This document shows positions 1 to 64,000 of a DNA stretch of 64,000 nt, in pieces; positions within the stretch are counted from its first letter, which is position 1, and each line of letters starts with the position of its first letter. The DNA comes from a virus. Where the stretch lies: positions 32,001-96,000 of IMG/VR virus record IMGVR_UViG_3300021962_000040; one strand, written 5' to 3'. Below the pieces are notes generated by a model. That model was not told the DNA's origin and did not search any database. It saw only the letters and a program-made list of their open reading frames with translations. A program made the position numbers and the translations under genes.

Positions 1-1
1 T

Positions 2-814
2 AACTTAGAAGAAAGAGCTAATCAAGTAAGAAGAGAAACTCCTAAACAATTTTTTGATGCATTACCTCAAGAACTTCAGATTGCAGCACGTTATGTAGCT
101 AACGGAGGAACTGATCTAAAAAGCCTTTTTGCAACTTTAGCACAAGCTGAAGAAACAAGAGACTTGGATATCAAAAGTGAGAGAGATCAGGAATTAATTA
201 TCCGTGATTATTTAAAAGCTACAGGCTACGGATCAACTGAAGAAATTGAAGAGGAAATTGAAATTTGGAAAGATCTTGGTAAACTAGAGGCACAAGCATC
301 TAAGTTCAAACCAAAATTGGATAAGATGCAAGAACAAGTTGTTGCAAGAAAACTTGAAGAACAAGAAATGAGAAGAAAGCAACAAGAGCAAGCATCTCAA
401 CAATATATGCAGAATGTGTATGAAACACTTAAAGATGGTACTGTAGGTGATGTTAAGATTGATAGAAAGACTCAGAATATGTTATATAACGGTCTTGTTC
501 AACCTAACTATCCTTCTGTAAGTGGAAGAAATACAAACTTACTTGGTCACTTGTTAGAGAAGTATCAGTTTGTAGAACCTAATTACACATTGATTTCTGA
601 AGCTCTGTGGCTGCTTTCTGATCCTGATGGATACAAAGCACGTATCATGGAAAAAGGTTCTCAGAAAGCTGTAGAATCTACAGTAAGAAAACTAAAAACT
701 GAACAAGCTAACAGTGGTGGAAGTTCTCTTGGTGTAGATAAGGTTGAAGAATCTGAAAGACCAATTAGTAAAAGAAAAATACAAAGACCTAATAATATTT
801 TTAAACGCTTTTAA
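2..814 (+). CDS. 5'-truncated acidic coiled-coil protein, putative capsid scaffolding protein (crAss gene-77-like position)
   Basis: Frame is open from base 2 (aac tta gaa gaa aga...), so the TTG at 164 in the ORF track is internal. Glu/Gln-rich and helical, with a basic C-terminus; lies directly upstream of the major capsid gene. Confidence 0.6.
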   Translation, partial: NLEERANQVRRETPKQFFDALPQELQIAARYVANGGTDLKSLFATLAQAEETRDLDIKSERDQELIIRDYLKATGYGSTEEIEEEIEIWKDLGKLEAQASKFKPKLDKMQEQVVARKLEEQEMRRKQQEQASQQYMQNVYETLKDGTVGDVKIDRKTQNMLYNGLVQPNYPSVSGRNTNLLGHLLEKYQFVEPNYTLISEALWLLSDPDGYKARIMEKGSQKAVESTVRKLKTEQANSGGSSLGVDKVEESERPISKRKIQRPNNIFKRF

Positions 815-854
815 CAACAACAATTAATAATTAACAACAAAAACACAATCAATT

Positions 855-2474
855 ATGGCAACTCCTGTTTTAAACAATGGAATTTTCCTGAGAGACACTA
901 GCTACAAAGCCAGTTCTCACGTAGATTCTTACCACTTAACTCAAATGTTAGGTAGTGCTGAACCCATGGATATGGGTCCAGTGGACTTATGGGCTATGAC
1001 TCAAAAAGTTGAAATGCCCCTTTATCAAATGGCTTCTTTTGGTGGTAAAAATACCATCATGGTTGACAATGCACGTGGAGAGTACAAGTGGCAAACGCCA
1101 ATTGCTCAAGACCTTCCTTTTGTAGTTGTGGATCTTGATCCTCAAAATGCAAGCAAAGGTATTGACGGTACTACTTTCACTATCAAATTGTCTAAGAGAT
1201 CATTTGGTCATGGTGATATCATCACTTATGACAAGTACAACGGTTTAGAATTGTACATTACAGCTTCTGATATCATCCCTGCTGGTGATGGTTTCATCTA
1301 CACTGTACAATTGGTGAACAACAACAACGCTGCAAGTCTTGATAACAAGTATCTTGCTCCTGGAACTAAGTTCTTCCGTAAAGGTTCTGCCCGTGGTGAG
1401 TACGGTGAAAGATTCTCTGACATTGAAACTGGTTCTGGTTTCCGTGAGTTCTACAACTACGTAGGTGGTGCTGAAGCTCACGTTCACTATTCTATTTCTA
1501 GCCGTGCTGACTTAATGATCAAAGGTGGTCTTAATGCTGACGGTACTGTACCTGTAACTGAAATCTGGAGAAACTTTAACCAGGATCAAACTAATCCTTC
1601 TGTTTCTTCTATTGAAGAGCTTGTAGCTTCTATGGGTAAAGCTGGTGCACGTGATGCTTTTGAAAGCGGTAAATTGTCACGCACATTTGTTACCAATATG
1701 GAAGCAGCTCACTTAACCAAAATTGCTAATGACATTGAGACTTACTTGATGTGGGGTAAAGGTGGTAGAATTAAGCAAGATGGTCCGGATGATATCAGAT
1801 TGTCTGTAGGTTTGTGGTCTCAATTGGATAACTCATTCAAGAGAGTATACAACAAATCTTCTTTCTCTCTTGATATGTTCAAGTCTGAGCTTTACAACTT
1901 CTACCAAGGTAAAGTTGAGTTCAAAGGTCCAGATCCACAACGTAAGCTTGTTGTACAAACTGGTATCGGTGGTATGCAGTTGATCAACAAAGCTATTGCT
2001 GATGAAGTATACGGATCTGGTTTAGTTCAAAATGCTTCTGAAATTGGTGCTGTTACCGGTAAAGGTATGGATCTTGATTTTGGATTTGCATACACTAGCT
2101 TCACTATTCCTTTCTTGGCTAACGTGAAGTTTGTATTGAACCCTGCATTTGATAACTTGCACACCAATGATATTGAGAATCCTTTGATTGATGGCCGTCC
2201 ATTAAGTTCTTACAGCTTTATTATCTTTGACGTTACTGATAACGGAAATGATAACATCTACTTGTTGAAACTTAACTGGGATAACCAATTGAAGTGGTTC
2301 TACCAAAACGGTACTATGGACTACATGGGACGTACTCAAGGGTTTGCATCTTCTGGTAACTTCAATGGATACCGTGTATACATGAGCCAGACTATGCCTG
2401 CCATCTGGGTAAAAGACCCAACTAAGGTTCTTAAGATTGTTATGAGAAACCCAGTTACTGGCGGATCATTCTAA
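855..2474 (+). CDS. Major capsid protein, crAss-like
   Basis: 539 aa with biased codon use (AAC, TTC, CGT, GGT) typical of a highly expressed gene. Followed by a strong terminator. Size and position match Crassvirales MCPs. Confidence 0.85.
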   Translation: MATPVLNNGIFLRDTSYKASSHVDSYHLTQMLGSAEPMDMGPVDLWAMTQKVEMPLYQMASFGGKNTIMVDNARGEYKWQTPIAQDLPFVVVDLDPQNASKGIDGTTFTIKLSKRSFGHGDIITYDKYNGLELYITASDIIPAGDGFIYTVQLVNNNNAASLDNKYLAPGTKFFRKGSARGEYGERFSDIETGSGFREFYNYVGGAEAHVHYSISSRADLMIKGGLNADGTVPVTEIWRNFNQDQTNPSVSSIEELVASMGKAGARDAFESGKLSRTFVTNMEAAHLTKIANDIETYLMWGKGGRIKQDGPDDIRLSVGLWSQLDNSFKRVYNKSSFSLDMFKSELYNFYQGKVEFKGPDPQRKLVVQTGIGGMQLINKAIADEVYGSGLVQNASEIGAVTGKGMDLDFGFAYTSFTIPFLANVKFVLNPAFDNLHTNDIENPLIDGRPLSSYSFIIFDVTDNGNDNIYLLKLNWDNQLKWFYQNGTMDYMGRTQGFASSGNFNGYRVYMSQTMPAIWVKDPTKVLKIVMRNPVTGGSF

Positions 2475-2490
2475 TCTAATTGATGAATTC

Positions 2491-2528
2491 AAAAAAGGGG
2501 GGATGGGTCAAACCTCCTCCCTTTTTTT
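2491..2528 (+). terminator. Intrinsic terminator after the major capsid gene
   Basis: AAAAAAGGGGGGATGGG-TCAAA-CCTCCTCCC-TTTTTTT: G/C-rich stem followed by a U-tract. Confidence 0.8.
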
Positions 2529-2555
2529 ATCTTAAATTAAACAAAAGAAAAAATT

Positions 2556-2810
2556 ATGTCAATTTATAAAAAAGCTCCGTTTGATCATGTTAGTGAGTTC
2601 TCTAACAAAACAACCAAAGAGTTATTTGCTACTCCAGAGTTTGATGCTTCAGTAGAAGCTTTGTTTGGAAATGCTGCATGCATTGCAGCTATAGAACAAG
2701 TTTTGGTAAGCAGAGCTTATGCAAATAATGCTGCCGCAATTACTGGTGGATTGGTTGCAGGTCAATTATACAACAACACAACTACTAAAGCAATTACTGT
2801 GGTAGTTTAA
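2556..2810 (+). CDS. Small virion protein, possible head fibre/decoration
   Basis: 84 aa; C-terminal YANNAAAITGGLVAGQLY resembles a motif at the ends of phage fibre/decoration proteins; adjacent to the MCP gene. Confidence 0.5.
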   Translation: MSIYKKAPFDHVSEFSNKTTKELFATPEFDASVEALFGNAACIAAIEQVLVSRAYANNAAAITGGLVAGQLYNNTTTKAITVVV

Positions 2811-2826
2811 AAACTCAAAAAACTTT

Positions 2827-2874
2827 TGCCGGGAAACCGGCATTAGATTATAAAAAATGTACATAATTATGTAC
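2827..2874. promoter_or_regulatory. GAAA-tetraloop hairpin plus perfect 16-bp palindrome
   Basis: TGCCGG-GAAA-CCGGCA at 2827-2842 and GTACATAATTATGTAC at 2859-2874, both intergenic. Confidence 0.45.
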
Positions 2875-2905
2875 TTTTGAGTTATAATTTAAAAACCAAA
2901 TAATT

Positions 2906-3922
2906 ATGAATGATTACACAATTGTAGAAAAGTATCAGCAAAACAAGAGCAGGACTATTGCTGTACGTCCATTCTTTGATCCCAACAAACAAAACATGGG
3001 ATTGGAAAACTATGGTATGTCCCTTTATGATGGGGTGTGGCATGAAGAATCTTTAGCATGTCTTGAACTCAATGGAGTCAAAAGATATGTAACTGGTTTG
3101 AATGAATTTGCACCAGAAGTAAAAAAACTTGCTCCTGGAGAAAGAGAGATTAAGATTAAAGAAATTAGAAGAGTTGTTTCACAACTTGAGGCTGAACTTG
3201 CAGCAAATGTTATTGACGTTGAAGATAAAGATTTCTGGAACAAAGTAACTTTATTAAAACCTGACAATGACAAATTCTGGTCAAGAATTAGTTTAAGATG
3301 TGGTAATGACCCTGTTTACTTAGATCCAGACACTGATCCTTATGATCTTATTAAACTTTACGCAATTAATGCTGGTGGTTTTAGCATTGTTGCTAAATCT
3401 TTGAAAGATGCTAAGAAATCTATCAACTCTCCTAAGTTCTACTTAGATCAGTTGCAAGAGACTGTAAATACTAGAACTGAGTTTACTAAACTTAGAAACA
3501 AAGCTATTTCTGAATTGGAAAAACTATTCACTAAAAACACAAATAAGCTTATGTATGTAGCTAAAGTTGTTGATGGTGATAGCACACAATATACTAAGTC
3601 CACTCCAAATGATATCTTGTATGAAAACATGGATATCTTTATTAACGGTGAGGGTACTGAATCTAACAAAACAAGAGCTGCAGAATCATTCATTGAAGCT
3701 GCCAATGCAACCATGGAAGATTTGAAAATCAGAGCATTGGTTAAAGATTGTATGTTCTACAGATTCATTATACCAAAATCAAATGGTTGGATTGAAACAT
3801 TAGATGGTCATGCTAGATTGGGTAAGAGACCTTCAGAAGTTGTTGAATTTTTGAAAGATCCTATCAATGAAGAAGTATTGACATCCCTATTAAGTAAAGT
3901 AGAACCATATTGGACAATTTAA
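2906..3922 (+). CDS. Conserved crAss-like capsid-module protein (gene-75-like position)
   Basis: 338-aa ORF with typical codon use; assignment by synteny only. Confidence 0.55.
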   Translation: MNDYTIVEKYQQNKSRTIAVRPFFDPNKQNMGLENYGMSLYDGVWHEESLACLELNGVKRYVTGLNEFAPEVKKLAPGEREIKIKEIRRVVSQLEAELAANVIDVEDKDFWNKVTLLKPDNDKFWSRISLRCGNDPVYLDPDTDPYDLIKLYAINAGGFSIVAKSLKDAKKSINSPKFYLDQLQETVNTRTEFTKLRNKAISELEKLFTKNTNKLMYVAKVVDGDSTQYTKSTPNDILYENMDIFINGEGTESNKTRAAESFIEAANATMEDLKIRALVKDCMFYRFIIPKSNGWIETLDGHARLGKRPSEVVEFLKDPINEEVLTSLLSKVEPYWTI

Positions 3923-3928
3923 TAAGTC

Positions 3929-4633
3929 ATGAATAATCAAATCCTTCGGTTAAAGTTAAAGCAAAGATTGAACAAGCTTTCTAGTAATGATTATGATAAT
4001 CTAGAAAACTGGCAAATCATTGAAGCATTCAATAAAGCTCAGGTAGAATGGGTTAGAAGAATGCTGCATGGCAATAATCTTTATAAAGAAGGAGATGAGC
4101 TTTCTAAGAGAAGGATTGATGACTTACAAATACTGTTAACAGAACTACCGTTAGTTGGTACTTCTAATGATCAGTATTTCCAAACAACAAATTTTCCACC
4201 GGCTAATTACTTAGAATACAAAAGAGTTAGTACAAATGCTGTTACAGAATGTTGTCCTGATCCCCGTTCAATGACAGTTTATTTAGGTGAGGTTGCTAAT
4301 GTAGACTTATACCTTAGAGATCCACTTAAGAGACCTGATTTTGAATGGGGTGAAACATTCCTTACAATGATTAATAATACAATCAGAATTTATTTAAGGG
4401 AATTTACTCTTGCTAATCCAGTGCTTACTTATTACAGACAACCCAGAGGAATTGAATTTACGGGTGTTTTAAATCCATATACTGGAATTATTTCTACAGC
4501 AGATGTTACCTCAGAATTTAAAGATGACATTGTAGAATTAATGCTAGATGATGCTGCCGCACTAATTGCTGGAGATATTGAAAACTTTAATCAAATGCAG
4601 AGAGAACAACAAGCTGCAGAAAGAAATAACTAA
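3929..4633 (+). CDS. Putative tail ring/head-tail connector protein (gene-74-like)
   Basis: 234 aa; N-terminal helical segment (LNKLSSNDYDNL...FNKAQ) and C-terminal LTYYRQP pattern resemble crAss ring proteins; synteny. Confidence 0.55.
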   Translation: MNNQILRLKLKQRLNKLSSNDYDNLENWQIIEAFNKAQVEWVRRMLHGNNLYKEGDELSKRRIDDLQILLTELPLVGTSNDQYFQTTNFPPANYLEYKRVSTNAVTECCPDPRSMTVYLGEVANVDLYLRDPLKRPDFEWGETFLTMINNTIRIYLREFTLANPVLTYYRQPRGIEFTGVLNPYTGIISTADVTSEFKDDIVELMLDDAAALIAGDIENFNQMQREQQAAERNN

Positions 4634-4635
4634 TT

Positions 4636-5127
4636 ATGGACTACACTAAAAGACCTTTAAAAAGAAAATCAGAGTCTGCTTCAGAAGAAGCAATGGAAAA
4701 ACCAATGTTGAAAAGAACAGCATCTGGCAGATCTCCTGAAATGCAGAAAGTAGATACTATGACTGGTAACTTAGTAGAGGAACTTATGAATGCTTCAACT
4801 AGTTTTCATAAGCTTCATTTGAAGGTTACTGGACCTGGATCTTTTGCTGCTCATAAAGCATTGAATGAATTATATGATGCTTTACCGGGATTAGCAGATT
4901 CTATAGCTGAAGGATATCAAGGTGCATGTGAAATGATTTTAAAATGCAGCGGAGAAGGACCAATGTATTTAGAATCTGTTGAAGATGCTGTTGAATACTT
5001 ACGTCAAATGAAAACACAAGTTGATGAATTGCAAGCTGTAATGCATCATACTGAGATTGTAAATTTGTTAGATACAGTCAAAGATGCAATTAACAGTGCA
5101 AAATACAAATTAATTTTCTTGGCATAA
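4636..5127 (+). CDS. Dps/ferritin-like four-helix-bundle protein
   Basis: FHKLHLKVTGPGSFAAHKALNELY...ADSIAE matches the Dps pattern HWxVxGxxFxxxHxxxEExY...DxxAE; basic N-terminal extension. Confidence 0.75.
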   Translation: MDYTKRPLKRKSESASEEAMEKPMLKRTASGRSPEMQKVDTMTGNLVEELMNASTSFHKLHLKVTGPGSFAAHKALNELYDALPGLADSIAEGYQGACEMILKCSGEGPMYLESVEDAVEYLRQMKTQVDELQAVMHHTEIVNLLDTVKDAINSAKYKLIFLA

Positions 5128-5140
5128 GTTGTAAATTGTA

Positions 5141-5178
5141 AAACTTTTTGTATATTATATATGTGCACGGTGCACATA
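5141..5178 (+). promoter_or_regulatory. Putative phage late promoter motif with adjacent inverted repeat
   Basis: AAACTTTTTGTATATTATA (identical to 17211-17229), immediately followed by TATGTGCAC-G-GTGCACATA (5160-5178). Confidence 0.55.
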
Positions 5179-5210
5179 ATATTTATTTGTAAACTTAAAA
5201 CTGAAAAAAA

Positions 5211-6449
5211 ATGGCTTATTTTAATCATGCGTTTGGCAAAGCATTTGTTGTAGATGGTTTTGCTGCTGCAGGAGTCAAGACTTCTGCTTTCACACCTGGT
5301 TTGTTTGAAGTTGTAAACAGCTCATGGGCTTCTGTAGAAGCTTCTGCAGGTAACAACATCACAGCAGGTCAATTATTTTACCTTGTACAAGGTAGCTTTC
5401 AAACTGAAGACAACATTGGTAACAACCCAGGTCACGGGGGTTACAAAGAGTCTGTAAAATCTAAAGGCATTAATGCTAGATTTATCAGCAGATTATGGTC
5501 TTCTGAGTGTCAATCTTCTACAGCTGCAACTGTAAAAATTTGTGTAGGTTCTACTTGTGCTCCTTGTGGATCTAACCTTTTCTTACGTTTAGATGTTAAA
5601 GGTTCTCCTGCTTTACGTTTCTTGAACCACAATGCTTATGCAATTGGTGATAGTTCAGGAAGTGCTTATCAAAACAATGTACCTGGTAACTGCTGTGCAT
5701 TGGATCAAACTTACCTTGACCCTGCTGTTGCTTTAGCTAAAGCTGCTGCTATGTTGTTGGAAGATCCAATCATCAAGCCTTTTGCTAAGGAAAAAACTGG
5801 CGGTGGAATGCAAGTAACTGTAGGTGCTACTACAACTACTTACACTATTGCTCAAGTATTAGGTTTAGCTCCTTCTGGAAACTATACTCCTTCTGTTGAT
5901 CCTGTTGCTGATCAAGTATCTGCTTGTGTATCTTTCCAAGGTGCTTATGTAGACACTAAATTTGGTAGCTGCTCATTTGATACACGTGATCATTATGAGA
6001 AAGAGCCAGTACAATTGATCGGTTCAGTATTGAATGAGACTGGTGATCCTTGTAATGACTGTGGTGTTGTAACTACTACTCCTGGTACCATGCAACAAAC
6101 TTCTGGTGAAACTGTATTGAGAGATGTATTGTTAACTGAGGCTTACAGACAATCTCCTTACAACCAAGGAAATCCTGATTCTGCACGTATCCGTCAAATT
6201 GAAGGATCTGACAAAATCTTGTCTGCTATTGACCGTGAGGCTTTGTACAAAACGTACTACATCCAACATAGCATTCCAAGATTGAACAATCCTTCTGGAA
6301 CGTTTGATAATGATCAATATGTTTATACCATCTATGTTAAGTGTACTGCTACTGCATTGATCACTAAAATGGATACGTTGATGGCTAAAATTGTTCAAGT
6401 GGCTGGTGCTTCTGGTAATCCAATCACTTTTGAATCAAATATTGACTAA
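5211..6449 (+). CDS. Abundant structural protein, probable auxiliary capsid protein (gene-73-like position)
   Basis: 412 aa, highly biased codons, own promoter motif and own terminator; synteny. Confidence 0.55.
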   Translation: MAYFNHAFGKAFVVDGFAAAGVKTSAFTPGLFEVVNSSWASVEASAGNNITAGQLFYLVQGSFQTEDNIGNNPGHGGYKESVKSKGINARFISRLWSSECQSSTAATVKICVGSTCAPCGSNLFLRLDVKGSPALRFLNHNAYAIGDSSGSAYQNNVPGNCCALDQTYLDPAVALAKAAAMLLEDPIIKPFAKEKTGGGMQVTVGATTTTYTIAQVLGLAPSGNYTPSVDPVADQVSACVSFQGAYVDTKFGSCSFDTRDHYEKEPVQLIGSVLNETGDPCNDCGVVTTTPGTMQQTSGETVLRDVLLTEAYRQSPYNQGNPDSARIRQIEGSDKILSAIDREALYKTYYIQHSIPRLNNPSGTFDNDQYVYTIYVKCTATALITKMDTLMAKIVQVAGASGNPITFESNID

Positions 6450-6466
6450 TCACTATAGATCAATAT

Positions 6467-6505
6467 AAAAGAAGGTGGGGTAGAAATATCCCACCTTTCT
6501 TTTTT
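6467..6505 (+). terminator. Intrinsic terminator
   Basis: AAAAGAAGGTGGGG-TAGAAATA-TCCCACCTTTCTTTTTT. Confidence 0.8.
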
Positions 6506-6516
6506 ATCTATATTTT

Positions 6517-6534
6517 TTTTAGTATATTATGTAT
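6517..6534 (+). promoter_or_regulatory. Variant of the late promoter motif
   Basis: TTTTAGTATATTATGTAT, just after the terminator and before ORF 6564. Confidence 0.45.
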
Positions 6535-6563
6535 ATAGAATGCATTAAGTAAACTCAATCCTT

Positions 6564-7118
6564 ATGGCCAGTAAGCATATTTTAAGTCTAGAAGTTCCAA
6601 CTGTATCAAATTGTGAGATTTTATCCATACGGGATACCAGTGAATATTCTGAATTAATTCCTATTGATTGTCCGGAATTGCTCATTACTGTTCCAGGATT
6701 CAATTCATCTGTTATTGTTAAAACAACTCCAGAATTTTTTGTAAATTTAAATGGATGTGATTTGGCATTACAGAAAACAGATTGTAATGAGAGTAGAATT
6801 GGTCTTCCTGATGGTGTATATGTCATCAAGTATAGCGTTGCACCAAATGATAAAGTTTATGTAGAGTACAATCATTTAAGAATTACTAATATCTTAAATG
6901 CTTATTATAAAGTATTGTGTTGCATTGACTTAGAAAATTGTGAACCTTTTAGTGAAAAAAAGGAACTTATTGAAGAAATGCAATACATTAGAACTTTAAT
7001 TGATGGAGCAGTTGCTAAAGTAGAATACTGTAGTAGCCCATCATTAGGTATGGATATGTATAACTATGCATTGAAAAGACTTGACAAAATTCTGTGCAAA
7101 AGTTGCGGATGTAATTAA
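6564..7118 (+). CDS. Putative tail fibre hub/docking protein
   Basis: 184 aa with LPDGVYVIKY motif and Cys-rich C-terminus (CKSCGCN); first gene of the fibre cluster. Confidence 0.45.
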   Translation: MASKHILSLEVPTVSNCEILSIRDTSEYSELIPIDCPELLITVPGFNSSVIVKTTPEFFVNLNGCDLALQKTDCNESRIGLPDGVYVIKYSVAPNDKVYVEYNHLRITNILNAYYKVLCCIDLENCEPFSEKKELIEEMQYIRTLIDGAVAKVEYCSSPSLGMDMYNYALKRLDKILCKSCGCN

Positions 7119-7141
7119 TAATTTTTAAAACCAATAAATAT

Positions 7142-7306
7142 ATGAATTGCAAACAATGTAACAAAGGATTTAGCTGCGGGTGTCAAAAAACAACAGCCCC
7201 AGATGGATCAGTAGTCCACAAAACTTGTTTAACGGATTACATTAACAGTAAAAAATTAAATAACACAAGTACACCAACAGTACAACCTACTATAAATACA
7301 AACTAA
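7142..7306 (+). CDS. 54-aa Cys/His-rich mini-protein (absent from the ORF track)
   Basis: MNCKQCNKGFSCGCQKTTAPDGSVVHKTCLTDYINSKKLNNTSTPTVQPTINTN*; fills the 7118-7314 gap, with an A-rich leader containing AAAACCAA. Confidence 0.65.
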   Translation: MNCKQCNKGFSCGCQKTTAPDGSVVHKTCLTDYINSKKLNNTSTPTVQPTINTN

Positions 7307-7313
7307 GTACATA

Positions 7314-7880
7314 ATGATGTTTGAACTTGTTAAAAAGATAGAAGTAGAGCAAAAGTTTGCTGAAGCTGTTTATAGAGATTTCCGTTCTAAAAGATATGGA
7401 ATAGCTTCATGTTGTTATATAGATCTTGAAAAACTTAAGATTAAAAAACAACTATGTGATTGGCAAGATCACTCTGCTTGTGAAACAAGTTGTTCAGCAG
7501 GTTGTACAGCAGCTCCTGTAGTAAGTGTAGGTTTAATGGGTACTACTGTTTATACACCACCAACCGCATCATGTGATACAGGTCATGGTTCATGTCCTCA
7601 AGTTACTGTATGTCCTGACAACAGTGTATTAGAAAACATTCTTAAACAGTTACAATTAATTCAAAGTGAGATTATAAATCAAAAGCCTGATTCATTTGTA
7701 TATCACCAATCAACTCCAGCTACTGTTTGGCATATTGTTCACAATCTTGAAAAATATCCAAACTTAAATGTTGAAGATCTTGCGGGTGATGATATAGTAG
7801 GTCAAGTGAGTTATATTAATTTAAATGAATTAGAAATAACTTTTATAATCCCTGTAGAAGGAACAGCATATTTATCTTAA
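7314..7880 (+). CDS. Cys-rich tail hub/fibre adaptor protein
   Basis: 188 aa; Cys-rich N-half and C-terminal 'WHIVHNLEKYP' small beta domain of a type seen in phage fibres. Confidence 0.5.
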   Translation: MMFELVKKIEVEQKFAEAVYRDFRSKRYGIASCCYIDLEKLKIKKQLCDWQDHSACETSCSAGCTAAPVVSVGLMGTTVYTPPTASCDTGHGSCPQVTVCPDNSVLENILKQLQLIQSEIINQKPDSFVYHQSTPATVWHIVHNLEKYPNLNVEDLAGDDIVGQVSYINLNELEITFIIPVEGTAYLS

Positions 7881-7910
7881 AACAAAAAATAACAATTAAA
7901 ACAATCAATT

Positions 7911-10139
7911 ATGGCAATTAAGTATTTATCCGATTTAGTCACCTATGCAATTGACATGCAGAAAAAAGTGCTGTCAAATGCCGTGATTCATCCAACGGGT
8001 ACAGCTCCAAGTGCTCCGGTTACTGGTCAAGTATATTTTGATACAGCAACAAGTGAGTTAAAAGTTTGGAATGGTACAATTTGGGTTTCAGCTTCTGGTG
8101 ACATTACAGCAGTAACTGCTGGCACTGGTTTAACTGGTGGTGGTTCATCAGGTGCTGTTACATTAAGTGTAGCAACTGGTGGTATTACAACTTCTCTGAT
8201 TGCAGATAGCAACGTAACACTTGCTAAAATTGCAAACATTGGTGCAAGCACAATCCTTGGTAACAACACAGGATCTGCTGCAGCTCCTATTGCACTGACA
8301 AGTGCTCAAGTGCAAACTATGTTAGGTTACATCACAGGTAACCAGACTATTACATTAAGTGGTGATGCTACTGGTAGTGGAAGCACGGCTATTACAGTTA
8401 CCCTTGCAAACTCAGGTGTTACAGCTGGTACATACAGATCTGTAACTGTAGATGCAAAAGGTAGAGTGACTGCTGGTACTAACCCAACTACAATTGCAGG
8501 TTATGGCATTACTGACTTCTACGCTCAAGTAATTTCTGGCTTTGTTACTGGTGCAAACTCAACAGTATTAAGTACAGATACACTTGAAGTAGCAATTGAA
8601 AAACTACAAGGTCAAGTTAATGCTAGACTTACAGGTAACCAAACCATCACTCTTTCCGGTGATGTAACTGGTTCTGGTGCTACAGCAATTACTGCAACCT
8701 TAGCAAACTCCGGTGTAACTGCAGGAACTTATAATAGTTCAGCAACAACTAATACTCCTCTTACAGTTGATGCAAAAGGTAGAATTACTGCTACTGGTAC
8801 CGAAGTAACAATTACTCCAGCATGGTCTAGCATTACAAGTAAGCCTACAACTCTTTCTGGTTTTGGTATTACAGATGCTGTAAACAAAGGTGGAGATACA
8901 ATGACAGGTCTACTTATTCTAAGCGGAGATCCTGTTGCAAACTTAGGTGCAGCTACTAAACAATATGTTGATAGCGTTGCTCAAGGTTTAGATCCTAAAG
9001 CTTCTGTTAAAGCTGCAACTACCGCAAATATTACTTTATCAGGTCCTCAAACAATTGATGCTGTTGCTCTTGTAGCTGGTGATAGAGTTCTTGTTAAAAA
9101 TCAAACTACTCAAGCTGACAATGGTATTTATATTGTACAAGCTGCTGGTTGGACACGTTCAGCTGATATGGATGCTTGGACTGAAGTTCCAGGTGCATTC
9201 TGTTTTGTTGAGCAAGGCACTGTTAACGGTGATACTGGTTGGGTTTGTACAAGTAATCAAGGTGGTACTTTAGGTTCAACTGCAATTACTTTTGTACAGT
9301 TTACTGGTGCTGGTACTTATACCGCAGGTACAGGTCTTACTTTAACAGGTACTCAATTTAGCATTGCTAATACTGGTGTTACTGCTGCTTCTTATGGTAG
9401 TGCAAGTGCTGTATCAACATTTACAGTAAATGCTCAAGGTCAGTTGACTGCTGCTAGTTCAACATCTATTCAAATTGCTCAATCACAAGTTACTAACTTA
9501 ACTACAGATTTAGGAAACAAGCAACCTTTAGATGCTACTCTTACCGCATTGGCTGCTTATAATACTAATGGGTTCCTTGTACAAACTGCTGCTGATACAT
9601 TTGCTGGTAGAACATTAACTGCTGGTGCTGGTATTATTATTAGTAATGGTAGTGGTGTAGCTGGTAACCCAACAATTAGTATTGCTTCAACTGGTGTTAC
9701 AAATGGTTCTTATGGTTCTGCTACTCAGGTTGCTACATTTACTGTAGATGGAGATGGTAGATTAAGTGCTGCTGCTAACGTTGCTATTCAAACTGCTAGT
9801 ACAACTGCAGCTGGTCTTGTTGAACTTGCAACCAGTGCTGAAACAATAGCAGGTGCAAGTACCACATTGGCTGTAACTCCTGCAGGATTGGCCGCAACTA
9901 TTCCTGGTGTAATTGCTGCTGATAAATTTAGAGCAGATATTGGTGATGGTTCTAGCACTATAATTCCAGTTGCTCACAACCTTAATGCTCTTTATATCAT
10001 GGTACAAACTTGGGAAACTTCTACGGGTGCTCAAGTTTATGTGGATACTACAATTGTAGATCCTAATAATATTGTACTTAGATTTGCAGCTCCTCCAGCA
10101 CCAAATGATATTAAAGTAAATATTATTAGGATTGGATAA
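7911..10139 (+). CDS. Tail fibre protein
   Basis: 742 aa, Gly/Ala/Thr/Ser-rich; repeated GVTAGTY..VTVDAKGRVT fibre repeats; AATKQYVD motif; C-terminal HNL domain. Confidence 0.85.
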   Translation: MAIKYLSDLVTYAIDMQKKVLSNAVIHPTGTAPSAPVTGQVYFDTATSELKVWNGTIWVSASGDITAVTAGTGLTGGGSSGAVTLSVATGGITTSLIADSNVTLAKIANIGASTILGNNTGSAAAPIALTSAQVQTMLGYITGNQTITLSGDATGSGSTAITVTLANSGVTAGTYRSVTVDAKGRVTAGTNPTTIAGYGITDFYAQVISGFVTGANSTVLSTDTLEVAIEKLQGQVNARLTGNQTITLSGDVTGSGATAITATLANSGVTAGTYNSSATTNTPLTVDAKGRITATGTEVTITPAWSSITSKPTTLSGFGITDAVNKGGDTMTGLLILSGDPVANLGAATKQYVDSVAQGLDPKASVKAATTANITLSGPQTIDAVALVAGDRVLVKNQTTQADNGIYIVQAAGWTRSADMDAWTEVPGAFCFVEQGTVNGDTGWVCTSNQGGTLGSTAITFVQFTGAGTYTAGTGLTLTGTQFSIANTGVTAASYGSASAVSTFTVNAQGQLTAASSTSIQIAQSQVTNLTTDLGNKQPLDATLTALAAYNTNGFLVQTAADTFAGRTLTAGAGIIISNGSGVAGNPTISIASTGVTNGSYGSATQVATFTVDGDGRLSAAANVAIQTASTTAAGLVELATSAETIAGASTTLAVTPAGLAATIPGVIAADKFRADIGDGSSTIIPVAHNLNALYIMVQTWETSTGAQVYVDTTIVDPNNIVLRFAAPPAPNDIKVNIIRIG

Positions 10140-10144
10140 ATCAG

Positions 10145-10152
10145 TAAATTTG
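10145..10152 (+). promoter_or_regulatory. Bacteroidota-type -7 promoter element
   Basis: Intergenic TAAATTTG matches the TAnnTTTG consensus. Confidence 0.35.
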
Positions 10153-10172
10153 TAATTATATAGAAATCAACT

Positions 10173-13100
10173 ATGGCTATTAAATTATTATCTTCTACCA
10201 AAATAGGCAACTTCACTTTACCCCATACAGATGGGGTAAGTGGACAAGCCTTAGTTACTGACGGTAATGGAAATATATCTTTTGCTCACACAGGAGGTAT
10301 GTCCGGTTTGTCTTTTTCAAATGGTGTTTTAACTGCCACCACAGCATCCGGTAACATTACTGTCAATTTGGATGGAAGATATGCTTTAAGCAGTCATACA
10401 CATGCCTATGATAATTATCAGTCTTGGAATCTAAAAACAAATGGGGTTCAAAGGACAACCGTACAGTCTGGGGGTACATTAGATCTTGTAGCGGGATCTA
10501 ATGTTACTCTCAGCTACGGAGCTGGTGGTGTGGTAACAATTGCTGCTGGATCATCATCTGGAACAGTGACTTCTGTTTCTGGTACAGGAACTGTTTCTGG
10601 TTTAACTTTATCAGGTACTGTAACATCATCTGGTTCATTAACTCTTGGAGGTACTTTAACTTTAACAAGTGCACAGGTTACTTCAGCATTAGGATTTACA
10701 CCATACAATTCAACTAACCCTAGTGGTTACATTACAAGTAGTGGTTCTATTTCAGGAAATGCTGCAACTGCAAATACATTACAAACAGCTAGAACTATAA
10801 CTATTGGCAGTACTGGCAAAACATTTAATGGTTCTGCAAACGTTTCTTGGACATTAGCTGAAATAGGAGCTCAGGCATCTGGTTCATATGCTGCATCTGT
10901 TCACACGCATGATGACAGATATTATACAGAAACAGAGTCAGATGGTAGGTTTATTAGAAAGAATACCTGGGAAGGTAGTGCATATGTAGGCACAGGTGGT
11001 GATTTTTATGGTACTATATTTTATGATAGTAATAATAGTGGTTACTATATGGATCCTGCAAGTACATCTAATTTAAATGGTGTATCTGCTAGACAATACT
11101 ATCAATCATTACACGGTGAGCCTAGAAATAACCTTGGTGATCCTACAGTCACTGATATGGCTTTATTTGATGCACAGTTTAATAACAAAACTGAATTTTA
11201 TCCAGCATCAAAAGTAAAGTTTTTTACATCTAGTGATGGTACAAACTTTACAGAATATACAGGATTTTCTGATGTACAAAAGCAGAAATTTATGGGAGGT
11301 GATGAAGACTCTGGTGTCTTTATTCCTAACCTTACAAATAGATTTAGAATTGAATTAGATGCATCAGGTTATGTATTTGTAAGCATGCTTTACATGTACT
11401 GGTCATCAAACTCACATTCTACAAAGATGCATATATGGGCACGTAGATGTGATAATCAACAATGGTATCAGATTACATCTAGTGACACATATATTAGCTC
11501 ATGGCCCGGTCATGCAACATTACCTTTTCCAAGTATTGCTTGGTTAGAAGGTAATACTACATCTTCCGGTCATCATGATAAAATTAGAATTGAATTCATT
11601 CCTTCTTGGAGTGGACATGCTACATATGGAGGTAATGTAATTTCTCTAAATAGATTGCAGATGTGGGGTGGTTACCCTGCTGGTAAAAGAAATGTATTTA
11701 CTACTTACTATGATAGAAGTATTGCATATCCAGGAACTGTATCAGCACCTACATTTAGTGGAGCATTATCAGGTAATGCAAGTACAGCTACATCAGCAGC
11801 AACTTGGACAATAGGACGTACAATAACTATTGGAAATACTGGTAAAACAGTTAACGGTTCAGGTGATGTAAGTTGGACTTTAGCAGAGATTGGTGCACAA
11901 GCTGCAGGATCTTATGCAGCAGCTAGCCATACTCATGATGATAGATACTACACTGAAACAGAAACTAATAATTTCTTTAGTGGTACAACAGCTATATCAG
12001 GTTACAATAAAGGAAACTGGGATACAGCTTTTGGATGGGGTAATCACGCTTCTGCTGGTTATTTAACATCAGCAAGTCTTTCAGGATATGCTACTCAAAC
12101 TTATGTAAATACAGCTGTTGCAAATGTTATTAACTCTGCACCGGCTGCTTTAGATACTTTAAATGAATTAGCTGCAGCTTTAGGCAATGATGCTAGTTTT
12201 TCTACAACAGTAAGTACATCTCTTGGTAATAGACTTAGAGTTGATACTGCATCACAAGGATTAACAGGAACTCAGCAATCAAATGCAAGAACTAATCTTG
12301 GATTAGGTACAGCAGCAACTTCAAATACTGGAGATTTTGCTACATCTGGTCATAGTCACTCTAATGCTACAACTGGAGCTGCTGGATTTATGTCTGCAGC
12401 TGACAAGAGTAAATTAGATGGAATTGCTTCAGGTGCTACAGCTAATTCTGGTACAGTAACTAGTGTATCTGGAACAGGTAGTTATGGAGGTTTGACTTTA
12501 AGTGGTACAGTAACTAGTTCAGGTTCTTTAACATTAGGCGGAACACCTAGCGGGACTTGGCCAATTTCTGTTTCAGGTAATGCAGCTACAGCAACTTCTG
12601 CAACATCAGCAAGTTTAATGAGTTCTTCAGGAGCTTTAACAACACAACATGGTGATGGTAGAATTGGATATACATATGCACTTACAAATCCTCAAACAGG
12701 ATTATTTGCGGCAACAGATAATGCTAATGCAATTCTCACTGTAAACAGACATCCTGGAGATTACTATAGTCAATTAGGTTTTAGTTCTAATGGTAATCTT
12801 TATTATAGAAACTTTGTAAACACAGCAATTAATACATCTCAAGGATGGCAAACTATATGGACAAGTAGTAGTTTGACTAACTTGAATCAGCTTTCTAATG
12901 GTCCAGGTTATACATCAAATACAGGTACAGTTACAAGTGTATCAGGTACAGGAACTGTAAGTGGATTAACACTTTCAGGAACGGTAACAACTTCTGGTAA
13001 TTTAACATTAGGTGGTACACTTACATTAACAAGTGCTCAAGTTACAACAGCTCTTGGGTTTACTCCTTATAACTCTACTAATCCAAATGGATATATAACT

Positions 13101-15056
13101 TCAAGTGGATCTATTAGTGGTAATGCTGCTACAGCAACTTATGCAACAAGTGCAGGTACTGCAGATCAAATTGATAGTGTAGGATTTAGAAATACAGGTA
13201 GTAATGCTCCTGTTAATGCGGACACATTAGACAGTAATGGTATTACTTATTACACTGGCGGTGTAACAAACTTTTCTGGAAATGCTTCAGATGGAGCTTT
13301 ATATTCTCAAGTTTATAGTTCATCTTGGCAGCATCAAATAGCAGGTGATTACCGTTCTGGTATGATTGCTGTTAGAGGTAAAAATAATGGTAGTTGGACA
13401 GGTTGGAGAACAATTATTGATTCTTCTACTATTGGTTCACAATCTGTAAACTATGCTACAACAGCAGGATCCGCAAACTCTGTAGCATGGGGTAATGTCA
13501 GTGGTAGACCTACTGCAGTTAGTTCATTTACAAATGACTCAGGTTATATTACATCTGGTAGTTCAATTAGTGGTTCTTCTAGATTATTAGCTCATGTTGA
13601 TGGTCCAAGAGATCTATCTGACCGTAGACCAAATTGGAATGCTAGAACTGCAACATTTGATTTTGTTGGAGCTGGTACTGGAAATGGCTCAGGCAATTAT
13701 GCTGGAATATTAACATTTGTTCCATGGGATGGTACATCTGCAAGTACAGGTGATTCATCTTATCAATTGTCTTTTGCAAACCAAAGTGGTGTTAATGCAT
13801 CAGGTCCTGCACGTCTTAGTATAAGAAATGGTATAAATTCAACATGGAACTCTTGGCAAGAAATTTTAACTTCCAGCAATTATAATAGTTATTCTCCAAC
13901 ATTAACTGGTGGCAATGCTAGTGGAACATGGGGTATTAGTATTAGTGGTAATGCTGCAAGTGCAAGTTCAGTAGCATGGGGTAATGTTTCAGGAAAACCA
14001 AGTGTTGCTACACATAGAGGTGAAGGAAGTAATTATATTGACTATGCACGTTATGTTTATAATAACGGTGCTTATTCTGGATCAGGTTGGATTGAACCTT
14101 CTGATCTTGGTGTAAGATATGCGGCTAGTTCAAACTATGCTACATCTTCTGGAAGTTGTACTGGTAGAGCAGAACTTTTAAACGGTTGGGGTGGGTGTTA
14201 TAATAATAGTCATCCTGGATATGGTTTAAGAGCTTGGTATGATTGGTCTAACTGTGAAGGTTATAAGAATGGTATTACAATAGGTTCAAATCCTGGTGAC
14301 ACAGCATATGGTTTTATGCTTTGGCAAAACATGTGGGATGATAGAACTTATACTAAGAGGTGGAATGGTGGATGGCAAAGTGTTAGAACTTTGATGAATC
14401 ATCAAGATGATCCTTATGCTGCAAATATGAATCAGTATGTAAGGACATCAGATTCTCCAACATTTGCTCAAGTATATTCAAATGGTTGGTTTAGAAACTA
14501 TGGCCGTCAAGGTATGTATAACCAAGATTATGGTAACCATTTTTATGCTCATTCAGATGCGTATTGGACTGTGGCTGGTAATAACGGTTCTGCTGCAGGA
14601 ATTATGTTTAGAACCGGTGGACATGAAGGTGTCTTAAGAGGCTATGTTTATGTTGATTCTTCTAATAATATTGGTTTCTTAAACTCTGGTGGTTCTTGGT
14701 CATTGCGTTGTGATAACTCAGGTAATGTTGTTGCTACTGGTGATGTTACTGCTTATTCTGATGCACGTATAAAGACTGAGGTCAAGACTGTAGAGGATGC
14801 ATTAGATAAAGTATTAGCACTACGTGGTGTAACATATAAGAGAACGGATATTGAAGATAAGTCTACTAAGTTGGGTGTAATTGCTCAAGAAGTAAAAGAA
14901 GTTCTTCCAGAGGTTGTTTCTGAAAATGAAGACGGAATGCTTACTGTATCTTATGGTAATATGGTGGGTGTACTTATTGAAGCAATGAAAGAACAGCAAT
15001 CAATGATTGAAACACTTGAAGCTAAAATTGAATTGTTAACTAGATACTTAAAGTAA
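10173..15056 (+). CDS. Long tail fibre with C-terminal intramolecular chaperone (peptidase S74)
   Basis: 1627 aa; HTHDDRYYTETE and APAALDTLNELAAALGND fibre motifs; internal repeats; C-terminal SDARIK...LGVIAQEV...VSYGNMVGVLIEAMKE. Confidence 0.9.
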   Translation: MAIKLLSSTKIGNFTLPHTDGVSGQALVTDGNGNISFAHTGGMSGLSFSNGVLTATTASGNITVNLDGRYALSSHTHAYDNYQSWNLKTNGVQRTTVQSGGTLDLVAGSNVTLSYGAGGVVTIAAGSSSGTVTSVSGTGTVSGLTLSGTVTSSGSLTLGGTLTLTSAQVTSALGFTPYNSTNPSGYITSSGSISGNAATANTLQTARTITIGSTGKTFNGSANVSWTLAEIGAQASGSYAASVHTHDDRYYTETESDGRFIRKNTWEGSAYVGTGGDFYGTIFYDSNNSGYYMDPASTSNLNGVSARQYYQSLHGEPRNNLGDPTVTDMALFDAQFNNKTEFYPASKVKFFTSSDGTNFTEYTGFSDVQKQKFMGGDEDSGVFIPNLTNRFRIELDASGYVFVSMLYMYWSSNSHSTKMHIWARRCDNQQWYQITSSDTYISSWPGHATLPFPSIAWLEGNTTSSGHHDKIRIEFIPSWSGHATYGGNVISLNRLQMWGGYPAGKRNVFTTYYDRSIAYPGTVSAPTFSGALSGNASTATSAATWTIGRTITIGNTGKTVNGSGDVSWTLAEIGAQAAGSYAAASHTHDDRYYTETETNNFFSGTTAISGYNKGNWDTAFGWGNHASAGYLTSASLSGYATQTYVNTAVANVINSAPAALDTLNELAAALGNDASFSTTVSTSLGNRLRVDTASQGLTGTQQSNARTNLGLGTAATSNTGDFATSGHSHSNATTGAAGFMSAADKSKLDGIASGATANSGTVTSVSGTGSYGGLTLSGTVTSSGSLTLGGTPSGTWPISVSGNAATATSATSASLMSSSGALTTQHGDGRIGYTYALTNPQTGLFAATDNANAILTVNRHPGDYYSQLGFSSNGNLYYRNFVNTAINTSQGWQTIWTSSSLTNLNQLSNGPGYTSNTGTVTSVSGTGTVSGLTLSGTVTTSGNLTLGGTLTLTSAQVTTALGFTPYNSTNPNGYITSSGSISGNAATATYATSAGTADQIDSVGFRNTGSNAPVNADTLDSNGITYYTGGVTNFSGNASDGALYSQVYSSSWQHQIAGDYRSGMIAVRGKNNGSWTGWRTIIDSSTIGSQSVNYATTAGSANSVAWGNVSGRPTAVSSFTNDSGYITSGSSISGSSRLLAHVDGPRDLSDRRPNWNARTATFDFVGAGTGNGSGNYAGILTFVPWDGTSASTGDSSYQLSFANQSGVNASGPARLSIRNGINSTWNSWQEILTSSNYNSYSPTLTGGNASGTWGISISGNAASASSVAWGNVSGKPSVATHRGEGSNYIDYARYVYNNGAYSGSGWIEPSDLGVRYAASSNYATSSGSCTGRAELLNGWGGCYNNSHPGYGLRAWYDWSNCEGYKNGITIGSNPGDTAYGFMLWQNMWDDRTYTKRWNGGWQSVRTLMNHQDDPYAANMNQYVRTSDSPTFAQVYSNGWFRNYGRQGMYNQDYGNHFYAHSDAYWTVAGNNGSAAGIMFRTGGHEGVLRGYVYVDSSNNIGFLNSGGSWSLRCDNSGNVVATGDVTAYSDARIKTEVKTVEDALDKVLALRGVTYKRTDIEDKSTKLGVIAQEVKEVLPEVVSENEDGMLTVSYGNMVGVLIEAMKEQQSMIETLEAKIELLTRYLK

Positions 15057-15970
15057 TGCCAATAGGTTCAGGAAGTATATCAGCAACAGGTATTAACTTG
15101 GAATTAGGTAGATCCTCTAATGCAGCTTTATCAATAGATACTGCTGAGAATGGGGGTTATGTTGCTATAAACTCCTGTAGTCCTTTTAGACCTAGTTCTT
15201 CAAATCCTGCTTCATATAGTGAATGGAGGAGATATGATCATGCATATGCTTGTTGCAATGCTCCTACAATTACATCTGTTACTGCAGGAACAAGTTCACT
15301 TACAGTAAACTTTTCTACAAGCAACTGTACAGCTGTTCATTTGGAATATAGCACCAATGGTTCTAGTTGGAGTACAACTACTGTAGGATGTTCATCACCA
15401 CAAACCATAGGAGGACTTGCTTCTGGTACAAGTTATATAGTTAGAATGAGAATTACCTGTACATCAACAGGTGGATATTCTTCTTATTCTAACGCAACAA
15501 CAATGTCTACAAGTGCATCATATCCTGCATATGGTACGTATCTTTCAAGTTATTGTTCAGGTTGTACTTTGTATTATAGATATGCTAATGGATCTGGTGG
15601 ATCTTATGATGTAAGTCAAGGATGTTCTACAAGTTGTGGAGGATGTTGTTGTGCAAGTGCAGCTGGTACATATCTTTATCAGAATTGCTCCGGTTGTGAT
15701 TTATATAACTATTATGCAGATGGTTGTTATGGAACTTATTCTAGTTTTGTAGAATCTAATTCACCAACTTGTGGTTGTGGAGGAGGAGGTACATCATGGT
15801 GTCAATTTGGACAAACAGAAGGTACAGGGTATTATAATTATGTAAATTGTCAAGGACAGATGATTGAGGGAGAGGCTTATTGGGCTTATGATTTATTAGA
15901 TTGTATAGATATTTTTCAACCATTCAGAGGTGTAAGACCTTTAGGAACTGATTGCTCATTCATGCTTTAA
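15056..15970 (+). CDS. Putative fibre-tip adhesin; FN3-like domain plus Cys-rich repeats
   Basis: TAATG-coupled to the S74 fibre; N-terminal SGSISxxxINxELG motif; FN3-like GLASGTSYIVRMR; 22 Cys in 304 aa. Confidence 0.55.
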   Translation: MPIGSGSISATGINLELGRSSNAALSIDTAENGGYVAINSCSPFRPSSSNPASYSEWRRYDHAYACCNAPTITSVTAGTSSLTVNFSTSNCTAVHLEYSTNGSSWSTTTVGCSSPQTIGGLASGTSYIVRMRITCTSTGGYSSYSNATTMSTSASYPAYGTYLSSYCSGCTLYYRYANGSGGSYDVSQGCSTSCGGCCCASAAGTYLYQNCSGCDLYNYYADGCYGTYSSFVESNSPTCGCGGGGTSWCQFGQTEGTGYYNYVNCQGQMIEGEAYWAYDLLDCIDIFQPFRGVRPLGTDCSFML

Positions 15971-15980
15971 AAAATAAATT

Positions 15981-16238
15981 ATGACAAATTTAAATTCATA
16001 TACTGTTGATAATCATGTTTATAGTTTAAATCAAAACTATCAACTTGGTAAAGATTTGGTTAAACTTGTAATGATAACCAATATAAATGATACTATATTT
16101 TTCTTTTGTGAGAAACAAGATGGAGTATATCTTGGACATATAGATCAAACAACTTCTATTGAAATGAAAACAATTCCTGTGAATGCTTTAGTTTTTCACA
16201 GAAGTATACTAAAATCTCTTTTGAATAATAATAATTAA
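15981..16238 (+). CDS. Hypothetical protein (very AT-rich)
   Basis: 85-aa ORF filling the gap between neighbours; A-rich leader. Confidence 0.5.
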   Translation: MTNLNSYTVDNHVYSLNQNYQLGKDLVKLVMITNINDTIFFFCEKQDGVYLGHIDQTTSIEMKTIPVNALVFHRSILKSLLNNNN

Positions 16239-16243
16239 TTTAC

Positions 16244-16251
16244 TAAGTTTG
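16244..16251 (+). promoter_or_regulatory. Bacteroidota-type -7 promoter element
   Basis: Intergenic TAAGTTTG (TAnnTTTG). Confidence 0.35.
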
Positions 16252-16277
16252 TTAAACCAAAAATTAAATTTAAAAAA

Positions 16278-16781
16278 ATGGCACTAAAGATCACAAAAAA
16301 AATTGGCACAGATCAGGGTATTACTTCTGAAGCCTATGTCCGTATTGTTAATTATAATATCAACAAAAACGGAATTGCAAACTTTGCACTTCAAACTTTT
16401 TTAAGTCAGAATGATGTTCCCTCTTTAATTTCAAATACACCTGGTGCCCCAGGTAGTGTGAGAAATAATGCAATTGGGGATACTTTCCAAACCTTTTTAC
16501 AAAAAGAAGTAGAGGAGAAATTCATGATTACAAAACCAGTAACTAAAGAAGTAGATGTTGAACAAACACTTACTACTACAGATGCTGATGGTAATCCTGT
16601 AACCGAAACTGTTATTCAGAAAGCTATCCAAACTGTGTTGGAAGAGGTTGAAGAAACCCGTGTTGCACTTGTTCCAGATCTTTCTCTTTTAGCAGGTCAA
16701 GATATTTTTCAGTATGCTTATGGTAAGCTTAAAGAGAAATTAGTTGCTGAGTTTGGAGCAAGTTATGTGAAAGATTGTTAG
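16278..16781 (+). CDS. Hypothetical protein, possible fibre assembly chaperone
   Basis: 167 aa; lies downstream of the fibre and adhesin genes. Confidence 0.5.
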   Translation: MALKITKKIGTDQGITSEAYVRIVNYNINKNGIANFALQTFLSQNDVPSLISNTPGAPGSVRNNAIGDTFQTFLQKEVEEKFMITKPVTKEVDVEQTLTTTDADGNPVTETVIQKAIQTVLEEVEETRVALVPDLSLLAGQDIFQYAYGKLKEKLVAEFGASYVKDC

Positions 16782-16786
16782 AATGT

Positions 16787-16816
16787 TTTGAAATAAAGAA
16801 ACATTTTATATATTTG
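16787..16816 (+). promoter_or_regulatory. Bacteroidota primary-sigma-type promoter (-33/-7)
   Basis: TTTG (16787-16790), 18-nt spacer, TATATTTG (16809-16816). Confidence 0.45.
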
Positions 16817-16838
16817 TAAAACATTAATAATTGATACC

Positions 16839-17132
16839 ATGGCAAAAAAATCAACAAAAGAGGAAGTTAAGAAACTAACTGGAGAAGAGTTAGAGCAACT
16901 TCAGAGTTTAAATTCTACTTATCAAAACATTGTAGGTAACCTTGGAAACATTGAGATTGCCAAGTTTGACCTATTAAATGAGTTAACTTCTGTTAAACTC
17001 AAAATGAATGAGTTTACTTCTACCTTACAAGAAAAGTACGGAGATGTGACTATTTCAATTTTTGATGGTACAATCACTGACCCTGAAGCAGTTACTGAAG
17101 GACCTCAAATGCAAGTGGTAAGACCTGAATAA
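16839..17132 (+). CDS. Small coiled-coil protein
   Basis: 97 aa; heptad pattern followed by LQEKYGDVTISIFDG. Confidence 0.55.
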   Translation: MAKKSTKEEVKKLTGEELEQLQSLNSTYQNIVGNLGNIEIAKFDLLNELTSVKLKMNEFTSTLQEKYGDVTISIFDGTITDPEAVTEGPQMQVVRPE

Positions 17133-17210
17133 ATTTCAGGTTTTACCTTCTGGTATTAGATTTTTTTTGTTTTACAACTTAATAATGATCAAACTTATTG
17201 TTTGGTTATT

Positions 17211-17233
17211 AAACTTTTTGTATATTATAGTAT
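17211..17233 (+). promoter_or_regulatory. Putative phage late promoter motif
   Basis: AAACTTTTTGTATATTATAGTAT; 19 nt identical to 5141-5159 and 18 nt identical to 63974-63991. Confidence 0.6.
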
Positions 17234-17268
17234 GTACCGGATGTTTGTACGTTGTAAAATAAAACCTT

Positions 17269-19686
17269 ATGATACCAGTAAATAATAAGCACATTGCACC
17301 TTGTTCACCAATTTCTTCAAATTGTGTTATCTGGCAGGGTCCAGATATTCCTTGTATCGGCATTTGTAATGGTGATACGGTAAGTGATGTAGTTGGTAAA
17401 TTGGGAGATGAGTTATGCTCCATTATAGATGCAACTTGTCAATGTAATCCTGACCTATCTGGTTTGGATTTAAGCTGTTTACCAGTAAATACCCCGTTAA
17501 ATTTAGAAGCTGTTCTTCAAGCAATTATAGACTATGTATGTAGTCTTAACCCTGGTGGAGGTGGTTCTTTACCTAATATTACTTTACCTACTTGTTTAAG
17601 ATACAATGATCCTTTAGGAAATCCTGTTACTCAGTTACCTTTGGATCAATTTGCAATATTGCTTGGTAATAAGATCTGTCTTATTTTATCTGACATTACT
17701 AACTTACAAGTAGCTGTTGCAAGTTTGCAAGCTAGAGTTACAATCTTAGAGAACTGTGTACTTCCTTGTACACCTTCTACTCCTGGAGGAGATATTGATA
17801 TTTTATCTGATTGTTTATTTCCTGGTACCTTAGTACCCATCTCTCAATTAGTATCTGCTCTTGAAGATGGTTTTTGTGCATTTAGAGATGCTGTAGGTTC
17901 AATAACTCTTATTAACTCTGCTATTTCTTCACAATGTTTATTTGGTAGTACTCCAAAATTAAGTGGTAATGGAAACTATGGTAGTACGGCTGGTTGGGTA
18001 AATACACCAACTACATTAGCAGAATCTAACATCAACCAATGGTTGGTGATTTGTGATTTATATGCTGCTATAAAAAGCATACAAGACAACTGTTGTGTTA
18101 CAGGATGTAATGGTGTTACATTTGATGTAACTTACACAACCATTGATCAAAACAATGACGGTGTTGTAGAAGCATTAGCTCTTGATTTCTCAGGTTCAAA
18201 CATTCCTTCAGGATTTACTGATTGCAATGGTGTAACTATCATGACTATCACTGATTCTATAGGTACATCAATTACAGTACCTGTAAACGTTACTTCTGCC
18301 TCAATGGGTTCTACCATCAATGTAAGCTTATCAGGTTTGAATACCTTGGCCGCTATCACATTGTCTATACCATTCTGTGTTACAGATAATACAAGTCAGT
18401 GTTCTGATAAACAAACCGTAATTATACCTTTAAATATTCCTTGTCCAGCAGTTACAGCAACTTCCGCATTAAATGACATTACTGTATCTTTCCCTAACAC
18501 TTTAGGAACAAGTGCAATATACTCAGTTGTAGCAATTGATACTACTACAGGAGCTACTTTAGGTCAAACTATTATAACTAACCCTGCAGCACTTGTTACT
18601 CATACATTTGGTGGAGCAATTGCTGGTAGAACTTATAACATTATTGTTACAGTAACTCAAGGTTCTTCTACTAAAACTTGTCCTGCTACAAGCGTTGTAG
18701 CTCAAGGTGGAACAACTGGTTATATAATTACTTTCTGTAAAGATAATACCACTGCTAATGTAACATGGACTGGTACGCCTCCTATAGTTGGAACTGTTTA
18801 CAAGTGGACTGATGGTGTACAATTTACAGATGAATGTATTACAGTATCAGCAGGACCTTTAAATTTACAAACAACTGCTTATAACGTAACTACATTAGAT
18901 ATTGTTTCTCAAACAAATTGTACAGTTTGTCAAGCAATTACACCTTCTTTTAACTGTGTCTCAGGTAACTGTGTAGATCCGGGAGATGGAACAGGTGCTT
19001 ATGCTACTTTATTAGACTGTCAACTTAATTGTATTTCACCAGCACCTATATCATATAATTGTCAATCAGGAAACTGCGTAGATCCTGGAGATGGTTCTGG
19101 TACATACTCAACTTTAGCTGCATGTCAAGCCGTATGTTCAGTACCTCCGGTTACTACATATAACTGTGTTTCAGGCAACTGTGTTTCTGTATCTGGTAGC
19201 AGTGGAACTTATACTACATTAGCAGCTTGTCAATTAAACTGTGCTCCTCCTGTTCCTCAAACTTATAACTGTATTTCAGGAAACTGCGTAGATCCGCTTG
19301 ATGGAACCGGTACATATAGTTCTCTTGTAGCTTGTCAAGCAGCATGTGCTTCTCCTAAACCTGAAGTATCTGGTGTAACAGGTTACATGGAACCATGTAT
19401 TGGTGGTACCATTGATGATCACATGGGAGCTTCTGTAACCTTAAGTCAAACTGTTGCTGTAGATACTCAGTTTGATGTAGTAATTGGATATACAGATTTA
19501 AATGGAAGTTGTAATAATCCTTTATATCTTCAAAATATTGTTGTTGAAATATTGGCTGGACAATCTACTTCAAACTTTATTGCATGTAACAATGGGGTTT
19601 ATATTCCTAGTGGTGCTTTAATTTGTACTGCATGTATTACTGCTTGTAATAATCCTGATGTTGATATTGCTTCTTTTTCATGTTAA
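17269..19686 (+). CDS. Cys-rich fibre/spike protein with coiled coil, FN3-like domain and tandem Cys repeats
   Basis: 805 aa; N-terminal CVIWQGPDIPC..I..GD motif; coiled coil ITNLQVAVASLQARVTILE; four 35-aa Cys4 repeats. Confidence 0.65.
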   Translation: MIPVNNKHIAPCSPISSNCVIWQGPDIPCIGICNGDTVSDVVGKLGDELCSIIDATCQCNPDLSGLDLSCLPVNTPLNLEAVLQAIIDYVCSLNPGGGGSLPNITLPTCLRYNDPLGNPVTQLPLDQFAILLGNKICLILSDITNLQVAVASLQARVTILENCVLPCTPSTPGGDIDILSDCLFPGTLVPISQLVSALEDGFCAFRDAVGSITLINSAISSQCLFGSTPKLSGNGNYGSTAGWVNTPTTLAESNINQWLVICDLYAAIKSIQDNCCVTGCNGVTFDVTYTTIDQNNDGVVEALALDFSGSNIPSGFTDCNGVTIMTITDSIGTSITVPVNVTSASMGSTINVSLSGLNTLAAITLSIPFCVTDNTSQCSDKQTVIIPLNIPCPAVTATSALNDITVSFPNTLGTSAIYSVVAIDTTTGATLGQTIITNPAALVTHTFGGAIAGRTYNIIVTVTQGSSTKTCPATSVVAQGGTTGYIITFCKDNTTANVTWTGTPPIVGTVYKWTDGVQFTDECITVSAGPLNLQTTAYNVTTLDIVSQTNCTVCQAITPSFNCVSGNCVDPGDGTGAYATLLDCQLNCISPAPISYNCQSGNCVDPGDGSGTYSTLAACQAVCSVPPVTTYNCVSGNCVSVSGSSGTYTTLAACQLNCAPPVPQTYNCISGNCVDPLDGTGTYSSLVACQAACASPKPEVSGVTGYMEPCIGGTIDDHMGASVTLSQTVAVDTQFDVVIGYTDLNGSCNNPLYLQNIVVEILAGQSTSNFIACNNGVYIPSGALICTACITACNNPDVDIASFSC
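18949..19350 (+). repeat. Four tandem 105-nt (35-aa) repeats, YNCxSGNCVxxxxGxGxYxxLxxCQxxC
   Basis: Units start at 18949, 19054, 19159 and 19264. Confidence 0.9.
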
Positions 19687-19703
19687 AATAAATATTTATA
19701 AAT

Positions 19704-20267
19704 ATGGCTTGTAATTGTAATAAATGTAATCCTAATAAACCTTGTGGCTGTAATGATTCTGCTTTACATGCCCCATGTTCTTACACTGATTGCAGTGTAG
19801 GAAGTGAAAGGTGTGAGGATGTTCAGTGTGCAGAATGTGTAAGTTACTGCGGCACTAGCTTTAGAATTGTAGATGGAACTAATATCTTTCAGATTAGTGA
19901 AGGAGATAGACTTGATATGATTCTTCAAAAGCTTTCATTAATTCTTATAAACGGATTTGGACCTTGCAATGCTGATAATGTTCATCATGCTCCATATAAT
20001 GTCTATGCCACTAATATTACAAATACTGGTGTTACCATCTTATGGAATAATGAATCATCATTAACAACAGGTATAAGTGTATACTATGATACAGTAACAT
20101 CACCATCTGGTTGGGTATTGGCAAACTCTATTCCTGTGGCTCCTACAGTTCTTACATATCAATTAGCTAACCTTACTCCGTCTACCCAATATAAAATCAA
20201 ATTAGTATCTAATGATGGGACTACACTTTGCAATAGTGTTGAAATTTTAATCACAACACTTGCTTAA
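19704..20267 (+). CDS. Cys-rich protein with C-terminal FN3 domain
   Basis: 187 aa; APYNVYATNITNTGVTILW...LANLTPSTQYKIKL is an FN3 signature; Cys-dense N-terminus. Confidence 0.65.
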   Translation: MACNCNKCNPNKPCGCNDSALHAPCSYTDCSVGSERCEDVQCAECVSYCGTSFRIVDGTNIFQISEGDRLDMILQKLSLILINGFGPCNADNVHHAPYNVYATNITNTGVTILWNNESSLTTGISVYYDTVTSPSGWVLANSIPVAPTVLTYQLANLTPSTQYKIKLVSNDGTTLCNSVEILITTLA

Positions 20268-20314
20268 GATAAACAACAAGTGATAGTTTGTTGGTTTTCT
20301 GTCACACCTGTTGG

Positions 20315-20344
20315 AGAGGTCCTGGTAACAGGGCCTCTTTTTTT
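20315..20344 (+). terminator. Intrinsic terminator ending the fibre cluster
   Basis: AGAGGTCCTG-GTAA-CAGGGCCTCT-TTTTTT. Confidence 0.8.
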
Positions 20345-20389
20345 ATAAAAAAAATAGTATATTTACATCAGAATCTTTAACAAAATCCT

Positions 20390-21568
20390 ATGAATAATAT
20401 AGAAAAAAAGGTTATAGAATCCTTAAAATGGAAAAAACATCCTAGCTATTGTGCACACAGACTGGGATTATCTGAGTCTGAATATTGTCAGATCAGAGAT
20501 AAAGTTAGAAAAAATCATATTAAAGGTCAAGCTTCCAGACAATATAATTTGGACAAAGGGGAAGCAAAATTAGAAGCCTTAGTAACTTTTGAACCAAAAA
20601 ACCCTGATGAAATTATTAAGCTTTTAAACATTAATCCAAAAGAATGGAAGCTTTCTTCATATTGGAATAAACAAGTTCAAGAAGGTTGGAGAATTTCAGC
20701 TCTTGTTACAAAGATTAAAGAAAGTGATGAGGGTAAACTCTTTGAACAACTTTTAAGTAAATGGAATCCTAAAAAACATTACATTGATTCTAAACCAAAA
20801 GTAAATAAAAATTTACCAGATGTATGTGGAGTTATTTCAATGCAAGATATTCATTTTGGTAAGGAAGGTAATACTTTTATTGATCTAGATTTTGAATTAG
20901 CAATAGAAGATTTAATGCAACGGGGTAGTCTATCCCACAATATAAAGGTTCTTTACTTTGTCATAGGAGGTGATCTTATTAATATGGATACCTTTGCCGG
21001 TACAACAACGTCAGGAACACCTTTAGATAACTCTATGAAAGCAACAGATGCTTATGTACAAGCATTTGATTCTATGCACTGGGCTGTTGAATATATGGCC
21101 GGTTATTGTGAGAAACTAGTCATTGTTTATTTGCCAGGTAATCATGATAGATTATCATCATTCCATTTAGCACATGCTTTATCTAAATCAATCCAAGGTC
21201 CCAATATTGAATGGGATGTTGATTATGCTGAAAGAAAGGTGCATGTATGGGGTGAAAACTTTAATGCCTTTGAGCATGGTGATGTTAAGTCAAAAAGCAC
21301 GCCTTTAGTTTATGCTACAGAGTTTCCGTTTCACTGGGGTAGTACAAAGTTCAGAACCTTATTTACAGGCCACTACCATCAAAACAAGAAGGTGGAATAC
21401 TTAACAACAAGTGAGGAAGTAGGGTTTGTTCAAAAAACTCTACCTAGTCTTTGTAAGACGGACTACTACCATTATCATAACAAATATGTAGGTAATAGGA
21501 GATCAGCTGTGCTTGAGCTTCAATCATATACAAAAGGAACTGTCTGTGAATTGGTTTATTCTGCATAA
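20390..21568 (+). CDS. Calcineurin-like metallophosphoesterase
   Basis: All five motifs present: DIHFG, GGDLIN, GNHD, HGD, GHYH; N-terminal HTH-like segment. Confidence 0.85.
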   Translation: MNNIEKKVIESLKWKKHPSYCAHRLGLSESEYCQIRDKVRKNHIKGQASRQYNLDKGEAKLEALVTFEPKNPDEIIKLLNINPKEWKLSSYWNKQVQEGWRISALVTKIKESDEGKLFEQLLSKWNPKKHYIDSKPKVNKNLPDVCGVISMQDIHFGKEGNTFIDLDFELAIEDLMQRGSLSHNIKVLYFVIGGDLINMDTFAGTTTSGTPLDNSMKATDAYVQAFDSMHWAVEYMAGYCEKLVIVYLPGNHDRLSSFHLAHALSKSIQGPNIEWDVDYAERKVHVWGENFNAFEHGDVKSKSTPLVYATEFPFHWGSTKFRTLFTGHYHQNKKVEYLTTSEEVGFVQKTLPSLCKTDYYHYHNKYVGNRRSAVLELQSYTKGTVCELVYSA

Positions 21569-21616
21569 AGTCTTTTTTAAGTGCTTAATTTTTTGTAAAT
21601 TATAAATGTCAACTAT

Positions 21617-22150
21617 ATGATAAATAACTTTAAAGGACCGGATCTAAATGCTCCCCGCTACAGGGAGAAAAGGTTGGGTCTACTAAATAGCAAAACAATA
21701 AGAGAGTTCAAGGATAAGTACCCTATTTATGAAAATGTTGACAATGAGAAACTAAAAAGTATAATAAGGATATTTAACAGACAAGTGTGGGAAGCTGTAA
21801 TTAAATATAGAGATGGAGTAGAATTACCAGATTCACTTGGTTATTTGTTCATAGGAACATGTGCACCAAGCAAGTCTGTGAATACTAATTATGCTTTATC
21901 AAAGCAGTATGGAAAAGTACTGCAGAATAAGAACTGGGAAACTGATGGTAATTTGGGTAAAATCTTTTATACCAATTGGTCCACCAAGTATAAGTTTAAG
22001 AACCGTGAGTTGTGGAGATTTGAAGCAGTTAGAGACTTTAAAAGAACTGTTGCTAAAGAATATCCTGAGAACTGGACTAAGTATGTGTTTATGAAAAACA
22101 AATACAGAGTAGCTCACTTATACTCCGCCAAAACTGCTGAAAAAGTATAG
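21617..22150 (+). CDS. IHF/HU-like DNA-binding protein of crAss-like phages
   Basis: Two helices followed by DGVELPDSLGYLFI (HU-like V.L..lG.F strand); sits before the ring/tube genes as in crAss-like phages. Confidence 0.55.
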   Translation: MINNFKGPDLNAPRYREKRLGLLNSKTIREFKDKYPIYENVDNEKLKSIIRIFNRQVWEAVIKYRDGVELPDSLGYLFIGTCAPSKSVNTNYALSKQYGKVLQNKNWETDGNLGKIFYTNWSTKYKFKNRELWRFEAVRDFKRTVAKEYPENWTKYVFMKNKYRVAHLYSAKTAEKV

Positions 22151-22177
22151 TTTTGGCTAACTATAAAAATTAAAAAC

Positions 22178-22843
22178 ATGGCAACAATTGCAGACGTAGT
22201 ATCAAGAATAAGGGGTCAAATAAAGGCAGAAAGTCAAGATGCTTTTACTACTGACCGATACATATATAGCCTTATCCAGAAGTTTTCTCAAGTATTAATG
22301 AGAAGACAAGACTTTGCTAATAAGTTAATGAAGTTTAACTCAATATGGAAAACTCTTCCTTATGTAGAACTTATTGAAGTAGATAAAGTAGAAGCTCATT
22401 GTTCAGGCATTCAAAGTGGCTGTACAATTATGAGAACAAAGAATCCATTGCCTGATATGATTGAAGGTTACTGGGGCCCATTGATTAGAAGTATTACTTC
22501 AATTGACGGTTCTCAAGAATTACAACCTACTCAACCAGCTACCTATCTGTCAATGACAAAGACAACATCTTTTAGATATAATACAACCAAGTACTTTTGG
22601 TTTATTGATCATCACATTTACTTTCCAGATTTGGAATGGGATGCTGTTAAGATAGAAGCTGTTTTTGATTCAGACATTTCAGCTTGGCAATGTGATGATA
22701 AGTGCGTTCCAATATATGAGCAAGACATCAATATTCCAGAATCTTTATTTGCTGAGGTTGAATCTCAAGTTTTAACTGTGATGAGTAATACTTTGAGAAT
22801 TCCTTCAGAAGATTCTGATAACAAAATAAATCCCCATAGATAA
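22178..22843 (+). CDS. Tail ring/tube protein
   Basis: 221 aa; first of three tightly packed genes ending in the muzzle gene; synteny. Confidence 0.55.
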   Translation: MATIADVVSRIRGQIKAESQDAFTTDRYIYSLIQKFSQVLMRRQDFANKLMKFNSIWKTLPYVELIEVDKVEAHCSGIQSGCTIMRTKNPLPDMIEGYWGPLIRSITSIDGSQELQPTQPATYLSMTKTTSFRYNTTKYFWFIDHHIYFPDLEWDAVKIEAVFDSDISAWQCDDKCVPIYEQDINIPESLFAEVESQVLTVMSNTLRIPSEDSDNKINPHR

Positions 22844-23730
22844 TGGCAATCTCTCATAAATATAGAACCTTTGATCAACTGTACAATGATGTTACAGTTG
22901 ATTTTGCTGCATATGCTCTAGAGGGTTTTATAGACCCTCAGCAATTGATTAAAGTAGCTACTAGAGTTAATTATGATTTGGGTCTAAGAATTCATAGAAC
23001 TAAAGAAGTAGTGTTAGATGTTGAGCATGGTAAGGCTAGATTGCCTTATGACTTTGCCTATTTAAACTATGCATTTAGATGTGGCAGCTATACAGTTGCT
23101 GACAGACAACCAAGTGGTACTCACATTGAAACATTTAATGATGTTCCTTATGTACCAGCTCCAGGAGAATCTGGTCCATGTAAAGACCCTACCTGCAAAG
23201 ATGTATGTGTTATAAAGACTTGTGATAATAAGAATGAATATCAGATTGTTCAAAAAGTAGGTGGTGCAAATCAGTATAGAGTATTTACTGCTTTTGTTCC
23301 ATTGAGAATGAACACTGTTAATAAGTTTACTTGTGACTGTCCTAATATTAATGAGCAGGCGGCAGATGTTGCTGAAATCAAGGATGGTTTTATTCTAACC
23401 TCTTTTACTACAGGTAAGGTTTATTTAAACTATCAAGGGGCAATGGAAGATACTGATGGAAATTTGCTTGTCTTAGATCATCCTTATTGTAATGAATACT
23501 ATGAATACGCATTAAAGCAAAGAGTCATAGAAAATATGATTTTTGCTGGTGAAAATCTAGGCAGTCAGTTGACATTGATTGAGCAGAGATTAAGAGCTGC
23601 TAGAAACAATGCATTGAGTTTTGTTAATACCCCAGACTTTAGAGAACTATATGAAGTATGGTGGAATAACAGAAGAGCTCAATATCATAATTATTATAAC
23701 ATGTTTAAAAGTCATCCAGTGATTGGATAA
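22843..23730 (+). CDS. Tail tubular/ring protein (Ttub-like)
   Basis: 295 aa; TAATG-coupled; GKVYLNYQG...DGNLLVLD...EYYEYALK pattern; directly upstream of the stabilisation protein. Confidence 0.6.
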   Translation: MAISHKYRTFDQLYNDVTVDFAAYALEGFIDPQQLIKVATRVNYDLGLRIHRTKEVVLDVEHGKARLPYDFAYLNYAFRCGSYTVADRQPSGTHIETFNDVPYVPAPGESGPCKDPTCKDVCVIKTCDNKNEYQIVQKVGGANQYRVFTAFVPLRMNTVNKFTCDCPNINEQAADVAEIKDGFILTSFTTGKVYLNYQGAMEDTDGNLLVLDHPYCNEYYEYALKQRVIENMIFAGENLGSQLTLIEQRLRAARNNALSFVNTPDFRELYEVWWNNRRAQYHNYYNMFKSHPVIG

Positions 23731-23739
23731 TAATTTATT

Positions 23740-26700
23740 ATGGCACAACAACAGTATTCAAACTCCTCTTCTATAGAGACCAATACTTTTGCAAAAGGTA
23801 TGGTGAAGGATTTATATGCTTCATTACAACCTAAAGAAAACTGGTCTCATGCTAGAAATGCATATAATAACTCAGTAGATGGGGATGCTGGTGTCATTGG
23901 TAATGAGCCGGCAAACTTGCAATGTGGAATTGTTCCATATACAATTATTGGATTTATACATAAAAGAGCAGATCAATGGTATGTATTTTCAACAGATGAC
24001 ATCAATTCAGAAATTGGATTTTATGATGAAAGTACCTGTAGTTATACAACTATTGTAAATGATCCTTGCTTAAACTTTAATAGAAAGTTCTTAATTACAG
24101 GTGCTTCAAAAGAGAACTATGATTGCACTTGGCAGATTTACTGGGATGATTCTAACAATCCGTCAAGAACTTTGAATGTTGATGAAATTCCTTGGGTACA
24201 AACCATAGTAAGTGCACCCGGCTCTGATTGTATTATTTATCAAGATACAGCAGTACTTGATTGTGAAAAACTAAGATTAGCTCCACTAGTTAATACACCT
24301 TGTTTAAACTTAACAAAAGCTCTTGATGGTGGTTTGTTAAGAAATGGTACATATCAAGCATTTATTGCTTATATGGAAAATGATGTTGTTGTTACAGACT
24401 ATATTGGTATTTCTAATCTTCAGAGCTTATTCAATCATGATAACAATGCTGGATCTTTAAACATAGAAATAACTAATCTTGATAAAGACTATGAGTTCTT
24501 CCAACTTGTTATTCTTAGTAACAATCAACAAAACATTGTTGCAAAGATAATTGGAAGCTATAGCACAGAGCAATCTAATATTAGCATTGATTATATTGAT
24601 CCGGCAACATTAAGTCTTGACTTTACAGTTTTATTTGCTAGAAAGCCTGCCTATGAAAAATCAGATGCAATGTATGTTGTAAATGATTATTTGATTAGAC
24701 AGGGTCCTACAGAACAATTTGATTTTAATTATCAACCAATTGCAAATCAGATTAAAACTAACTGGGTTGTTGCTGAATATCCATCTACATACTATTATAA
24801 AGGTGGTAATAAAACAGGTTTCTTAAGAGATGAGGTTTACTCATTCTTTATTAGATGGATCTATAATACAGGTGAAAGAAGTAAATCATATCACATTCCC
24901 GGTAGACCTCCTAAACTTGCAGGTGAAAACCAGTATGGTGAAGTAGTAAATGAAACAGCTCAATCAAACGGTATTAACTCCCTTAATGGGCCAAACTATA
25001 ACTTTGAGGTATTTGATACGTCAACTGTTACATCATTAGCACCTTTACCGTTAACTGATGGTGGTGTTATTTTAGGTAGGGGTGAGATGGGTTATTGGCA
25101 GTCTACTGAACAATACCCTGCTACTAAACCAGAAATATGGAATGCAACTTATGTAGATCCTACAAATGGCGTGAACATTGGTGCTACGTCAAATCAACAG
25201 TTTGATCTTTGTGGTAAAAAGATTAGACATCATAAGATGCCTACAGAAGAAAAAAATTCAATTCTTCAGATCTATAGTACTACATCAGATGCTGTTAGAA
25301 TCTTAGGAGTTGAGTTTACAAATATTGGCAAACCTAAATTTAATGATGGAACATATATTCCTAACATTGTAGGTTATGAAATTTTAAGAGGATCAAGAGA
25401 AGGTGCTAAATCTGTTTTAGCAAAAGGTATATTTAGGAACATGCGTAAGTATACAATTCCAAATAATACCACCACTCTTCAAGGTCTTTATCCAAACTAC
25501 CCATATAATGACTTAACACCTGACATCTATTTTCATGATGGTGCAAATGGTAGTGGTCCTGGTAAAATGACAGATGGTTGTGATAACTTAACAGATTCAA
25601 TAAACAATCATGCTCCATTAACCGGATATGCTCAGAATGTATTTACATTTCACTCTCCTGAGTTGATGTTTAAAAGACCATATCTTAACTCTTATGAAGC
25701 AAGATTATATGGTGAACTTAATGGCACATCTATTGGATACTTTATCAAATCAGAACAACACCCTCAGTATAAATTATTGAGAAACGTTGCTGCATTACTA
25801 TCAGGTATTATAGGTGTTGGTTATGCTATTAATGCTATTCAGGGTATTAGAAAGAATAAAATTAATTATGCTATACCAACTTGGGAAGCTGGTAATGCTG
25901 ATAGCTGGTTTGTAGCTGGATTTACTAATGGTACTACATCAGTTAACCAAGGTATAAACGTTGGTATAGCGGCTGCAGCACTTGCCGGAACTAGTGGTAA
26001 TGCTCTTGCTGAAATTTTATCAGATGATGGTTATGCTGTAGGTTCTTTATTTGGAGGAACAGGTGTTAGACAACTTGCAAATATTCAACAAGGTGTTGTT
26101 CAATCAGCATTTGGTTTAACTCCATTAATTAGAGGTGGTTCTGCGGAAAAGGAATTTGAACTTAGAGATGAAGCTGGTGGAATGCCTTCTGTTCTTCAAG
26201 TATTTATCAGCTGGTTAACTGCTAGACAAAAAATTGCAGAAGGTGCTCAAAAGATTATTGATGTAATTTACAATTTTGTTCAGCCTTCTGATTTTGCTTT
26301 GAAGCATAATTCACATGCTGATATATTTAATTACTCTCCAACTATTAATGGAAATAGATATAGATCAATAGTTAGAGAACAGAATTATATTGGATCCGCT
26401 TTTCAAGTGTTTGATGGTCAATATAAAATTAACAACTTATTTAGACCAAGAACTGCAGCTATTGCAATTACAGATACATTTAATGATCCTCAAGTAAAAG
26501 ATACCTCAAGATATGTTGTAGGTGGTGGTTACAATAGTGCTGGTACTGGTATTAATACAAGTTACAACTATTTAGAATCCCCTGGTGTACCTAGAGCAAG
26601 GAGTGTATCAATGCATTACGGTGCTTTGAAGTTTAATTTTCAAAATCAATATGGACAAATAGACGGTATCAAGCAAGTGGTGATGAGAGGTTGTGTTAAC

Positions 26701-29700
26701 TTTGTTGATCCAAAAAAACCAGATGCCTTTAAATATTCCAGTGATTCTTTATTTGCCGGAGATACATACATTGGTAGATATACTGAAAAAGTTATCATGC
26801 CAATCTTTAGTGATTTCTTATATGGTCAACCTGATGGATATACTTATGACTATTTAAAAAGGGTTAATATCCCTTATCCAAGATTCTGGATGAATACTCA
26901 AAAGTATGATACTACAGATTTGGCCAATGAGATTATGACATTAGGTTTAGCAAATACACAACAAGCTTTACCTAATGACCTTTACTATTTAGACAGAGGT
27001 GATAGTTGTAGCACATTTGCTACAATGTTTGGAGCTTCAGATCCTAACCCAGCATTTGCAATGAGATATGCATACATGTATACTCATTGTAATGGTGTTT
27101 TGGATTTCTTTGTAGAATCAGAATTGAATATTGTACAAAGAGACTGGGAAGATAGAAGAAAGGATAGACATTATGATGCCTATGAATACAATGATGTAGA
27201 TGAGTTATTCCATGCAGATATTATCAAAGAAGATAACTTCTACAAATATGATTACTCTTTAAGTGCTAGTAGATTTATCACTAACCTAACATCATACGGT
27301 GAAGTACAAACAAGAGATTATGATCCTCATGAAGCAGAGACTTGTTTTGATTACTATCCAAATAGATTAATCTATTCTTTACAATCTCAAGAAGAAGCCA
27401 AGAAAGATTTCTGGAGAGTATTCTTACCAAACAACTACAAGGAGTTTAAGGATAAGGTGAGCGTAATTAAACCAATGAGTAAAAATGGTGCAATCATATT
27501 CTTCCCTTATATGTCACCACAATTGTTCCAAGGTGTAGATACACTTGAAACAGATCTTGGTACTAAGCTTACAATTGGAGACGGTGGTTTATTTAGCCAA
27601 CCATTCCAGAATGTTGCAAATTCTGATTTACCAAATGAATATGGATCTTGTGAAAGTGCAAGAACTGTTGTTAATACTCCTCTTGGTTTATTCTATTTAT
27701 CACAAGCTCAAGGTAAGGTTTTCCAATTTACAGGTAGCTTAGAGAACATTGCAAACCGTGGAATGAAGTGGTGGTTTAATAAGTATTTACCATCTGTTTT
27801 AATTAGAGAGTTTCCTGAATTAGAAGGTACTCCTTTAGCAGATAATCCTGTTATTGGTGTTGGTTGTCAAGCTGTATATGATATCAATGATGACATTGTA
27901 TACTTCTGTAAAAAGGACTTTAGTGTTAAACCACAATACAAAGCTGGTATGACATTTAATCCTGTGACTAATACTTTCACTTATGTGTATCCATCAGGAC
28001 TTCAAATTCCAGTTACACTTGGAGATAAGTTTTTCTTTGATGATGCTTGCTGGACTGTATCATATGATCCAAAAGCAAAAGCTTGGATATCTTTTCATGA
28101 CTGGTGTCCTGAATTAACTATACCAAGTATAAATCACTTCTTAACAACTAAGACAGTTGATCTTGAAGAACCTTATTGTCCTCCTGGATATAGTTATAAT
28201 CCAAACACTCAACAGTGTGAAAGAGCTTTTAGTGAATCTGCACCAGCTGTTGTTACCGTTCAGGAATTAGAAGCAATCATAACAGGCGGTCCTCAAAACT
28301 GTTTGTTTGACGTAATACTTGCAGTTGATACATCCGGAAGTACGGGTGGATCTTCTGGATCAATTGGTCAGGCTGAAAGAACTTTTGTTACTGAGTTTAT
28401 CAATAATCCAAATATTCAAAGTGGTTTAGCTTTAGGAAATATTCAAATCGGCATTACTTCATGGGCCAGTACTAATCAAAATATTAGTATGTCACCAAAT
28501 GGATTCTCAATGAGCAATACTTTAACAGCTGCTCAAGTTGATGCGTGGTATGTAGCTAACTGGTACAATGGTGGTACTTCTGTTGCATCTGCAATGGTAT
28601 TTGCTCAGAATATTTTGAATAACAAGGTTGGTTCACAACTTGGTGATAGAACAGCTCTTGCAAACTTTAAACAGTATCTTGTAATTATTACAGATACTAC
28701 AGCACCACCTCCAGCAAATACAGGATGTGCATATCAATCTAATACATTAGGTGGATCCAGTACAGGTCCTGCTAATCAGTTTGTAATGGCTGTGTTTGCC
28801 GGAGCTACAAGCCCTACTCCACCAAACCCTGGTACATTAAGTAATATTAGCTGTAACCAACCTTCTTATGAGTTTGGTGTAGCTGGTAATGATTTGCCTG
28901 GTATTGCAGCTGTTGTTGATAGTGTATTTGCACAAGCTTGTGGTGGCGGTTATCAATGTAATTGTCCAACAGGATATACTTTAGTTTATCCAAATACTAC
29001 AACTACTCCAATACACTGGACTCAATCAACAGGTACATGTGCACCAAATGGTGGTGATAGTTATGCTCCTATTTGTAGAAGGGTAACTTGTGCATGTCCT
29101 CCACCTCCTGCAGTTTGGGCTACAACAACTCAAACAGGTCAGTGTGATAACTTGTATTTAGCTGGACCAAATGGCGATCCTAATTATGTTAACCAGACTC
29201 CATTGACATGTAATTATATTGGTTTAGAAACTACACCAGCAAGTAATAAGTCTGGTAGTATCTGGAGACATAATTACCGTTGTGATTTGTACTCTAACTA
29301 TTATGGTCAAGATTACCCATGGGAAGTTGAATTAATTGAGAATACAGGTCAAATTGTAAATACAATTAGAAGTGTTGAGTATCAATTAGAATCCTATGTT
29401 TACAAAGGAGATCTTTATCATGGTTGTGGAGATGATAGATGGCATGATCTAGACTTTAACTTTGATGAGGCTATTCTTTACAATACTGAACAAGTGTCTG
29501 GATTACTTACATTAGAACTTAATCCAAAGGAAAACCCTTATAATATTCTTCAGTATCCTATTGTAGGAGCTAATGATATCAAAATACTTTATTCAAAAGA
29601 AGAACAGAAGTATAGATTTAATCAGTTCTGGGATGTCACAAAAGATAGAGGAGAGTTTTCAAATGCTGAGCAAGAAATCTTTATAACAAGATTGAATGGT

Positions 29701-29868
29701 TATATCAGAGATCTGAATGCAGCTAACCTTAACTACCAGAAAGCTGAAGACCAAAGAAAGAAGTTTAGACACTATTACAATAAACTTATCTTAAGAAGAA
29801 AAGTATCTGGTGATAGAAAAATGCTTCTCAAACTTAATAATACTAAATTAGTTTTATCTCTTAGATAA
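23740..29868 (+). CDS. Tail stabilisation/muzzle protein (Tstab-like) with inserted vWA domain
   Basis: 2042 aa; N-terminal FAKGMVKD, GDTYIGRY, WTVSYDPKAKAWISFHDW, C-terminal KFRHYY; DTSGS MIDAS motif at 28327-28341. Confidence 0.75.
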   Translation: MAQQQYSNSSSIETNTFAKGMVKDLYASLQPKENWSHARNAYNNSVDGDAGVIGNEPANLQCGIVPYTIIGFIHKRADQWYVFSTDDINSEIGFYDESTCSYTTIVNDPCLNFNRKFLITGASKENYDCTWQIYWDDSNNPSRTLNVDEIPWVQTIVSAPGSDCIIYQDTAVLDCEKLRLAPLVNTPCLNLTKALDGGLLRNGTYQAFIAYMENDVVVTDYIGISNLQSLFNHDNNAGSLNIEITNLDKDYEFFQLVILSNNQQNIVAKIIGSYSTEQSNISIDYIDPATLSLDFTVLFARKPAYEKSDAMYVVNDYLIRQGPTEQFDFNYQPIANQIKTNWVVAEYPSTYYYKGGNKTGFLRDEVYSFFIRWIYNTGERSKSYHIPGRPPKLAGENQYGEVVNETAQSNGINSLNGPNYNFEVFDTSTVTSLAPLPLTDGGVILGRGEMGYWQSTEQYPATKPEIWNATYVDPTNGVNIGATSNQQFDLCGKKIRHHKMPTEEKNSILQIYSTTSDAVRILGVEFTNIGKPKFNDGTYIPNIVGYEILRGSREGAKSVLAKGIFRNMRKYTIPNNTTTLQGLYPNYPYNDLTPDIYFHDGANGSGPGKMTDGCDNLTDSINNHAPLTGYAQNVFTFHSPELMFKRPYLNSYEARLYGELNGTSIGYFIKSEQHPQYKLLRNVAALLSGIIGVGYAINAIQGIRKNKINYAIPTWEAGNADSWFVAGFTNGTTSVNQGINVGIAAAALAGTSGNALAEILSDDGYAVGSLFGGTGVRQLANIQQGVVQSAFGLTPLIRGGSAEKEFELRDEAGGMPSVLQVFISWLTARQKIAEGAQKIIDVIYNFVQPSDFALKHNSHADIFNYSPTINGNRYRSIVREQNYIGSAFQVFDGQYKINNLFRPRTAAIAITDTFNDPQVKDTSRYVVGGGYNSAGTGINTSYNYLESPGVPRARSVSMHYGALKFNFQNQYGQIDGIKQVVMRGCVNFVDPKKPDAFKYSSDSLFAGDTYIGRYTEKVIMPIFSDFLYGQPDGYTYDYLKRVNIPYPRFWMNTQKYDTTDLANEIMTLGLANTQQALPNDLYYLDRGDSCSTFATMFGASDPNPAFAMRYAYMYTHCNGVLDFFVESELNIVQRDWEDRRKDRHYDAYEYNDVDELFHADIIKEDNFYKYDYSLSASRFITNLTSYGEVQTRDYDPHEAETCFDYYPNRLIYSLQSQEEAKKDFWRVFLPNNYKEFKDKVSVIKPMSKNGAIIFFPYMSPQLFQGVDTLETDLGTKLTIGDGGLFSQPFQNVANSDLPNEYGSCESARTVVNTPLGLFYLSQAQGKVFQFTGSLENIANRGMKWWFNKYLPSVLIREFPELEGTPLADNPVIGVGCQAVYDINDDIVYFCKKDFSVKPQYKAGMTFNPVTNTFTYVYPSGLQIPVTLGDKFFFDDACWTVSYDPKAKAWISFHDWCPELTIPSINHFLTTKTVDLEEPYCPPGYSYNPNTQQCERAFSESAPAVVTVQELEAIITGGPQNCLFDVILAVDTSGSTGGSSGSIGQAERTFVTEFINNPNIQSGLALGNIQIGITSWASTNQNISMSPNGFSMSNTLTAAQVDAWYVANWYNGGTSVASAMVFAQNILNNKVGSQLGDRTALANFKQYLVIITDTTAPPPANTGCAYQSNTLGGSSTGPANQFVMAVFAGATSPTPPNPGTLSNISCNQPSYEFGVAGNDLPGIAAVVDSVFAQACGGGYQCNCPTGYTLVYPNTTTTPIHWTQSTGTCAPNGGDSYAPICRRVTCACPPPPAVWATTTQTGQCDNLYLAGPNGDPNYVNQTPLTCNYIGLETTPASNKSGSIWRHNYRCDLYSNYYGQDYPWEVELIENTGQIVNTIRSVEYQLESYVYKGDLYHGCGDDRWHDLDFNFDEAILYNTEQVSGLLTLELNPKENPYNILQYPIVGANDIKILYSKEEQKYRFNQFWDVTKDRGEFSNAEQEIFITRLNGYIRDLNAANLNYQKAEDQRKKFRHYYNKLILRRKVSGDRKMLLKLNNTKLVLSLR

Positions 29869-31508
29869 TGAAAGGCAAACTTGATTACATACATAGAAGA
29901 GGCTTACCCGGAGGACCTAATGAACAGTTTACTTATGTAACTGGAGTGTTCTCTGTGGATGGCTATAGAAATGATTCTCCAGATGTAAATAATTCTTTTA
30001 ATGTTATTCCTTCAGGTAGAATTACTATGAAAGAAAAGGATGGGCAACCTTTGAAAAAAGGACCCATTCTTGGTATTGATAATCTAGGTAATCAACAAAT
30101 GATGATGCCTGGAGGAGAATATCAGTTTCCTGGTAATCAGGTATTTGAACTACCTCTTAAAAAAGAAGGTGGTGCATTACTAGACAAAACTATTAAATGT
30201 TCTGGTTGTGGTTGGGAATGGAAAGCTGTTGATGGTGGTTCTGATATTATGGACTGTCATAAGTGTGGTGGTGAAGGATTGGTTAAAGCACAAGACGGTA
30301 TTGAAGTAGATGAAGAAGATGATGATAGAGAAATGGTTGAAGGTATTGCTAATATCTTAAGACAAGTAAAAAGTGTTAAGAATAGAAAGCAGATTGCTGA
30401 CAATATGGTTGAAGACTTTGAAGAAGAAGATGTAGATTATAATCTTCAAGAGTTTTTAAAAATGTCTAGAGTAATGAAAGAGGGAGGGGATCTAAGAAAA
30501 GCTCAGATGGGTTATATGATGCCTCCTATAGGTTTTGGTATGATGAATACCGTTTCAAATTTATATGATTATTTTTTTGGTAATGATCCAAAAGCCAATA
30601 CTTCATCTGGTAAAACACCTGTAACAGAAAAAGAAAAATTAGAGTATAAGCAATTATTTGCTGATTATAATGCTAAGAAAAAAGAGTTTGATGTTCAGAG
30701 AAGAACTAATGATAATATTTTAGGTATTGATAATTCAAAAAATATTTCTTTATCATCTGGTAGATTTCAAGGAGCCAGTGTTTCTCCTCAAGTTGTAAAT
30801 GAAGCTGTAAGTGCCGCTAAGTCACAAGGTGTTGATCCATGGTTAATGCTATCTGTAATAGGTAGAGAATCTACATTTGGTAGTGGAGCGGCTGGTAATT
30901 TAAAACGTGCTGGTGACAAAAGCAGATTAGTTTCTGGTTGGGATGTTGCTGAAAACTATCAACCTTATGAACCTTTGAGATACCTTGCCGATAAAAAGGT
31001 TCCTGGAATTGAAGTTAAAAAAGATAACCATGGTTGGCATTATGATATAGAAGATAGACAAGCTCTAAACAACTATATTAAACAACACCCGGAATTAGTA
31101 GAACAATATAGAGAAAAGATTGAGGCTACTCCTGAACTAGGTAAATTAGATAGTTTTGATTTAGCTGCAAAGTTTCTCAAAGAAAAAGGTCTTGCAAGAT
31201 ATAATCCGGGAGATCCAGATTATTCTTCAATGGTTAGGCAAGATATGAAAACCTTAAAGTCTGACCCAAAGTTAAGATCATATATGAGAACACTTGGATA
31301 TGAAGAAGGTGGTGAACTTGACAAATATCCAGATGGTGGTGAATTAGAACAATATAAAAAATATATTAATGGTGAGTATGAAAATACACCTGAAGAATTA
31401 GAGGCTGAAAAGATATATGATAAACTAAATAGAGTTTATTATAAGGCGGCTAAAGATGCAGGAATGAGTGCACCTAATTATATTATGAGCACACTACTTA
31501 CACTTTAA
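29868..31508 (+). CDS. Virion cargo protein with Zn-ribbon and lytic transglycosylase-like domain
   Basis: CSGC...CHKC (30198-30266); AAKSQGVDPWLMLSVIGRES (candidate catalytic Glu at 30867) and RYNPG match SLT motifs. Confidence 0.65.
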   Translation: MKGKLDYIHRRGLPGGPNEQFTYVTGVFSVDGYRNDSPDVNNSFNVIPSGRITMKEKDGQPLKKGPILGIDNLGNQQMMMPGGEYQFPGNQVFELPLKKEGGALLDKTIKCSGCGWEWKAVDGGSDIMDCHKCGGEGLVKAQDGIEVDEEDDDREMVEGIANILRQVKSVKNRKQIADNMVEDFEEEDVDYNLQEFLKMSRVMKEGGDLRKAQMGYMMPPIGFGMMNTVSNLYDYFFGNDPKANTSSGKTPVTEKEKLEYKQLFADYNAKKKEFDVQRRTNDNILGIDNSKNISLSSGRFQGASVSPQVVNEAVSAAKSQGVDPWLMLSVIGRESTFGSGAAGNLKRAGDKSRLVSGWDVAENYQPYEPLRYLADKKVPGIEVKKDNHGWHYDIEDRQALNNYIKQHPELVEQYREKIEATPELGKLDSFDLAAKFLKEKGLARYNPGDPDYSSMVRQDMKTLKSDPKLRSYMRTLGYEEGGELDKYPDGGELEQYKKYINGEYENTPEELEAEKIYDKLNRVYYKAAKDAGMSAPNYIMSTLLTL

Positions 31509-31531
31509 TAATTAGTAAAAGTGGTTATTTA

Positions 31532-31549
31532 TTTGTATATTAATAGTAT
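31532..31549 (+). promoter_or_regulatory. Variant of the late promoter motif
   Basis: Intergenic TTTGTATATTAATAGTAT. Confidence 0.45.
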
Positions 31550-31554
31550 ATAAT

Positions 31555-33558
31555 ATGGGAATGAGATATTTAAATCAAAAAAGTTTAAAGTATATGCAAG
31601 ATGGTGGAGCTGCTGCACCAGCACAAGAGGTATCTCTTTCCCAGCAAGTTGCATCTATGTTGCAATCTGGTGCAGATCCTAGAAGTGTTGCTCAACAACT
31701 ATTGTCAAGTGGTGTAGATGAAGCGGACATTAAAGAGATCTTTATGGATCTTGGAATGGCTCCTAGTGATGTTGATGCTTTATTTCAATCAGAAGAAGAA
31801 GTTCAACAAGAGTTAGATCAAGCATTGGCTGAAGCTCAAGCTGAAGAATCAGCAGCAGAACCAGCTGATCAACCTGAACCTGCAGATACTGAAGTGGAAT
31901 TTGGTGCATTTGGTAATTCAATGCCAGAGGCTCAGTTTGGTTTAGAGACACCGTTGGCACCAACAATAAATCAATACTTTGGTGGTATTGCTAGACAAAA
32001 GGGTGATGACTATGTTAAAAATCCAATGGCTAATTATTTGCCAATGGATCTTGGTACAAAAGGTAATCCTGTTGGTGCAGCCTTTTTATTAGCTGAAGGA
32101 TATACAGATTTATTTGGAGGAAAGACTGATCCAAACACTGGATTAAAAGAAGGTTTCTTTAGAGATGTTGATGTAAAAAAAGCAAGACAAAAAGCAGCCG
32201 TACCTTCATACTATGATTATAAAGTAACTACTGCTGCAGGTGATGATAAGGAATATGTCACAGATAAATTGGATTTATATAATGCTGCAAAGAATGACGG
32301 TAGTCTAAGAACTAAACAGCAATATGCAAAAGATGTAGCTGCAAATTCACAAGTTGATTTTAACCCTAAGACTGGTCAATATGAGGGAGTGTTTTCAAGT
32401 AGAGCTATTGATAAAAGTCTATTAGGAAAACAACAGCAAGAAGATTTAAATAAATTTTTGGAAAAAAGTGTCTCTGTTAAAGATTTAAATGATAGATTTG
32501 ACCCAGAAACTGTTAAGATGATTACCCAGTCTCAAAAAGAAGGGATGGGATCTTTAGGTATAAATGCAATGGGTCAGGCCTCATCTTATAAAGATGTAGA
32601 AGCAAACCCATATTTATATGAAACAATGATGGGTGTAAATACATTACAAAGTAAAGGCACAACCCCTACACTTCCTGGTATGGAACAACCTAAAGGTTTA
32701 CCCAATTACAGTTGGATGAACTCCGGAATTGTTCCTACTACATCTCCTGTATTAACAAATACAGCAGGTCCCAGAGCAGATCAACAAGCTCCTATGAGTT
32801 TTCAAGATTGGACTCTACAAGATCCTGTAAGACGTATGACACCAGATGCTCAAGCTCAATATAATTTATACATACAGTCTTTACCTAAACAAAAAGATGG
32901 TGGAGATATCAAATTACCTAAAGCTCAATTTGGTCCACCCGATTGGATGATGGGTAGTTTATTTACTACACCAACTGTGGTTAATGATCCTCAAGGTTTA
33001 AATAATTATTTTAGCAGCATGGGGCAAACTAATTATGCACAAGATACACAAGCTGTAGCTGATGCACAATTACAACAAAGACAGCCAGAGTTAGGTCCAA
33101 CACCTCAGCAACAAGCAGCTCAAAATTTCTTTAAAGAAGGTGAACCTGTCTTTACTGGTAAACCCATTCCTCCAGGAGCTCCTAAAGTGGAGATTACAAA
33201 TAAACTTGCAGGAGATATAAATAGAGTTATGGATAGTAGAGCTATGCAAGGTTTTGGTAAAGTAAGTAACTTTGCTGTAAATGCTGCCGGCTTTGTTAAT
33301 GAAATGTATAAAAACAAAAAAGCTAGAGAAGCGGAAGCAAGACTTTATGAAATGAGTCAAGCTGATAATGCCTTTGGTTATTTTGAAGATCCTGTAAATA
33401 AGCAAGGAACCTGGGATACTAACACAGGTCTTGCTGAACAAGATAACCGTGTTGAATATATGAGAGCTCAACAAGGTGGAGAGATTGGTGAAATTGATTT
33501 AGATCCTGATACAATAGCAAGGCTTATTGCGGCTGGTGCTAACATCCAAATATTATAA
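31555..33558 (+). CDS. Putative ejected cargo protein
   Basis: 667 aa; Q/P/A-rich low-complexity segments; lies between the muzzle and RNAP genes. Confidence 0.55.
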   Translation: MGMRYLNQKSLKYMQDGGAAAPAQEVSLSQQVASMLQSGADPRSVAQQLLSSGVDEADIKEIFMDLGMAPSDVDALFQSEEEVQQELDQALAEAQAEESAAEPADQPEPADTEVEFGAFGNSMPEAQFGLETPLAPTINQYFGGIARQKGDDYVKNPMANYLPMDLGTKGNPVGAAFLLAEGYTDLFGGKTDPNTGLKEGFFRDVDVKKARQKAAVPSYYDYKVTTAAGDDKEYVTDKLDLYNAAKNDGSLRTKQQYAKDVAANSQVDFNPKTGQYEGVFSSRAIDKSLLGKQQQEDLNKFLEKSVSVKDLNDRFDPETVKMITQSQKEGMGSLGINAMGQASSYKDVEANPYLYETMMGVNTLQSKGTTPTLPGMEQPKGLPNYSWMNSGIVPTTSPVLTNTAGPRADQQAPMSFQDWTLQDPVRRMTPDAQAQYNLYIQSLPKQKDGGDIKLPKAQFGPPDWMMGSLFTTPTVVNDPQGLNNYFSSMGQTNYAQDTQAVADAQLQQRQPELGPTPQQQAAQNFFKEGEPVFTGKPIPPGAPKVEITNKLAGDINRVMDSRAMQGFGKVSNFAVNAAGFVNEMYKNKKAREAEARLYEMSQADNAFGYFEDPVNKQGTWDTNTGLAEQDNRVEYMRAQQGGEIGEIDLDPDTIARLIAAGANIQIL

Positions 33559-33560
33559 AA

Positions 33561-36071
33561 ATGGCAAAAGTAAAAATTAATAGTTTACCTCCAGGCTTTA
33601 CTATCAAAGATGGTAAAGTTATTACATCTATGCAACAAGGTGGTACTACAACTGGTGATCAATTTGACTTTGGTTTGACTACAACAGTTAAATCTGCTGA
33701 CAGAGATAATGACACTAAAGATATAAGTATAAAATATACTTTGAACGCTGTCCCTAGGGAAGAAGCTAATATTGAAGCAGAAGGTGGAGAAACAGTCCTA
33801 ACTGATTTGGATAATGATGGTTTGTTTGGTCTTTATGAAATTAAAGGACCAAGACACACAAGTGGTGGTGTTCCTTTAAATCTACCAGAACAATCTTTTA
33901 TCTTCTCAGATACAAAGGATATGAAACTGGGAGGTAAGGATCTTGAAGAGTTTGGAATTAAGAGTAAAAGAAAACTTAGCCCTGCAAAGATCTCAAAGAA
34001 GTATGATCTTAATACATATTATGGTTCTTACAAAGACCAATTTGCAGATGATATTTCTATAAAGAGTGCTGAGTTAATGATGGACAAGAATAAACAAGCT
34101 TTGTCCAAGTTAGCTTTTGTACAAGAATCTAAGAAGGATTTTAAAGAGGGTGTTCCTGTAGCATCTCATGGCTACTTAGTTTCACAAGGTATTGATCCAA
34201 TTGACTTTACAGCTAAAGTAGAAAAGATTTCTGCAGAGAAAGCAGCTAAGAAAGCAATTGATGCACTGCCTGAAGAGAAAAGACAACAGGTTCTTGCATT
34301 ACAACAAATGATGCAACAAGCTGAAAGCTCTGAACAACAAATGGTTCAAGAACCATCTCCTGAACAAATGGTTATGGAGACTGGTAAGTATGGTAAAGAA
34401 TTAAGAAAAGCTGCACCAGGATTTGAAATGGGTAGTATTCCTAGTGGATCACCTTATGTATATGGTGCTGGTTTAGATATTACAGATCCAGATAATCCTG
34501 ATGCATTAACATCTTATACAGCAGCACCCTATACCAACACTTTAACTCCAGATCCAGGTGATGGTGATAAACCTAAACCAAAGGCTAATGCAAATGATGG
34601 CAGAGGTCCTAAAAAGAATGTTGCCGTTGATCAAGGTAGAGTTAACAGATATAATAATATTGGAGTTCAAATGGACTTCAGCAATGTTGGTGAAACAAAG
34701 TATGTTGACTTACAACCATCAGAACAAAAGGCTGGTAGATATGGAGATGCAACTCAGAATGAAGCTGGGTGGGTATCATCATGGAAAGGTATATATCCTG
34801 AATCAGATCAATTAATTCTTTCATTAGATGCTTATAAAGCAAAACCTGCAAATTATAAAAATCCAGAAGTTGTTAAGTTTCAGAAATGGACTTATGATGA
34901 ATACATTCCTGCTGAGGTAGAAAGAATTAACCAAAAAAGAGTTGAGGCCGGTTATGCTCCATTAAATGAGCAGCAGACTAAAGACCTTACAGAAGATCTT
35001 AGAAATGATTTTGGTTTTGATGAAAAGCAAACAGGTAAAGGATATGATGGTAAGTTTGGTACATTTACGTCATCACGTAGACCATTTACCTATCAGATTA
35101 AACCTAATGAAATACCACCTCCACAAGGTTGTCCTTGTCCTGATGGAACGTTTTCACAAGCCTGCTGTCCACCTAAAGAACCACCTAAAGTTCCGCCTGT
35201 AGCTCCTCCTTCTAAAAGACCTGGAGCAGAATGGTGGTTACAAGATTTAATTCAATTAAATGCAATTGCAAATAGAGAAAGAGATATGTTCTTTCCTTTC
35301 CAACCTGCTGTTGCAAATGTTGATTTAGGATATGTATTGGAAGAACCTACTAGAGCTATTGCAGCAACTAATGAAAGACTTGGTTTACAAACTCAAGCAG
35401 CTGCTAGTTTTGGTGGACCTCAAGCTCTTGCAGCTAGAACTGCACAAGCACAAGGTCAGGCTGCTGCTGAAATTGCAAATGAGGTTGCAAGAGTAAACCA
35501 AAGAAACGTTAGTACTATTAACAATGGTTTGGCTATGCAAGCTCAAATGGATATGCAGCTTGGTAGAGAAAGAAGAGATAGAACTGTTAAAGAGTATGAT
35601 GATACTCAAGCTGTTCTTCAAAGATACATGGATGAAAAGAACTATGATAGAGAGCAATATGCAATGTCTTTATCTAATGCTGTTACCAATAGGGCTAACA
35701 CATATAACTTAAATTCAATTCAAGATTATTTTCAAATTGATCCTACTACAGGTGGTATGCTTGGACAATTCTCAGGTAAGGCTTTTGAAGCTGTTGCACT
35801 TCCGGATCCTAATAGAAATATTAGGGATTATGCTGAGACAGCTAGAATGCTTAAGGCTGCCGGAATTGAGCCAACAGCGGAGTTAGTTCAAGGTGCAATG
35901 GGGCAACCTGTAGCTACAGCACAAGAGACAAATGCTCAAAGAGCTTTTAGATCATTGCCTCCAGGATTCGGTTATGCTTATAATCCAGGAATGTATCAAC
36001 AAGGTAAAGGTAAAAAGGGTAAGGAAATCAAACCTGCATTGCCTTTCTTCATGGGTAAGATTGGTGAATAA
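33561..36071 (+). CDS. Putative ejected cargo protein
   Basis: 836 aa; IEAEGGETV and GPRHTSGGV motifs; Q/A-rich coiled coil; synteny. Confidence 0.6.
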   Translation: MAKVKINSLPPGFTIKDGKVITSMQQGGTTTGDQFDFGLTTTVKSADRDNDTKDISIKYTLNAVPREEANIEAEGGETVLTDLDNDGLFGLYEIKGPRHTSGGVPLNLPEQSFIFSDTKDMKLGGKDLEEFGIKSKRKLSPAKISKKYDLNTYYGSYKDQFADDISIKSAELMMDKNKQALSKLAFVQESKKDFKEGVPVASHGYLVSQGIDPIDFTAKVEKISAEKAAKKAIDALPEEKRQQVLALQQMMQQAESSEQQMVQEPSPEQMVMETGKYGKELRKAAPGFEMGSIPSGSPYVYGAGLDITDPDNPDALTSYTAAPYTNTLTPDPGDGDKPKPKANANDGRGPKKNVAVDQGRVNRYNNIGVQMDFSNVGETKYVDLQPSEQKAGRYGDATQNEAGWVSSWKGIYPESDQLILSLDAYKAKPANYKNPEVVKFQKWTYDEYIPAEVERINQKRVEAGYAPLNEQQTKDLTEDLRNDFGFDEKQTGKGYDGKFGTFTSSRRPFTYQIKPNEIPPPQGCPCPDGTFSQACCPPKEPPKVPPVAPPSKRPGAEWWLQDLIQLNAIANRERDMFFPFQPAVANVDLGYVLEEPTRAIAATNERLGLQTQAAASFGGPQALAARTAQAQGQAAAEIANEVARVNQRNVSTINNGLAMQAQMDMQLGRERRDRTVKEYDDTQAVLQRYMDEKNYDREQYAMSLSNAVTNRANTYNLNSIQDYFQIDPTTGGMLGQFSGKAFEAVALPDPNRNIRDYAETARMLKAAGIEPTAELVQGAMGQPVATAQETNAQRAFRSLPPGFGYAYNPGMYQQGKGKKGKEIKPALPFFMGKIGE

Positions 36072-36130
36072 ACCACAAAAGTTTAATAAATAAGTTTTTA
36101 AAACTTAGAAAATTTTAGTAATTTAGAGAT

Positions 36131-39100
36131 ATGGCAACATACACACAAGGATACCAACCATACATGCCGGATTGGCAACCCTTTACGCCAGACTACAAAT
36201 TCCTGTCTGATATATTAGAGGTTAAGACTAACAGGTATAATACAAACTATAAAGCATTAAATGATCTTTATAGCAAGGTTGTATATTCAGATCTTTCTAG
36301 AAAAGACACCCAGGATATGAGAAACCAATATGCTGAGACTTTGGGTAAGCAATTGGAAATAGTTTCTGGAATGGATTTATCAGTAGCACAAAACGTTGAT
36401 TCAGCAAAACAATTATTTAAACCTTTCTTTGAAGAGGATATAATTGTAAAAGATCTGGTTGTTACAAAACAATATCAGAATGAAATGCAATATGCTAGTA
36501 TGTTGATGAACTCTCCTGATAAAGATCAGAGAGAGATGTACTGGCAGACTGGTGTTAAAGCATTAGAATATCAGATGGAAGACTTTAAAAATGCTTCTGC
36601 TGATAAAGCATTAACTATGGGTGCACCCCGCTATACTCCAGATGCTGATTTGAATGAAAAGGCAATTGAGTATTTAAAAAAGCAAGGTCTTGATGTTACT
36701 CAAGAATATGTTGATGAAACTGGTTATTGGATTGTAAAAGATAGAAATGGAAACTTAGTTACTCAACAAGCTTATGTGATGGCACAGAAAGCATTGAGTG
36801 ATGATCCAATGGTTCAACAAGCTTACTATACAGATGCTTATGTAAAGTCTAGAGACTTTGCAAAGTCTGGTATTGATGCCGGTCAGTTTAGATCTGTTGA
36901 TGAAGGTCAAGCTGCTTGGGCAAAAGAAACTATTTCTAGAGTTGAAGCTCAAATTGCTGCTAGATCAATCAAGCAGAAGGATAAAGTTGAAGAACTAAAG
37001 AATGCAAATATCAACTGGGATGAGTATGTAAAACAGTCTGGTATTATTCCAGGATCTGATGAAGATAAAGAATATGTAACTCAGAAAAGATCTTATGATG
37101 CGGCTTTATCTGGATTACAACTTACAGAAGAAACATTAAAGAATTCACAAGGTAGTCCTGATCAAAGTACTCAAGGTTTATTGAATAGAGCTTATAACCT
37201 TATCATGGGTTATAATATGCAGAATGATTTAAGTGCAGCTGCTGTTGCATTTTCTAATATCAATAAAAGCAGAGAGCTTAAAGTTAATGAGTATAAAAAA
37301 CAACAACTTCAATTTCAGCATGACTTTTCTAAAATGGCGGCTGAGTATCAATATGATGTTGCATTAGAAGGTCTTAAACAACAAAATAGAGTTGAGCTTG
37401 AAAAAGTAAAACAAAAACTTGCAGATCCTTTTGGTGCAATGATTTCAGATATTCTTTCTGGAGGTGGTGCAAATTATGGACAATTAGGTACTGAAGAAGT
37501 TATGACAGATCCTGAAACAGGTAAACCTCTTGATCCAAAAGATGCTGACTACGTAAAGATTATTAATGGTAAGTATAATAATTTAAGAGCTGATGTTGTA
37601 GAAGATCAAGTTAATCTTGCTTTGAATGCATTAGAAAAGATTGAACCTAATGCAAATAACTATTATAAAGTTAATGAGCAGATTAAAGGTGACCTTCCTA
37701 CTATTAAAAGAGAATTATTAAAACCTGAGAATGCAGGAATAGCTGATAAGTTCTATAAGGATATTGCTAACAAGTTTAGAGATTCTGAACAACTTATGGC
37801 ACAAAATCCAAACTTTGTAAAAAGAAACGGAGGAGCTGACTATCAAGATTTAAATTCTCAATTTGAAAAGACAACAGCTAAAAGAATGCAGTTTGATGCT
37901 GCAGTAACTCAAGGTAACCAGATCTACTATGATAACTTTATGAAAGTTGTTACATCAGAATTAGGTGACCAAGCTAAGTATGTTAAAAAAGAATTTGAGA
38001 ATGGAGCACCTAAGATTTTTAAGAATAATCAAGGTGGTCAAATTGATTTAAAATCAGAGTCTGAGTTTATTGCTGATTATGTTGCTGCAGCTAAAGCAAA
38101 GCAAATTAAAAAAGGTGATGGTGGAAAAGGTGGTCATATAGGCTGGTCTTATGATACTCCTGAAAGATCCGATAGATATACAGCAGGAATGATTATAGGA
38201 GGTCTTGCACCAAGTCCTCAGTATTTAACTGAACGGGCTCAATCAAGACCTACAACAGGAGGTTGGAGATTCAATGAAAATGCAGCAAAGTCTGAAGCAG
38301 CTGCTGCATACAGTAGACAAAAGCAATTAATCAATGGAACATTAAACGGTACTCTTGAAACTATTGCTGAACAAGATGGTAAAAAGATAGATGCAAAAGT
38401 AAGAATGTTCCAACCTTGGGATCCTTATCAATATATGAGAGGTAAATCTTTACAGGAAATGGAAACTGGAGATGCTTTGAAAAATCCTTTTTATGTTACT
38501 CAGGTTGACCCTGTAAGCATGAGAAAAGATATTGGTCAGGTTCAAGCTTTAGCTGATGTTGTTAAACAAGTAAATCAAACACCGTCTCAAGATTTAATTT
38601 TTCACCAAGGTGATATTGGTAAAATAGAGGGTGTTGAAATGAATGTACCAGATCCTAAAGCAAGAAAAATTTATGATCTTTGGCTGCAAGACATGGCCCG
38701 CTTTAGAGATCCTAAAGCTTCTAAGACAAATATACCAAGTGTTACAATTGGTTATGCTCCAGCTTATGGACCACCTGATCAATTAGCAAAAGATAAAGCA
38801 GCTTATGTAATGACATTTAATACAGCTTGGTTAAAAAGTCTTCAAGGTACTTCTGATAAGCCAGGTGCTATTGGATTAAAAGATGTTGAAGATTATCAGC
38901 AGATTACAATATCATTTCCTCAAACTGCAGATATGAACCCTAAAAAAGCTGGTGAATATAATTTCTCTGCTACTGTAAATGAAGTTACTTATAGTCCTAA
39001 CAAACAAGTAGTTCATAATATTCAAGGTGGTGGAAAATTTAGAGTTTATCCAGATGCAAATAGCAATTTTATTGGAGAATTCATATCTTTACAATATAAT

Positions 39101-39289
39101 CCACAATCAGGTAATTTTGATACAATGCCGGCTGAGAGAGTAAACCTAACTCAGATGATGCAAGAAAGAAATGAAACAGTTGGATATATTGATAACTTGG
39201 TAACTAATTATGTTGGAACATTGTATCAAATTGCACAACAGAATAATAGAGACCAAGCAAATACTAAGAAAACCAAAGCTAAAAAATAA
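36131..39289 (+). CDS. Putative ejected cargo protein
   Basis: 1052 aa, largely helical; PFTPDY N-terminus; precedes the RNAP gene. Confidence 0.6.
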   Translation: MATYTQGYQPYMPDWQPFTPDYKFLSDILEVKTNRYNTNYKALNDLYSKVVYSDLSRKDTQDMRNQYAETLGKQLEIVSGMDLSVAQNVDSAKQLFKPFFEEDIIVKDLVVTKQYQNEMQYASMLMNSPDKDQREMYWQTGVKALEYQMEDFKNASADKALTMGAPRYTPDADLNEKAIEYLKKQGLDVTQEYVDETGYWIVKDRNGNLVTQQAYVMAQKALSDDPMVQQAYYTDAYVKSRDFAKSGIDAGQFRSVDEGQAAWAKETISRVEAQIAARSIKQKDKVEELKNANINWDEYVKQSGIIPGSDEDKEYVTQKRSYDAALSGLQLTEETLKNSQGSPDQSTQGLLNRAYNLIMGYNMQNDLSAAAVAFSNINKSRELKVNEYKKQQLQFQHDFSKMAAEYQYDVALEGLKQQNRVELEKVKQKLADPFGAMISDILSGGGANYGQLGTEEVMTDPETGKPLDPKDADYVKIINGKYNNLRADVVEDQVNLALNALEKIEPNANNYYKVNEQIKGDLPTIKRELLKPENAGIADKFYKDIANKFRDSEQLMAQNPNFVKRNGGADYQDLNSQFEKTTAKRMQFDAAVTQGNQIYYDNFMKVVTSELGDQAKYVKKEFENGAPKIFKNNQGGQIDLKSESEFIADYVAAAKAKQIKKGDGGKGGHIGWSYDTPERSDRYTAGMIIGGLAPSPQYLTERAQSRPTTGGWRFNENAAKSEAAAAYSRQKQLINGTLNGTLETIAEQDGKKIDAKVRMFQPWDPYQYMRGKSLQEMETGDALKNPFYVTQVDPVSMRKDIGQVQALADVVKQVNQTPSQDLIFHQGDIGKIEGVEMNVPDPKARKIYDLWLQDMARFRDPKASKTNIPSVTIGYAPAYGPPDQLAKDKAAYVMTFNTAWLKSLQGTSDKPGAIGLKDVEDYQQITISFPQTADMNPKKAGEYNFSATVNEVTYSPNKQVVHNIQGGGKFRVYPDANSNFIGEFISLQYNPQSGNFDTMPAERVNLTQMMQERNETVGYIDNLVTNYVGTLYQIAQQNNRDQANTKKTKAKK

Positions 39290-39304
39290 GTTATACCAAT
39301 TATA

Positions 39305-42300
39305 ATGGCTGATAATATTACTCAACAACTAGAGCAAAATGGGGCTTTACCAAGTGCGGAGCCTATGATTCCTTCAAGCGGTAGATTTGATTATCAACCG
39401 GTTGCTGATTTATTGTTACCTCCCAACACTCCTGAGTTTACGGAGCTGATGACCCCGGAGTATAAAGCAATGCTTGAAAGGCACGCAAGTCAAATTAATA
39501 GTTTTGCTCCTGCTGCTATTGGTAATTTAAATGACCCTAATCCAACATTAGCTACAGATACCCTTAATCCTTTTAGACAAAAGGTTGGTTTAGATTTATC
39601 TACACCTGAAGGTAAGATGCAGTTGTTTAGAAATGCTGGAATGAGTGCTAAACCTACAGGTGAAGTAAAAATTGCAGATCCTTTATATGCTGGTATTAGA
39701 TCACATAACTTTGATAGATACTATAAGCATGCTGAGTTTTCTAATTTAGGTTGGCATCCTTATGCAAATAATGAGGAGACTTACAATGCAAACTCTTCTT
39801 GGTGGGATGATGCTGGCCGTATGATGGGTCAGTTTACAGGTTTAGCAGGTACAGGTTTTGTTTCAGCTTATAGATCTATTGGTGATTTATTTGATGATGA
39901 TGATTATTTTACAGGAACTGATTTAACATCAGCTTCTGAATTTGCTGATGCAATGCGTATTGGTAATTCTACAAGAGGTGGTTTTGGTGGTGGACTCAAT
40001 AATTTATTATTACAGTCTGGTTATACAATGGGTGTAATTGGATCTATTGCTGTAGAAGAACTTGCCTTATGGGGAGCTGCTGCTGCACAAGGTGGTCTGA
40101 ACCCTGTATCAGATGCGGCTGCTGTAAGCAGAACTGGTTGGAACATTGCTAGACTTGGTAAGACAATTGCTAATACATTTGATTTAAGTAGACTTACCAA
40201 TGCAACTAGAAATATGTATAGAGGACTTAGATCTGTTGATTCAGCTAAGGATGTATATACAGGATTTAAAGCAGGCGGAAGATTTTTGGCAGATGTTATT
40301 GCTCCAGAAACTGCACAAGCAATTAGAAGTTTAACTAGTACAGCTAATGGTGCTCAGAACTTGAGCAATATGGCTAAGGTTGCTAAAACCTTTGGAGGCT
40401 TTTATAGAGATTTGAGATCTTTGAATTTGGCACTTGCTGAATCTAAGATGGAAGGTGGTATGGTTTATCAACAACAGTTGGCAAATGGTTATGCACTTAA
40501 AACTCAAATGAATAATGGACAGCCTTTAGATGAAGCTCAAATGAACGATGTTGTTGAAAAAGCATCAAGAGCTGCTTACTATACTACATTATTGAATGCT
40601 CCAACTATTTATCTTTCTAACCAACTTGTATTAGGTAATGCATTTGGTGCATACAATAGAACTTTATCAAGAGTACTTCAAGATAATGTTGAAGGTCTTG
40701 GTAGAAGAGTTATTAAAACACAAGGAACTAGAGTAGCCGGTAAAATGGCAACTAGACCTTTTGCTGATGCAGGAACGGGTGTTGTTGGATATTTGAATAG
40801 AATGAAAGCTGCTGGTGTAACTGGTAGTGCAAAGATGGCTGCACAAGCTTCTTTAAGATACTTTTCAGCAAACTTATCTGAAGGTCTTCAGGAAGTTGCA
40901 CAGGAAGCTATTGCTGTTGGTACTAAAGGATATCACCAAGCATTATTAGAAGATCCAGCTTCAGGAGGTAGAGACTTATTAATGGGTACAATTTCTTCAG
41001 CTGTTGGTTCTCAGTTTAGTGCTCAAGGTTTTGAAACCTTTATGTCTGGATTTATGATGGGAGGTATTGTACAAGGACCTCAAAAATTATTCTTCCAAGG
41101 TGTACCTACTTTGTATCAAAAGACTTTTGAGAAAACAAAGTATGAAGAGTACAGAAAGAATAAGCAAGAATTTATTGATGGATTAGTTAAATCAATGAAT
41201 GATACATATGAGGTTACTGCAAATAACCCAATGGAATCAATCTTTGATACCAACAAAACAAACTTAGTTACACAAAAGCAAGCCTCTGTAGATATGATGC
41301 AAGCTGCTTTTGACCAATCTAATTTTGATTTTGTGGATGCAAAAGACTTTTCTAAGTTCCAAGCAATCTACACAGTACTTGCAAATGATAAAGGTGGTGA
41401 ATTCAAATCTCAATTTGAAGACTACCTTAAAATGACAGATCAAGAATTAGCAGAAGCTTTCCCTACAGCAAAATCTGAGGTTAAGTCAGGTAAGCTAAGA
41501 CAGAGAATGCAAGATATGATTAGCAAGATTGATGAACTTGAAGAATCATATTATGTAAATAAATCTAAATTCAACAATCCTTTTGATGCTTCTATCTATA
41601 AGTTTGGATCAAGAGAATGGAATGAAGAGAAGATCAAACAAATGTCTTTTGAACATGCAAGATATCTTTACATGTTTACTGAAGATGGTTTCAAAAGAGC
41701 TGTTGAAAGATCACAAAAAATTTATGATGAACTAGCTGCTGATCCTATTGTAGGTAAAATGGCAGCAAGTGATATCACCGTATTACTTGATGAGAACAGT
41801 CTTCAAAAAGAAATTGCAACATTACTTGCTGAGATTGGAACTTTAGATGCAAAAGAAAATAAAGATCTAATTGATTCAAAGACTGCAAAGCTTGAAGGTC
41901 TTAACGGCATCCTTTCTGTATTATATGCAGAAGAGAATATTACCAAGGATGGTGCTTTTGACAGACGTAAAGTAGGTAAGTTAAGAGGAGCATTTGAAAA
42001 GTATGTACAGAAACTTGCAAAGAGCAATGATTCTTTCAGTGATCCTGATAAAGTTTCTGAGGCATTAAAGAAGATTGTAGACTACCGTGAATTAAAAGGT
42101 AGAGCTATTGCTTATAATAAGTCTATTGAGTACATGAACAACCCTGAAAGATTTGATGAAATCCGTAAGAGAAGTTATGACTTCATGAAAAATATCTACA
42201 AGAATAGAGCAGAGGTTTTCAGAAAATCAGTAAAGAGTTATGTTGGCAAGATTGAAATCAATCAATTCTTAAATGAACTTGCAAAACTGGAAGTATATCC

Positions 42301-45300
42301 AGATCCAAAAGAAGTTGCTGAGTTTATGAGCAATGGTGATGTAGAAGTACTAAAAACTTTCTTCACTGAGAATGGTGTTGTCAATCAAGTATCTGATGAA
42401 GATATCTATAATGAGATTCAAGCCTTAATCAATATTTACAAATCAGCTGTAACTCCACAAGCTACAGAACAAACTGCTGAAGAAAAGATTGATTCTAAAG
42501 AAAAGCAAACTAGAAAGAAAGACACTGCTGATATTTTATCAGAAGCAGATCTTGCTGAGGATACTCCTGAAGTAGAAATATTTGGTACAAAGGAAAATGA
42601 TAATCCGGTTATTAAAGAGGTACTTGAAGAGAAATATAAAGAGTATGTAAACCGTCAAGCTAACTTAGGTCAAGTTCCTGTTCAAATGGATACTTGGGTT
42701 AATAGTGCTGAGGCAGCTAAGTATATTACTTCATATGAGGCTTTAAAGAAACTTTGGTATAAAGAACTTCAGAAGACTGGTGAGAAGGCTGAGGCAATTA
42801 CTGGTAAGTTTAATTCTGATACTGGCTTTAAAGATTGGTTGCAGAAACAACAAACCAATGACCTTGTTAGAAAGGTGTTGAAAAGCACAGAAACAAACTT
42901 CTCTGACTTTGTAGAAATAGAACAAGACTTTGAAGCAGGGGATGTAGAGGATGCTGATATTGGAGATGTAAAAGCTGTTGGTAAAGTAATAGACAATACT
43001 TTCAATAGTGTGCAGATTGTTGAGACTAAAACATCAATTGTAGATCCTGAGACAGGTATGCCTGTTCCAGTTACTCTTTACTCTGTAAGAGATAAAAAGG
43101 GTAAACTATTGACTGAAGATAAAACATCTGCAGCCGGTGTATCTGCTGGTGCAACATTTGATAATATCAATAAAGCTAGATCAGCTGCTAAGAAACTTGA
43201 TGATGTATCAGTTGATACTACATCATTCCCATTTGGTGGAATGCAGGTTTCTTATGGTGCAACTGTAACTGATAAAGAAGGTAACCGTTACATGGTTATT
43301 GGTACACCTGCTGAGGTTGAGAAAGGTAAAAAGCTTTTCTTACTTCCTGTAGATGAAATCAAACCTGGTCAATCTAAACAAGATAGAAACAAGTTATCTA
43401 AGAAAGTAACTGAGGTAGAATTTAAGAATGATTTTACAGTAGATTCTTTCAACTTTAGTAGAGTTCCAAAAGATGCTTCTAGACTATTGATTAATGAAGC
43501 TATTGAAGTTTATCCATTAGAAAATGGAATGGGTACTGCTGCAACAGAAGGTATCTTAATGGCTAATGCTAGACTTCAAACTATTTTAGAAAACTTAAGT
43601 CCTGAAGAGAAAGCAACTCTTACATTGGTAATCAAAAGAAATCCTAATGGTGGTAAATCTACAGGTAAAAAATATCAGACAAGAGATGAGGAGGGTAACT
43701 TTAAAGAAGCAAACCCATACATTAATAGAGTATCTGAACCATTTGCTGTAGGTATTGCTTTTGGAAATCAAGTTACTGCAAGTAGAATCAATCAGATTAT
43801 ATCTGAAAAAGGTATGGTCCCAAGTTCACATCCTGATGGGATATTTGCATTTGTAAGAACAGGTTCTATTCAGTTCTTAAATGATAAGAATCAAGTTGTT
43901 AATCCTTTGAATCTTACTAAGGAGATTATTGAGAATACCTTTACAATTTATCCTTCACAACAAGCAAATGCTGTTAACACAGTTGTTAACAATTTTGCAA
44001 TTCAACAAGCTTTTGTTGATCAAGTTGCAGATAAGATGGAAGGACAGGATTCTGCAATTATTCCTATGACAGAATTTTCTGAGTTTGGATTTAATCTTGG
44101 ATCTAGTGTTGATTTAAAGAGCAACCCAAAATCAGTTAAGGAACTTAAGTACAATACAGTTGATGGTGTAAGAGTTCTTTTAATTAATGATAGATTAAAA
44201 GACGGGACTATATCAACACGTATTCTTGCTGACATTGAAGACATTGATGAGAGAGAAGCTTTTGTTGAGAAATTAAAAGGTGATCTTGCTATTTCACAAC
44301 CCGGCTTATTTGAAAGCTTACAGAAGTCTCAGAGATATGTTGCTATAATTAAAACTCCTAATGGTATTTATACAGGTGCTCCGCTTAAGAGTGAGAGACT
44401 TGATCAAAATGCAATTTCAGAATTAGGAAAAGAACTTGTTGCTGAAGGTATTAGAACTATCAATGCTAACTTAGAAGGTGACGGTTCTATTGAAACTAAA
44501 ACTATAAAAGATAAAAACTTCAATGTTGAGTTTAACAAAGCATTTAATAAAAAGCTTTACATCACAACAAACATTGAAGGTTATACTGTTGAGATTAATG
44601 TTAACTCAGATGGTACCTTTAGAGCTGAGCTCTATGATAAAAAAGGTAAAGCTCTTATTGGTAGCTCATACTTAGCAGAGGGCCGTCAAGGAACTCTTGA
44701 TTATGAAGGTCAAGAGAATCCTGATATCATAGAAAGATTATTAGATAATCTTCAGAAGAAAGGTATTGAGGCTAAGATCAAAGACATTGAAGCTCAAAAG
44801 AAAAAAGGAGCTAAAGTAGAAATCCCAGAGTGGACTAAGCTTAAGCTTTCTGTTAATAATGTAAGAGCATCTTTTGAAGAAGATGCTACTATTGATACAA
44901 TTCTTGATAGCACAGTTACCAGTCTTAATGAAAATGTAAGAACTAATTACAAACTAAGATTGAATGCTGACGCAAATGTAATTGCAGAAGCAATGTTATT
45001 TGCTTCTACTTCTACAGCAAATACTTTTGAAAATTTTGTTAATACGGGTGTTGTTCCTGAAGATGTTCTTTATGATATTGCTAATAAGATTAAAAATAAT
45101 CAAACACTAACAACTGAAGAACAAGCAATCTTTACAGGTAAAACTTCAAGAATTAATCAAATTCTAGTTGAACTCAAAAATGAAACTGCTGAAGAAGCTT
45201 ATGACAGTGTTTTAGATATGTCAGATGAAGTATTTGAAGAATATGCTAAAGCAGACTTCAAAGAACTTCCTCTTGAGATGAAGCAGCAAGTTGCAAATAA

Positions 45301-48300
45301 AATTGCTAGAGGTGAAAAGCTTTCTACAAGAGAAGAAAGAATGGTGAAGAATGCTGTATCAGGACCAACCATTCAATTACTTGCAGGAAAAGCTCAAAGA
45401 GATAATAAAGTTGATGCTACAGCACAATCTCTTAAAACTGAATTGCAACAAAACAAAGCAAGAATAAAAGAGATTGAAGCTGAGATTGACAATGCTGAAC
45501 CTAACATGGTTAAAGCAAATGAGCTTATTGAAGATAATGAAGAAAGAGCTAAGTTAATTGCACGTAACAGGGAGATTGAAAGAAAGCTTCTTGCTAACAA
45601 GATCATCAGTGAAGAACTTACAGATACTGAAGTTGCTGGTATTGATGAGTTTGTATTATGGGCTAATGATAATTTGCCAGACTTTATTAGTATTGAGGAT
45701 ATTAATAACTTAAGAGACAACCTTGTTACCAATGGTGTAAGAGTTGGTGCTTTTGTTCTTTCTATGAATAACATTGCTGGAGGTATGAAAGTTAAAGGAA
45801 CTTTGTATACTGGTGCTAAATCACCATACAAATTCCATGAGGCTTTCCACGGTGTGTTCAGATCTCTTCTTACAAATGCTCAACAAGATAAACTTTACAA
45901 GATTGCTGAAGCAGAAGTAAAGAGAAAACTTGGAAATAAATTTGAAGAAGAATTAGAAAAGTTCAGAAATTCTGCAGACTCATATAAAGCTATGAGCAGA
46001 AAAGCTCTTGAGAAAGAGTTCTATGAAGAATACATGGCTGATGAGTTTGAGAAGTTCAAGAAGGATCCAAGATCTACTAAGACAGATTCTGCAATTAAGA
46101 ACTTCTTTAACAGAATTATTGAGTGGATTAAATCTTTGTTTAACAGATACAGTCCTAATGAATTACAAGATCTATTTAGAAACATTGACTCAGGTAAATT
46201 TAAATCTGCTTCTCCAATCAACAATAGATTCACAGATAGTCTTGCAACAGGTGTTACTTTAAATGCCAATAAGATTATCCCAGTTGAATTAGTTGAAGGT
46301 GAAGGTGGTCAATTTGGATATAGAACTTTAGATAATGACTTTGCAAGAAGCATTGTGTCTTCTATTTCTGCTAGAGTAATTATGCTTGAGCAAGAAAACA
46401 AAAATGCTAAGTTCAATTTGAAGCAAGCTGTTAATCAATCTTTTGCTTTATTCAAATCTTTATACAGTACTAAGAGAGAAGCATATAACTATATGTCTCT
46501 TACTGCAGATCAAAAAGGTAATTTAAGAGAGATTGAAAAAGCCTTTACAGACTTCTCTGATTTTATCAAGGATGCTGTATATGACGAGCTTAAGTATTAC
46601 GAAATTAAATCAAGAAACATTGAAGAAGACAATGACGCAATGGATGATGAGGTTGGAGACAGACTACGTACAACAGATCAGTATGATAAAGATCTAACAA
46701 GTATTGGTGGTTTCTCTGCTTTGTCTTCTTTCTTGAGAAAATATATTGGTACAACACCTATCACTGAAAAAGATGAGTTTGGTAATGATTATCTTATTGA
46801 ACCACAGAGAGATGAGAAAGGTGAGATTGTTCCAGGCACTGGTGAGAAGTTAATGATTACTGTAGATTTTGCTACAGCTTACAATGGTTTCTTAAAAGCC
46901 GTTAAGAATCTTAATGACCCTATTCAAATTTTGCAACAGTTATATTTCTTTGGTATTAATAACCCACAGACAGAAGCTGTTGTAAATAAATTATTTGCTG
47001 ACTTAGGTATTCAATGGGAAGGTCAACTTGAAAATGGAGAGCTTCCTCAATACACAAGTGAAGTAATTGAAAAATTCAAGGCAGGTGAAATTATTACCGC
47101 TGAAGAATTAAATCAAGGTGTGAAAAGACCTTTATTATTACAAGCTGTATTGAAAGGTTTTGAAAATGCTAGAGTAGATTACTTATTCATTCACAGAAGT
47201 TCTGGAGATAAAGTATATACCTATACTGCTGCAAACAGAGATGATGCTCATACACAAGTTGATAGATGGGGACAAGCTTATATTCAAAAGGCTAAGACTC
47301 TAAGAACTAATGAAGGAGTTAGAACTGTTGTAGTAAATACTTTAGATAAATTATTGAACAGACTTCAGTTTGTAGCGGGTGAAGGAACTACAAGTCAAAA
47401 AGCATTAAAGACTTTAACTGATACTAAGCTAAAAGAGTTTGCAGAACAAACAGCAAGAATTCTAGAAGAGAATGTAGGTATTAGCATTAGTCCTAAGTTC
47501 ATTGAATTTAGTGTTGCTAAAAATATAGAGAAGCCTACAAGATATCAGAAGGCTTTGCTTAATGCAAATTCAGATGAAAGACCATTGAGCTACCAAGATG
47601 TTGTTGAGCTTAAAAAGATTATTGAAGCAAATCAAGATCTATATAGTGATTCTGAAGAAGGTGCTAAGAACAGACTTAGAAGAATTGCATTAGGTAATGC
47701 AGCCTTTGATGAGAACGTTGGATCATCTGTATTTAAGAACCCTAATGGAGACTTAGTTTATGCTCACCAATTACCATCATTCCACTTGAAGCAAATTCAA
47801 TCATTGAATGATGTTGCAGGTGAGGGTGCTAAGATTGATGAGGTTAGAAACTCAGATGAATATTTATTGAATAACTTCTTGTTAAACAGTGAAGCTTTCA
47901 AACAGCTTTCTGCAGAAGGAAGATTAAGAATCTTGAGAATTGCCGGATCTAAAGTTGGTAATATAGACTTAGATGAAAATGGTTTGATGTCAGAAACATC
48001 TGGTGCTTCACCTTCTTCTGGTAAAACCTATGGTGATTCTACTCCAAGAGAGTTTATCATTAACTTGATTAATGCATACACCTACGCAATTGATCCATTA
48101 ACTGGTAAAGTTGCAAGTGTGTCTTGGACTAAAGAAGATGGAACAATTGAACTAGCTGCTATTGCTCCTGTATTATTACGTGTACTTGAAGCATCTAATA
48201 CAGGTGACATGATTGCTTTACCTGTGGTTAAAGCTGTGATGAAAAACAATGCTGGTAAAACTGTTCTTACAGAAACTGCAATAAACAGTATTGTAAACAA

Positions 48301-51300
48301 TGTAGCTGCAGAGTTTGCAAGAATCCAAAAAGAATCTAATCCTGAGACAGCTACTCAAGAATTGCATGTTGGTTACAATGCTCTTGCAATTCCTAATAGT
48401 GAAACAGGAACTGAAGAAATTATTCCTATCAATGTTGATAGCACTAATGTAAATAAAGCAAGGGCCTTTAATTTCCATAAGACTGGAGTATTGTTAAATC
48501 CTCTTGGTCAAAAGAAAGAAAGCCGTCAAGGTATTGTTACAATTCAAACATCTGACATTAAGTTAGAGAGAATTCAAAAAGGAGAACAAACAGCTGTAGT
48601 CTATGACCAAAAAGCTGCTGAACAATTCATTGGTTTCACATCTGTTGGTGTTGTCAGAGATGCAATCATCAAAACTAAAGATGGAGAAAAGAATGTACCA
48701 ATGAAGATTGTTGGTAGAGGTTTAGTTAGAGTAACTCCTGAAAACAGAGAAAGAATCTTTGAAGACCTTAAAGGTTCTATTTCCTTGATTAAAAATGATC
48801 AATTCAAATATGAGGTAAGACTTGGTACCAAGAAGTTCTATGTTGAATCTATTAATGAGCAACAGTTCTTACAGGGAAGAAAGCCTATGTATATGTATGA
48901 ACTAATTGATGCTGAGCTTGCGGACTTTGAAGAGCAAACAGCAGCATTGATTGGTGGCTTTGATCAACAAGGATATCTTGATAAATTAACAGAAGCTGCA
49001 CGTTCTCCAGAATATGCGGGTCTTACTTTCACAGAAGCTCTTACCAAACTTGGTATTAAAGAAGGTGAACTAAAAGCTTTCTTGGAAAACAGACTTAATC
49101 AAGAGTTCAATGAATTTAATATTGCATTGGATGAATTGATTGGCACTCAAGGTGGTTTAGGTACATTCTTATCTAATGGTATTCAAACTGGTAATGAAGC
49201 AGTAACTGCAGATACAATTAAAACCGGAAGACTTCTTAATATCTTACCTGAAGATAAAGACTATAACCTTAGACAGATCTTCTTTAATGATTATATTAAT
49301 ACAACAGCAATCAACCAAATCTTATTGGGTGATAGTGCCTATAGTTTAAAAGATGCTGTTGATGAGATTAAGAGAGCAAAAGCACAATCAGCATCTTACT
49401 ATAGTGCTGCAAGTTCAATTGCTGCTCCTGAGTATGGTATTTACAAACCATTACAAGAGTTCTCAATCTTTGAAATGACAGAACCTTCTGTTAATGCTAC
49501 GCATAATCAAGGTGAAATCAAGAATGCAGATGCTCAGTTATGGATGACTACAAAAGCATTCCGTAATTTCCAGTACGGTTTTGGTAAACTTAGTCCTGCT
49601 CAAGCACAATTGTTTGATAGAGTTGAAAGAGGAGAGGATATTACAGCTGAAGATATCTTTGGAACAGAGGAAGAATCTGGCTACGCTAAAAGACAAGAGA
49701 TGCTTAACTCTCAAAAACTTGTGTATGCAGATGGAAAGACTTTTGTTAAGATGTCAGCATTCCCTCTTTTACCACAGTTTACTTCTATCAAAGATGAGAA
49801 TGGAGAGTACACTATTCCTAAACCAAACAAGGTAGCTCTTCACAATTTAAGAGTTAAGCTTGAAGCATTTGAAAGAGAGAATGATACAGTTGCTGTAGCA
49901 GCTCCACGTTCTGCCTTGAAGATGATGCAGAAAAATGTATCTAACATTCATGGTGTTACAGGTACTGCCGCTCCTTTAACTAAACAACAATCAGTTACTC
50001 TTGATGCTAATTTCTTAGGATTACAAGTAATTAACCCTTCAAATAAAACAGTTATCACTGATCCTACTCAAGTTAAATCACTTGTGACATCAGAACAAAA
50101 TGATGCAACTGAAGTAGTAATCAATGGTGAAAAGTTAACTCTTGGTGAAGTAAGAGCTGCTTATCACAAAGCAACTAGAGATAGAGGTAACTTGAACTAT
50201 ATCAACAAAAGAAACTTGGTATTCTCTTTTGATATTGACTATGCAATGGATGAACTTCATAAGAGTGTTAAAGAGAATGCAATTACTGCAGATCTATATA
50301 CATACTTGAGATATGCTGAAGCTAGTCTTGCATCTAATGGTTCTTCAAGTCACTTGATGGAATTGTTCTCTCTTGATGAATCAGGAAATCAAAAGTATAA
50401 CTTGAATAATCCTCTTACTTATGATAAGTTCTTGAACTTGTTCATGAGCTATTTTAGTAAGAGTGTATTTAATGAAAAGGTTCCGGGTGCTACAATCTCT
50501 CTTGTTTCAGACTACGGTGTTAGAATTTACAGACGTGTTCTTTCAGTAGATGAAAATGGAATGCCTGATAAGCATGAGATTATTACTGAGGCTCAGTATG
50601 AAGCAATGGCTTCTAAGCCACAGATTTTATTTAATATTGACGAAGGAAGCTATCCAGGTAATGATGAAAACTTAACGGGTCTTAAAGATGCTGTTAAAAA
50701 ATCTAAAGGTGCCGGTGTTGTAATCATTGACCGTTTGAGACACAACATGAAAGAGTATAACTCAAAAGGAAAAGCAACTGGAGAAAAATATGGTGAGATG
50801 TTATTACCACCTCATCACAAAGAAGTAATGTCAGAACTTCAACAAAAAGGTAAGAGTATTCCTGATGTTGTTGGAAAGATGTTTGCTGTACGTATTCCTT
50901 CACAGGATAATCACTCAACCTATAACGTTAAGTGGGTTGACTTTATGCCTGCTGTTTATGGTTCATCTGGTGTATTTGCAAGAGAACTTATTGAGATATC
51001 AGGAGCTGACTTTGATATTGATAAGGTGTACACTCAATTCAAAGAGTTCTTTGAAAAGGGTGGAGAGTTCTTTGAATATGGTAAAGCCAAAACAGAAAAA
51101 GAACAATTTGAAGATTATGTACAATATGTAAATAAGAAAGTACAAGATACAGATTCTATTTACGGTGAAGCTTTATACAAGTTCAAAGGAAGAGGTACAA
51201 CTAATTCTTTGACTGCAGAACAAACACTTGGTGCAAGATCACAAGGATTTACAGAAGATGCAATCAATGCATTGTCAGTTCTTGGAATGCCACGTTTCTA

Positions 51301-54300
51301 TGCTGAGTACTCTACCTATAGAAAGAAGTTTGGTCATGAACCATATGCAGCTGCAATCAACAATGATATTCTTGATTACAAGTTTGCATTGATGGGTAAT
51401 GATAATGTTACAGAAAGAAAGCCTTTGTTCTTAGATAAGAATGGAAATACTACAACTGTAAATACAGGTAAGCCAGCTCTAGATGAGAATGGTAAACAAA
51501 AGACAGCTGTTCCAATTTCTTATGAAGCTGCAGATATGGAAGTATTAAAAGATCTTTGGGATGAACTAAAGACAGAACTTCCTGAATGGGCCGCATTATC
51601 TGAAGAAGAAGGTATTGATGTAGATAACCTTTATGGTAAGCTTAGAATGTTTGCTAATAACAAAGAAGGATCTAGATCAATTGGTGCTGTAGTATTACCT
51701 AACTTGTATTTGAACTTACTTCAAGAGTATGATGTCAAAATAGAAAGCATAAAAATTGCTGGTGAAGAAGTTATGCCTCAAATTAAATTTGGAGGTCTTA
51801 CATTCAGCAGCTTTAAAAATACATATGAGTTATATGAGAATGGAAGTCAAGGTCAAAGAACTCAATATATCTTATCTGCTTTAATTACTGCAGCAACGGA
51901 TAATGCCAAAGAAAGATTGTTGGCTAAGCTTGGTCTTAATATTAATGCCCTTTCTGTTGTAGCAAACTTAGTAGCTTTGGGTGTTCCAGTTAAGACTGGT
52001 GTACTTCTTATCAACCACCCTGTAATTAGGCAGGCTTACTTTGAAGAGACTAACTCACCTGAAGATGAGCCAGTTACAGCGGCAAATATAATCAGAGATA
52101 GAATTGCATTATTACAATCAAGTTTCTTAGAGACTGAGGAACGTGGTAAGAGAACTTCTGTTACTCAAAATGCTTTGATGCAATCTATTGAGGCTCCATT
52201 AATTAAACCTACAGCAACTGCTGAGGATATGGCTAACCTTAGAGAAAGCGGTGAAGTTGATAAGATAGATATCATTGAAGAAATTTCTATTCTAGAACAG
52301 TTCTTAAATGCTGCTAACTTATCTAACACTACAAGATACATGGGTGATCTATTAAATCTTACTAATGGATTAGGTCAAGGTCTTGAAGCAATTGATAAAA
52401 GAAATGCTGCAGTTGAAAAGCTGGGACTTAATCTTTCTAACAAAGACTACGCTGCATTAGGTGTTGATAAACCTATGATTGATGCTAGACCTATCTTTAA
52501 AGGTAATACATGGCAAGCAGGATATCTTGAAAGATTTGAAGAGTTCACCAATAACTTATTACCTAAAGTTGTTCTTTCAGCAAGCCCTCTATTCAGAAGA
52601 GTTACTGATGAGATTGTATATCAAAGTACAATCAACAGCTTACCTTATGAGTTAAGAGATAGAGCTAAAACTAAAGTGGCAAAAGACTTTTTATCTTACT
52701 TAACTATTAAAGCTTACATGCATAATGGTATGGTAAATAATTCTCAGTCAGTTGCTACCTTAACAAATGGATTAATTTATAATCAAGAAGGTGTTGAGAA
52801 TATCACTAAGGTTGTAGATAGATTACGTTCAATAGAAGACAATAAAAATAACTACTTCTTGAATTCCTTTATTATTGCTGAGAAAGCAAGTCTTAAAGGT
52901 AACAAGACAGGTTTGAACTTGGCTAGTGCAAATACATTCCTGAGATACAATGATTCTCAAAAGCTTGATATCCAAAATGGATTCATGACTTTATTTGCTA
53001 ATCCATTGACTAGAGAAGATGCAAGAACATTGGTTAACTATATGATGGTTAAAGATGGTCTTCAGTATGGTTATAAATCACTAGTAGAAGCGGTTGCTCC
53101 AATTGCTCTTGACAATTACTTATCACATATTGATACAGTACAAGCTGCAATGGAAAGAACTGATGACGCAATATTTAAATCTACCTTTGGTGTTACCTTA
53201 GATGATTTGGTAATTCAATTCATGCAAGGCTATTTAACATCAGCTGCAAATGCTTATGTTATCAAAAGAGTTAAGGCTGCAATATATGCACCTGAAACTA
53301 AAGGTATCTTGGTTGAACCAAAAGTATACACAAAGAATCTTGCTGCTGCAAATCCAGAAGCTATCTATGTATTTGGTGATAACGTTGCAAAGCAAGGTAG
53401 TGTAGGAAATAGTTCTGTTAGAGGTTTAGAAAATGCCTTTGGTTTATTCTTTAAGAAAGATCTAAATAGAACTGAGTCTTCTTACTATACAAATGCTGAA
53501 GCTGGTGACTTCATCACAATATTTGATGAGCAAGTAGAGCAATTAACAAATATGATTGCTGAAGGAAAACAAGTTATTTTCCCTAAAGACTTCATTACAA
53601 CTCCTGAACTTGCAGACTTTAAAAAGAATAGCCCGGCTGTATTTGAATATGTAAAGGCTAAGCTTAAGCAAGATCTTAACTATAACATTGATCCTAAAGC
53701 AAAACTTACTGCAGAAGAGAAGAAAGAAAAAAGAGTTGCAGATCCTGCAATACTTAGAGCTCCTGTACATGTTAATGCTTCAGGCTTGGTACCTAGATTG
53801 GTTGTAGACTTGTATGCTGGAATCACTAAAGTAGAGAGAAATGAAGCTGTATCAGCAATTAGAAATACTCCAGCTGGTTCAAAGCTTACTAAACAATTGG
53901 CAGATACATTCTCAAGAAATAAGAAGGCTTTAAGAAAAGCAGGTTTTAGAAATCTTATCAACTTGAAAAAAGGTTCTGACTATCATACTGAAGTTGAATT
54001 TCCAATGGTAATCAGACAGAATGTTGGATCAGACTATAAAGCTGAATACAAATACTACATCCTTACTAAAACTCAAAGCTTGTTCCCTAAAGCTAATCTG
54101 ATTAACTTTAATAACAAAGCTGTTGGTAGTTATGCTGAATATGTAGAGGTAGATATCAAAGGATCAACTTCACAGAATCCAATTGGATTTATGTTTGGTG
54201 AAAGACCTACAACTAAAGAATTAAGAAACTTTGTTAATAGTGTTAACTCAAATGATCCTTTTGATGCAAACTTTGATTCAATTGATCTTGATGCTGCACT

Positions 54301-54775
54301 GGATGCAATTGATTTGGCACCTGGTATTGCTCTTTCTGCAAATGCTGTGGTAGTTGCAAATGAAAAAGGTATCCAAGTTGATGGTGAGAATATCAGCAAA
54401 CTTGATCCGGCATCACAAGAGGTTGAGGCTAAGGATCTTGTAGAACCTGAAGTGGAGCCAACAGGTAATGAGGATCTATTTGATGAAGGTAAATCAATTG
54501 ATATCTCTGCTAACTCATTCTTCTCAACACTTCTTGCTGACAATGATGCTGCGGAGAATAAATATCCAGAGTTAACAACTTGGTGGGATACTAATGTTGA
54601 TGATCCATTTAGTCAACAAGCATTAGATAATAGAAACAAACTTAAAGCTCACAGAGATAATGCTGATATGAAGTTCAAAGTTACAGACTTAGATGACTTT
54701 ATCCAGATGTTTGAAGATAGTGAGTTCACAAATGAACAAGAATTTTTAGATCACTTTAATAATTGTTATCTTTGA
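39305..54775 (+). CDS. Giant virion-packaged two-barrel RNA polymerase polyprotein with zincin protease domain
   Basis: 5156 aa; GADFDIDK (51002-51025) is the DFDID catalytic motif of crAss-like virion RNAPs; RIPSQ (50891); HEAFH (45836-45850) with downstream EEYMAD. Confidence 0.9.
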   Translation: MADNITQQLEQNGALPSAEPMIPSSGRFDYQPVADLLLPPNTPEFTELMTPEYKAMLERHASQINSFAPAAIGNLNDPNPTLATDTLNPFRQKVGLDLSTPEGKMQLFRNAGMSAKPTGEVKIADPLYAGIRSHNFDRYYKHAEFSNLGWHPYANNEETYNANSSWWDDAGRMMGQFTGLAGTGFVSAYRSIGDLFDDDDYFTGTDLTSASEFADAMRIGNSTRGGFGGGLNNLLLQSGYTMGVIGSIAVEELALWGAAAAQGGLNPVSDAAAVSRTGWNIARLGKTIANTFDLSRLTNATRNMYRGLRSVDSAKDVYTGFKAGGRFLADVIAPETAQAIRSLTSTANGAQNLSNMAKVAKTFGGFYRDLRSLNLALAESKMEGGMVYQQQLANGYALKTQMNNGQPLDEAQMNDVVEKASRAAYYTTLLNAPTIYLSNQLVLGNAFGAYNRTLSRVLQDNVEGLGRRVIKTQGTRVAGKMATRPFADAGTGVVGYLNRMKAAGVTGSAKMAAQASLRYFSANLSEGLQEVAQEAIAVGTKGYHQALLEDPASGGRDLLMGTISSAVGSQFSAQGFETFMSGFMMGGIVQGPQKLFFQGVPTLYQKTFEKTKYEEYRKNKQEFIDGLVKSMNDTYEVTANNPMESIFDTNKTNLVTQKQASVDMMQAAFDQSNFDFVDAKDFSKFQAIYTVLANDKGGEFKSQFEDYLKMTDQELAEAFPTAKSEVKSGKLRQRMQDMISKIDELEESYYVNKSKFNNPFDASIYKFGSREWNEEKIKQMSFEHARYLYMFTEDGFKRAVERSQKIYDELAADPIVGKMAASDITVLLDENSLQKEIATLLAEIGTLDAKENKDLIDSKTAKLEGLNGILSVLYAEENITKDGAFDRRKVGKLRGAFEKYVQKLAKSNDSFSDPDKVSEALKKIVDYRELKGRAIAYNKSIEYMNNPERFDEIRKRSYDFMKNIYKNRAEVFRKSVKSYVGKIEINQFLNELAKLEVYPDPKEVAEFMSNGDVEVLKTFFTENGVVNQVSDEDIYNEIQALINIYKSAVTPQATEQTAEEKIDSKEKQTRKKDTADILSEADLAEDTPEVEIFGTKENDNPVIKEVLEEKYKEYVNRQANLGQVPVQMDTWVNSAEAAKYITSYEALKKLWYKELQKTGEKAEAITGKFNSDTGFKDWLQKQQTNDLVRKVLKSTETNFSDFVEIEQDFEAGDVEDADIGDVKAVGKVIDNTFNSVQIVETKTSIVDPETGMPVPVTLYSVRDKKGKLLTEDKTSAAGVSAGATFDNINKARSAAKKLDDVSVDTTSFPFGGMQVSYGATVTDKEGNRYMVIGTPAEVEKGKKLFLLPVDEIKPGQSKQDRNKLSKKVTEVEFKNDFTVDSFNFSRVPKDASRLLINEAIEVYPLENGMGTAATEGILMANARLQTILENLSPEEKATLTLVIKRNPNGGKSTGKKYQTRDEEGNFKEANPYINRVSEPFAVGIAFGNQVTASRINQIISEKGMVPSSHPDGIFAFVRTGSIQFLNDKNQVVNPLNLTKEIIENTFTIYPSQQANAVNTVVNNFAIQQAFVDQVADKMEGQDSAIIPMTEFSEFGFNLGSSVDLKSNPKSVKELKYNTVDGVRVLLINDRLKDGTISTRILADIEDIDEREAFVEKLKGDLAISQPGLFESLQKSQRYVAIIKTPNGIYTGAPLKSERLDQNAISELGKELVAEGIRTINANLEGDGSIETKTIKDKNFNVEFNKAFNKKLYITTNIEGYTVEINVNSDGTFRAELYDKKGKALIGSSYLAEGRQGTLDYEGQENPDIIERLLDNLQKKGIEAKIKDIEAQKKKGAKVEIPEWTKLKLSVNNVRASFEEDATIDTILDSTVTSLNENVRTNYKLRLNADANVIAEAMLFASTSTANTFENFVNTGVVPEDVLYDIANKIKNNQTLTTEEQAIFTGKTSRINQILVELKNETAEEAYDSVLDMSDEVFEEYAKADFKELPLEMKQQVANKIARGEKLSTREERMVKNAVSGPTIQLLAGKAQRDNKVDATAQSLKTELQQNKARIKEIEAEIDNAEPNMVKANELIEDNEERAKLIARNREIERKLLANKIISEELTDTEVAGIDEFVLWANDNLPDFISIEDINNLRDNLVTNGVRVGAFVLSMNNIAGGMKVKGTLYTGAKSPYKFHEAFHGVFRSLLTNAQQDKLYKIAEAEVKRKLGNKFEEELEKFRNSADSYKAMSRKALEKEFYEEYMADEFEKFKKDPRSTKTDSAIKNFFNRIIEWIKSLFNRYSPNELQDLFRNIDSGKFKSASPINNRFTDSLATGVTLNANKIIPVELVEGEGGQFGYRTLDNDFARSIVSSISARVIMLEQENKNAKFNLKQAVNQSFALFKSLYSTKREAYNYMSLTADQKGNLREIEKAFTDFSDFIKDAVYDELKYYEIKSRNIEEDNDAMDDEVGDRLRTTDQYDKDLTSIGGFSALSSFLRKYIGTTPITEKDEFGNDYLIEPQRDEKGEIVPGTGEKLMITVDFATAYNGFLKAVKNLNDPIQILQQLYFFGINNPQTEAVVNKLFADLGIQWEGQLENGELPQYTSEVIEKFKAGEIITAEELNQGVKRPLLLQAVLKGFENARVDYLFIHRSSGDKVYTYTAANRDDAHTQVDRWGQAYIQKAKTLRTNEGVRTVVVNTLDKLLNRLQFVAGEGTTSQKALKTLTDTKLKEFAEQTARILEENVGISISPKFIEFSVAKNIEKPTRYQKALLNANSDERPLSYQDVVELKKIIEANQDLYSDSEEGAKNRLRRIALGNAAFDENVGSSVFKNPNGDLVYAHQLPSFHLKQIQSLNDVAGEGAKIDEVRNSDEYLLNNFLLNSEAFKQLSAEGRLRILRIAGSKVGNIDLDENGLMSETSGASPSSGKTYGDSTPREFIINLINAYTYAIDPLTGKVASVSWTKEDGTIELAAIAPVLLRVLEASNTGDMIALPVVKAVMKNNAGKTVLTETAINSIVNNVAAEFARIQKESNPETATQELHVGYNALAIPNSETGTEEIIPINVDSTNVNKARAFNFHKTGVLLNPLGQKKESRQGIVTIQTSDIKLERIQKGEQTAVVYDQKAAEQFIGFTSVGVVRDAIIKTKDGEKNVPMKIVGRGLVRVTPENRERIFEDLKGSISLIKNDQFKYEVRLGTKKFYVESINEQQFLQGRKPMYMYELIDAELADFEEQTAALIGGFDQQGYLDKLTEAARSPEYAGLTFTEALTKLGIKEGELKAFLENRLNQEFNEFNIALDELIGTQGGLGTFLSNGIQTGNEAVTADTIKTGRLLNILPEDKDYNLRQIFFNDYINTTAINQILLGDSAYSLKDAVDEIKRAKAQSASYYSAASSIAAPEYGIYKPLQEFSIFEMTEPSVNATHNQGEIKNADAQLWMTTKAFRNFQYGFGKLSPAQAQLFDRVERGEDITAEDIFGTEEESGYAKRQEMLNSQKLVYADGKTFVKMSAFPLLPQFTSIKDENGEYTIPKPNKVALHNLRVKLEAFERENDTVAVAAPRSALKMMQKNVSNIHGVTGTAAPLTKQQSVTLDANFLGLQVINPSNKTVITDPTQVKSLVTSEQNDATEVVINGEKLTLGEVRAAYHKATRDRGNLNYINKRNLVFSFDIDYAMDELHKSVKENAITADLYTYLRYAEASLASNGSSSHLMELFSLDESGNQKYNLNNPLTYDKFLNLFMSYFSKSVFNEKVPGATISLVSDYGVRIYRRVLSVDENGMPDKHEIITEAQYEAMASKPQILFNIDEGSYPGNDENLTGLKDAVKKSKGAGVVIIDRLRHNMKEYNSKGKATGEKYGEMLLPPHHKEVMSELQQKGKSIPDVVGKMFAVRIPSQDNHSTYNVKWVDFMPAVYGSSGVFARELIEISGADFDIDKVYTQFKEFFEKGGEFFEYGKAKTEKEQFEDYVQYVNKKVQDTDSIYGEALYKFKGRGTTNSLTAEQTLGARSQGFTEDAINALSVLGMPRFYAEYSTYRKKFGHEPYAAAINNDILDYKFALMGNDNVTERKPLFLDKNGNTTTVNTGKPALDENGKQKTAVPISYEAADMEVLKDLWDELKTELPEWAALSEEEGIDVDNLYGKLRMFANNKEGSRSIGAVVLPNLYLNLLQEYDVKIESIKIAGEEVMPQIKFGGLTFSSFKNTYELYENGSQGQRTQYILSALITAATDNAKERLLAKLGLNINALSVVANLVALGVPVKTGVLLINHPVIRQAYFEETNSPEDEPVTAANIIRDRIALLQSSFLETEERGKRTSVTQNALMQSIEAPLIKPTATAEDMANLRESGEVDKIDIIEEISILEQFLNAANLSNTTRYMGDLLNLTNGLGQGLEAIDKRNAAVEKLGLNLSNKDYAALGVDKPMIDARPIFKGNTWQAGYLERFEEFTNNLLPKVVLSASPLFRRVTDEIVYQSTINSLPYELRDRAKTKVAKDFLSYLTIKAYMHNGMVNNSQSVATLTNGLIYNQEGVENITKVVDRLRSIEDNKNNYFLNSFIIAEKASLKGNKTGLNLASANTFLRYNDSQKLDIQNGFMTLFANPLTREDARTLVNYMMVKDGLQYGYKSLVEAVAPIALDNYLSHIDTVQAAMERTDDAIFKSTFGVTLDDLVIQFMQGYLTSAANAYVIKRVKAAIYAPETKGILVEPKVYTKNLAAANPEAIYVFGDNVAKQGSVGNSSVRGLENAFGLFFKKDLNRTESSYYTNAEAGDFITIFDEQVEQLTNMIAEGKQVIFPKDFITTPELADFKKNSPAVFEYVKAKLKQDLNYNIDPKAKLTAEEKKEKRVADPAILRAPVHVNASGLVPRLVVDLYAGITKVERNEAVSAIRNTPAGSKLTKQLADTFSRNKKALRKAGFRNLINLKKGSDYHTEVEFPMVIRQNVGSDYKAEYKYYILTKTQSLFPKANLINFNNKAVGSYAEYVEVDIKGSTSQNPIGFMFGERPTTKELRNFVNSVNSNDPFDANFDSIDLDAALDAIDLAPGIALSANAVVVANEKGIQVDGENISKLDPASQEVEAKDLVEPEVEPTGNEDLFDEGKSIDISANSFFSTLLADNDAAENKYPELTTWWDTNVDDPFSQQALDNRNKLKAHRDNADMKFKVTDLDDFIQMFEDSEFTNEQEFLDHFNNCYL

Positions 54776-54778
54776 TAT

Positions 54779-57700
54779 ATGGCATGTTTTAACAGAAATA
54801 CCCAAGAATATAAAGACCTATTAGGTGCTTTCACTAGCAACATGCAGGTTGATGGGATAATTACAGCTTGGCAAAACGTAAATAATACAGAAGCTTTTCC
54901 TTCAGTTGCTCAAGCTAACCAGTTTTTAAAAGATAAAAAAGTTGCTTTTAGTCTGCAGCAAAGAAATTTTGCTGAAGCAGTTTTAGGTAATCTTAGTAGA
55001 AAGGGTTTGATTAGCAAGTATAATAACTCATACTATGTTAATAACTCAAATAGATCTACCAGAGCCTATGACGCTACAGTATTGAAGAGTAACTTAGATA
55101 AAGTAAAAAGATATCTTGATATTAATAACATTCCTTTAGATGCGGTAACGTTTGATACAACTGCAAAGTCTGTTAGAATATCAGTTAATGAGAGCATCTT
55201 TACTCCTAAAGATATGCTTGAATCAACAAGAGGTTGGGATAGAACTAGAAGTAGACACGTTGTTGTCCACTTAATGAGAATGTTTCCTAATATCAAAGTT
55301 GCTTTAGTAAGTGTAAGTAAAGCTCAAAAATATTATGATAGTCTACCTGCTTCTCAAAAAGCAACTATGCCTTTTGAAAATGTAAGATCTTACTTTGATC
55401 CAGTAGCAAACCAAGTAGTTTTAATTGAGGGTAGAGTTACAGATGAAACTGCAATTGAGGAAATGCTCCATCCTTTTACGGATGCTTTGTATGTAGATAA
55501 TGGAGCTCTATTCAATTCTCTTTTGAATGAAGCAAAAGCAATGTTCCCTGTTTTAAATCAACAGATAGAAGATGCATACTCTGATAAAAGAGGGTTTAAT
55601 CAAAAGCATAGAGACCTTGAACTTGTTACCCAGGCTTTGACAAGACACTTTAAAAAAGAGTATGAGGAAAATCCAACCAAGACTTTCTTAGAAAGAATCA
55701 AAGACTTCTTTAAATGGTTTGCAAGTATTGTAAACAACTTGCATAAGTATGTTACAGGAATTAATTTGAATGGTTTCAAAAGAGACAGCTCCTATTATAT
55801 GGGAGATACTGCTCTTATGGAACAGGAAGAAGGTGTTGAGGAAGAAGAGATTATTGCTCCTATAAGAGAAGGTATTATTACAATTGATACCAAAGATATT
55901 AAACCAACAACCACATTGTCTGACATTGCCAGATTATTAAATACATCTGGAATTCAGTTTAATGCAACAGCAAGAGCTGATGCAAAAATTAGATACTCTC
56001 TAACACCTGAGTTACAAACAACAGTTGATTATGCATTAAGACAATCTAATGCAATTCAAGCTGAGGTAGTTAAAAGATTATTCCATCAAGCTCAAGCTAC
56101 AAAAGAAGAAGTTGGTTCTATGGCTGCCGGTATGGAAGGTCCTATTGTTGTACTCAATGAGGAGAACCATGTGTACTATAACTTATTAGACACAACAGAA
56201 ACATTTAAGTCTACTACAGAAAGAATCAAAGGAAAACTTTCTGAAGAAGATATGTTTAATAAGAAACTGAACATTGATCTTGGTAATGACTTTGATAAAT
56301 TACTTCAAGGTTTGAGTTCAGATAAATCACTGGATGAAGTATTTTCTCAAATGAATATTCTCAATAGAGAACAAGCTGAGAAAGCTTATCTTCAGTTACA
56401 AGAAAATCTTAGAGAAATAACTAGAGGTGGTGGTGTTGCCATTCCTCAAGTAGTTGTTTATGATCAAAAGTCACAGACTGCCGGTTCAATTGATATTTTA
56501 GTTGTACTGCCTGATGGCAAACTTAGAATTGTGGATCTTAAGACAAGTAAGAACTCTGTTAGAGATATGGTCTTGAGTGAACAAGCTAAAGCTAAAGCTG
56601 GGTTACAAGGCAAGTCTAGATATGATCAAGAATACAAACTAGGAGATGACAGTGATTTAAAAAGAGCTGGTATTGAAAGTCTATCTACAAGAGCCCAACA
56701 AGGTATTCAAGTTAACATCTATAGAAGGATGCTTGAAAACATGGGTTATGAAGTTGATATGAGTGACATGGGAGCTTCTACTTTCCATGTTCAAGTTGGT
56801 ATTAAAGGAAAAGATGCTCAGCAAGAATTTACAGGTGAATTTAGATCTGATGAGTGGGTTTCACATCCTGCAAGTCAGAATGCATTGTATGTAGATTTAT
56901 TAGTACCTAAGAATGTAGATGCTATTTCTTTAGAGGATCTAGAGAAAAGTATTGATAGTGCATTGGATAATCCTGTCAATTGGGATTCTGAATTAACAGA
57001 CTCTGAAAAGATACCTGAAGATACTGAGTTCACAGATCCATATGTAGAGTATGAAGTAATTACCCAGGCCCTGGAGAATTACAGAATGGCACTTACTACC
57101 AAGCTAAAAGCTATGGAGCAAATTAAAAGTGCTATCTACATGGATAGAACTAGAGAGCAGACTGAAGAGAATATCTTAAATGCTTTGTCTGCAATCAGTA
57201 TGGCAATGGCTGAAGGTCCTAAAGCAAGAGCTGCTTTATTTACAGAACTTCTTAGAGATGCCTTTAAACAGATTAAGAACTTTACAGACTACGTAAATAA
57301 TGTAGACAACTTTGATAAGCCTGAGTATATTACTTATGTTCTTAACTTCAATAGATTCATTAAAACATTTGAAGGATTATACTCAGTAAAAGATCTAGAG
57401 GGTATCAATGCTACTCAAAAATCTTTAATCTTACAGTTACAGACTCAATTGAATAACTTGGGTGTTAGTAACTCAAAACAAGAAGGTCTTATCAATGAGG
57501 CTATTACAAATTATGTAAAAGCACAAATTAAAAACTGGTCTACCAGAGATGACCTTACGGAAGATGTACTCAATGACTTGATGAAACATGCAAGAGATAT
57601 TGACTACATGGAACTTGGTACAGGTGATCTTGCTACTTCTAGAGATACCATTCTTGCTGTTATGGATAAGATCTATAAAACTAAAAAGCAAGAGTTGTTA

Positions 57701-60562
57701 GACAATGTTGAAACAAGAAACAGAACAATTGCCGGGTTAGCATCAAGACTTCAGAAGTTATCTCCTAATAAAAATACTCAAGAGATGTATGACTTCATGC
57801 TTGAGTTTGATGATAATGGTGAGTTTACAGGTAGATATGTTCAAAGACTTGGAAGACAATACTTTCAAAAGCAACAACAACTCAGAGACAAACTTTATGA
57901 TGAAAATGGAAATGCTTTAGAGTATAGAGATATTGATGATGCAAGTACTGCAAGACCTGAAGATCTAGAATTCAACGTTAAGCTTGCAAAAGCTAAAGCT
58001 GATTATGCTGCTTTCTGGGCAGCTGAAAGAGTAGGTTTAGATGATAAACTTATGGATGGTGATTTCCATAAGTATACTGATGAGTTCAAAACAGAAAGAG
58101 CTAAGTTCCAATACTACGTACCTGTAAATGGTAAAGCTGTATGGAGAAGAAAAGCCGGTGTATCAGATAGAGCTTATCAAGTTTACTTGGCCAAATACTT
58201 TAATGAGGTTGAGTATACTTATGCAAAGAAAGATCAGAATGGTAATTACACTGGAGCAATTGTAAGAGAGTCTGTTTTCCAAGCTGTGAAGCCTCAGTAC
58301 AGAATGGCTAATGATTACAATCTACGTACTGGTGAGAGAATGGTTAGCGATAAGTATGAGAAGATTATGAATCCTACTGATGCTCTAGGGCAGACTCAAA
58401 AGGAATTCTATCTTGCTTATCAGGAAATGTATGAGAATCAATTACTTAGCAAATTACCTATGGGATATAGATCTCAGATGTTAGGTAATGTGCCTGTTGT
58501 AAAAGGTAAGTTGTTTCAAGATGTAAAAGCTAAACCAAATATTGTTGGTAAGCTTTGGTCTAAAGCTACAAGAAGTGTTAATAATCTTATATCAGAAACT
58601 GCAGAACAAAGAGGTATTGTACTTGATGAGGATGGTAACTTGGTTGATCAGCTTCCTATCTTCTATACAGGAAGAGCTAGAACTGATGAAGAACTTGCAG
58701 CAATTAATGCTGAGATAAACTCATTAGAGGAAAGAAGAAAGAAAGGTTTGGTTACAAGAGATTCTTATGATAATCAAATGCCTATTCTTAAAGGAAGACT
58801 TGCAACAATTCAGGGAAGACCCTCTAAAGGAGAAATAAATAAAGACATGGGCACAGCTCTTATGAGATTCAGTGCTATGGCGGAACACTATGAAACAATG
58901 TCTTCAGTTGAAGACACTTTCAAAGCATTCATTAAAGTTCTTGAACAACGTTCTTATCAACCTGCAGATCCTTCAGTTACTTTAGGTAAGTGGGCAAAAG
59001 GTAAATTCATACCTAAAGGAAAGAAAGGTGGAGCTCAAAGTAATGTTGTAACTAGAGCAAAGAAATGGATGTCAATGGTGTTCTATGATAATGATAGAAT
59101 TACAAAAGGTTTCCTTGAAAAGGTTACGGATGGATTGATGGAATACTCATCTTTATCATATGTTGCCTTTAACCCATTTGGTAACTTTAACAACTATGCA
59201 TTAGGTAGAATTAACAACTCTATTGAAGCATTGGGTCAAAGATTCTTCTCAGGAAAAGCATATGCCAGAGCTGAGTTTGAATTTAACAAAAGAGCTTTAC
59301 CGGATCTTGTAACAAGACTTGGGTCTGTTGCTAAGAAACCCTTTAATAAAGCAGACTATGATCCAGAAGAAGCTTCTAGTAAGTATGAAGCTTTAGTTGA
59401 TCTATACAGAATGATGGACTCTCAAGCTGAAGTAAGAGAAACTCAATTTGGTCCAGAGCCAATTTCTAAATCTTGGTTTAGAAAAGCAGCAGACTTTGGT
59501 TATGTATTACAAGATGCAGCGGAATACAATGTTCAGACTAAGATTGGTGTAGCCATTCTTATGGATACCTTAGTTATGAATAAAGCTACAGGTGATATGA
59601 TATCTTTGTATGATGCCTATGAGTTTGATTCAGAGACAAAGCAAGCAAAACTAAAAGATGGTTATGATACTATTGTGACCCTTGATAGAAAGAATGTTGA
59701 TGAAGATGGCAAACCTAAAGTAATTAAGGAGAAGAAGTTTACAGATGACTTTAGATATGAACTTAGAAATAAGATCCGTGAGGTAAACAAACAGATCCAT
59801 GGTAACTATGCTAAAGATGACAGAATGGTTATTCAATCATATGCTGTTGGTAGACTTGCTGCACAGTTCCATAAGTGGGTTGCACCTGCAATCAAAGCAA
59901 GATTCCGCAGAGAATACTTTGATGAGAACTTGGGTTGGATGGAAGGTAGATACAGAGCCTTCTGGAAATTCTTAGCATTTAGTACTAAGAAGCTTGCTAG
60001 TTTTCAGTTTGAGTATGGTAAACATACTGAGCAGTTCTTGGAAGAATATGGATACACCGGAGATGGTTCTCAAAGAGATCAAAGAGCCAGAGATAAACTA
60101 TTCAGCACTTATAGAGTATTAGGTGAAATTGGAATCATCATGGTAACAGTTGCTCTTAATGGTATTCTTGCTGCAATGTTTGGTGATGATGATGATGAAA
60201 CAGATCATGAAAAGAGAATGGAAAACTTCTTGAGATATCAGGCTGATAGAACTTATAAAGAACTTATTCTATTTACACCTCTAGGTGCACAGCAGATCTA
60301 TCAAATGTTTAAGTCTCCTATTGCATCTACAAGAACTCTTGGAGAATTTGGTGAGGCTTTATCATTATCTGTAATGACACCGCTTGCATATGTGGTTGAA
60401 GGTAAAGATGATTTTTATGCTGATTCAGATTATGTATACCAGAGAGGTACAAGAAAAGGTGAGCTTAAGCTTTATAAAAACTGGGCTGATGTTGTACCAG
60501 TAATCTATTCTATTAAGAAGTATCAAGAATTCCTTAACCTGACTAACTTCTATATTAAGTAA
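54779..60562 (+). CDS. Large virion cargo protein with PD-(D/E)xK nuclease domain and degenerate zincin
   Basis: 1927 aa; AGSIDILVVLPDGKLRIVDLKT...QVNIY (RecB-like); EEMLH at 55457-55471; hydrophobic segment near the C-terminus. Confidence 0.7.
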   Translation: MACFNRNTQEYKDLLGAFTSNMQVDGIITAWQNVNNTEAFPSVAQANQFLKDKKVAFSLQQRNFAEAVLGNLSRKGLISKYNNSYYVNNSNRSTRAYDATVLKSNLDKVKRYLDINNIPLDAVTFDTTAKSVRISVNESIFTPKDMLESTRGWDRTRSRHVVVHLMRMFPNIKVALVSVSKAQKYYDSLPASQKATMPFENVRSYFDPVANQVVLIEGRVTDETAIEEMLHPFTDALYVDNGALFNSLLNEAKAMFPVLNQQIEDAYSDKRGFNQKHRDLELVTQALTRHFKKEYEENPTKTFLERIKDFFKWFASIVNNLHKYVTGINLNGFKRDSSYYMGDTALMEQEEGVEEEEIIAPIREGIITIDTKDIKPTTTLSDIARLLNTSGIQFNATARADAKIRYSLTPELQTTVDYALRQSNAIQAEVVKRLFHQAQATKEEVGSMAAGMEGPIVVLNEENHVYYNLLDTTETFKSTTERIKGKLSEEDMFNKKLNIDLGNDFDKLLQGLSSDKSLDEVFSQMNILNREQAEKAYLQLQENLREITRGGGVAIPQVVVYDQKSQTAGSIDILVVLPDGKLRIVDLKTSKNSVRDMVLSEQAKAKAGLQGKSRYDQEYKLGDDSDLKRAGIESLSTRAQQGIQVNIYRRMLENMGYEVDMSDMGASTFHVQVGIKGKDAQQEFTGEFRSDEWVSHPASQNALYVDLLVPKNVDAISLEDLEKSIDSALDNPVNWDSELTDSEKIPEDTEFTDPYVEYEVITQALENYRMALTTKLKAMEQIKSAIYMDRTREQTEENILNALSAISMAMAEGPKARAALFTELLRDAFKQIKNFTDYVNNVDNFDKPEYITYVLNFNRFIKTFEGLYSVKDLEGINATQKSLILQLQTQLNNLGVSNSKQEGLINEAITNYVKAQIKNWSTRDDLTEDVLNDLMKHARDIDYMELGTGDLATSRDTILAVMDKIYKTKKQELLDNVETRNRTIAGLASRLQKLSPNKNTQEMYDFMLEFDDNGEFTGRYVQRLGRQYFQKQQQLRDKLYDENGNALEYRDIDDASTARPEDLEFNVKLAKAKADYAAFWAAERVGLDDKLMDGDFHKYTDEFKTERAKFQYYVPVNGKAVWRRKAGVSDRAYQVYLAKYFNEVEYTYAKKDQNGNYTGAIVRESVFQAVKPQYRMANDYNLRTGERMVSDKYEKIMNPTDALGQTQKEFYLAYQEMYENQLLSKLPMGYRSQMLGNVPVVKGKLFQDVKAKPNIVGKLWSKATRSVNNLISETAEQRGIVLDEDGNLVDQLPIFYTGRARTDEELAAINAEINSLEERRKKGLVTRDSYDNQMPILKGRLATIQGRPSKGEINKDMGTALMRFSAMAEHYETMSSVEDTFKAFIKVLEQRSYQPADPSVTLGKWAKGKFIPKGKKGGAQSNVVTRAKKWMSMVFYDNDRITKGFLEKVTDGLMEYSSLSYVAFNPFGNFNNYALGRINNSIEALGQRFFSGKAYARAEFEFNKRALPDLVTRLGSVAKKPFNKADYDPEEASSKYEALVDLYRMMDSQAEVRETQFGPEPISKSWFRKAADFGYVLQDAAEYNVQTKIGVAILMDTLVMNKATGDMISLYDAYEFDSETKQAKLKDGYDTIVTLDRKNVDEDGKPKVIKEKKFTDDFRYELRNKIREVNKQIHGNYAKDDRMVIQSYAVGRLAAQFHKWVAPAIKARFRREYFDENLGWMEGRYRAFWKFLAFSTKKLASFQFEYGKHTEQFLEEYGYTGDGSQRDQRARDKLFSTYRVLGEIGIIMVTVALNGILAAMFGDDDDETDHEKRMENFLRYQADRTYKELILFTPLGAQQIYQMFKSPIASTRTLGEFGEALSLSVMTPLAYVVEGKDDFYADSDYVYQRGTRKGELKLYKNWADVVPVIYSIKKYQEFLNLTNFYIK

Positions 60563-60617
60563 ATTGTAAAGGGGGAGAGACAAGCCAAGCGGGTTGGAGC
60601 CCCGGACCCCTGTACAA

Positions 60618-60983
60618 TCACTCTATAATAATTTGTTTGCTTTTAAGAAAGTCATATAACAGTTCTGTTATATAACCAATTACCCAAGCAGTAGCTTCTT
60701 CATCTGTTATGTTAATAGTTCTGAGTACACTTGAACTAAGATGAAATACTTCATGGGCTATTAGATTGTGAGTAAGCTTGCTTTTAACAAGAACAATATA
60801 ATATTGGAAACGACCTTCAAGGTGGTTCTCAAATACACAACCTTCAGTATCTAGTAGATCTACTTTTGTGATATTGTCATTGACATGCTTGTTTATTATC
60901 TCAATGGAATCACCTATCAAAAGAACAACGGTGGTTTCATACAAGTCAATGGTAAACATGTGTGACAATATTCTGTTTTTCAT
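60618..60983 (-). CDS. Small HExxH protein (putative metallopeptidase)
   Basis: 121 aa; LIAHEVFH...DEEATAW. Confidence 0.6.
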   Translation of the reverse strand: MKNRILSHMFTIDLYETTVVLLIGDSIEIINKHVNDNITKVDLLDTEGCVFENHLEGRFQYYIVLVKSKLTHNLIAHEVFHLSSSVLRTINITDEEATAWVIGYITELLYDFLKSKQIIIE

Positions 60984-61001
60984 ATTATAAATTTTTAATA
61001 T

Positions 61002-61030
61002 AAAAAAAAGGGGAAGTTACCTTCCCCTCT
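61002..61030 (-). terminator. Intrinsic terminator after nrdA
   Basis: Minus strand GGGGAAG-GTAA-CTTCCCC-TTTTTTTT. Confidence 0.8.
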
Positions 61031-61033
61031 TGT

Positions 61034-62659
61034 TTATCCTTCACAGCTTGCACATTCTAATATATTCCTTGCAAATGCCTGTGCACTACTCATACTAAAC
61101 TGATAGTAGAGAGTTTTAACACCTTGCTCATGAGCAAACAAATATAATTGATTAATGTCTTTTGCTGGGACACTAGGGTGAATCATTAAGTTTAATGACT
61201 GTGATTGATCAATATACTTCTGTCTTGCGGCAGCTTGAATAATGATCTCTTTAGGGCTAAGTTCAATGAAAGACTTAAACACAGCTTTGCTTGGGAAATC
61301 CAAGTGCTGAACTGAACCATCTTTCTTTAAGATACTCTCCCAAGTATCCGGTGTATTTAAACCATATTTCTCAAGTTCTGTTTCTAAGAAAGGATTCTTG
61401 TATACTGTTTTGCTTTTAGCAAGATCCTTTATGAAGTAGTTTGATTTGATAGGCTCAATACCCATTGATACTTGACCATGAATAAATGAACTTGATTTAG
61501 TAGGAGCTATTGCAACCAGGGTTGCGTTAGCATATCCAGGTCTAATTGAGGTAATCCCTTTAGTCTCACACAACATTTTAGATGTTGCATCAGATTTATC
61601 TTTGATTGTTTTAAAGATGGATATGTTAGCAAACTTAGCTTCCATAGATTCAAACTCAATTAGCTTAGATTGAAGGTACGAATGATATCCCAAAACACCA
61701 AGACCAATTGCTCTATGTTCTTTAGCAAATCTATGAGCACGTGCCATACCCGGAAGGGTAGCAGCTTTGGTAATGAACTCATCTATAACAGCGTTCAAGA
61801 ATAAAGTGTAGGTTTCAATAGCATCACTCTTTTCAATCTCATCCCAGTGCAATAGATTCAAGGAACCTAGACAACATACAAAAGAATTAAAGCTGTCTGT
61901 AGGAAGTTGAATTTCAGAGCATAGATTAGACGCTGTGATCTCCAAACCCAATTCTTTATAAGGGGAATTATTATTGGAGTTGTCTTTGAACATGATGTAA
62001 GGGAACCCAAATTCATTTCTTCTTTGGATAATCTTGGCCCATACTTTACGCTTCTCAGGGTCTCCGGCTTTCATTTCTTCCAACCAGGCATCACCAACTG
62101 TGATACCATACTGAAGATTCTGAATTAAGTTACCCTCAGTTCCAATATCTAGGAACTCAAGAATGTCTGGATGTTCTACGGGTAAGTACGCTGCACATGC
62201 ACCACGTCTTGCCTCAGATTGTTTACATACATCTACGACAGTGTCATAGATTCTTGCATAATGTACAGGACCATCTGCAGTCCCTCCTGTTGAGATTTCA
62301 GTACCACGGGCTCTGATATTACCCAAGAATACGCTTGTCCCTCCACCATACTTTGACATCATACCTATTTCACGACCTGCATTCAAGATGCTGTCAAGGT
62401 TATCATCTACGTTACTTCCGTAACAGCTGATAGGCAAACCTTTCTGTTTACCAAAGTTGATCCATACGGGTGTGGACAAACTGTAGTAACCACGACCCAT
62501 ATACTCTTCAAACTTCTGAGCAAAGCCAGGAATGCCGAGATATTTCTCAGCAGTCCTAGCAATGTCTTTGATTCTTTGTTCAGGAGATTCACTGATGTAA
62601 CCTCTTGAAAGGAACTTGCGGCTTTCCTCATTAAGCCAATAATACTTAGAATAAATCAT
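61034..62659 (-). CDS. nrdA: Ribonucleotide reductase class I alpha subunit, no ATP cone
   Basis: ISC, SNLCSE, CCLGS, AIAPT, TLYY and C-terminal CASCEG motifs; 541 aa. Confidence 0.95.
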   Translation of the reverse strand: MIYSKYYWLNEESRKFLSRGYISESPEQRIKDIARTAEKYLGIPGFAQKFEEYMGRGYYSLSTPVWINFGKQKGLPISCYGSNVDDNLDSILNAGREIGMMSKYGGGTSVFLGNIRARGTEISTGGTADGPVHYARIYDTVVDVCKQSEARRGACAAYLPVEHPDILEFLDIGTEGNLIQNLQYGITVGDAWLEEMKAGDPEKRKVWAKIIQRRNEFGFPYIMFKDNSNNNSPYKELGLEITASNLCSEIQLPTDSFNSFVCCLGSLNLLHWDEIEKSDAIETYTLFLNAVIDEFITKAATLPGMARAHRFAKEHRAIGLGVLGYHSYLQSKLIEFESMEAKFANISIFKTIKDKSDATSKMLCETKGITSIRPGYANATLVAIAPTKSSSFIHGQVSMGIEPIKSNYFIKDLAKSKTVYKNPFLETELEKYGLNTPDTWESILKKDGSVQHLDFPSKAVFKSFIELSPKEIIIQAAARQKYIDQSQSLNLMIHPSVPAKDINQLYLFAHEQGVKTLYYQFSMSSAQAFARNILECASCEG

Positions 62660-63626
62660 CTTCTGTAATTGCTTTTGATTTTTTGTTATAGTCTATTTGT
62701 TTTTTGTAAAAGAAGTCTCCTTCCTTAGTTGCGGTAATTTCAACCTCAAACCAATGTGTCTGATCTAAAAGATCTTGATCCACGTTGAATAAAGGCTGCA
62801 TGCCAATCTTTCTAAGAGAGTTATTAAATCTATTTTTGATGAAGTTCTTGATGGTCTCTTTTGGAAGGAAGTCTAACTCACCGTTCTCAAAGATCCAATC
62901 CAGGATACCACACTCTGCAGCATACGCTTTCTCACAGGCGGAGTTAATTAAGTCCTCAAACTCTTGGTCAAACCACTCAGGGTTCTCTGCTTTGATGATG
63001 TTAATGATCTCAACGCCAAAGTTGCCATGGATATCCTCTTCTTTACTTGTGGCCTCAACCACATTTGAGATACCTTTAAAAAGATTCTTTTCCTTATTAA
63101 AGGACATCATAATAAGAAACTGGCTGAACAGACTAACGTGCTCAATAAACAATGAGAATAGAAGCACACTCTTGGTGTACATTTTATTGTCTTTGCTGCG
63201 GGAACCATCTAAGTACTTCTTTAGGTACTTGATTCTGTTGCCAATAGCCGGTATGTCAATAACAGTTCTGAACTCTTCTTCAAGACCAAGGATTCTAAGC
63301 AGTCTTGCATAGGCATCCTTATGTCTTACTTCAGACTCAGCAAACGTCATACCCACATCACCTATTTCTGTAATAGGCATTCTCTTGTACATGTCAGCCC
63401 AAAAGGTTTTAACATTAACCTCAATCTGTGCAATTGCCAACATAGTTCTTTTAATTACTTCTCTCTCCTCATCAGTCACTTTGACTCTAAAGTCATCAAT
63501 GTCTGTAGTAAAATTATATTCAGTGTCAATCCAATACGAGTGCCTGATGGCATCCTTATAGGCTAATAACTGAGGGTACTCATAGGGCAAAATGTTTACT
63601 CTAGGTTCAAAAATGTTTCCTTTCAT
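62646..63626 (-). CDS. nrdB: Ribonucleotide reductase beta subunit, class Id-type ligand set
   Basis: Likely start is MKGNIF at 63626 (326 aa). Ligands E69, E99, H102, E162, E197, H200, plus Y106 and K73; C-terminal DFFYKKQIDY. Confidence 0.92.
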   Translation of the reverse strand: MKGNIFEPRVNILPYEYPQLLAYKDAIRHSYWIDTEYNFTTDIDDFRVKVTDEEREVIKRTMLAIAQIEVNVKTFWADMYKRMPITEIGDVGMTFAESEVRHKDAYARLLRILGLEEEFRTVIDIPAIGNRIKYLKKYLDGSRSKDNKMYTKSVLLFSLFIEHVSLFSQFLIMMSFNKEKNLFKGISNVVEATSKEEDIHGNFGVEIINIIKAENPEWFDQEFEDLINSACEKAYAAECGILDWIFENGELDFLPKETIKNFIKNRFNNSLRKIGMQPLFNVDQDLLDQTHWFEVEITATKEGDFFYKKQIDYNKKSKAITEDDLF

Positions 63627-63651
63627 GCATGTGTTATTATTAATGTTAGAG

Positions 63652-63692
63652 AAAAAAAGCTGTGCATTATATCCCAAAAGATGTGCACAGCT
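63652..63692 (-). terminator. Terminator-like hairpin in the nrdB leader
   Basis: Minus strand AGCTGTGCA-(17 nt)-TGCACAGCT-TTTTTT. Confidence 0.5.
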
Positions 63693-63727
63693 AGTACATC
63701 TAATTTAGTAAAATTTAGTCTAGCTAC

Positions 63728-63919
63728 CTAATCTTTCCAGAAAACTTTTATGAAAGAAAACTTGAAAAATAACAGACCTAGTTCCAAACCCCTGACGGGA
63801 CTGTAACTATCATTGCTGCACAAAACGTGGCAGTTTATAAGCCTTAATCCTATCAGAGGCTCTGTAGGTAAGAAGGAGAATGAAAATTGATTGTGGAAGT
63901 CCACTTTGTCTATGCTCAT
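63728..63919 (-). CDS. Hypothetical small protein
   Basis: 63 aa; ATG lies 7 nt downstream of a minus-strand TAAATTTG element. Confidence 0.4.
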   Translation of the reverse strand: MSIDKVDFHNQFSFSFLPTEPLIGLRLINCHVLCSNDSYSPVRGLELGLLFFKFSFIKVFWKD

Positions 63920-63926
63920 AAGATTG

Positions 63927-63934
63927 CAAATTTA
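63927..63934 (-). promoter_or_regulatory. Bacteroidota-type -7 promoter element facing the nrd cluster
   Basis: Plus-strand CAAATTTA = minus-strand TAAATTTG. Confidence 0.4.
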
Positions 63935-63973
63935 AAATATTTGATGAATTATAGTTAGAAAAAGATAAATTTA

Positions 63974-63991
63974 TTTTGTATATTATAGTAT
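63974..63991 (+). promoter_or_regulatory. Putative phage late promoter motif (divergent, points out of the window)
   Basis: TTTTGTATATTATAGTAT, identical to 17216-17233. Confidence 0.55.
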
Positions 63992-64000
63992 ACGACAGAT

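What the first reader, a model, noticed from the sequence alone, without database searches (positions are those of the whole stretch)
1..60562. Strong, strand-symmetric avoidance of TCG/CGA (also GCGC and CGCG) while other CG contexts are common
Seen: in a manual tally of 1-2820 I counted about 39 CG dinucleotides; one was preceded by T and none followed by A. In a less careful read of the whole + strand module I spotted only about 20 TCG/CGA, mostly as TCGG/CCGA, and no TCGA, GCGC or CGCG, whereas CCGG, ACGT and ACGG/CCGT are frequent. TCG and CGA are reverse complements. The loss also covers codon junctions (AAC/GAC/TTC/ATC followed by GAN) in very Asp/Glu-rich proteins, so rare-codon bias alone does not explain it. 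Inference: selection against a very short DNA target. Candidates are a host defence recognising about 3 bp, a stack of 4-cutters, context-specific m5C decay, or self-avoidance of a phage nuclease that attacks host DNA (e.g. the PD-(D/E)xK domain at about 56.5 kb).
Basis: partly seen in the sequence, partly recalled or inferred. Interest (0 to 1): 0.72.

Follow-up and report, generated by a model that had tools for sequence, protein, structure and literature searches.

The report
Phage genome purged of TCG/CGA words
An aquatic bacteriophage and its relatives have removed almost every TCG/CGA word from their DNA, more strictly on one strand than the other, which looks like evasion of an unidentified DNA-cutting defence that reads an unusually short word.

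Summary
The tallies are right. Window 1-60562 has 372 CG but only 6 TCG and 13 CGA, against 104 and 129 expected, and no TCGA, GCGC or CGCG. The window lies in a 117.8-kb phage genome with CG O/E 0.22.

Codon use does not explain it. A synonymous-codon shuffle expects 424 TCG and 523 CGA; 32 and 26 are found. CCG, CGG and ACGT are not depleted. The loss holds in all three frames and in intergenic DNA.

Among 13 closely related genome pairs, synonymous T-to-C changes that would create TCG/CGA are about 15 times rarer per site than controls. Existing sites are lost only 1.4 times faster. This indicates purifying selection, not m5C-type hypermutation.

The avoidance is not fully strand-symmetric. 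With the capsid gene on top, top-strand CGA:TCG is 43:22 here and 40:9 to 71:8 in 7 of 9 relatives, whatever the gene orientation. No other 3- to 5-mer behaves this way.

No DNA methyltransferase was found. Sampled cellular genomes and five other phages lack the pattern, and relaxed lineages are scattered on the capsid tree.

Best reading: avoidance of host restriction-like defence, partly dependent on site orientation. The host and the agent are unknown.

The parts
1..60562 (+). The + strand structural module named in the finding. It holds 372 CG (O/E 0.20), 6 TCG, 13 CGA, and 0 TCGA, GCGC or CGCG.
1..64000 (.). The whole window, which is G000:C1:32001-96000 of a 117,753-bp phage record. It holds 413 CG (O/E 0.21), 6 TCG and 21 CGA.
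1966..35970 (+). The six residual + strand TCG sites, at 1966, 3946, 6019, 17357, 28448 and 35968. All six are TCGG.
7931..63995 (+). The 21 residual + strand CGA sites. Eight of them lie in 60811-63993.
855..2474 (+). Major capsid protein gene. It was used to find relatives and to orient all genomes, so 'top strand' means the sense strand of this gene.
56471..56563 (+). Weak PD-(D/E)xK match inside the 1927-aa ORF 54779-60562. The D...DLK...QxxxY motifs are conserved in 9 of 10 related genomes.
61034..62659 (-). Ribonucleotide reductase large subunit gene. It holds 5 of the genome's 65 residual TCG/CGA sites and has a higher CG O/E (0.38), so it is less purged than the rest.
7911..16781 (+). 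Tail-fibre-like genes, equal to G000 39911-48781. They have no homologue in the relaxed sister genome G011, which hints at a different host.

Best explanation
The pattern is the product of purifying selection on the DNA itself. In this phage lineage almost any mutation that creates 5'-TCG-3' on either strand is removed. Removal is most complete for TCGA, which has TCG on both strands, and for TCG on the capsid-gene sense ('top') strand.

Shown: the effect is at DNA level, gains are suppressed, there is a genome-wide strand polarity, the trait is evolutionarily labile, and the phage has no recognised DNA methyltransferase.

Inferred: the selective agent is one or more host nuclease-based defences that act on unmethylated incoming DNA. 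One layer is ordinary avoidance of palindromic sites: TCGA nearly everywhere, GCGC only in some lineages. A second layer targets the asymmetric core CGA/TCG. Its strength depends on site orientation or strand. This resembles Type III, Type ISP and MANTIS systems, where inverted site pairs are the dangerous ones and phages escape by purging one orientation.

The host and the enzyme are unknown. A 3-4 nt asymmetric target would be shorter than any described for those systems.
For: Not codon use. The codon shuffle expects 424 TCG and 523 CGA against 32 and 26 found, while CCG, CGG and ACGT are undepleted. All three frames are affected. Intergenic DNA has 2 TCG and 5 CGA against 21 ACG, 15 CGT, 24 CCG and 29 CGG.

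Selection, not hypermutation. In 13 pairs at 93.6-99.6% identity, T/C differences per T site are 0.0070 in TCG/CGA-creating contexts (5840 TT, 50 CC, 41 differing). The non-CpG control is 0.1088 and tolerated CpG contexts give 0.0906. Loss per C site is 0.58 against 0.41 in controls. TCGA-creating sites show 1 difference in 1328 T sites. TCR codons give 0.0087 against 0.0795. Controls with the same flanks but no CpG are normal: NTY|HNN 0.0986 and NNY|AAN 0.1127.

Polarity. Top-strand CGA:TCG is 43:22, 148:106, 50:5, 64:4, 70:4, 40:9, 61:11, 71:8 and 32:5 in 9 of 10 near-complete genomes, and 29:37 in one. Pooled over 7 genomes it is 225:41 in top-strand genes and 139:14 in bottom-strand genes, and this is the only 3-mer of its kind. 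Among 96 capsid-oriented loci, CGA exceeds TCG in 64, TCG exceeds CGA in 21, and 11 are equal. All 6 significant cases favour CGA.

No C5, N6/N4 or D12 methyltransferase was found in 0 of 5 genomes searched.

Not a cellular signature. Nine cellular regions of MAGs that had binned these phages have TCG/CGA O/E 0.60-1.25. Thirty Bacteroidota loci have a TCG+CGA share of 0.146-0.446 against 0.04 here. Five other phages give 0.59-1.09.

Labile trait. Relaxed lineages are scattered on the capsid tree. The relaxed sister G011 differs from G000 in its tail-fibre genes.

Precedents, read as passages. T7 carries all 36 EcoP15I sites in one orientation (PMC3874151). MANTIS prefers inverted sites in a graded way, and phages show strand-biased depletion of its sites (bioRxiv 10.64898/2026.09.23.753747).
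Against: No host and no enzyme have been identified. In the passages I read, the Type III, ISP and MANTIS/BREX sites given are 6-7 bp, and from recall Type III sites are 5-6 bp, not 3-4.

Under a strict Type III model the retained orientation should return to expectation. Here top-strand CGA is still depleted (O/E given CG: ACGA 0.52, CCGA 0.34, GCGA 0.11). Its gain rate is still about 8-10 times below control.

A single selection coefficient does not fit both the 15-fold gain suppression and the 1.4-fold loss increase. A mixture of strongly selected and tolerated sites has to be assumed.

One relative (G010c153) is strongly CG-poor but shows no polarity, 29:37.

The flux test assumes that the T-to-C mutation rate is not itself suppressed in these contexts.
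Confidence: 0.5

Rival explanations
1. A process tied to replication or packaging polarity acts on single-stranded DNA. One strand, for example the strand displaced in unidirectional or rolling-circle replication, is exposed more often. A host or phage ssDNA nuclease, or a replisome component that reads TCG, then selects against TCG mainly on that strand.
For: The polarity runs through the whole genome with no switch point and does not depend on gene orientation. Both strands are depleted but to different degrees, as graded exposure would predict. Four-fold sites show a top-strand G>C component of +0.06 to +0.14 in 7 of 10 genomes. It is negative in the one genome without polarity. One contig is permuted relative to the others, which fits a circular or concatemeric form.
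Against: The four-fold skew is confounded with gene class, because structural and replication genes lie on opposite strands. No ssDNA nuclease specific for TCG is known to me. The replication mode and the genome ends were not determined, because the runs found hold contigs only.
Confidence: 0.17
2. The phage avoids the target of its own nuclease or nickase, which attacks host DNA or nicks phage DNA on one strand. Candidates are the PD-(D/E)xK domain of the 1927-aa protein or another phage nuclease.
For: The phage has several nuclease-like genes. These are a weak PDDEXK_1 match at window 56471-56563, a PDDEXK_1 protein at G000 114471-115469 and a RusA-like protein. No methyltransferase is present to protect its own DNA. 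TCGA, which puts the site on both strands, is the most strictly avoided word.
Against: The 56.5-kb domain has D...DLK...QxxxY motifs (read by eye). From recall these are typical of RecB/Cas4/lambda-exonuclease-type nucleases, which are not sequence-specific. The domain is 91% identical in G011, which tolerates 106 TCG, 148 CGA and 15 TCGA. No gene's presence tracks the trait across 10 genomes. Residual opposite-strand sites show no local exclusion zone: 22 lie within 100 bp against 15.7 expected. The trait is lost repeatedly in close relatives.
Confidence: 0.12
3. The pattern comes from context-specific hypermutation. Candidates are deamination of methylated CpG, a TC-specific deaminase, or a T[C>T]G error bias of the phage's family-B DNA polymerase.
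For: TG and CA are over-represented (O/E 1.30 and 1.20). Tolerated CpG contexts lose C about 1.7 times faster than controls. The phage polymerase is family B, and its only solved-structure match is to Pol epsilon at E about 2e-4. From recall, exonuclease-deficient Pol epsilon has a strand-asymmetric TCG-to-TTG signature.
Against: Hypermutation predicts a normal gain rate and almost no sites shared between relatives. Observed: gain is 15 times below control, and 50 sites are conserved against 41 differing. Phages with the closest isolate polymerases (35% and 32.5% identity) have TCG/CGA O/E 0.89-1.05. Relaxed and purged lineages are interleaved on the tree. TCA, TCT and TCC are not depleted.
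Confidence: 0.07
4. The cause is translational or RNA-level selection (rare codons TCG and CGA, codon-pair bias, an RNase site), or a general physical property of DNA such as bendability for packaging.
For: TCG (6 of 2462 Ser codons) and CGA (5 of 1361 Arg codons) are the rarest codons of their families. CpG depletion has been linked to DNA bendability in bacteria (PMC11282364, abstract and passages).
Against: Out-of-frame and intergenic sites are equally depleted. In top-strand genes the sense strand tolerates CGA and avoids TCG. In bottom-strand genes it is the reverse (225:41 against 14:139 in sense terms). ACGT and TCGA have the same composition but occur 163 and 0 times. Which contexts are retained differs between lineages.
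Confidence: 0.03

Closest known systems
Avoidance of palindromic Type II restriction sites in phage genomes
   Same: TCGA is absent in 8 of 10 genomes and GCGC in 3 of 10, against shuffle expectations of 160 and 35 in G000. The phage has no methyltransferase, and the set of avoided palindromes differs between lineages. Other marine phages show the same kind of gaps: HTVC008M has 0 TCGA in 50 kb and phi4:1 has 1 CCGG.
   Different: Most of the effect is on a non-palindromic 3-nt core. TCGG, TCGT and TCGC are also purged, and the avoidance is strand-polar. Neither follows from palindromic sites.
Type III restriction 'strand bias' (phage T7 has all 36 EcoP15I sites in one orientation)
   Same: An asymmetric word is kept almost only in one orientation along the whole genome, independent of gene direction (PMC3874151 passages).
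   Different: The core is 3-4 nt. The only Type III site I read is EcoP15I, and the 5-6 bp range is recalled. The kept orientation is also depleted and still under selection. No enzyme is known.
MANTIS (Gao_RL), a BREX-related defence with hemimethylated asymmetric sites
   Same: It has a graded orientation preference. Single or direct sites are still restricted and inverted pairs more so. That predicts depletion on both strands with a bias, as seen here (bioRxiv 10.64898/2026.09.23.753747 passages).
   Different: MANTIS reads 6-bp sites and was studied in Pseudomonas. Nothing links it to this phage's unknown host.
CpG depletion through cytosine methylation and deamination (vertebrates; Mycoplasma penetrans with M.MpeI)
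   Same: CG O/E is very low (0.22) and TG/CA are in excess. M.MpeI is cited in PMC11282364 (passages).
   Different: The flux test shows suppressed gain rather than fast loss. CCG, CGG and ACGT are not depleted beyond codon use.

Membership tests
Type IIP restriction-site avoidance | Short palindromes occur far below expectation under composition- and codon-aware nulls | tested here: met
   TCGA 0 against 160 and GCGC 0 against 35 in the codon shuffle. GCGC 0 against 14 under a maximal-order Markov model. CCGG and ACGT are not avoided in G000.
Type IIP restriction-site avoidance | The avoided set varies between related phages, as expected if it depends on the host | tested here: met
   GCGC is 0 in G000, G012 and G014 but 6-17 in six others. 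CCGG or ACGT are avoided in some loci, for example L073, L080 and L095.
Type IIP restriction-site avoidance | The avoided word is a palindrome, so avoidance is strand-symmetric | tested here: not met
   The core is TCG/CGA, and top-strand CGA:TCG reaches 70:4.
Orientation-dependent restriction avoidance (Type III / ISP / MANTIS-like strand bias) | An asymmetric word is kept in one orientation genome-wide, independent of gene orientation | tested here: met
   225:41 in top-strand genes and 139:14 in bottom-strand genes, pooled over 7 genomes. It is the only such 3-mer. There is no switch point.
Orientation-dependent restriction avoidance (Type III / ISP / MANTIS-like strand bias) | The retained orientation is at neutral expectation (strict two-site rule) | tested here: not met
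   ACGA O/E is 0.52, CCGA 0.34 and GCGA 0.11. The gain rate for top-strand CGA is 0.011-0.014 against 0.10 in controls. This fits a graded rule like that of MANTIS, not a strict Type III rule.
Orientation-dependent restriction avoidance (Type III / ISP / MANTIS-like strand bias) | A recognition site of 5-7 bp and a cognate hemimethylating enzyme in the host | not testable with these tools
   No consensus extends beyond 4 nt around residual sites. The host is unknown, and the MAG bins are inconsistent with one another.
Methylation/deamination-driven CpG decay | C-to-T loss at the depleted context is much faster than at other C sites, while gain is normal | tested here: not met
   Loss is 0.58 against 0.41 per C site. 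Gain is 0.0070 against 0.1088 per T site.
Codon-usage or codon-pair bias | The effect is confined to coding frames or to the sense strand | tested here: not met
   All frames and intergenic DNA are affected. The sense-strand preference reverses between top-strand and bottom-strand genes.
Host-like genomic signature | The same depletion appears in cellular genomes that are candidate hosts | tested here: inconclusive
   It was not seen in 9 cellular regions of MAGs or in 30 Bacteroidota loci. The true host is unknown and the samples are small.

The most novel reading that the evidence does not exclude
Aquatic bacteria that host this widespread phage group carry a defence, or the phages have an intrinsic process, that reads a word of only three nucleotides (TCG) and senses which strand or orientation it lies on along the whole genome. 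That would be an ultra-short-motif, polarity-sensing form of restriction not covered by the Type I-IV, BREX or MANTIS systems as I know them. It would be strong enough to drive a 117-kb genome to about 5% of the expected sites.
Probability: 0.25. Interest if true: 0.85.

Novelty: new variant of a known kind. Interest (0 to 1): 0.68.

Why it matters
Motif avoidance is one of the few marks that unknown defence systems leave in uncultured phage genomes. Here the mark is unusually strong and short, and it is polar.

The phage group is common. At least 599 IMG/VR contigs encode its capsid protein. Near-identical DNA occurs in 20 runs from 17 studies of marine, estuarine and freshwater samples; two of these runs are flagged as possible sources of this DNA.

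If a defence reading a 3-4 nt asymmetric word exists, it would widen the known range of restriction specificities. It would also explain part of the extreme CpG poverty of some low-GC phages.

The flux test used here separates selection from mutation bias without needing a host, so it can be reused on other phage groups.

Tried and rejected
Host identification failed. The capsid scan of genome contigs found 16 loci in MAGs labelled Clostridium, Campylobacteraceae, Pseudomonadales, Gammaproteobacteria, Rickettsiales, Fluviibacter, Micavibrio, Bacteroidia, Bacteroidales, Bacilli, Chitinophagaceae and an unclassified bacterium. The labels are mutually inconsistent, and the cellular regions of 9 of these MAGs lack the pattern. 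I take them as mis-binned phage contigs, not as hosts.

Polymerase family as the cause: phages with the nearest isolate polymerases show no depletion.

A gene that tracks the trait: none was found among 10 genomes. The genes unique to G011 are homing endonucleases, a DnaA-like HTH protein, a glucosaminidase and an MGS-like protein, with no methyltransferase.

Local 'opposing nicks' model: residual top-strand TCG sites are not excluded from the neighbourhood of CGA sites. Twenty-two lie within 100 bp against 15.7 expected, out of 190 scored sites among the 193 in 51 purged sequences. A first pooled version of the test was dominated by unpurged relatives and is uninformative.

Four-fold-site skews as a replication marker are confounded by gene class.

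Genome ends and packaging direction: the 24 runs listed are held as contigs only.

Pfam found nothing in the 1927-aa protein at E <= 0.01. Only a 16.3-bit PDDEXK_1 match appeared when the protein was searched in segments.

Literature: searches found no report of TCG/CGA-specific or polar depletion in phages. Wang et al. 2004 (J Mol Evol), which may discuss CpG flanking contexts in bacteria, is not held.

Full report
WHAT THE WINDOW IS. The window is bases 32001-96000 of a 117,753-bp IMG/VR virus record that is rated complete. Simple ORF calling under the standard code gives 128 ORFs covering 94% of the genome. The genome encodes:
- a capsid protein distantly related to those of Leptolyngbya phage Lbo-JY46 (28% identity), crAss-like phages and Cellulophaga phages phi4:1 and phi17:2;
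- a terminase, a portal protein and a family-B-like DNA polymerase;
- a primase, a DnaB-type helicase, a uracil-DNA glycosylase, ThyX, a dNMP kinase and ribonucleotide reductase;
- a peptidoglycan amidase, which points to a bacterial host.

The capsid gene has at least 599 relatives in IMG/VR. Near-identical DNA is held by 20 runs from 17 studies labelled marine, estuary, freshwater or lake. Two of these runs may be the source of this DNA.

THE OBSERVATION.
- The window has 413 CG (O/E 0.21). TCG is 6 against 117.7 expected and CGA 21 against 142.4, while CCG and CGG are 2.4-2.5 times above the first-order Markov expectation.
- TCGA, GCGC and CGCG are absent. CCGG occurs 67 times and ACGT 80 times.
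- The whole genome behaves the same way: CG O/E 0.22, TCG 22, CGA 43, ACG 367, CCG 293.
- The junction claim holds. NNC|GAN is 19 against 515, NTC|GNN 15 against 357.5, NNT|CGN 11 against 86.5 and NCG|ANN 2 against 63.4.
- With amino-acid sequence and per-gene codon use held fixed, 200 shuffles expect 424 TCG and 523 CGA. The genome has 32 and 26. CCG, CGG and ACGT sit at expectation and CCGG is enriched.

So beyond codon choice this is not a general CpG deficit. It is a deficit of CG flanked by 5' T or G, or by 3' A or C, and it is extreme for T and A.

Intergenic DNA (6,596 bp) shows the same pattern: 2 TCG and 5 CGA against 21 ACG, 15 CGT, 24 CCG and 29 CGG.

RELATIVES AND NON-RELATIVES. 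In 80 IMG/VR loci around the capsid gene, CG O/E ranges from 0.12 to 0.58 (median 0.24). The share of CG flanks that are TCG or CGA ranges from 0 to 0.28 (median 0.056).

TCGA is nearly always absent. GCGC, CCGG and ACGT are avoided only in some lineages.

On a capsid tree of 96 sequences the deep branches (64-85% identity) show no TCG/CGA-specific loss. Within the purged crown clade, relaxed lineages are scattered.

The pattern is absent from everything else I sampled:
- cellular regions of 9 MAGs that had binned these phages (TCG/CGA O/E 0.60-1.25);
- 30 Bacteroidota ribosomal-protein loci;
- Cellulophaga phages phi4:1 and phi14:2, Leptolyngbya phage Lbo-JY46, Pelagibacter phage HTVC008M and a Vibrio phage.

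The true host is not known.

A NEW FEATURE: POLARITY. I oriented the ten near-complete genomes so that the capsid gene lies on the top strand. Top-strand CGA:TCG is then:
- 43:22 in this genome (G000);
- 148:106 in G011, the relaxed sister;
- 50:5 in G012, 64:4 in G014, 70:4 in G013, 40:9 in G003:C2, 61:11 in G005:C2, 71:8 in G015 and 32:5 in G016;
- 29:37 in G010:C153, a more distant freshwater relative.

The bias has the same absolute direction in genes on either strand. Pooled over 7 genomes it is 225:41 in top-strand genes and 139:14 in bottom-strand genes. GC and AT skews, by contrast, flip with gene direction.

An unbiased scan of all 3- to 6-mers finds this behaviour only for CGA/TCG and for longer words that contain it.

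There is no switch point along the genome and no consensus beyond four bases.

Given the number of CG, the pooled O/E values are 0.52 for ACGA against 0.07 for TCGT, 0.34 for CCGA against 0.13 for TCGG, and 0.11 for GCGA against 0.01 for TCGC. TCGA has no copies. Pairs without T or A flanks are symmetric.

The same codon arrangement, an Arg CGT codon after a T-ending codon, is used in bottom-strand genes and avoided in top-strand genes. This rules out translation as the cause.

SELECTION OR MUTATION. I compared 13 pairs of relatives at 93.6-99.6% identity, looking at third-codon positions where C/T is always synonymous.
- Non-CpG controls differ at 0.1088 per T site and 0.41 per C site.
- Contexts where C would make TCG or CGA differ at 0.0070 per T site and 0.58 per C site (5840 TT, 50 CC, 41 differing).
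- Tolerated CpG contexts differ at 0.0906 and 0.69.
- Sites that would create TCGA show 1 difference in 1328 T sites.
- TCA/TCG codons and NCR|A junctions behave in the same way.
- Controls with the same flanks but no CpG are normal.

A hypermutable site would show normal gain and almost no conservation between relatives. The data show the opposite. I therefore read the pattern as purifying selection against new sites, with a small class of tolerated sites.

The mild 1.4-1.7-fold faster loss at all CpG may reflect a weak general CpG effect.

WHAT THE AGENT MIGHT BE. No C5, N6/N4 or D12 methyltransferase is present in this genome or in four near-complete relatives. Avoiding target sites is therefore a plausible escape route from restriction.

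TCGA and the lineage-specific loss of GCGC look like classical palindrome avoidance.

The polar CGA/TCG layer resembles the strand bias that Type III enzymes impose. T7 carries all 36 EcoP15I sites in one orientation (PMC3874151). It also resembles the graded orientation preference reported for MANTIS (bioRxiv 10.64898/2026.09.23.753747).

The fit is imperfect. The core is only 3-4 nt, and the retained orientation is still selected against.

A polarity set by replication or packaging, with a factor that reads single-stranded DNA, is a serious rival. The data here cannot separate the two.

Self-avoidance of the PD-(D/E)xK domain near 56.5 kb is unlikely. The Pfam match is below threshold. The motifs, read by eye, are of a kind I recall from RecB/Cas4 nucleases. 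The domain is 91% identical in the relaxed sister G011.

G011 differs from this genome in its tail-fibre genes, which suggests a different host.

VERDICT. It results from selection on DNA, not from codon use or CpG decay. It is best filed as an unusual variant of restriction-site avoidance, and the agent remains unidentified.

Noticed in passing
window 23740-29868, 39305-54775, 54779-60562 (+): Three giant ORFs of 2042, 5156 and 1927 aa lie at the end of the structural module. Pfam finds nothing above threshold in the 1927-aa one. They may be virion cargo or RNA-polymerase-like proteins as in crAss-like phages, but that was not tested.
   Followed up: partly
L122 (Pelagibacter phage HTVC008M 1-50000); L120 (Cellulophaga phage phi4:1); L124 (phi14:2): Other marine phages have their own palindrome gaps. 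HTVC008M has 0 TCGA although it has 111 TCG and 245 CGA. phi4:1 has 1 CCGG and 0 CGCG. phi14:2 has 0 CCGG and 0 CGCG.
   Followed up: no
G000, G011, G012, G014 whole genomes: CATG and CTAG are also under-represented in all four genomes. In G000, CATG is 350 against 493 and CTAG 244 against 313 under a maximal-order Markov model.
   Followed up: no
L086-L101 (genome contigs): Contigs of this phage group sit inside MAGs labelled with about a dozen unrelated taxa. The composition of each MAG's own ribosomal region differs from that of the phage contig, so this looks like mis-binning.
   Followed up: partly
G003:C2 (L149-L154): The capsid gene is split across the two ends of this 114,697-bp contig. 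The assembly is therefore circularly permuted relative to G000, which fits a circular map or a terminally redundant genome.
   Followed up: no
L082:13561-13644 and 14074-14148 (G000, outside the window): Two phage tRNA genes, Leu(TAA) and Arg(TCT), serve A/T-ending codons. The genome contains no TCGA at all, so neither tRNA gene contains that word.
   Followed up: no
L125:17314-17928 and L126:2235-3068 (G011): The relaxed sister genome carries GIY-YIG and LAGLIDADG homing-endonuclease-like genes that G000 lacks.
   Followed up: no
L083:1-10000 (G000 18001-28000): At least 56% of the sampled 31-mers of this stretch are held by 20 runs from 17 studies labelled marine, estuary, freshwater or lake water. 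Two of the runs may be the source sample. This is an unusually wide range of habitats for one genotype.
   Followed up: no
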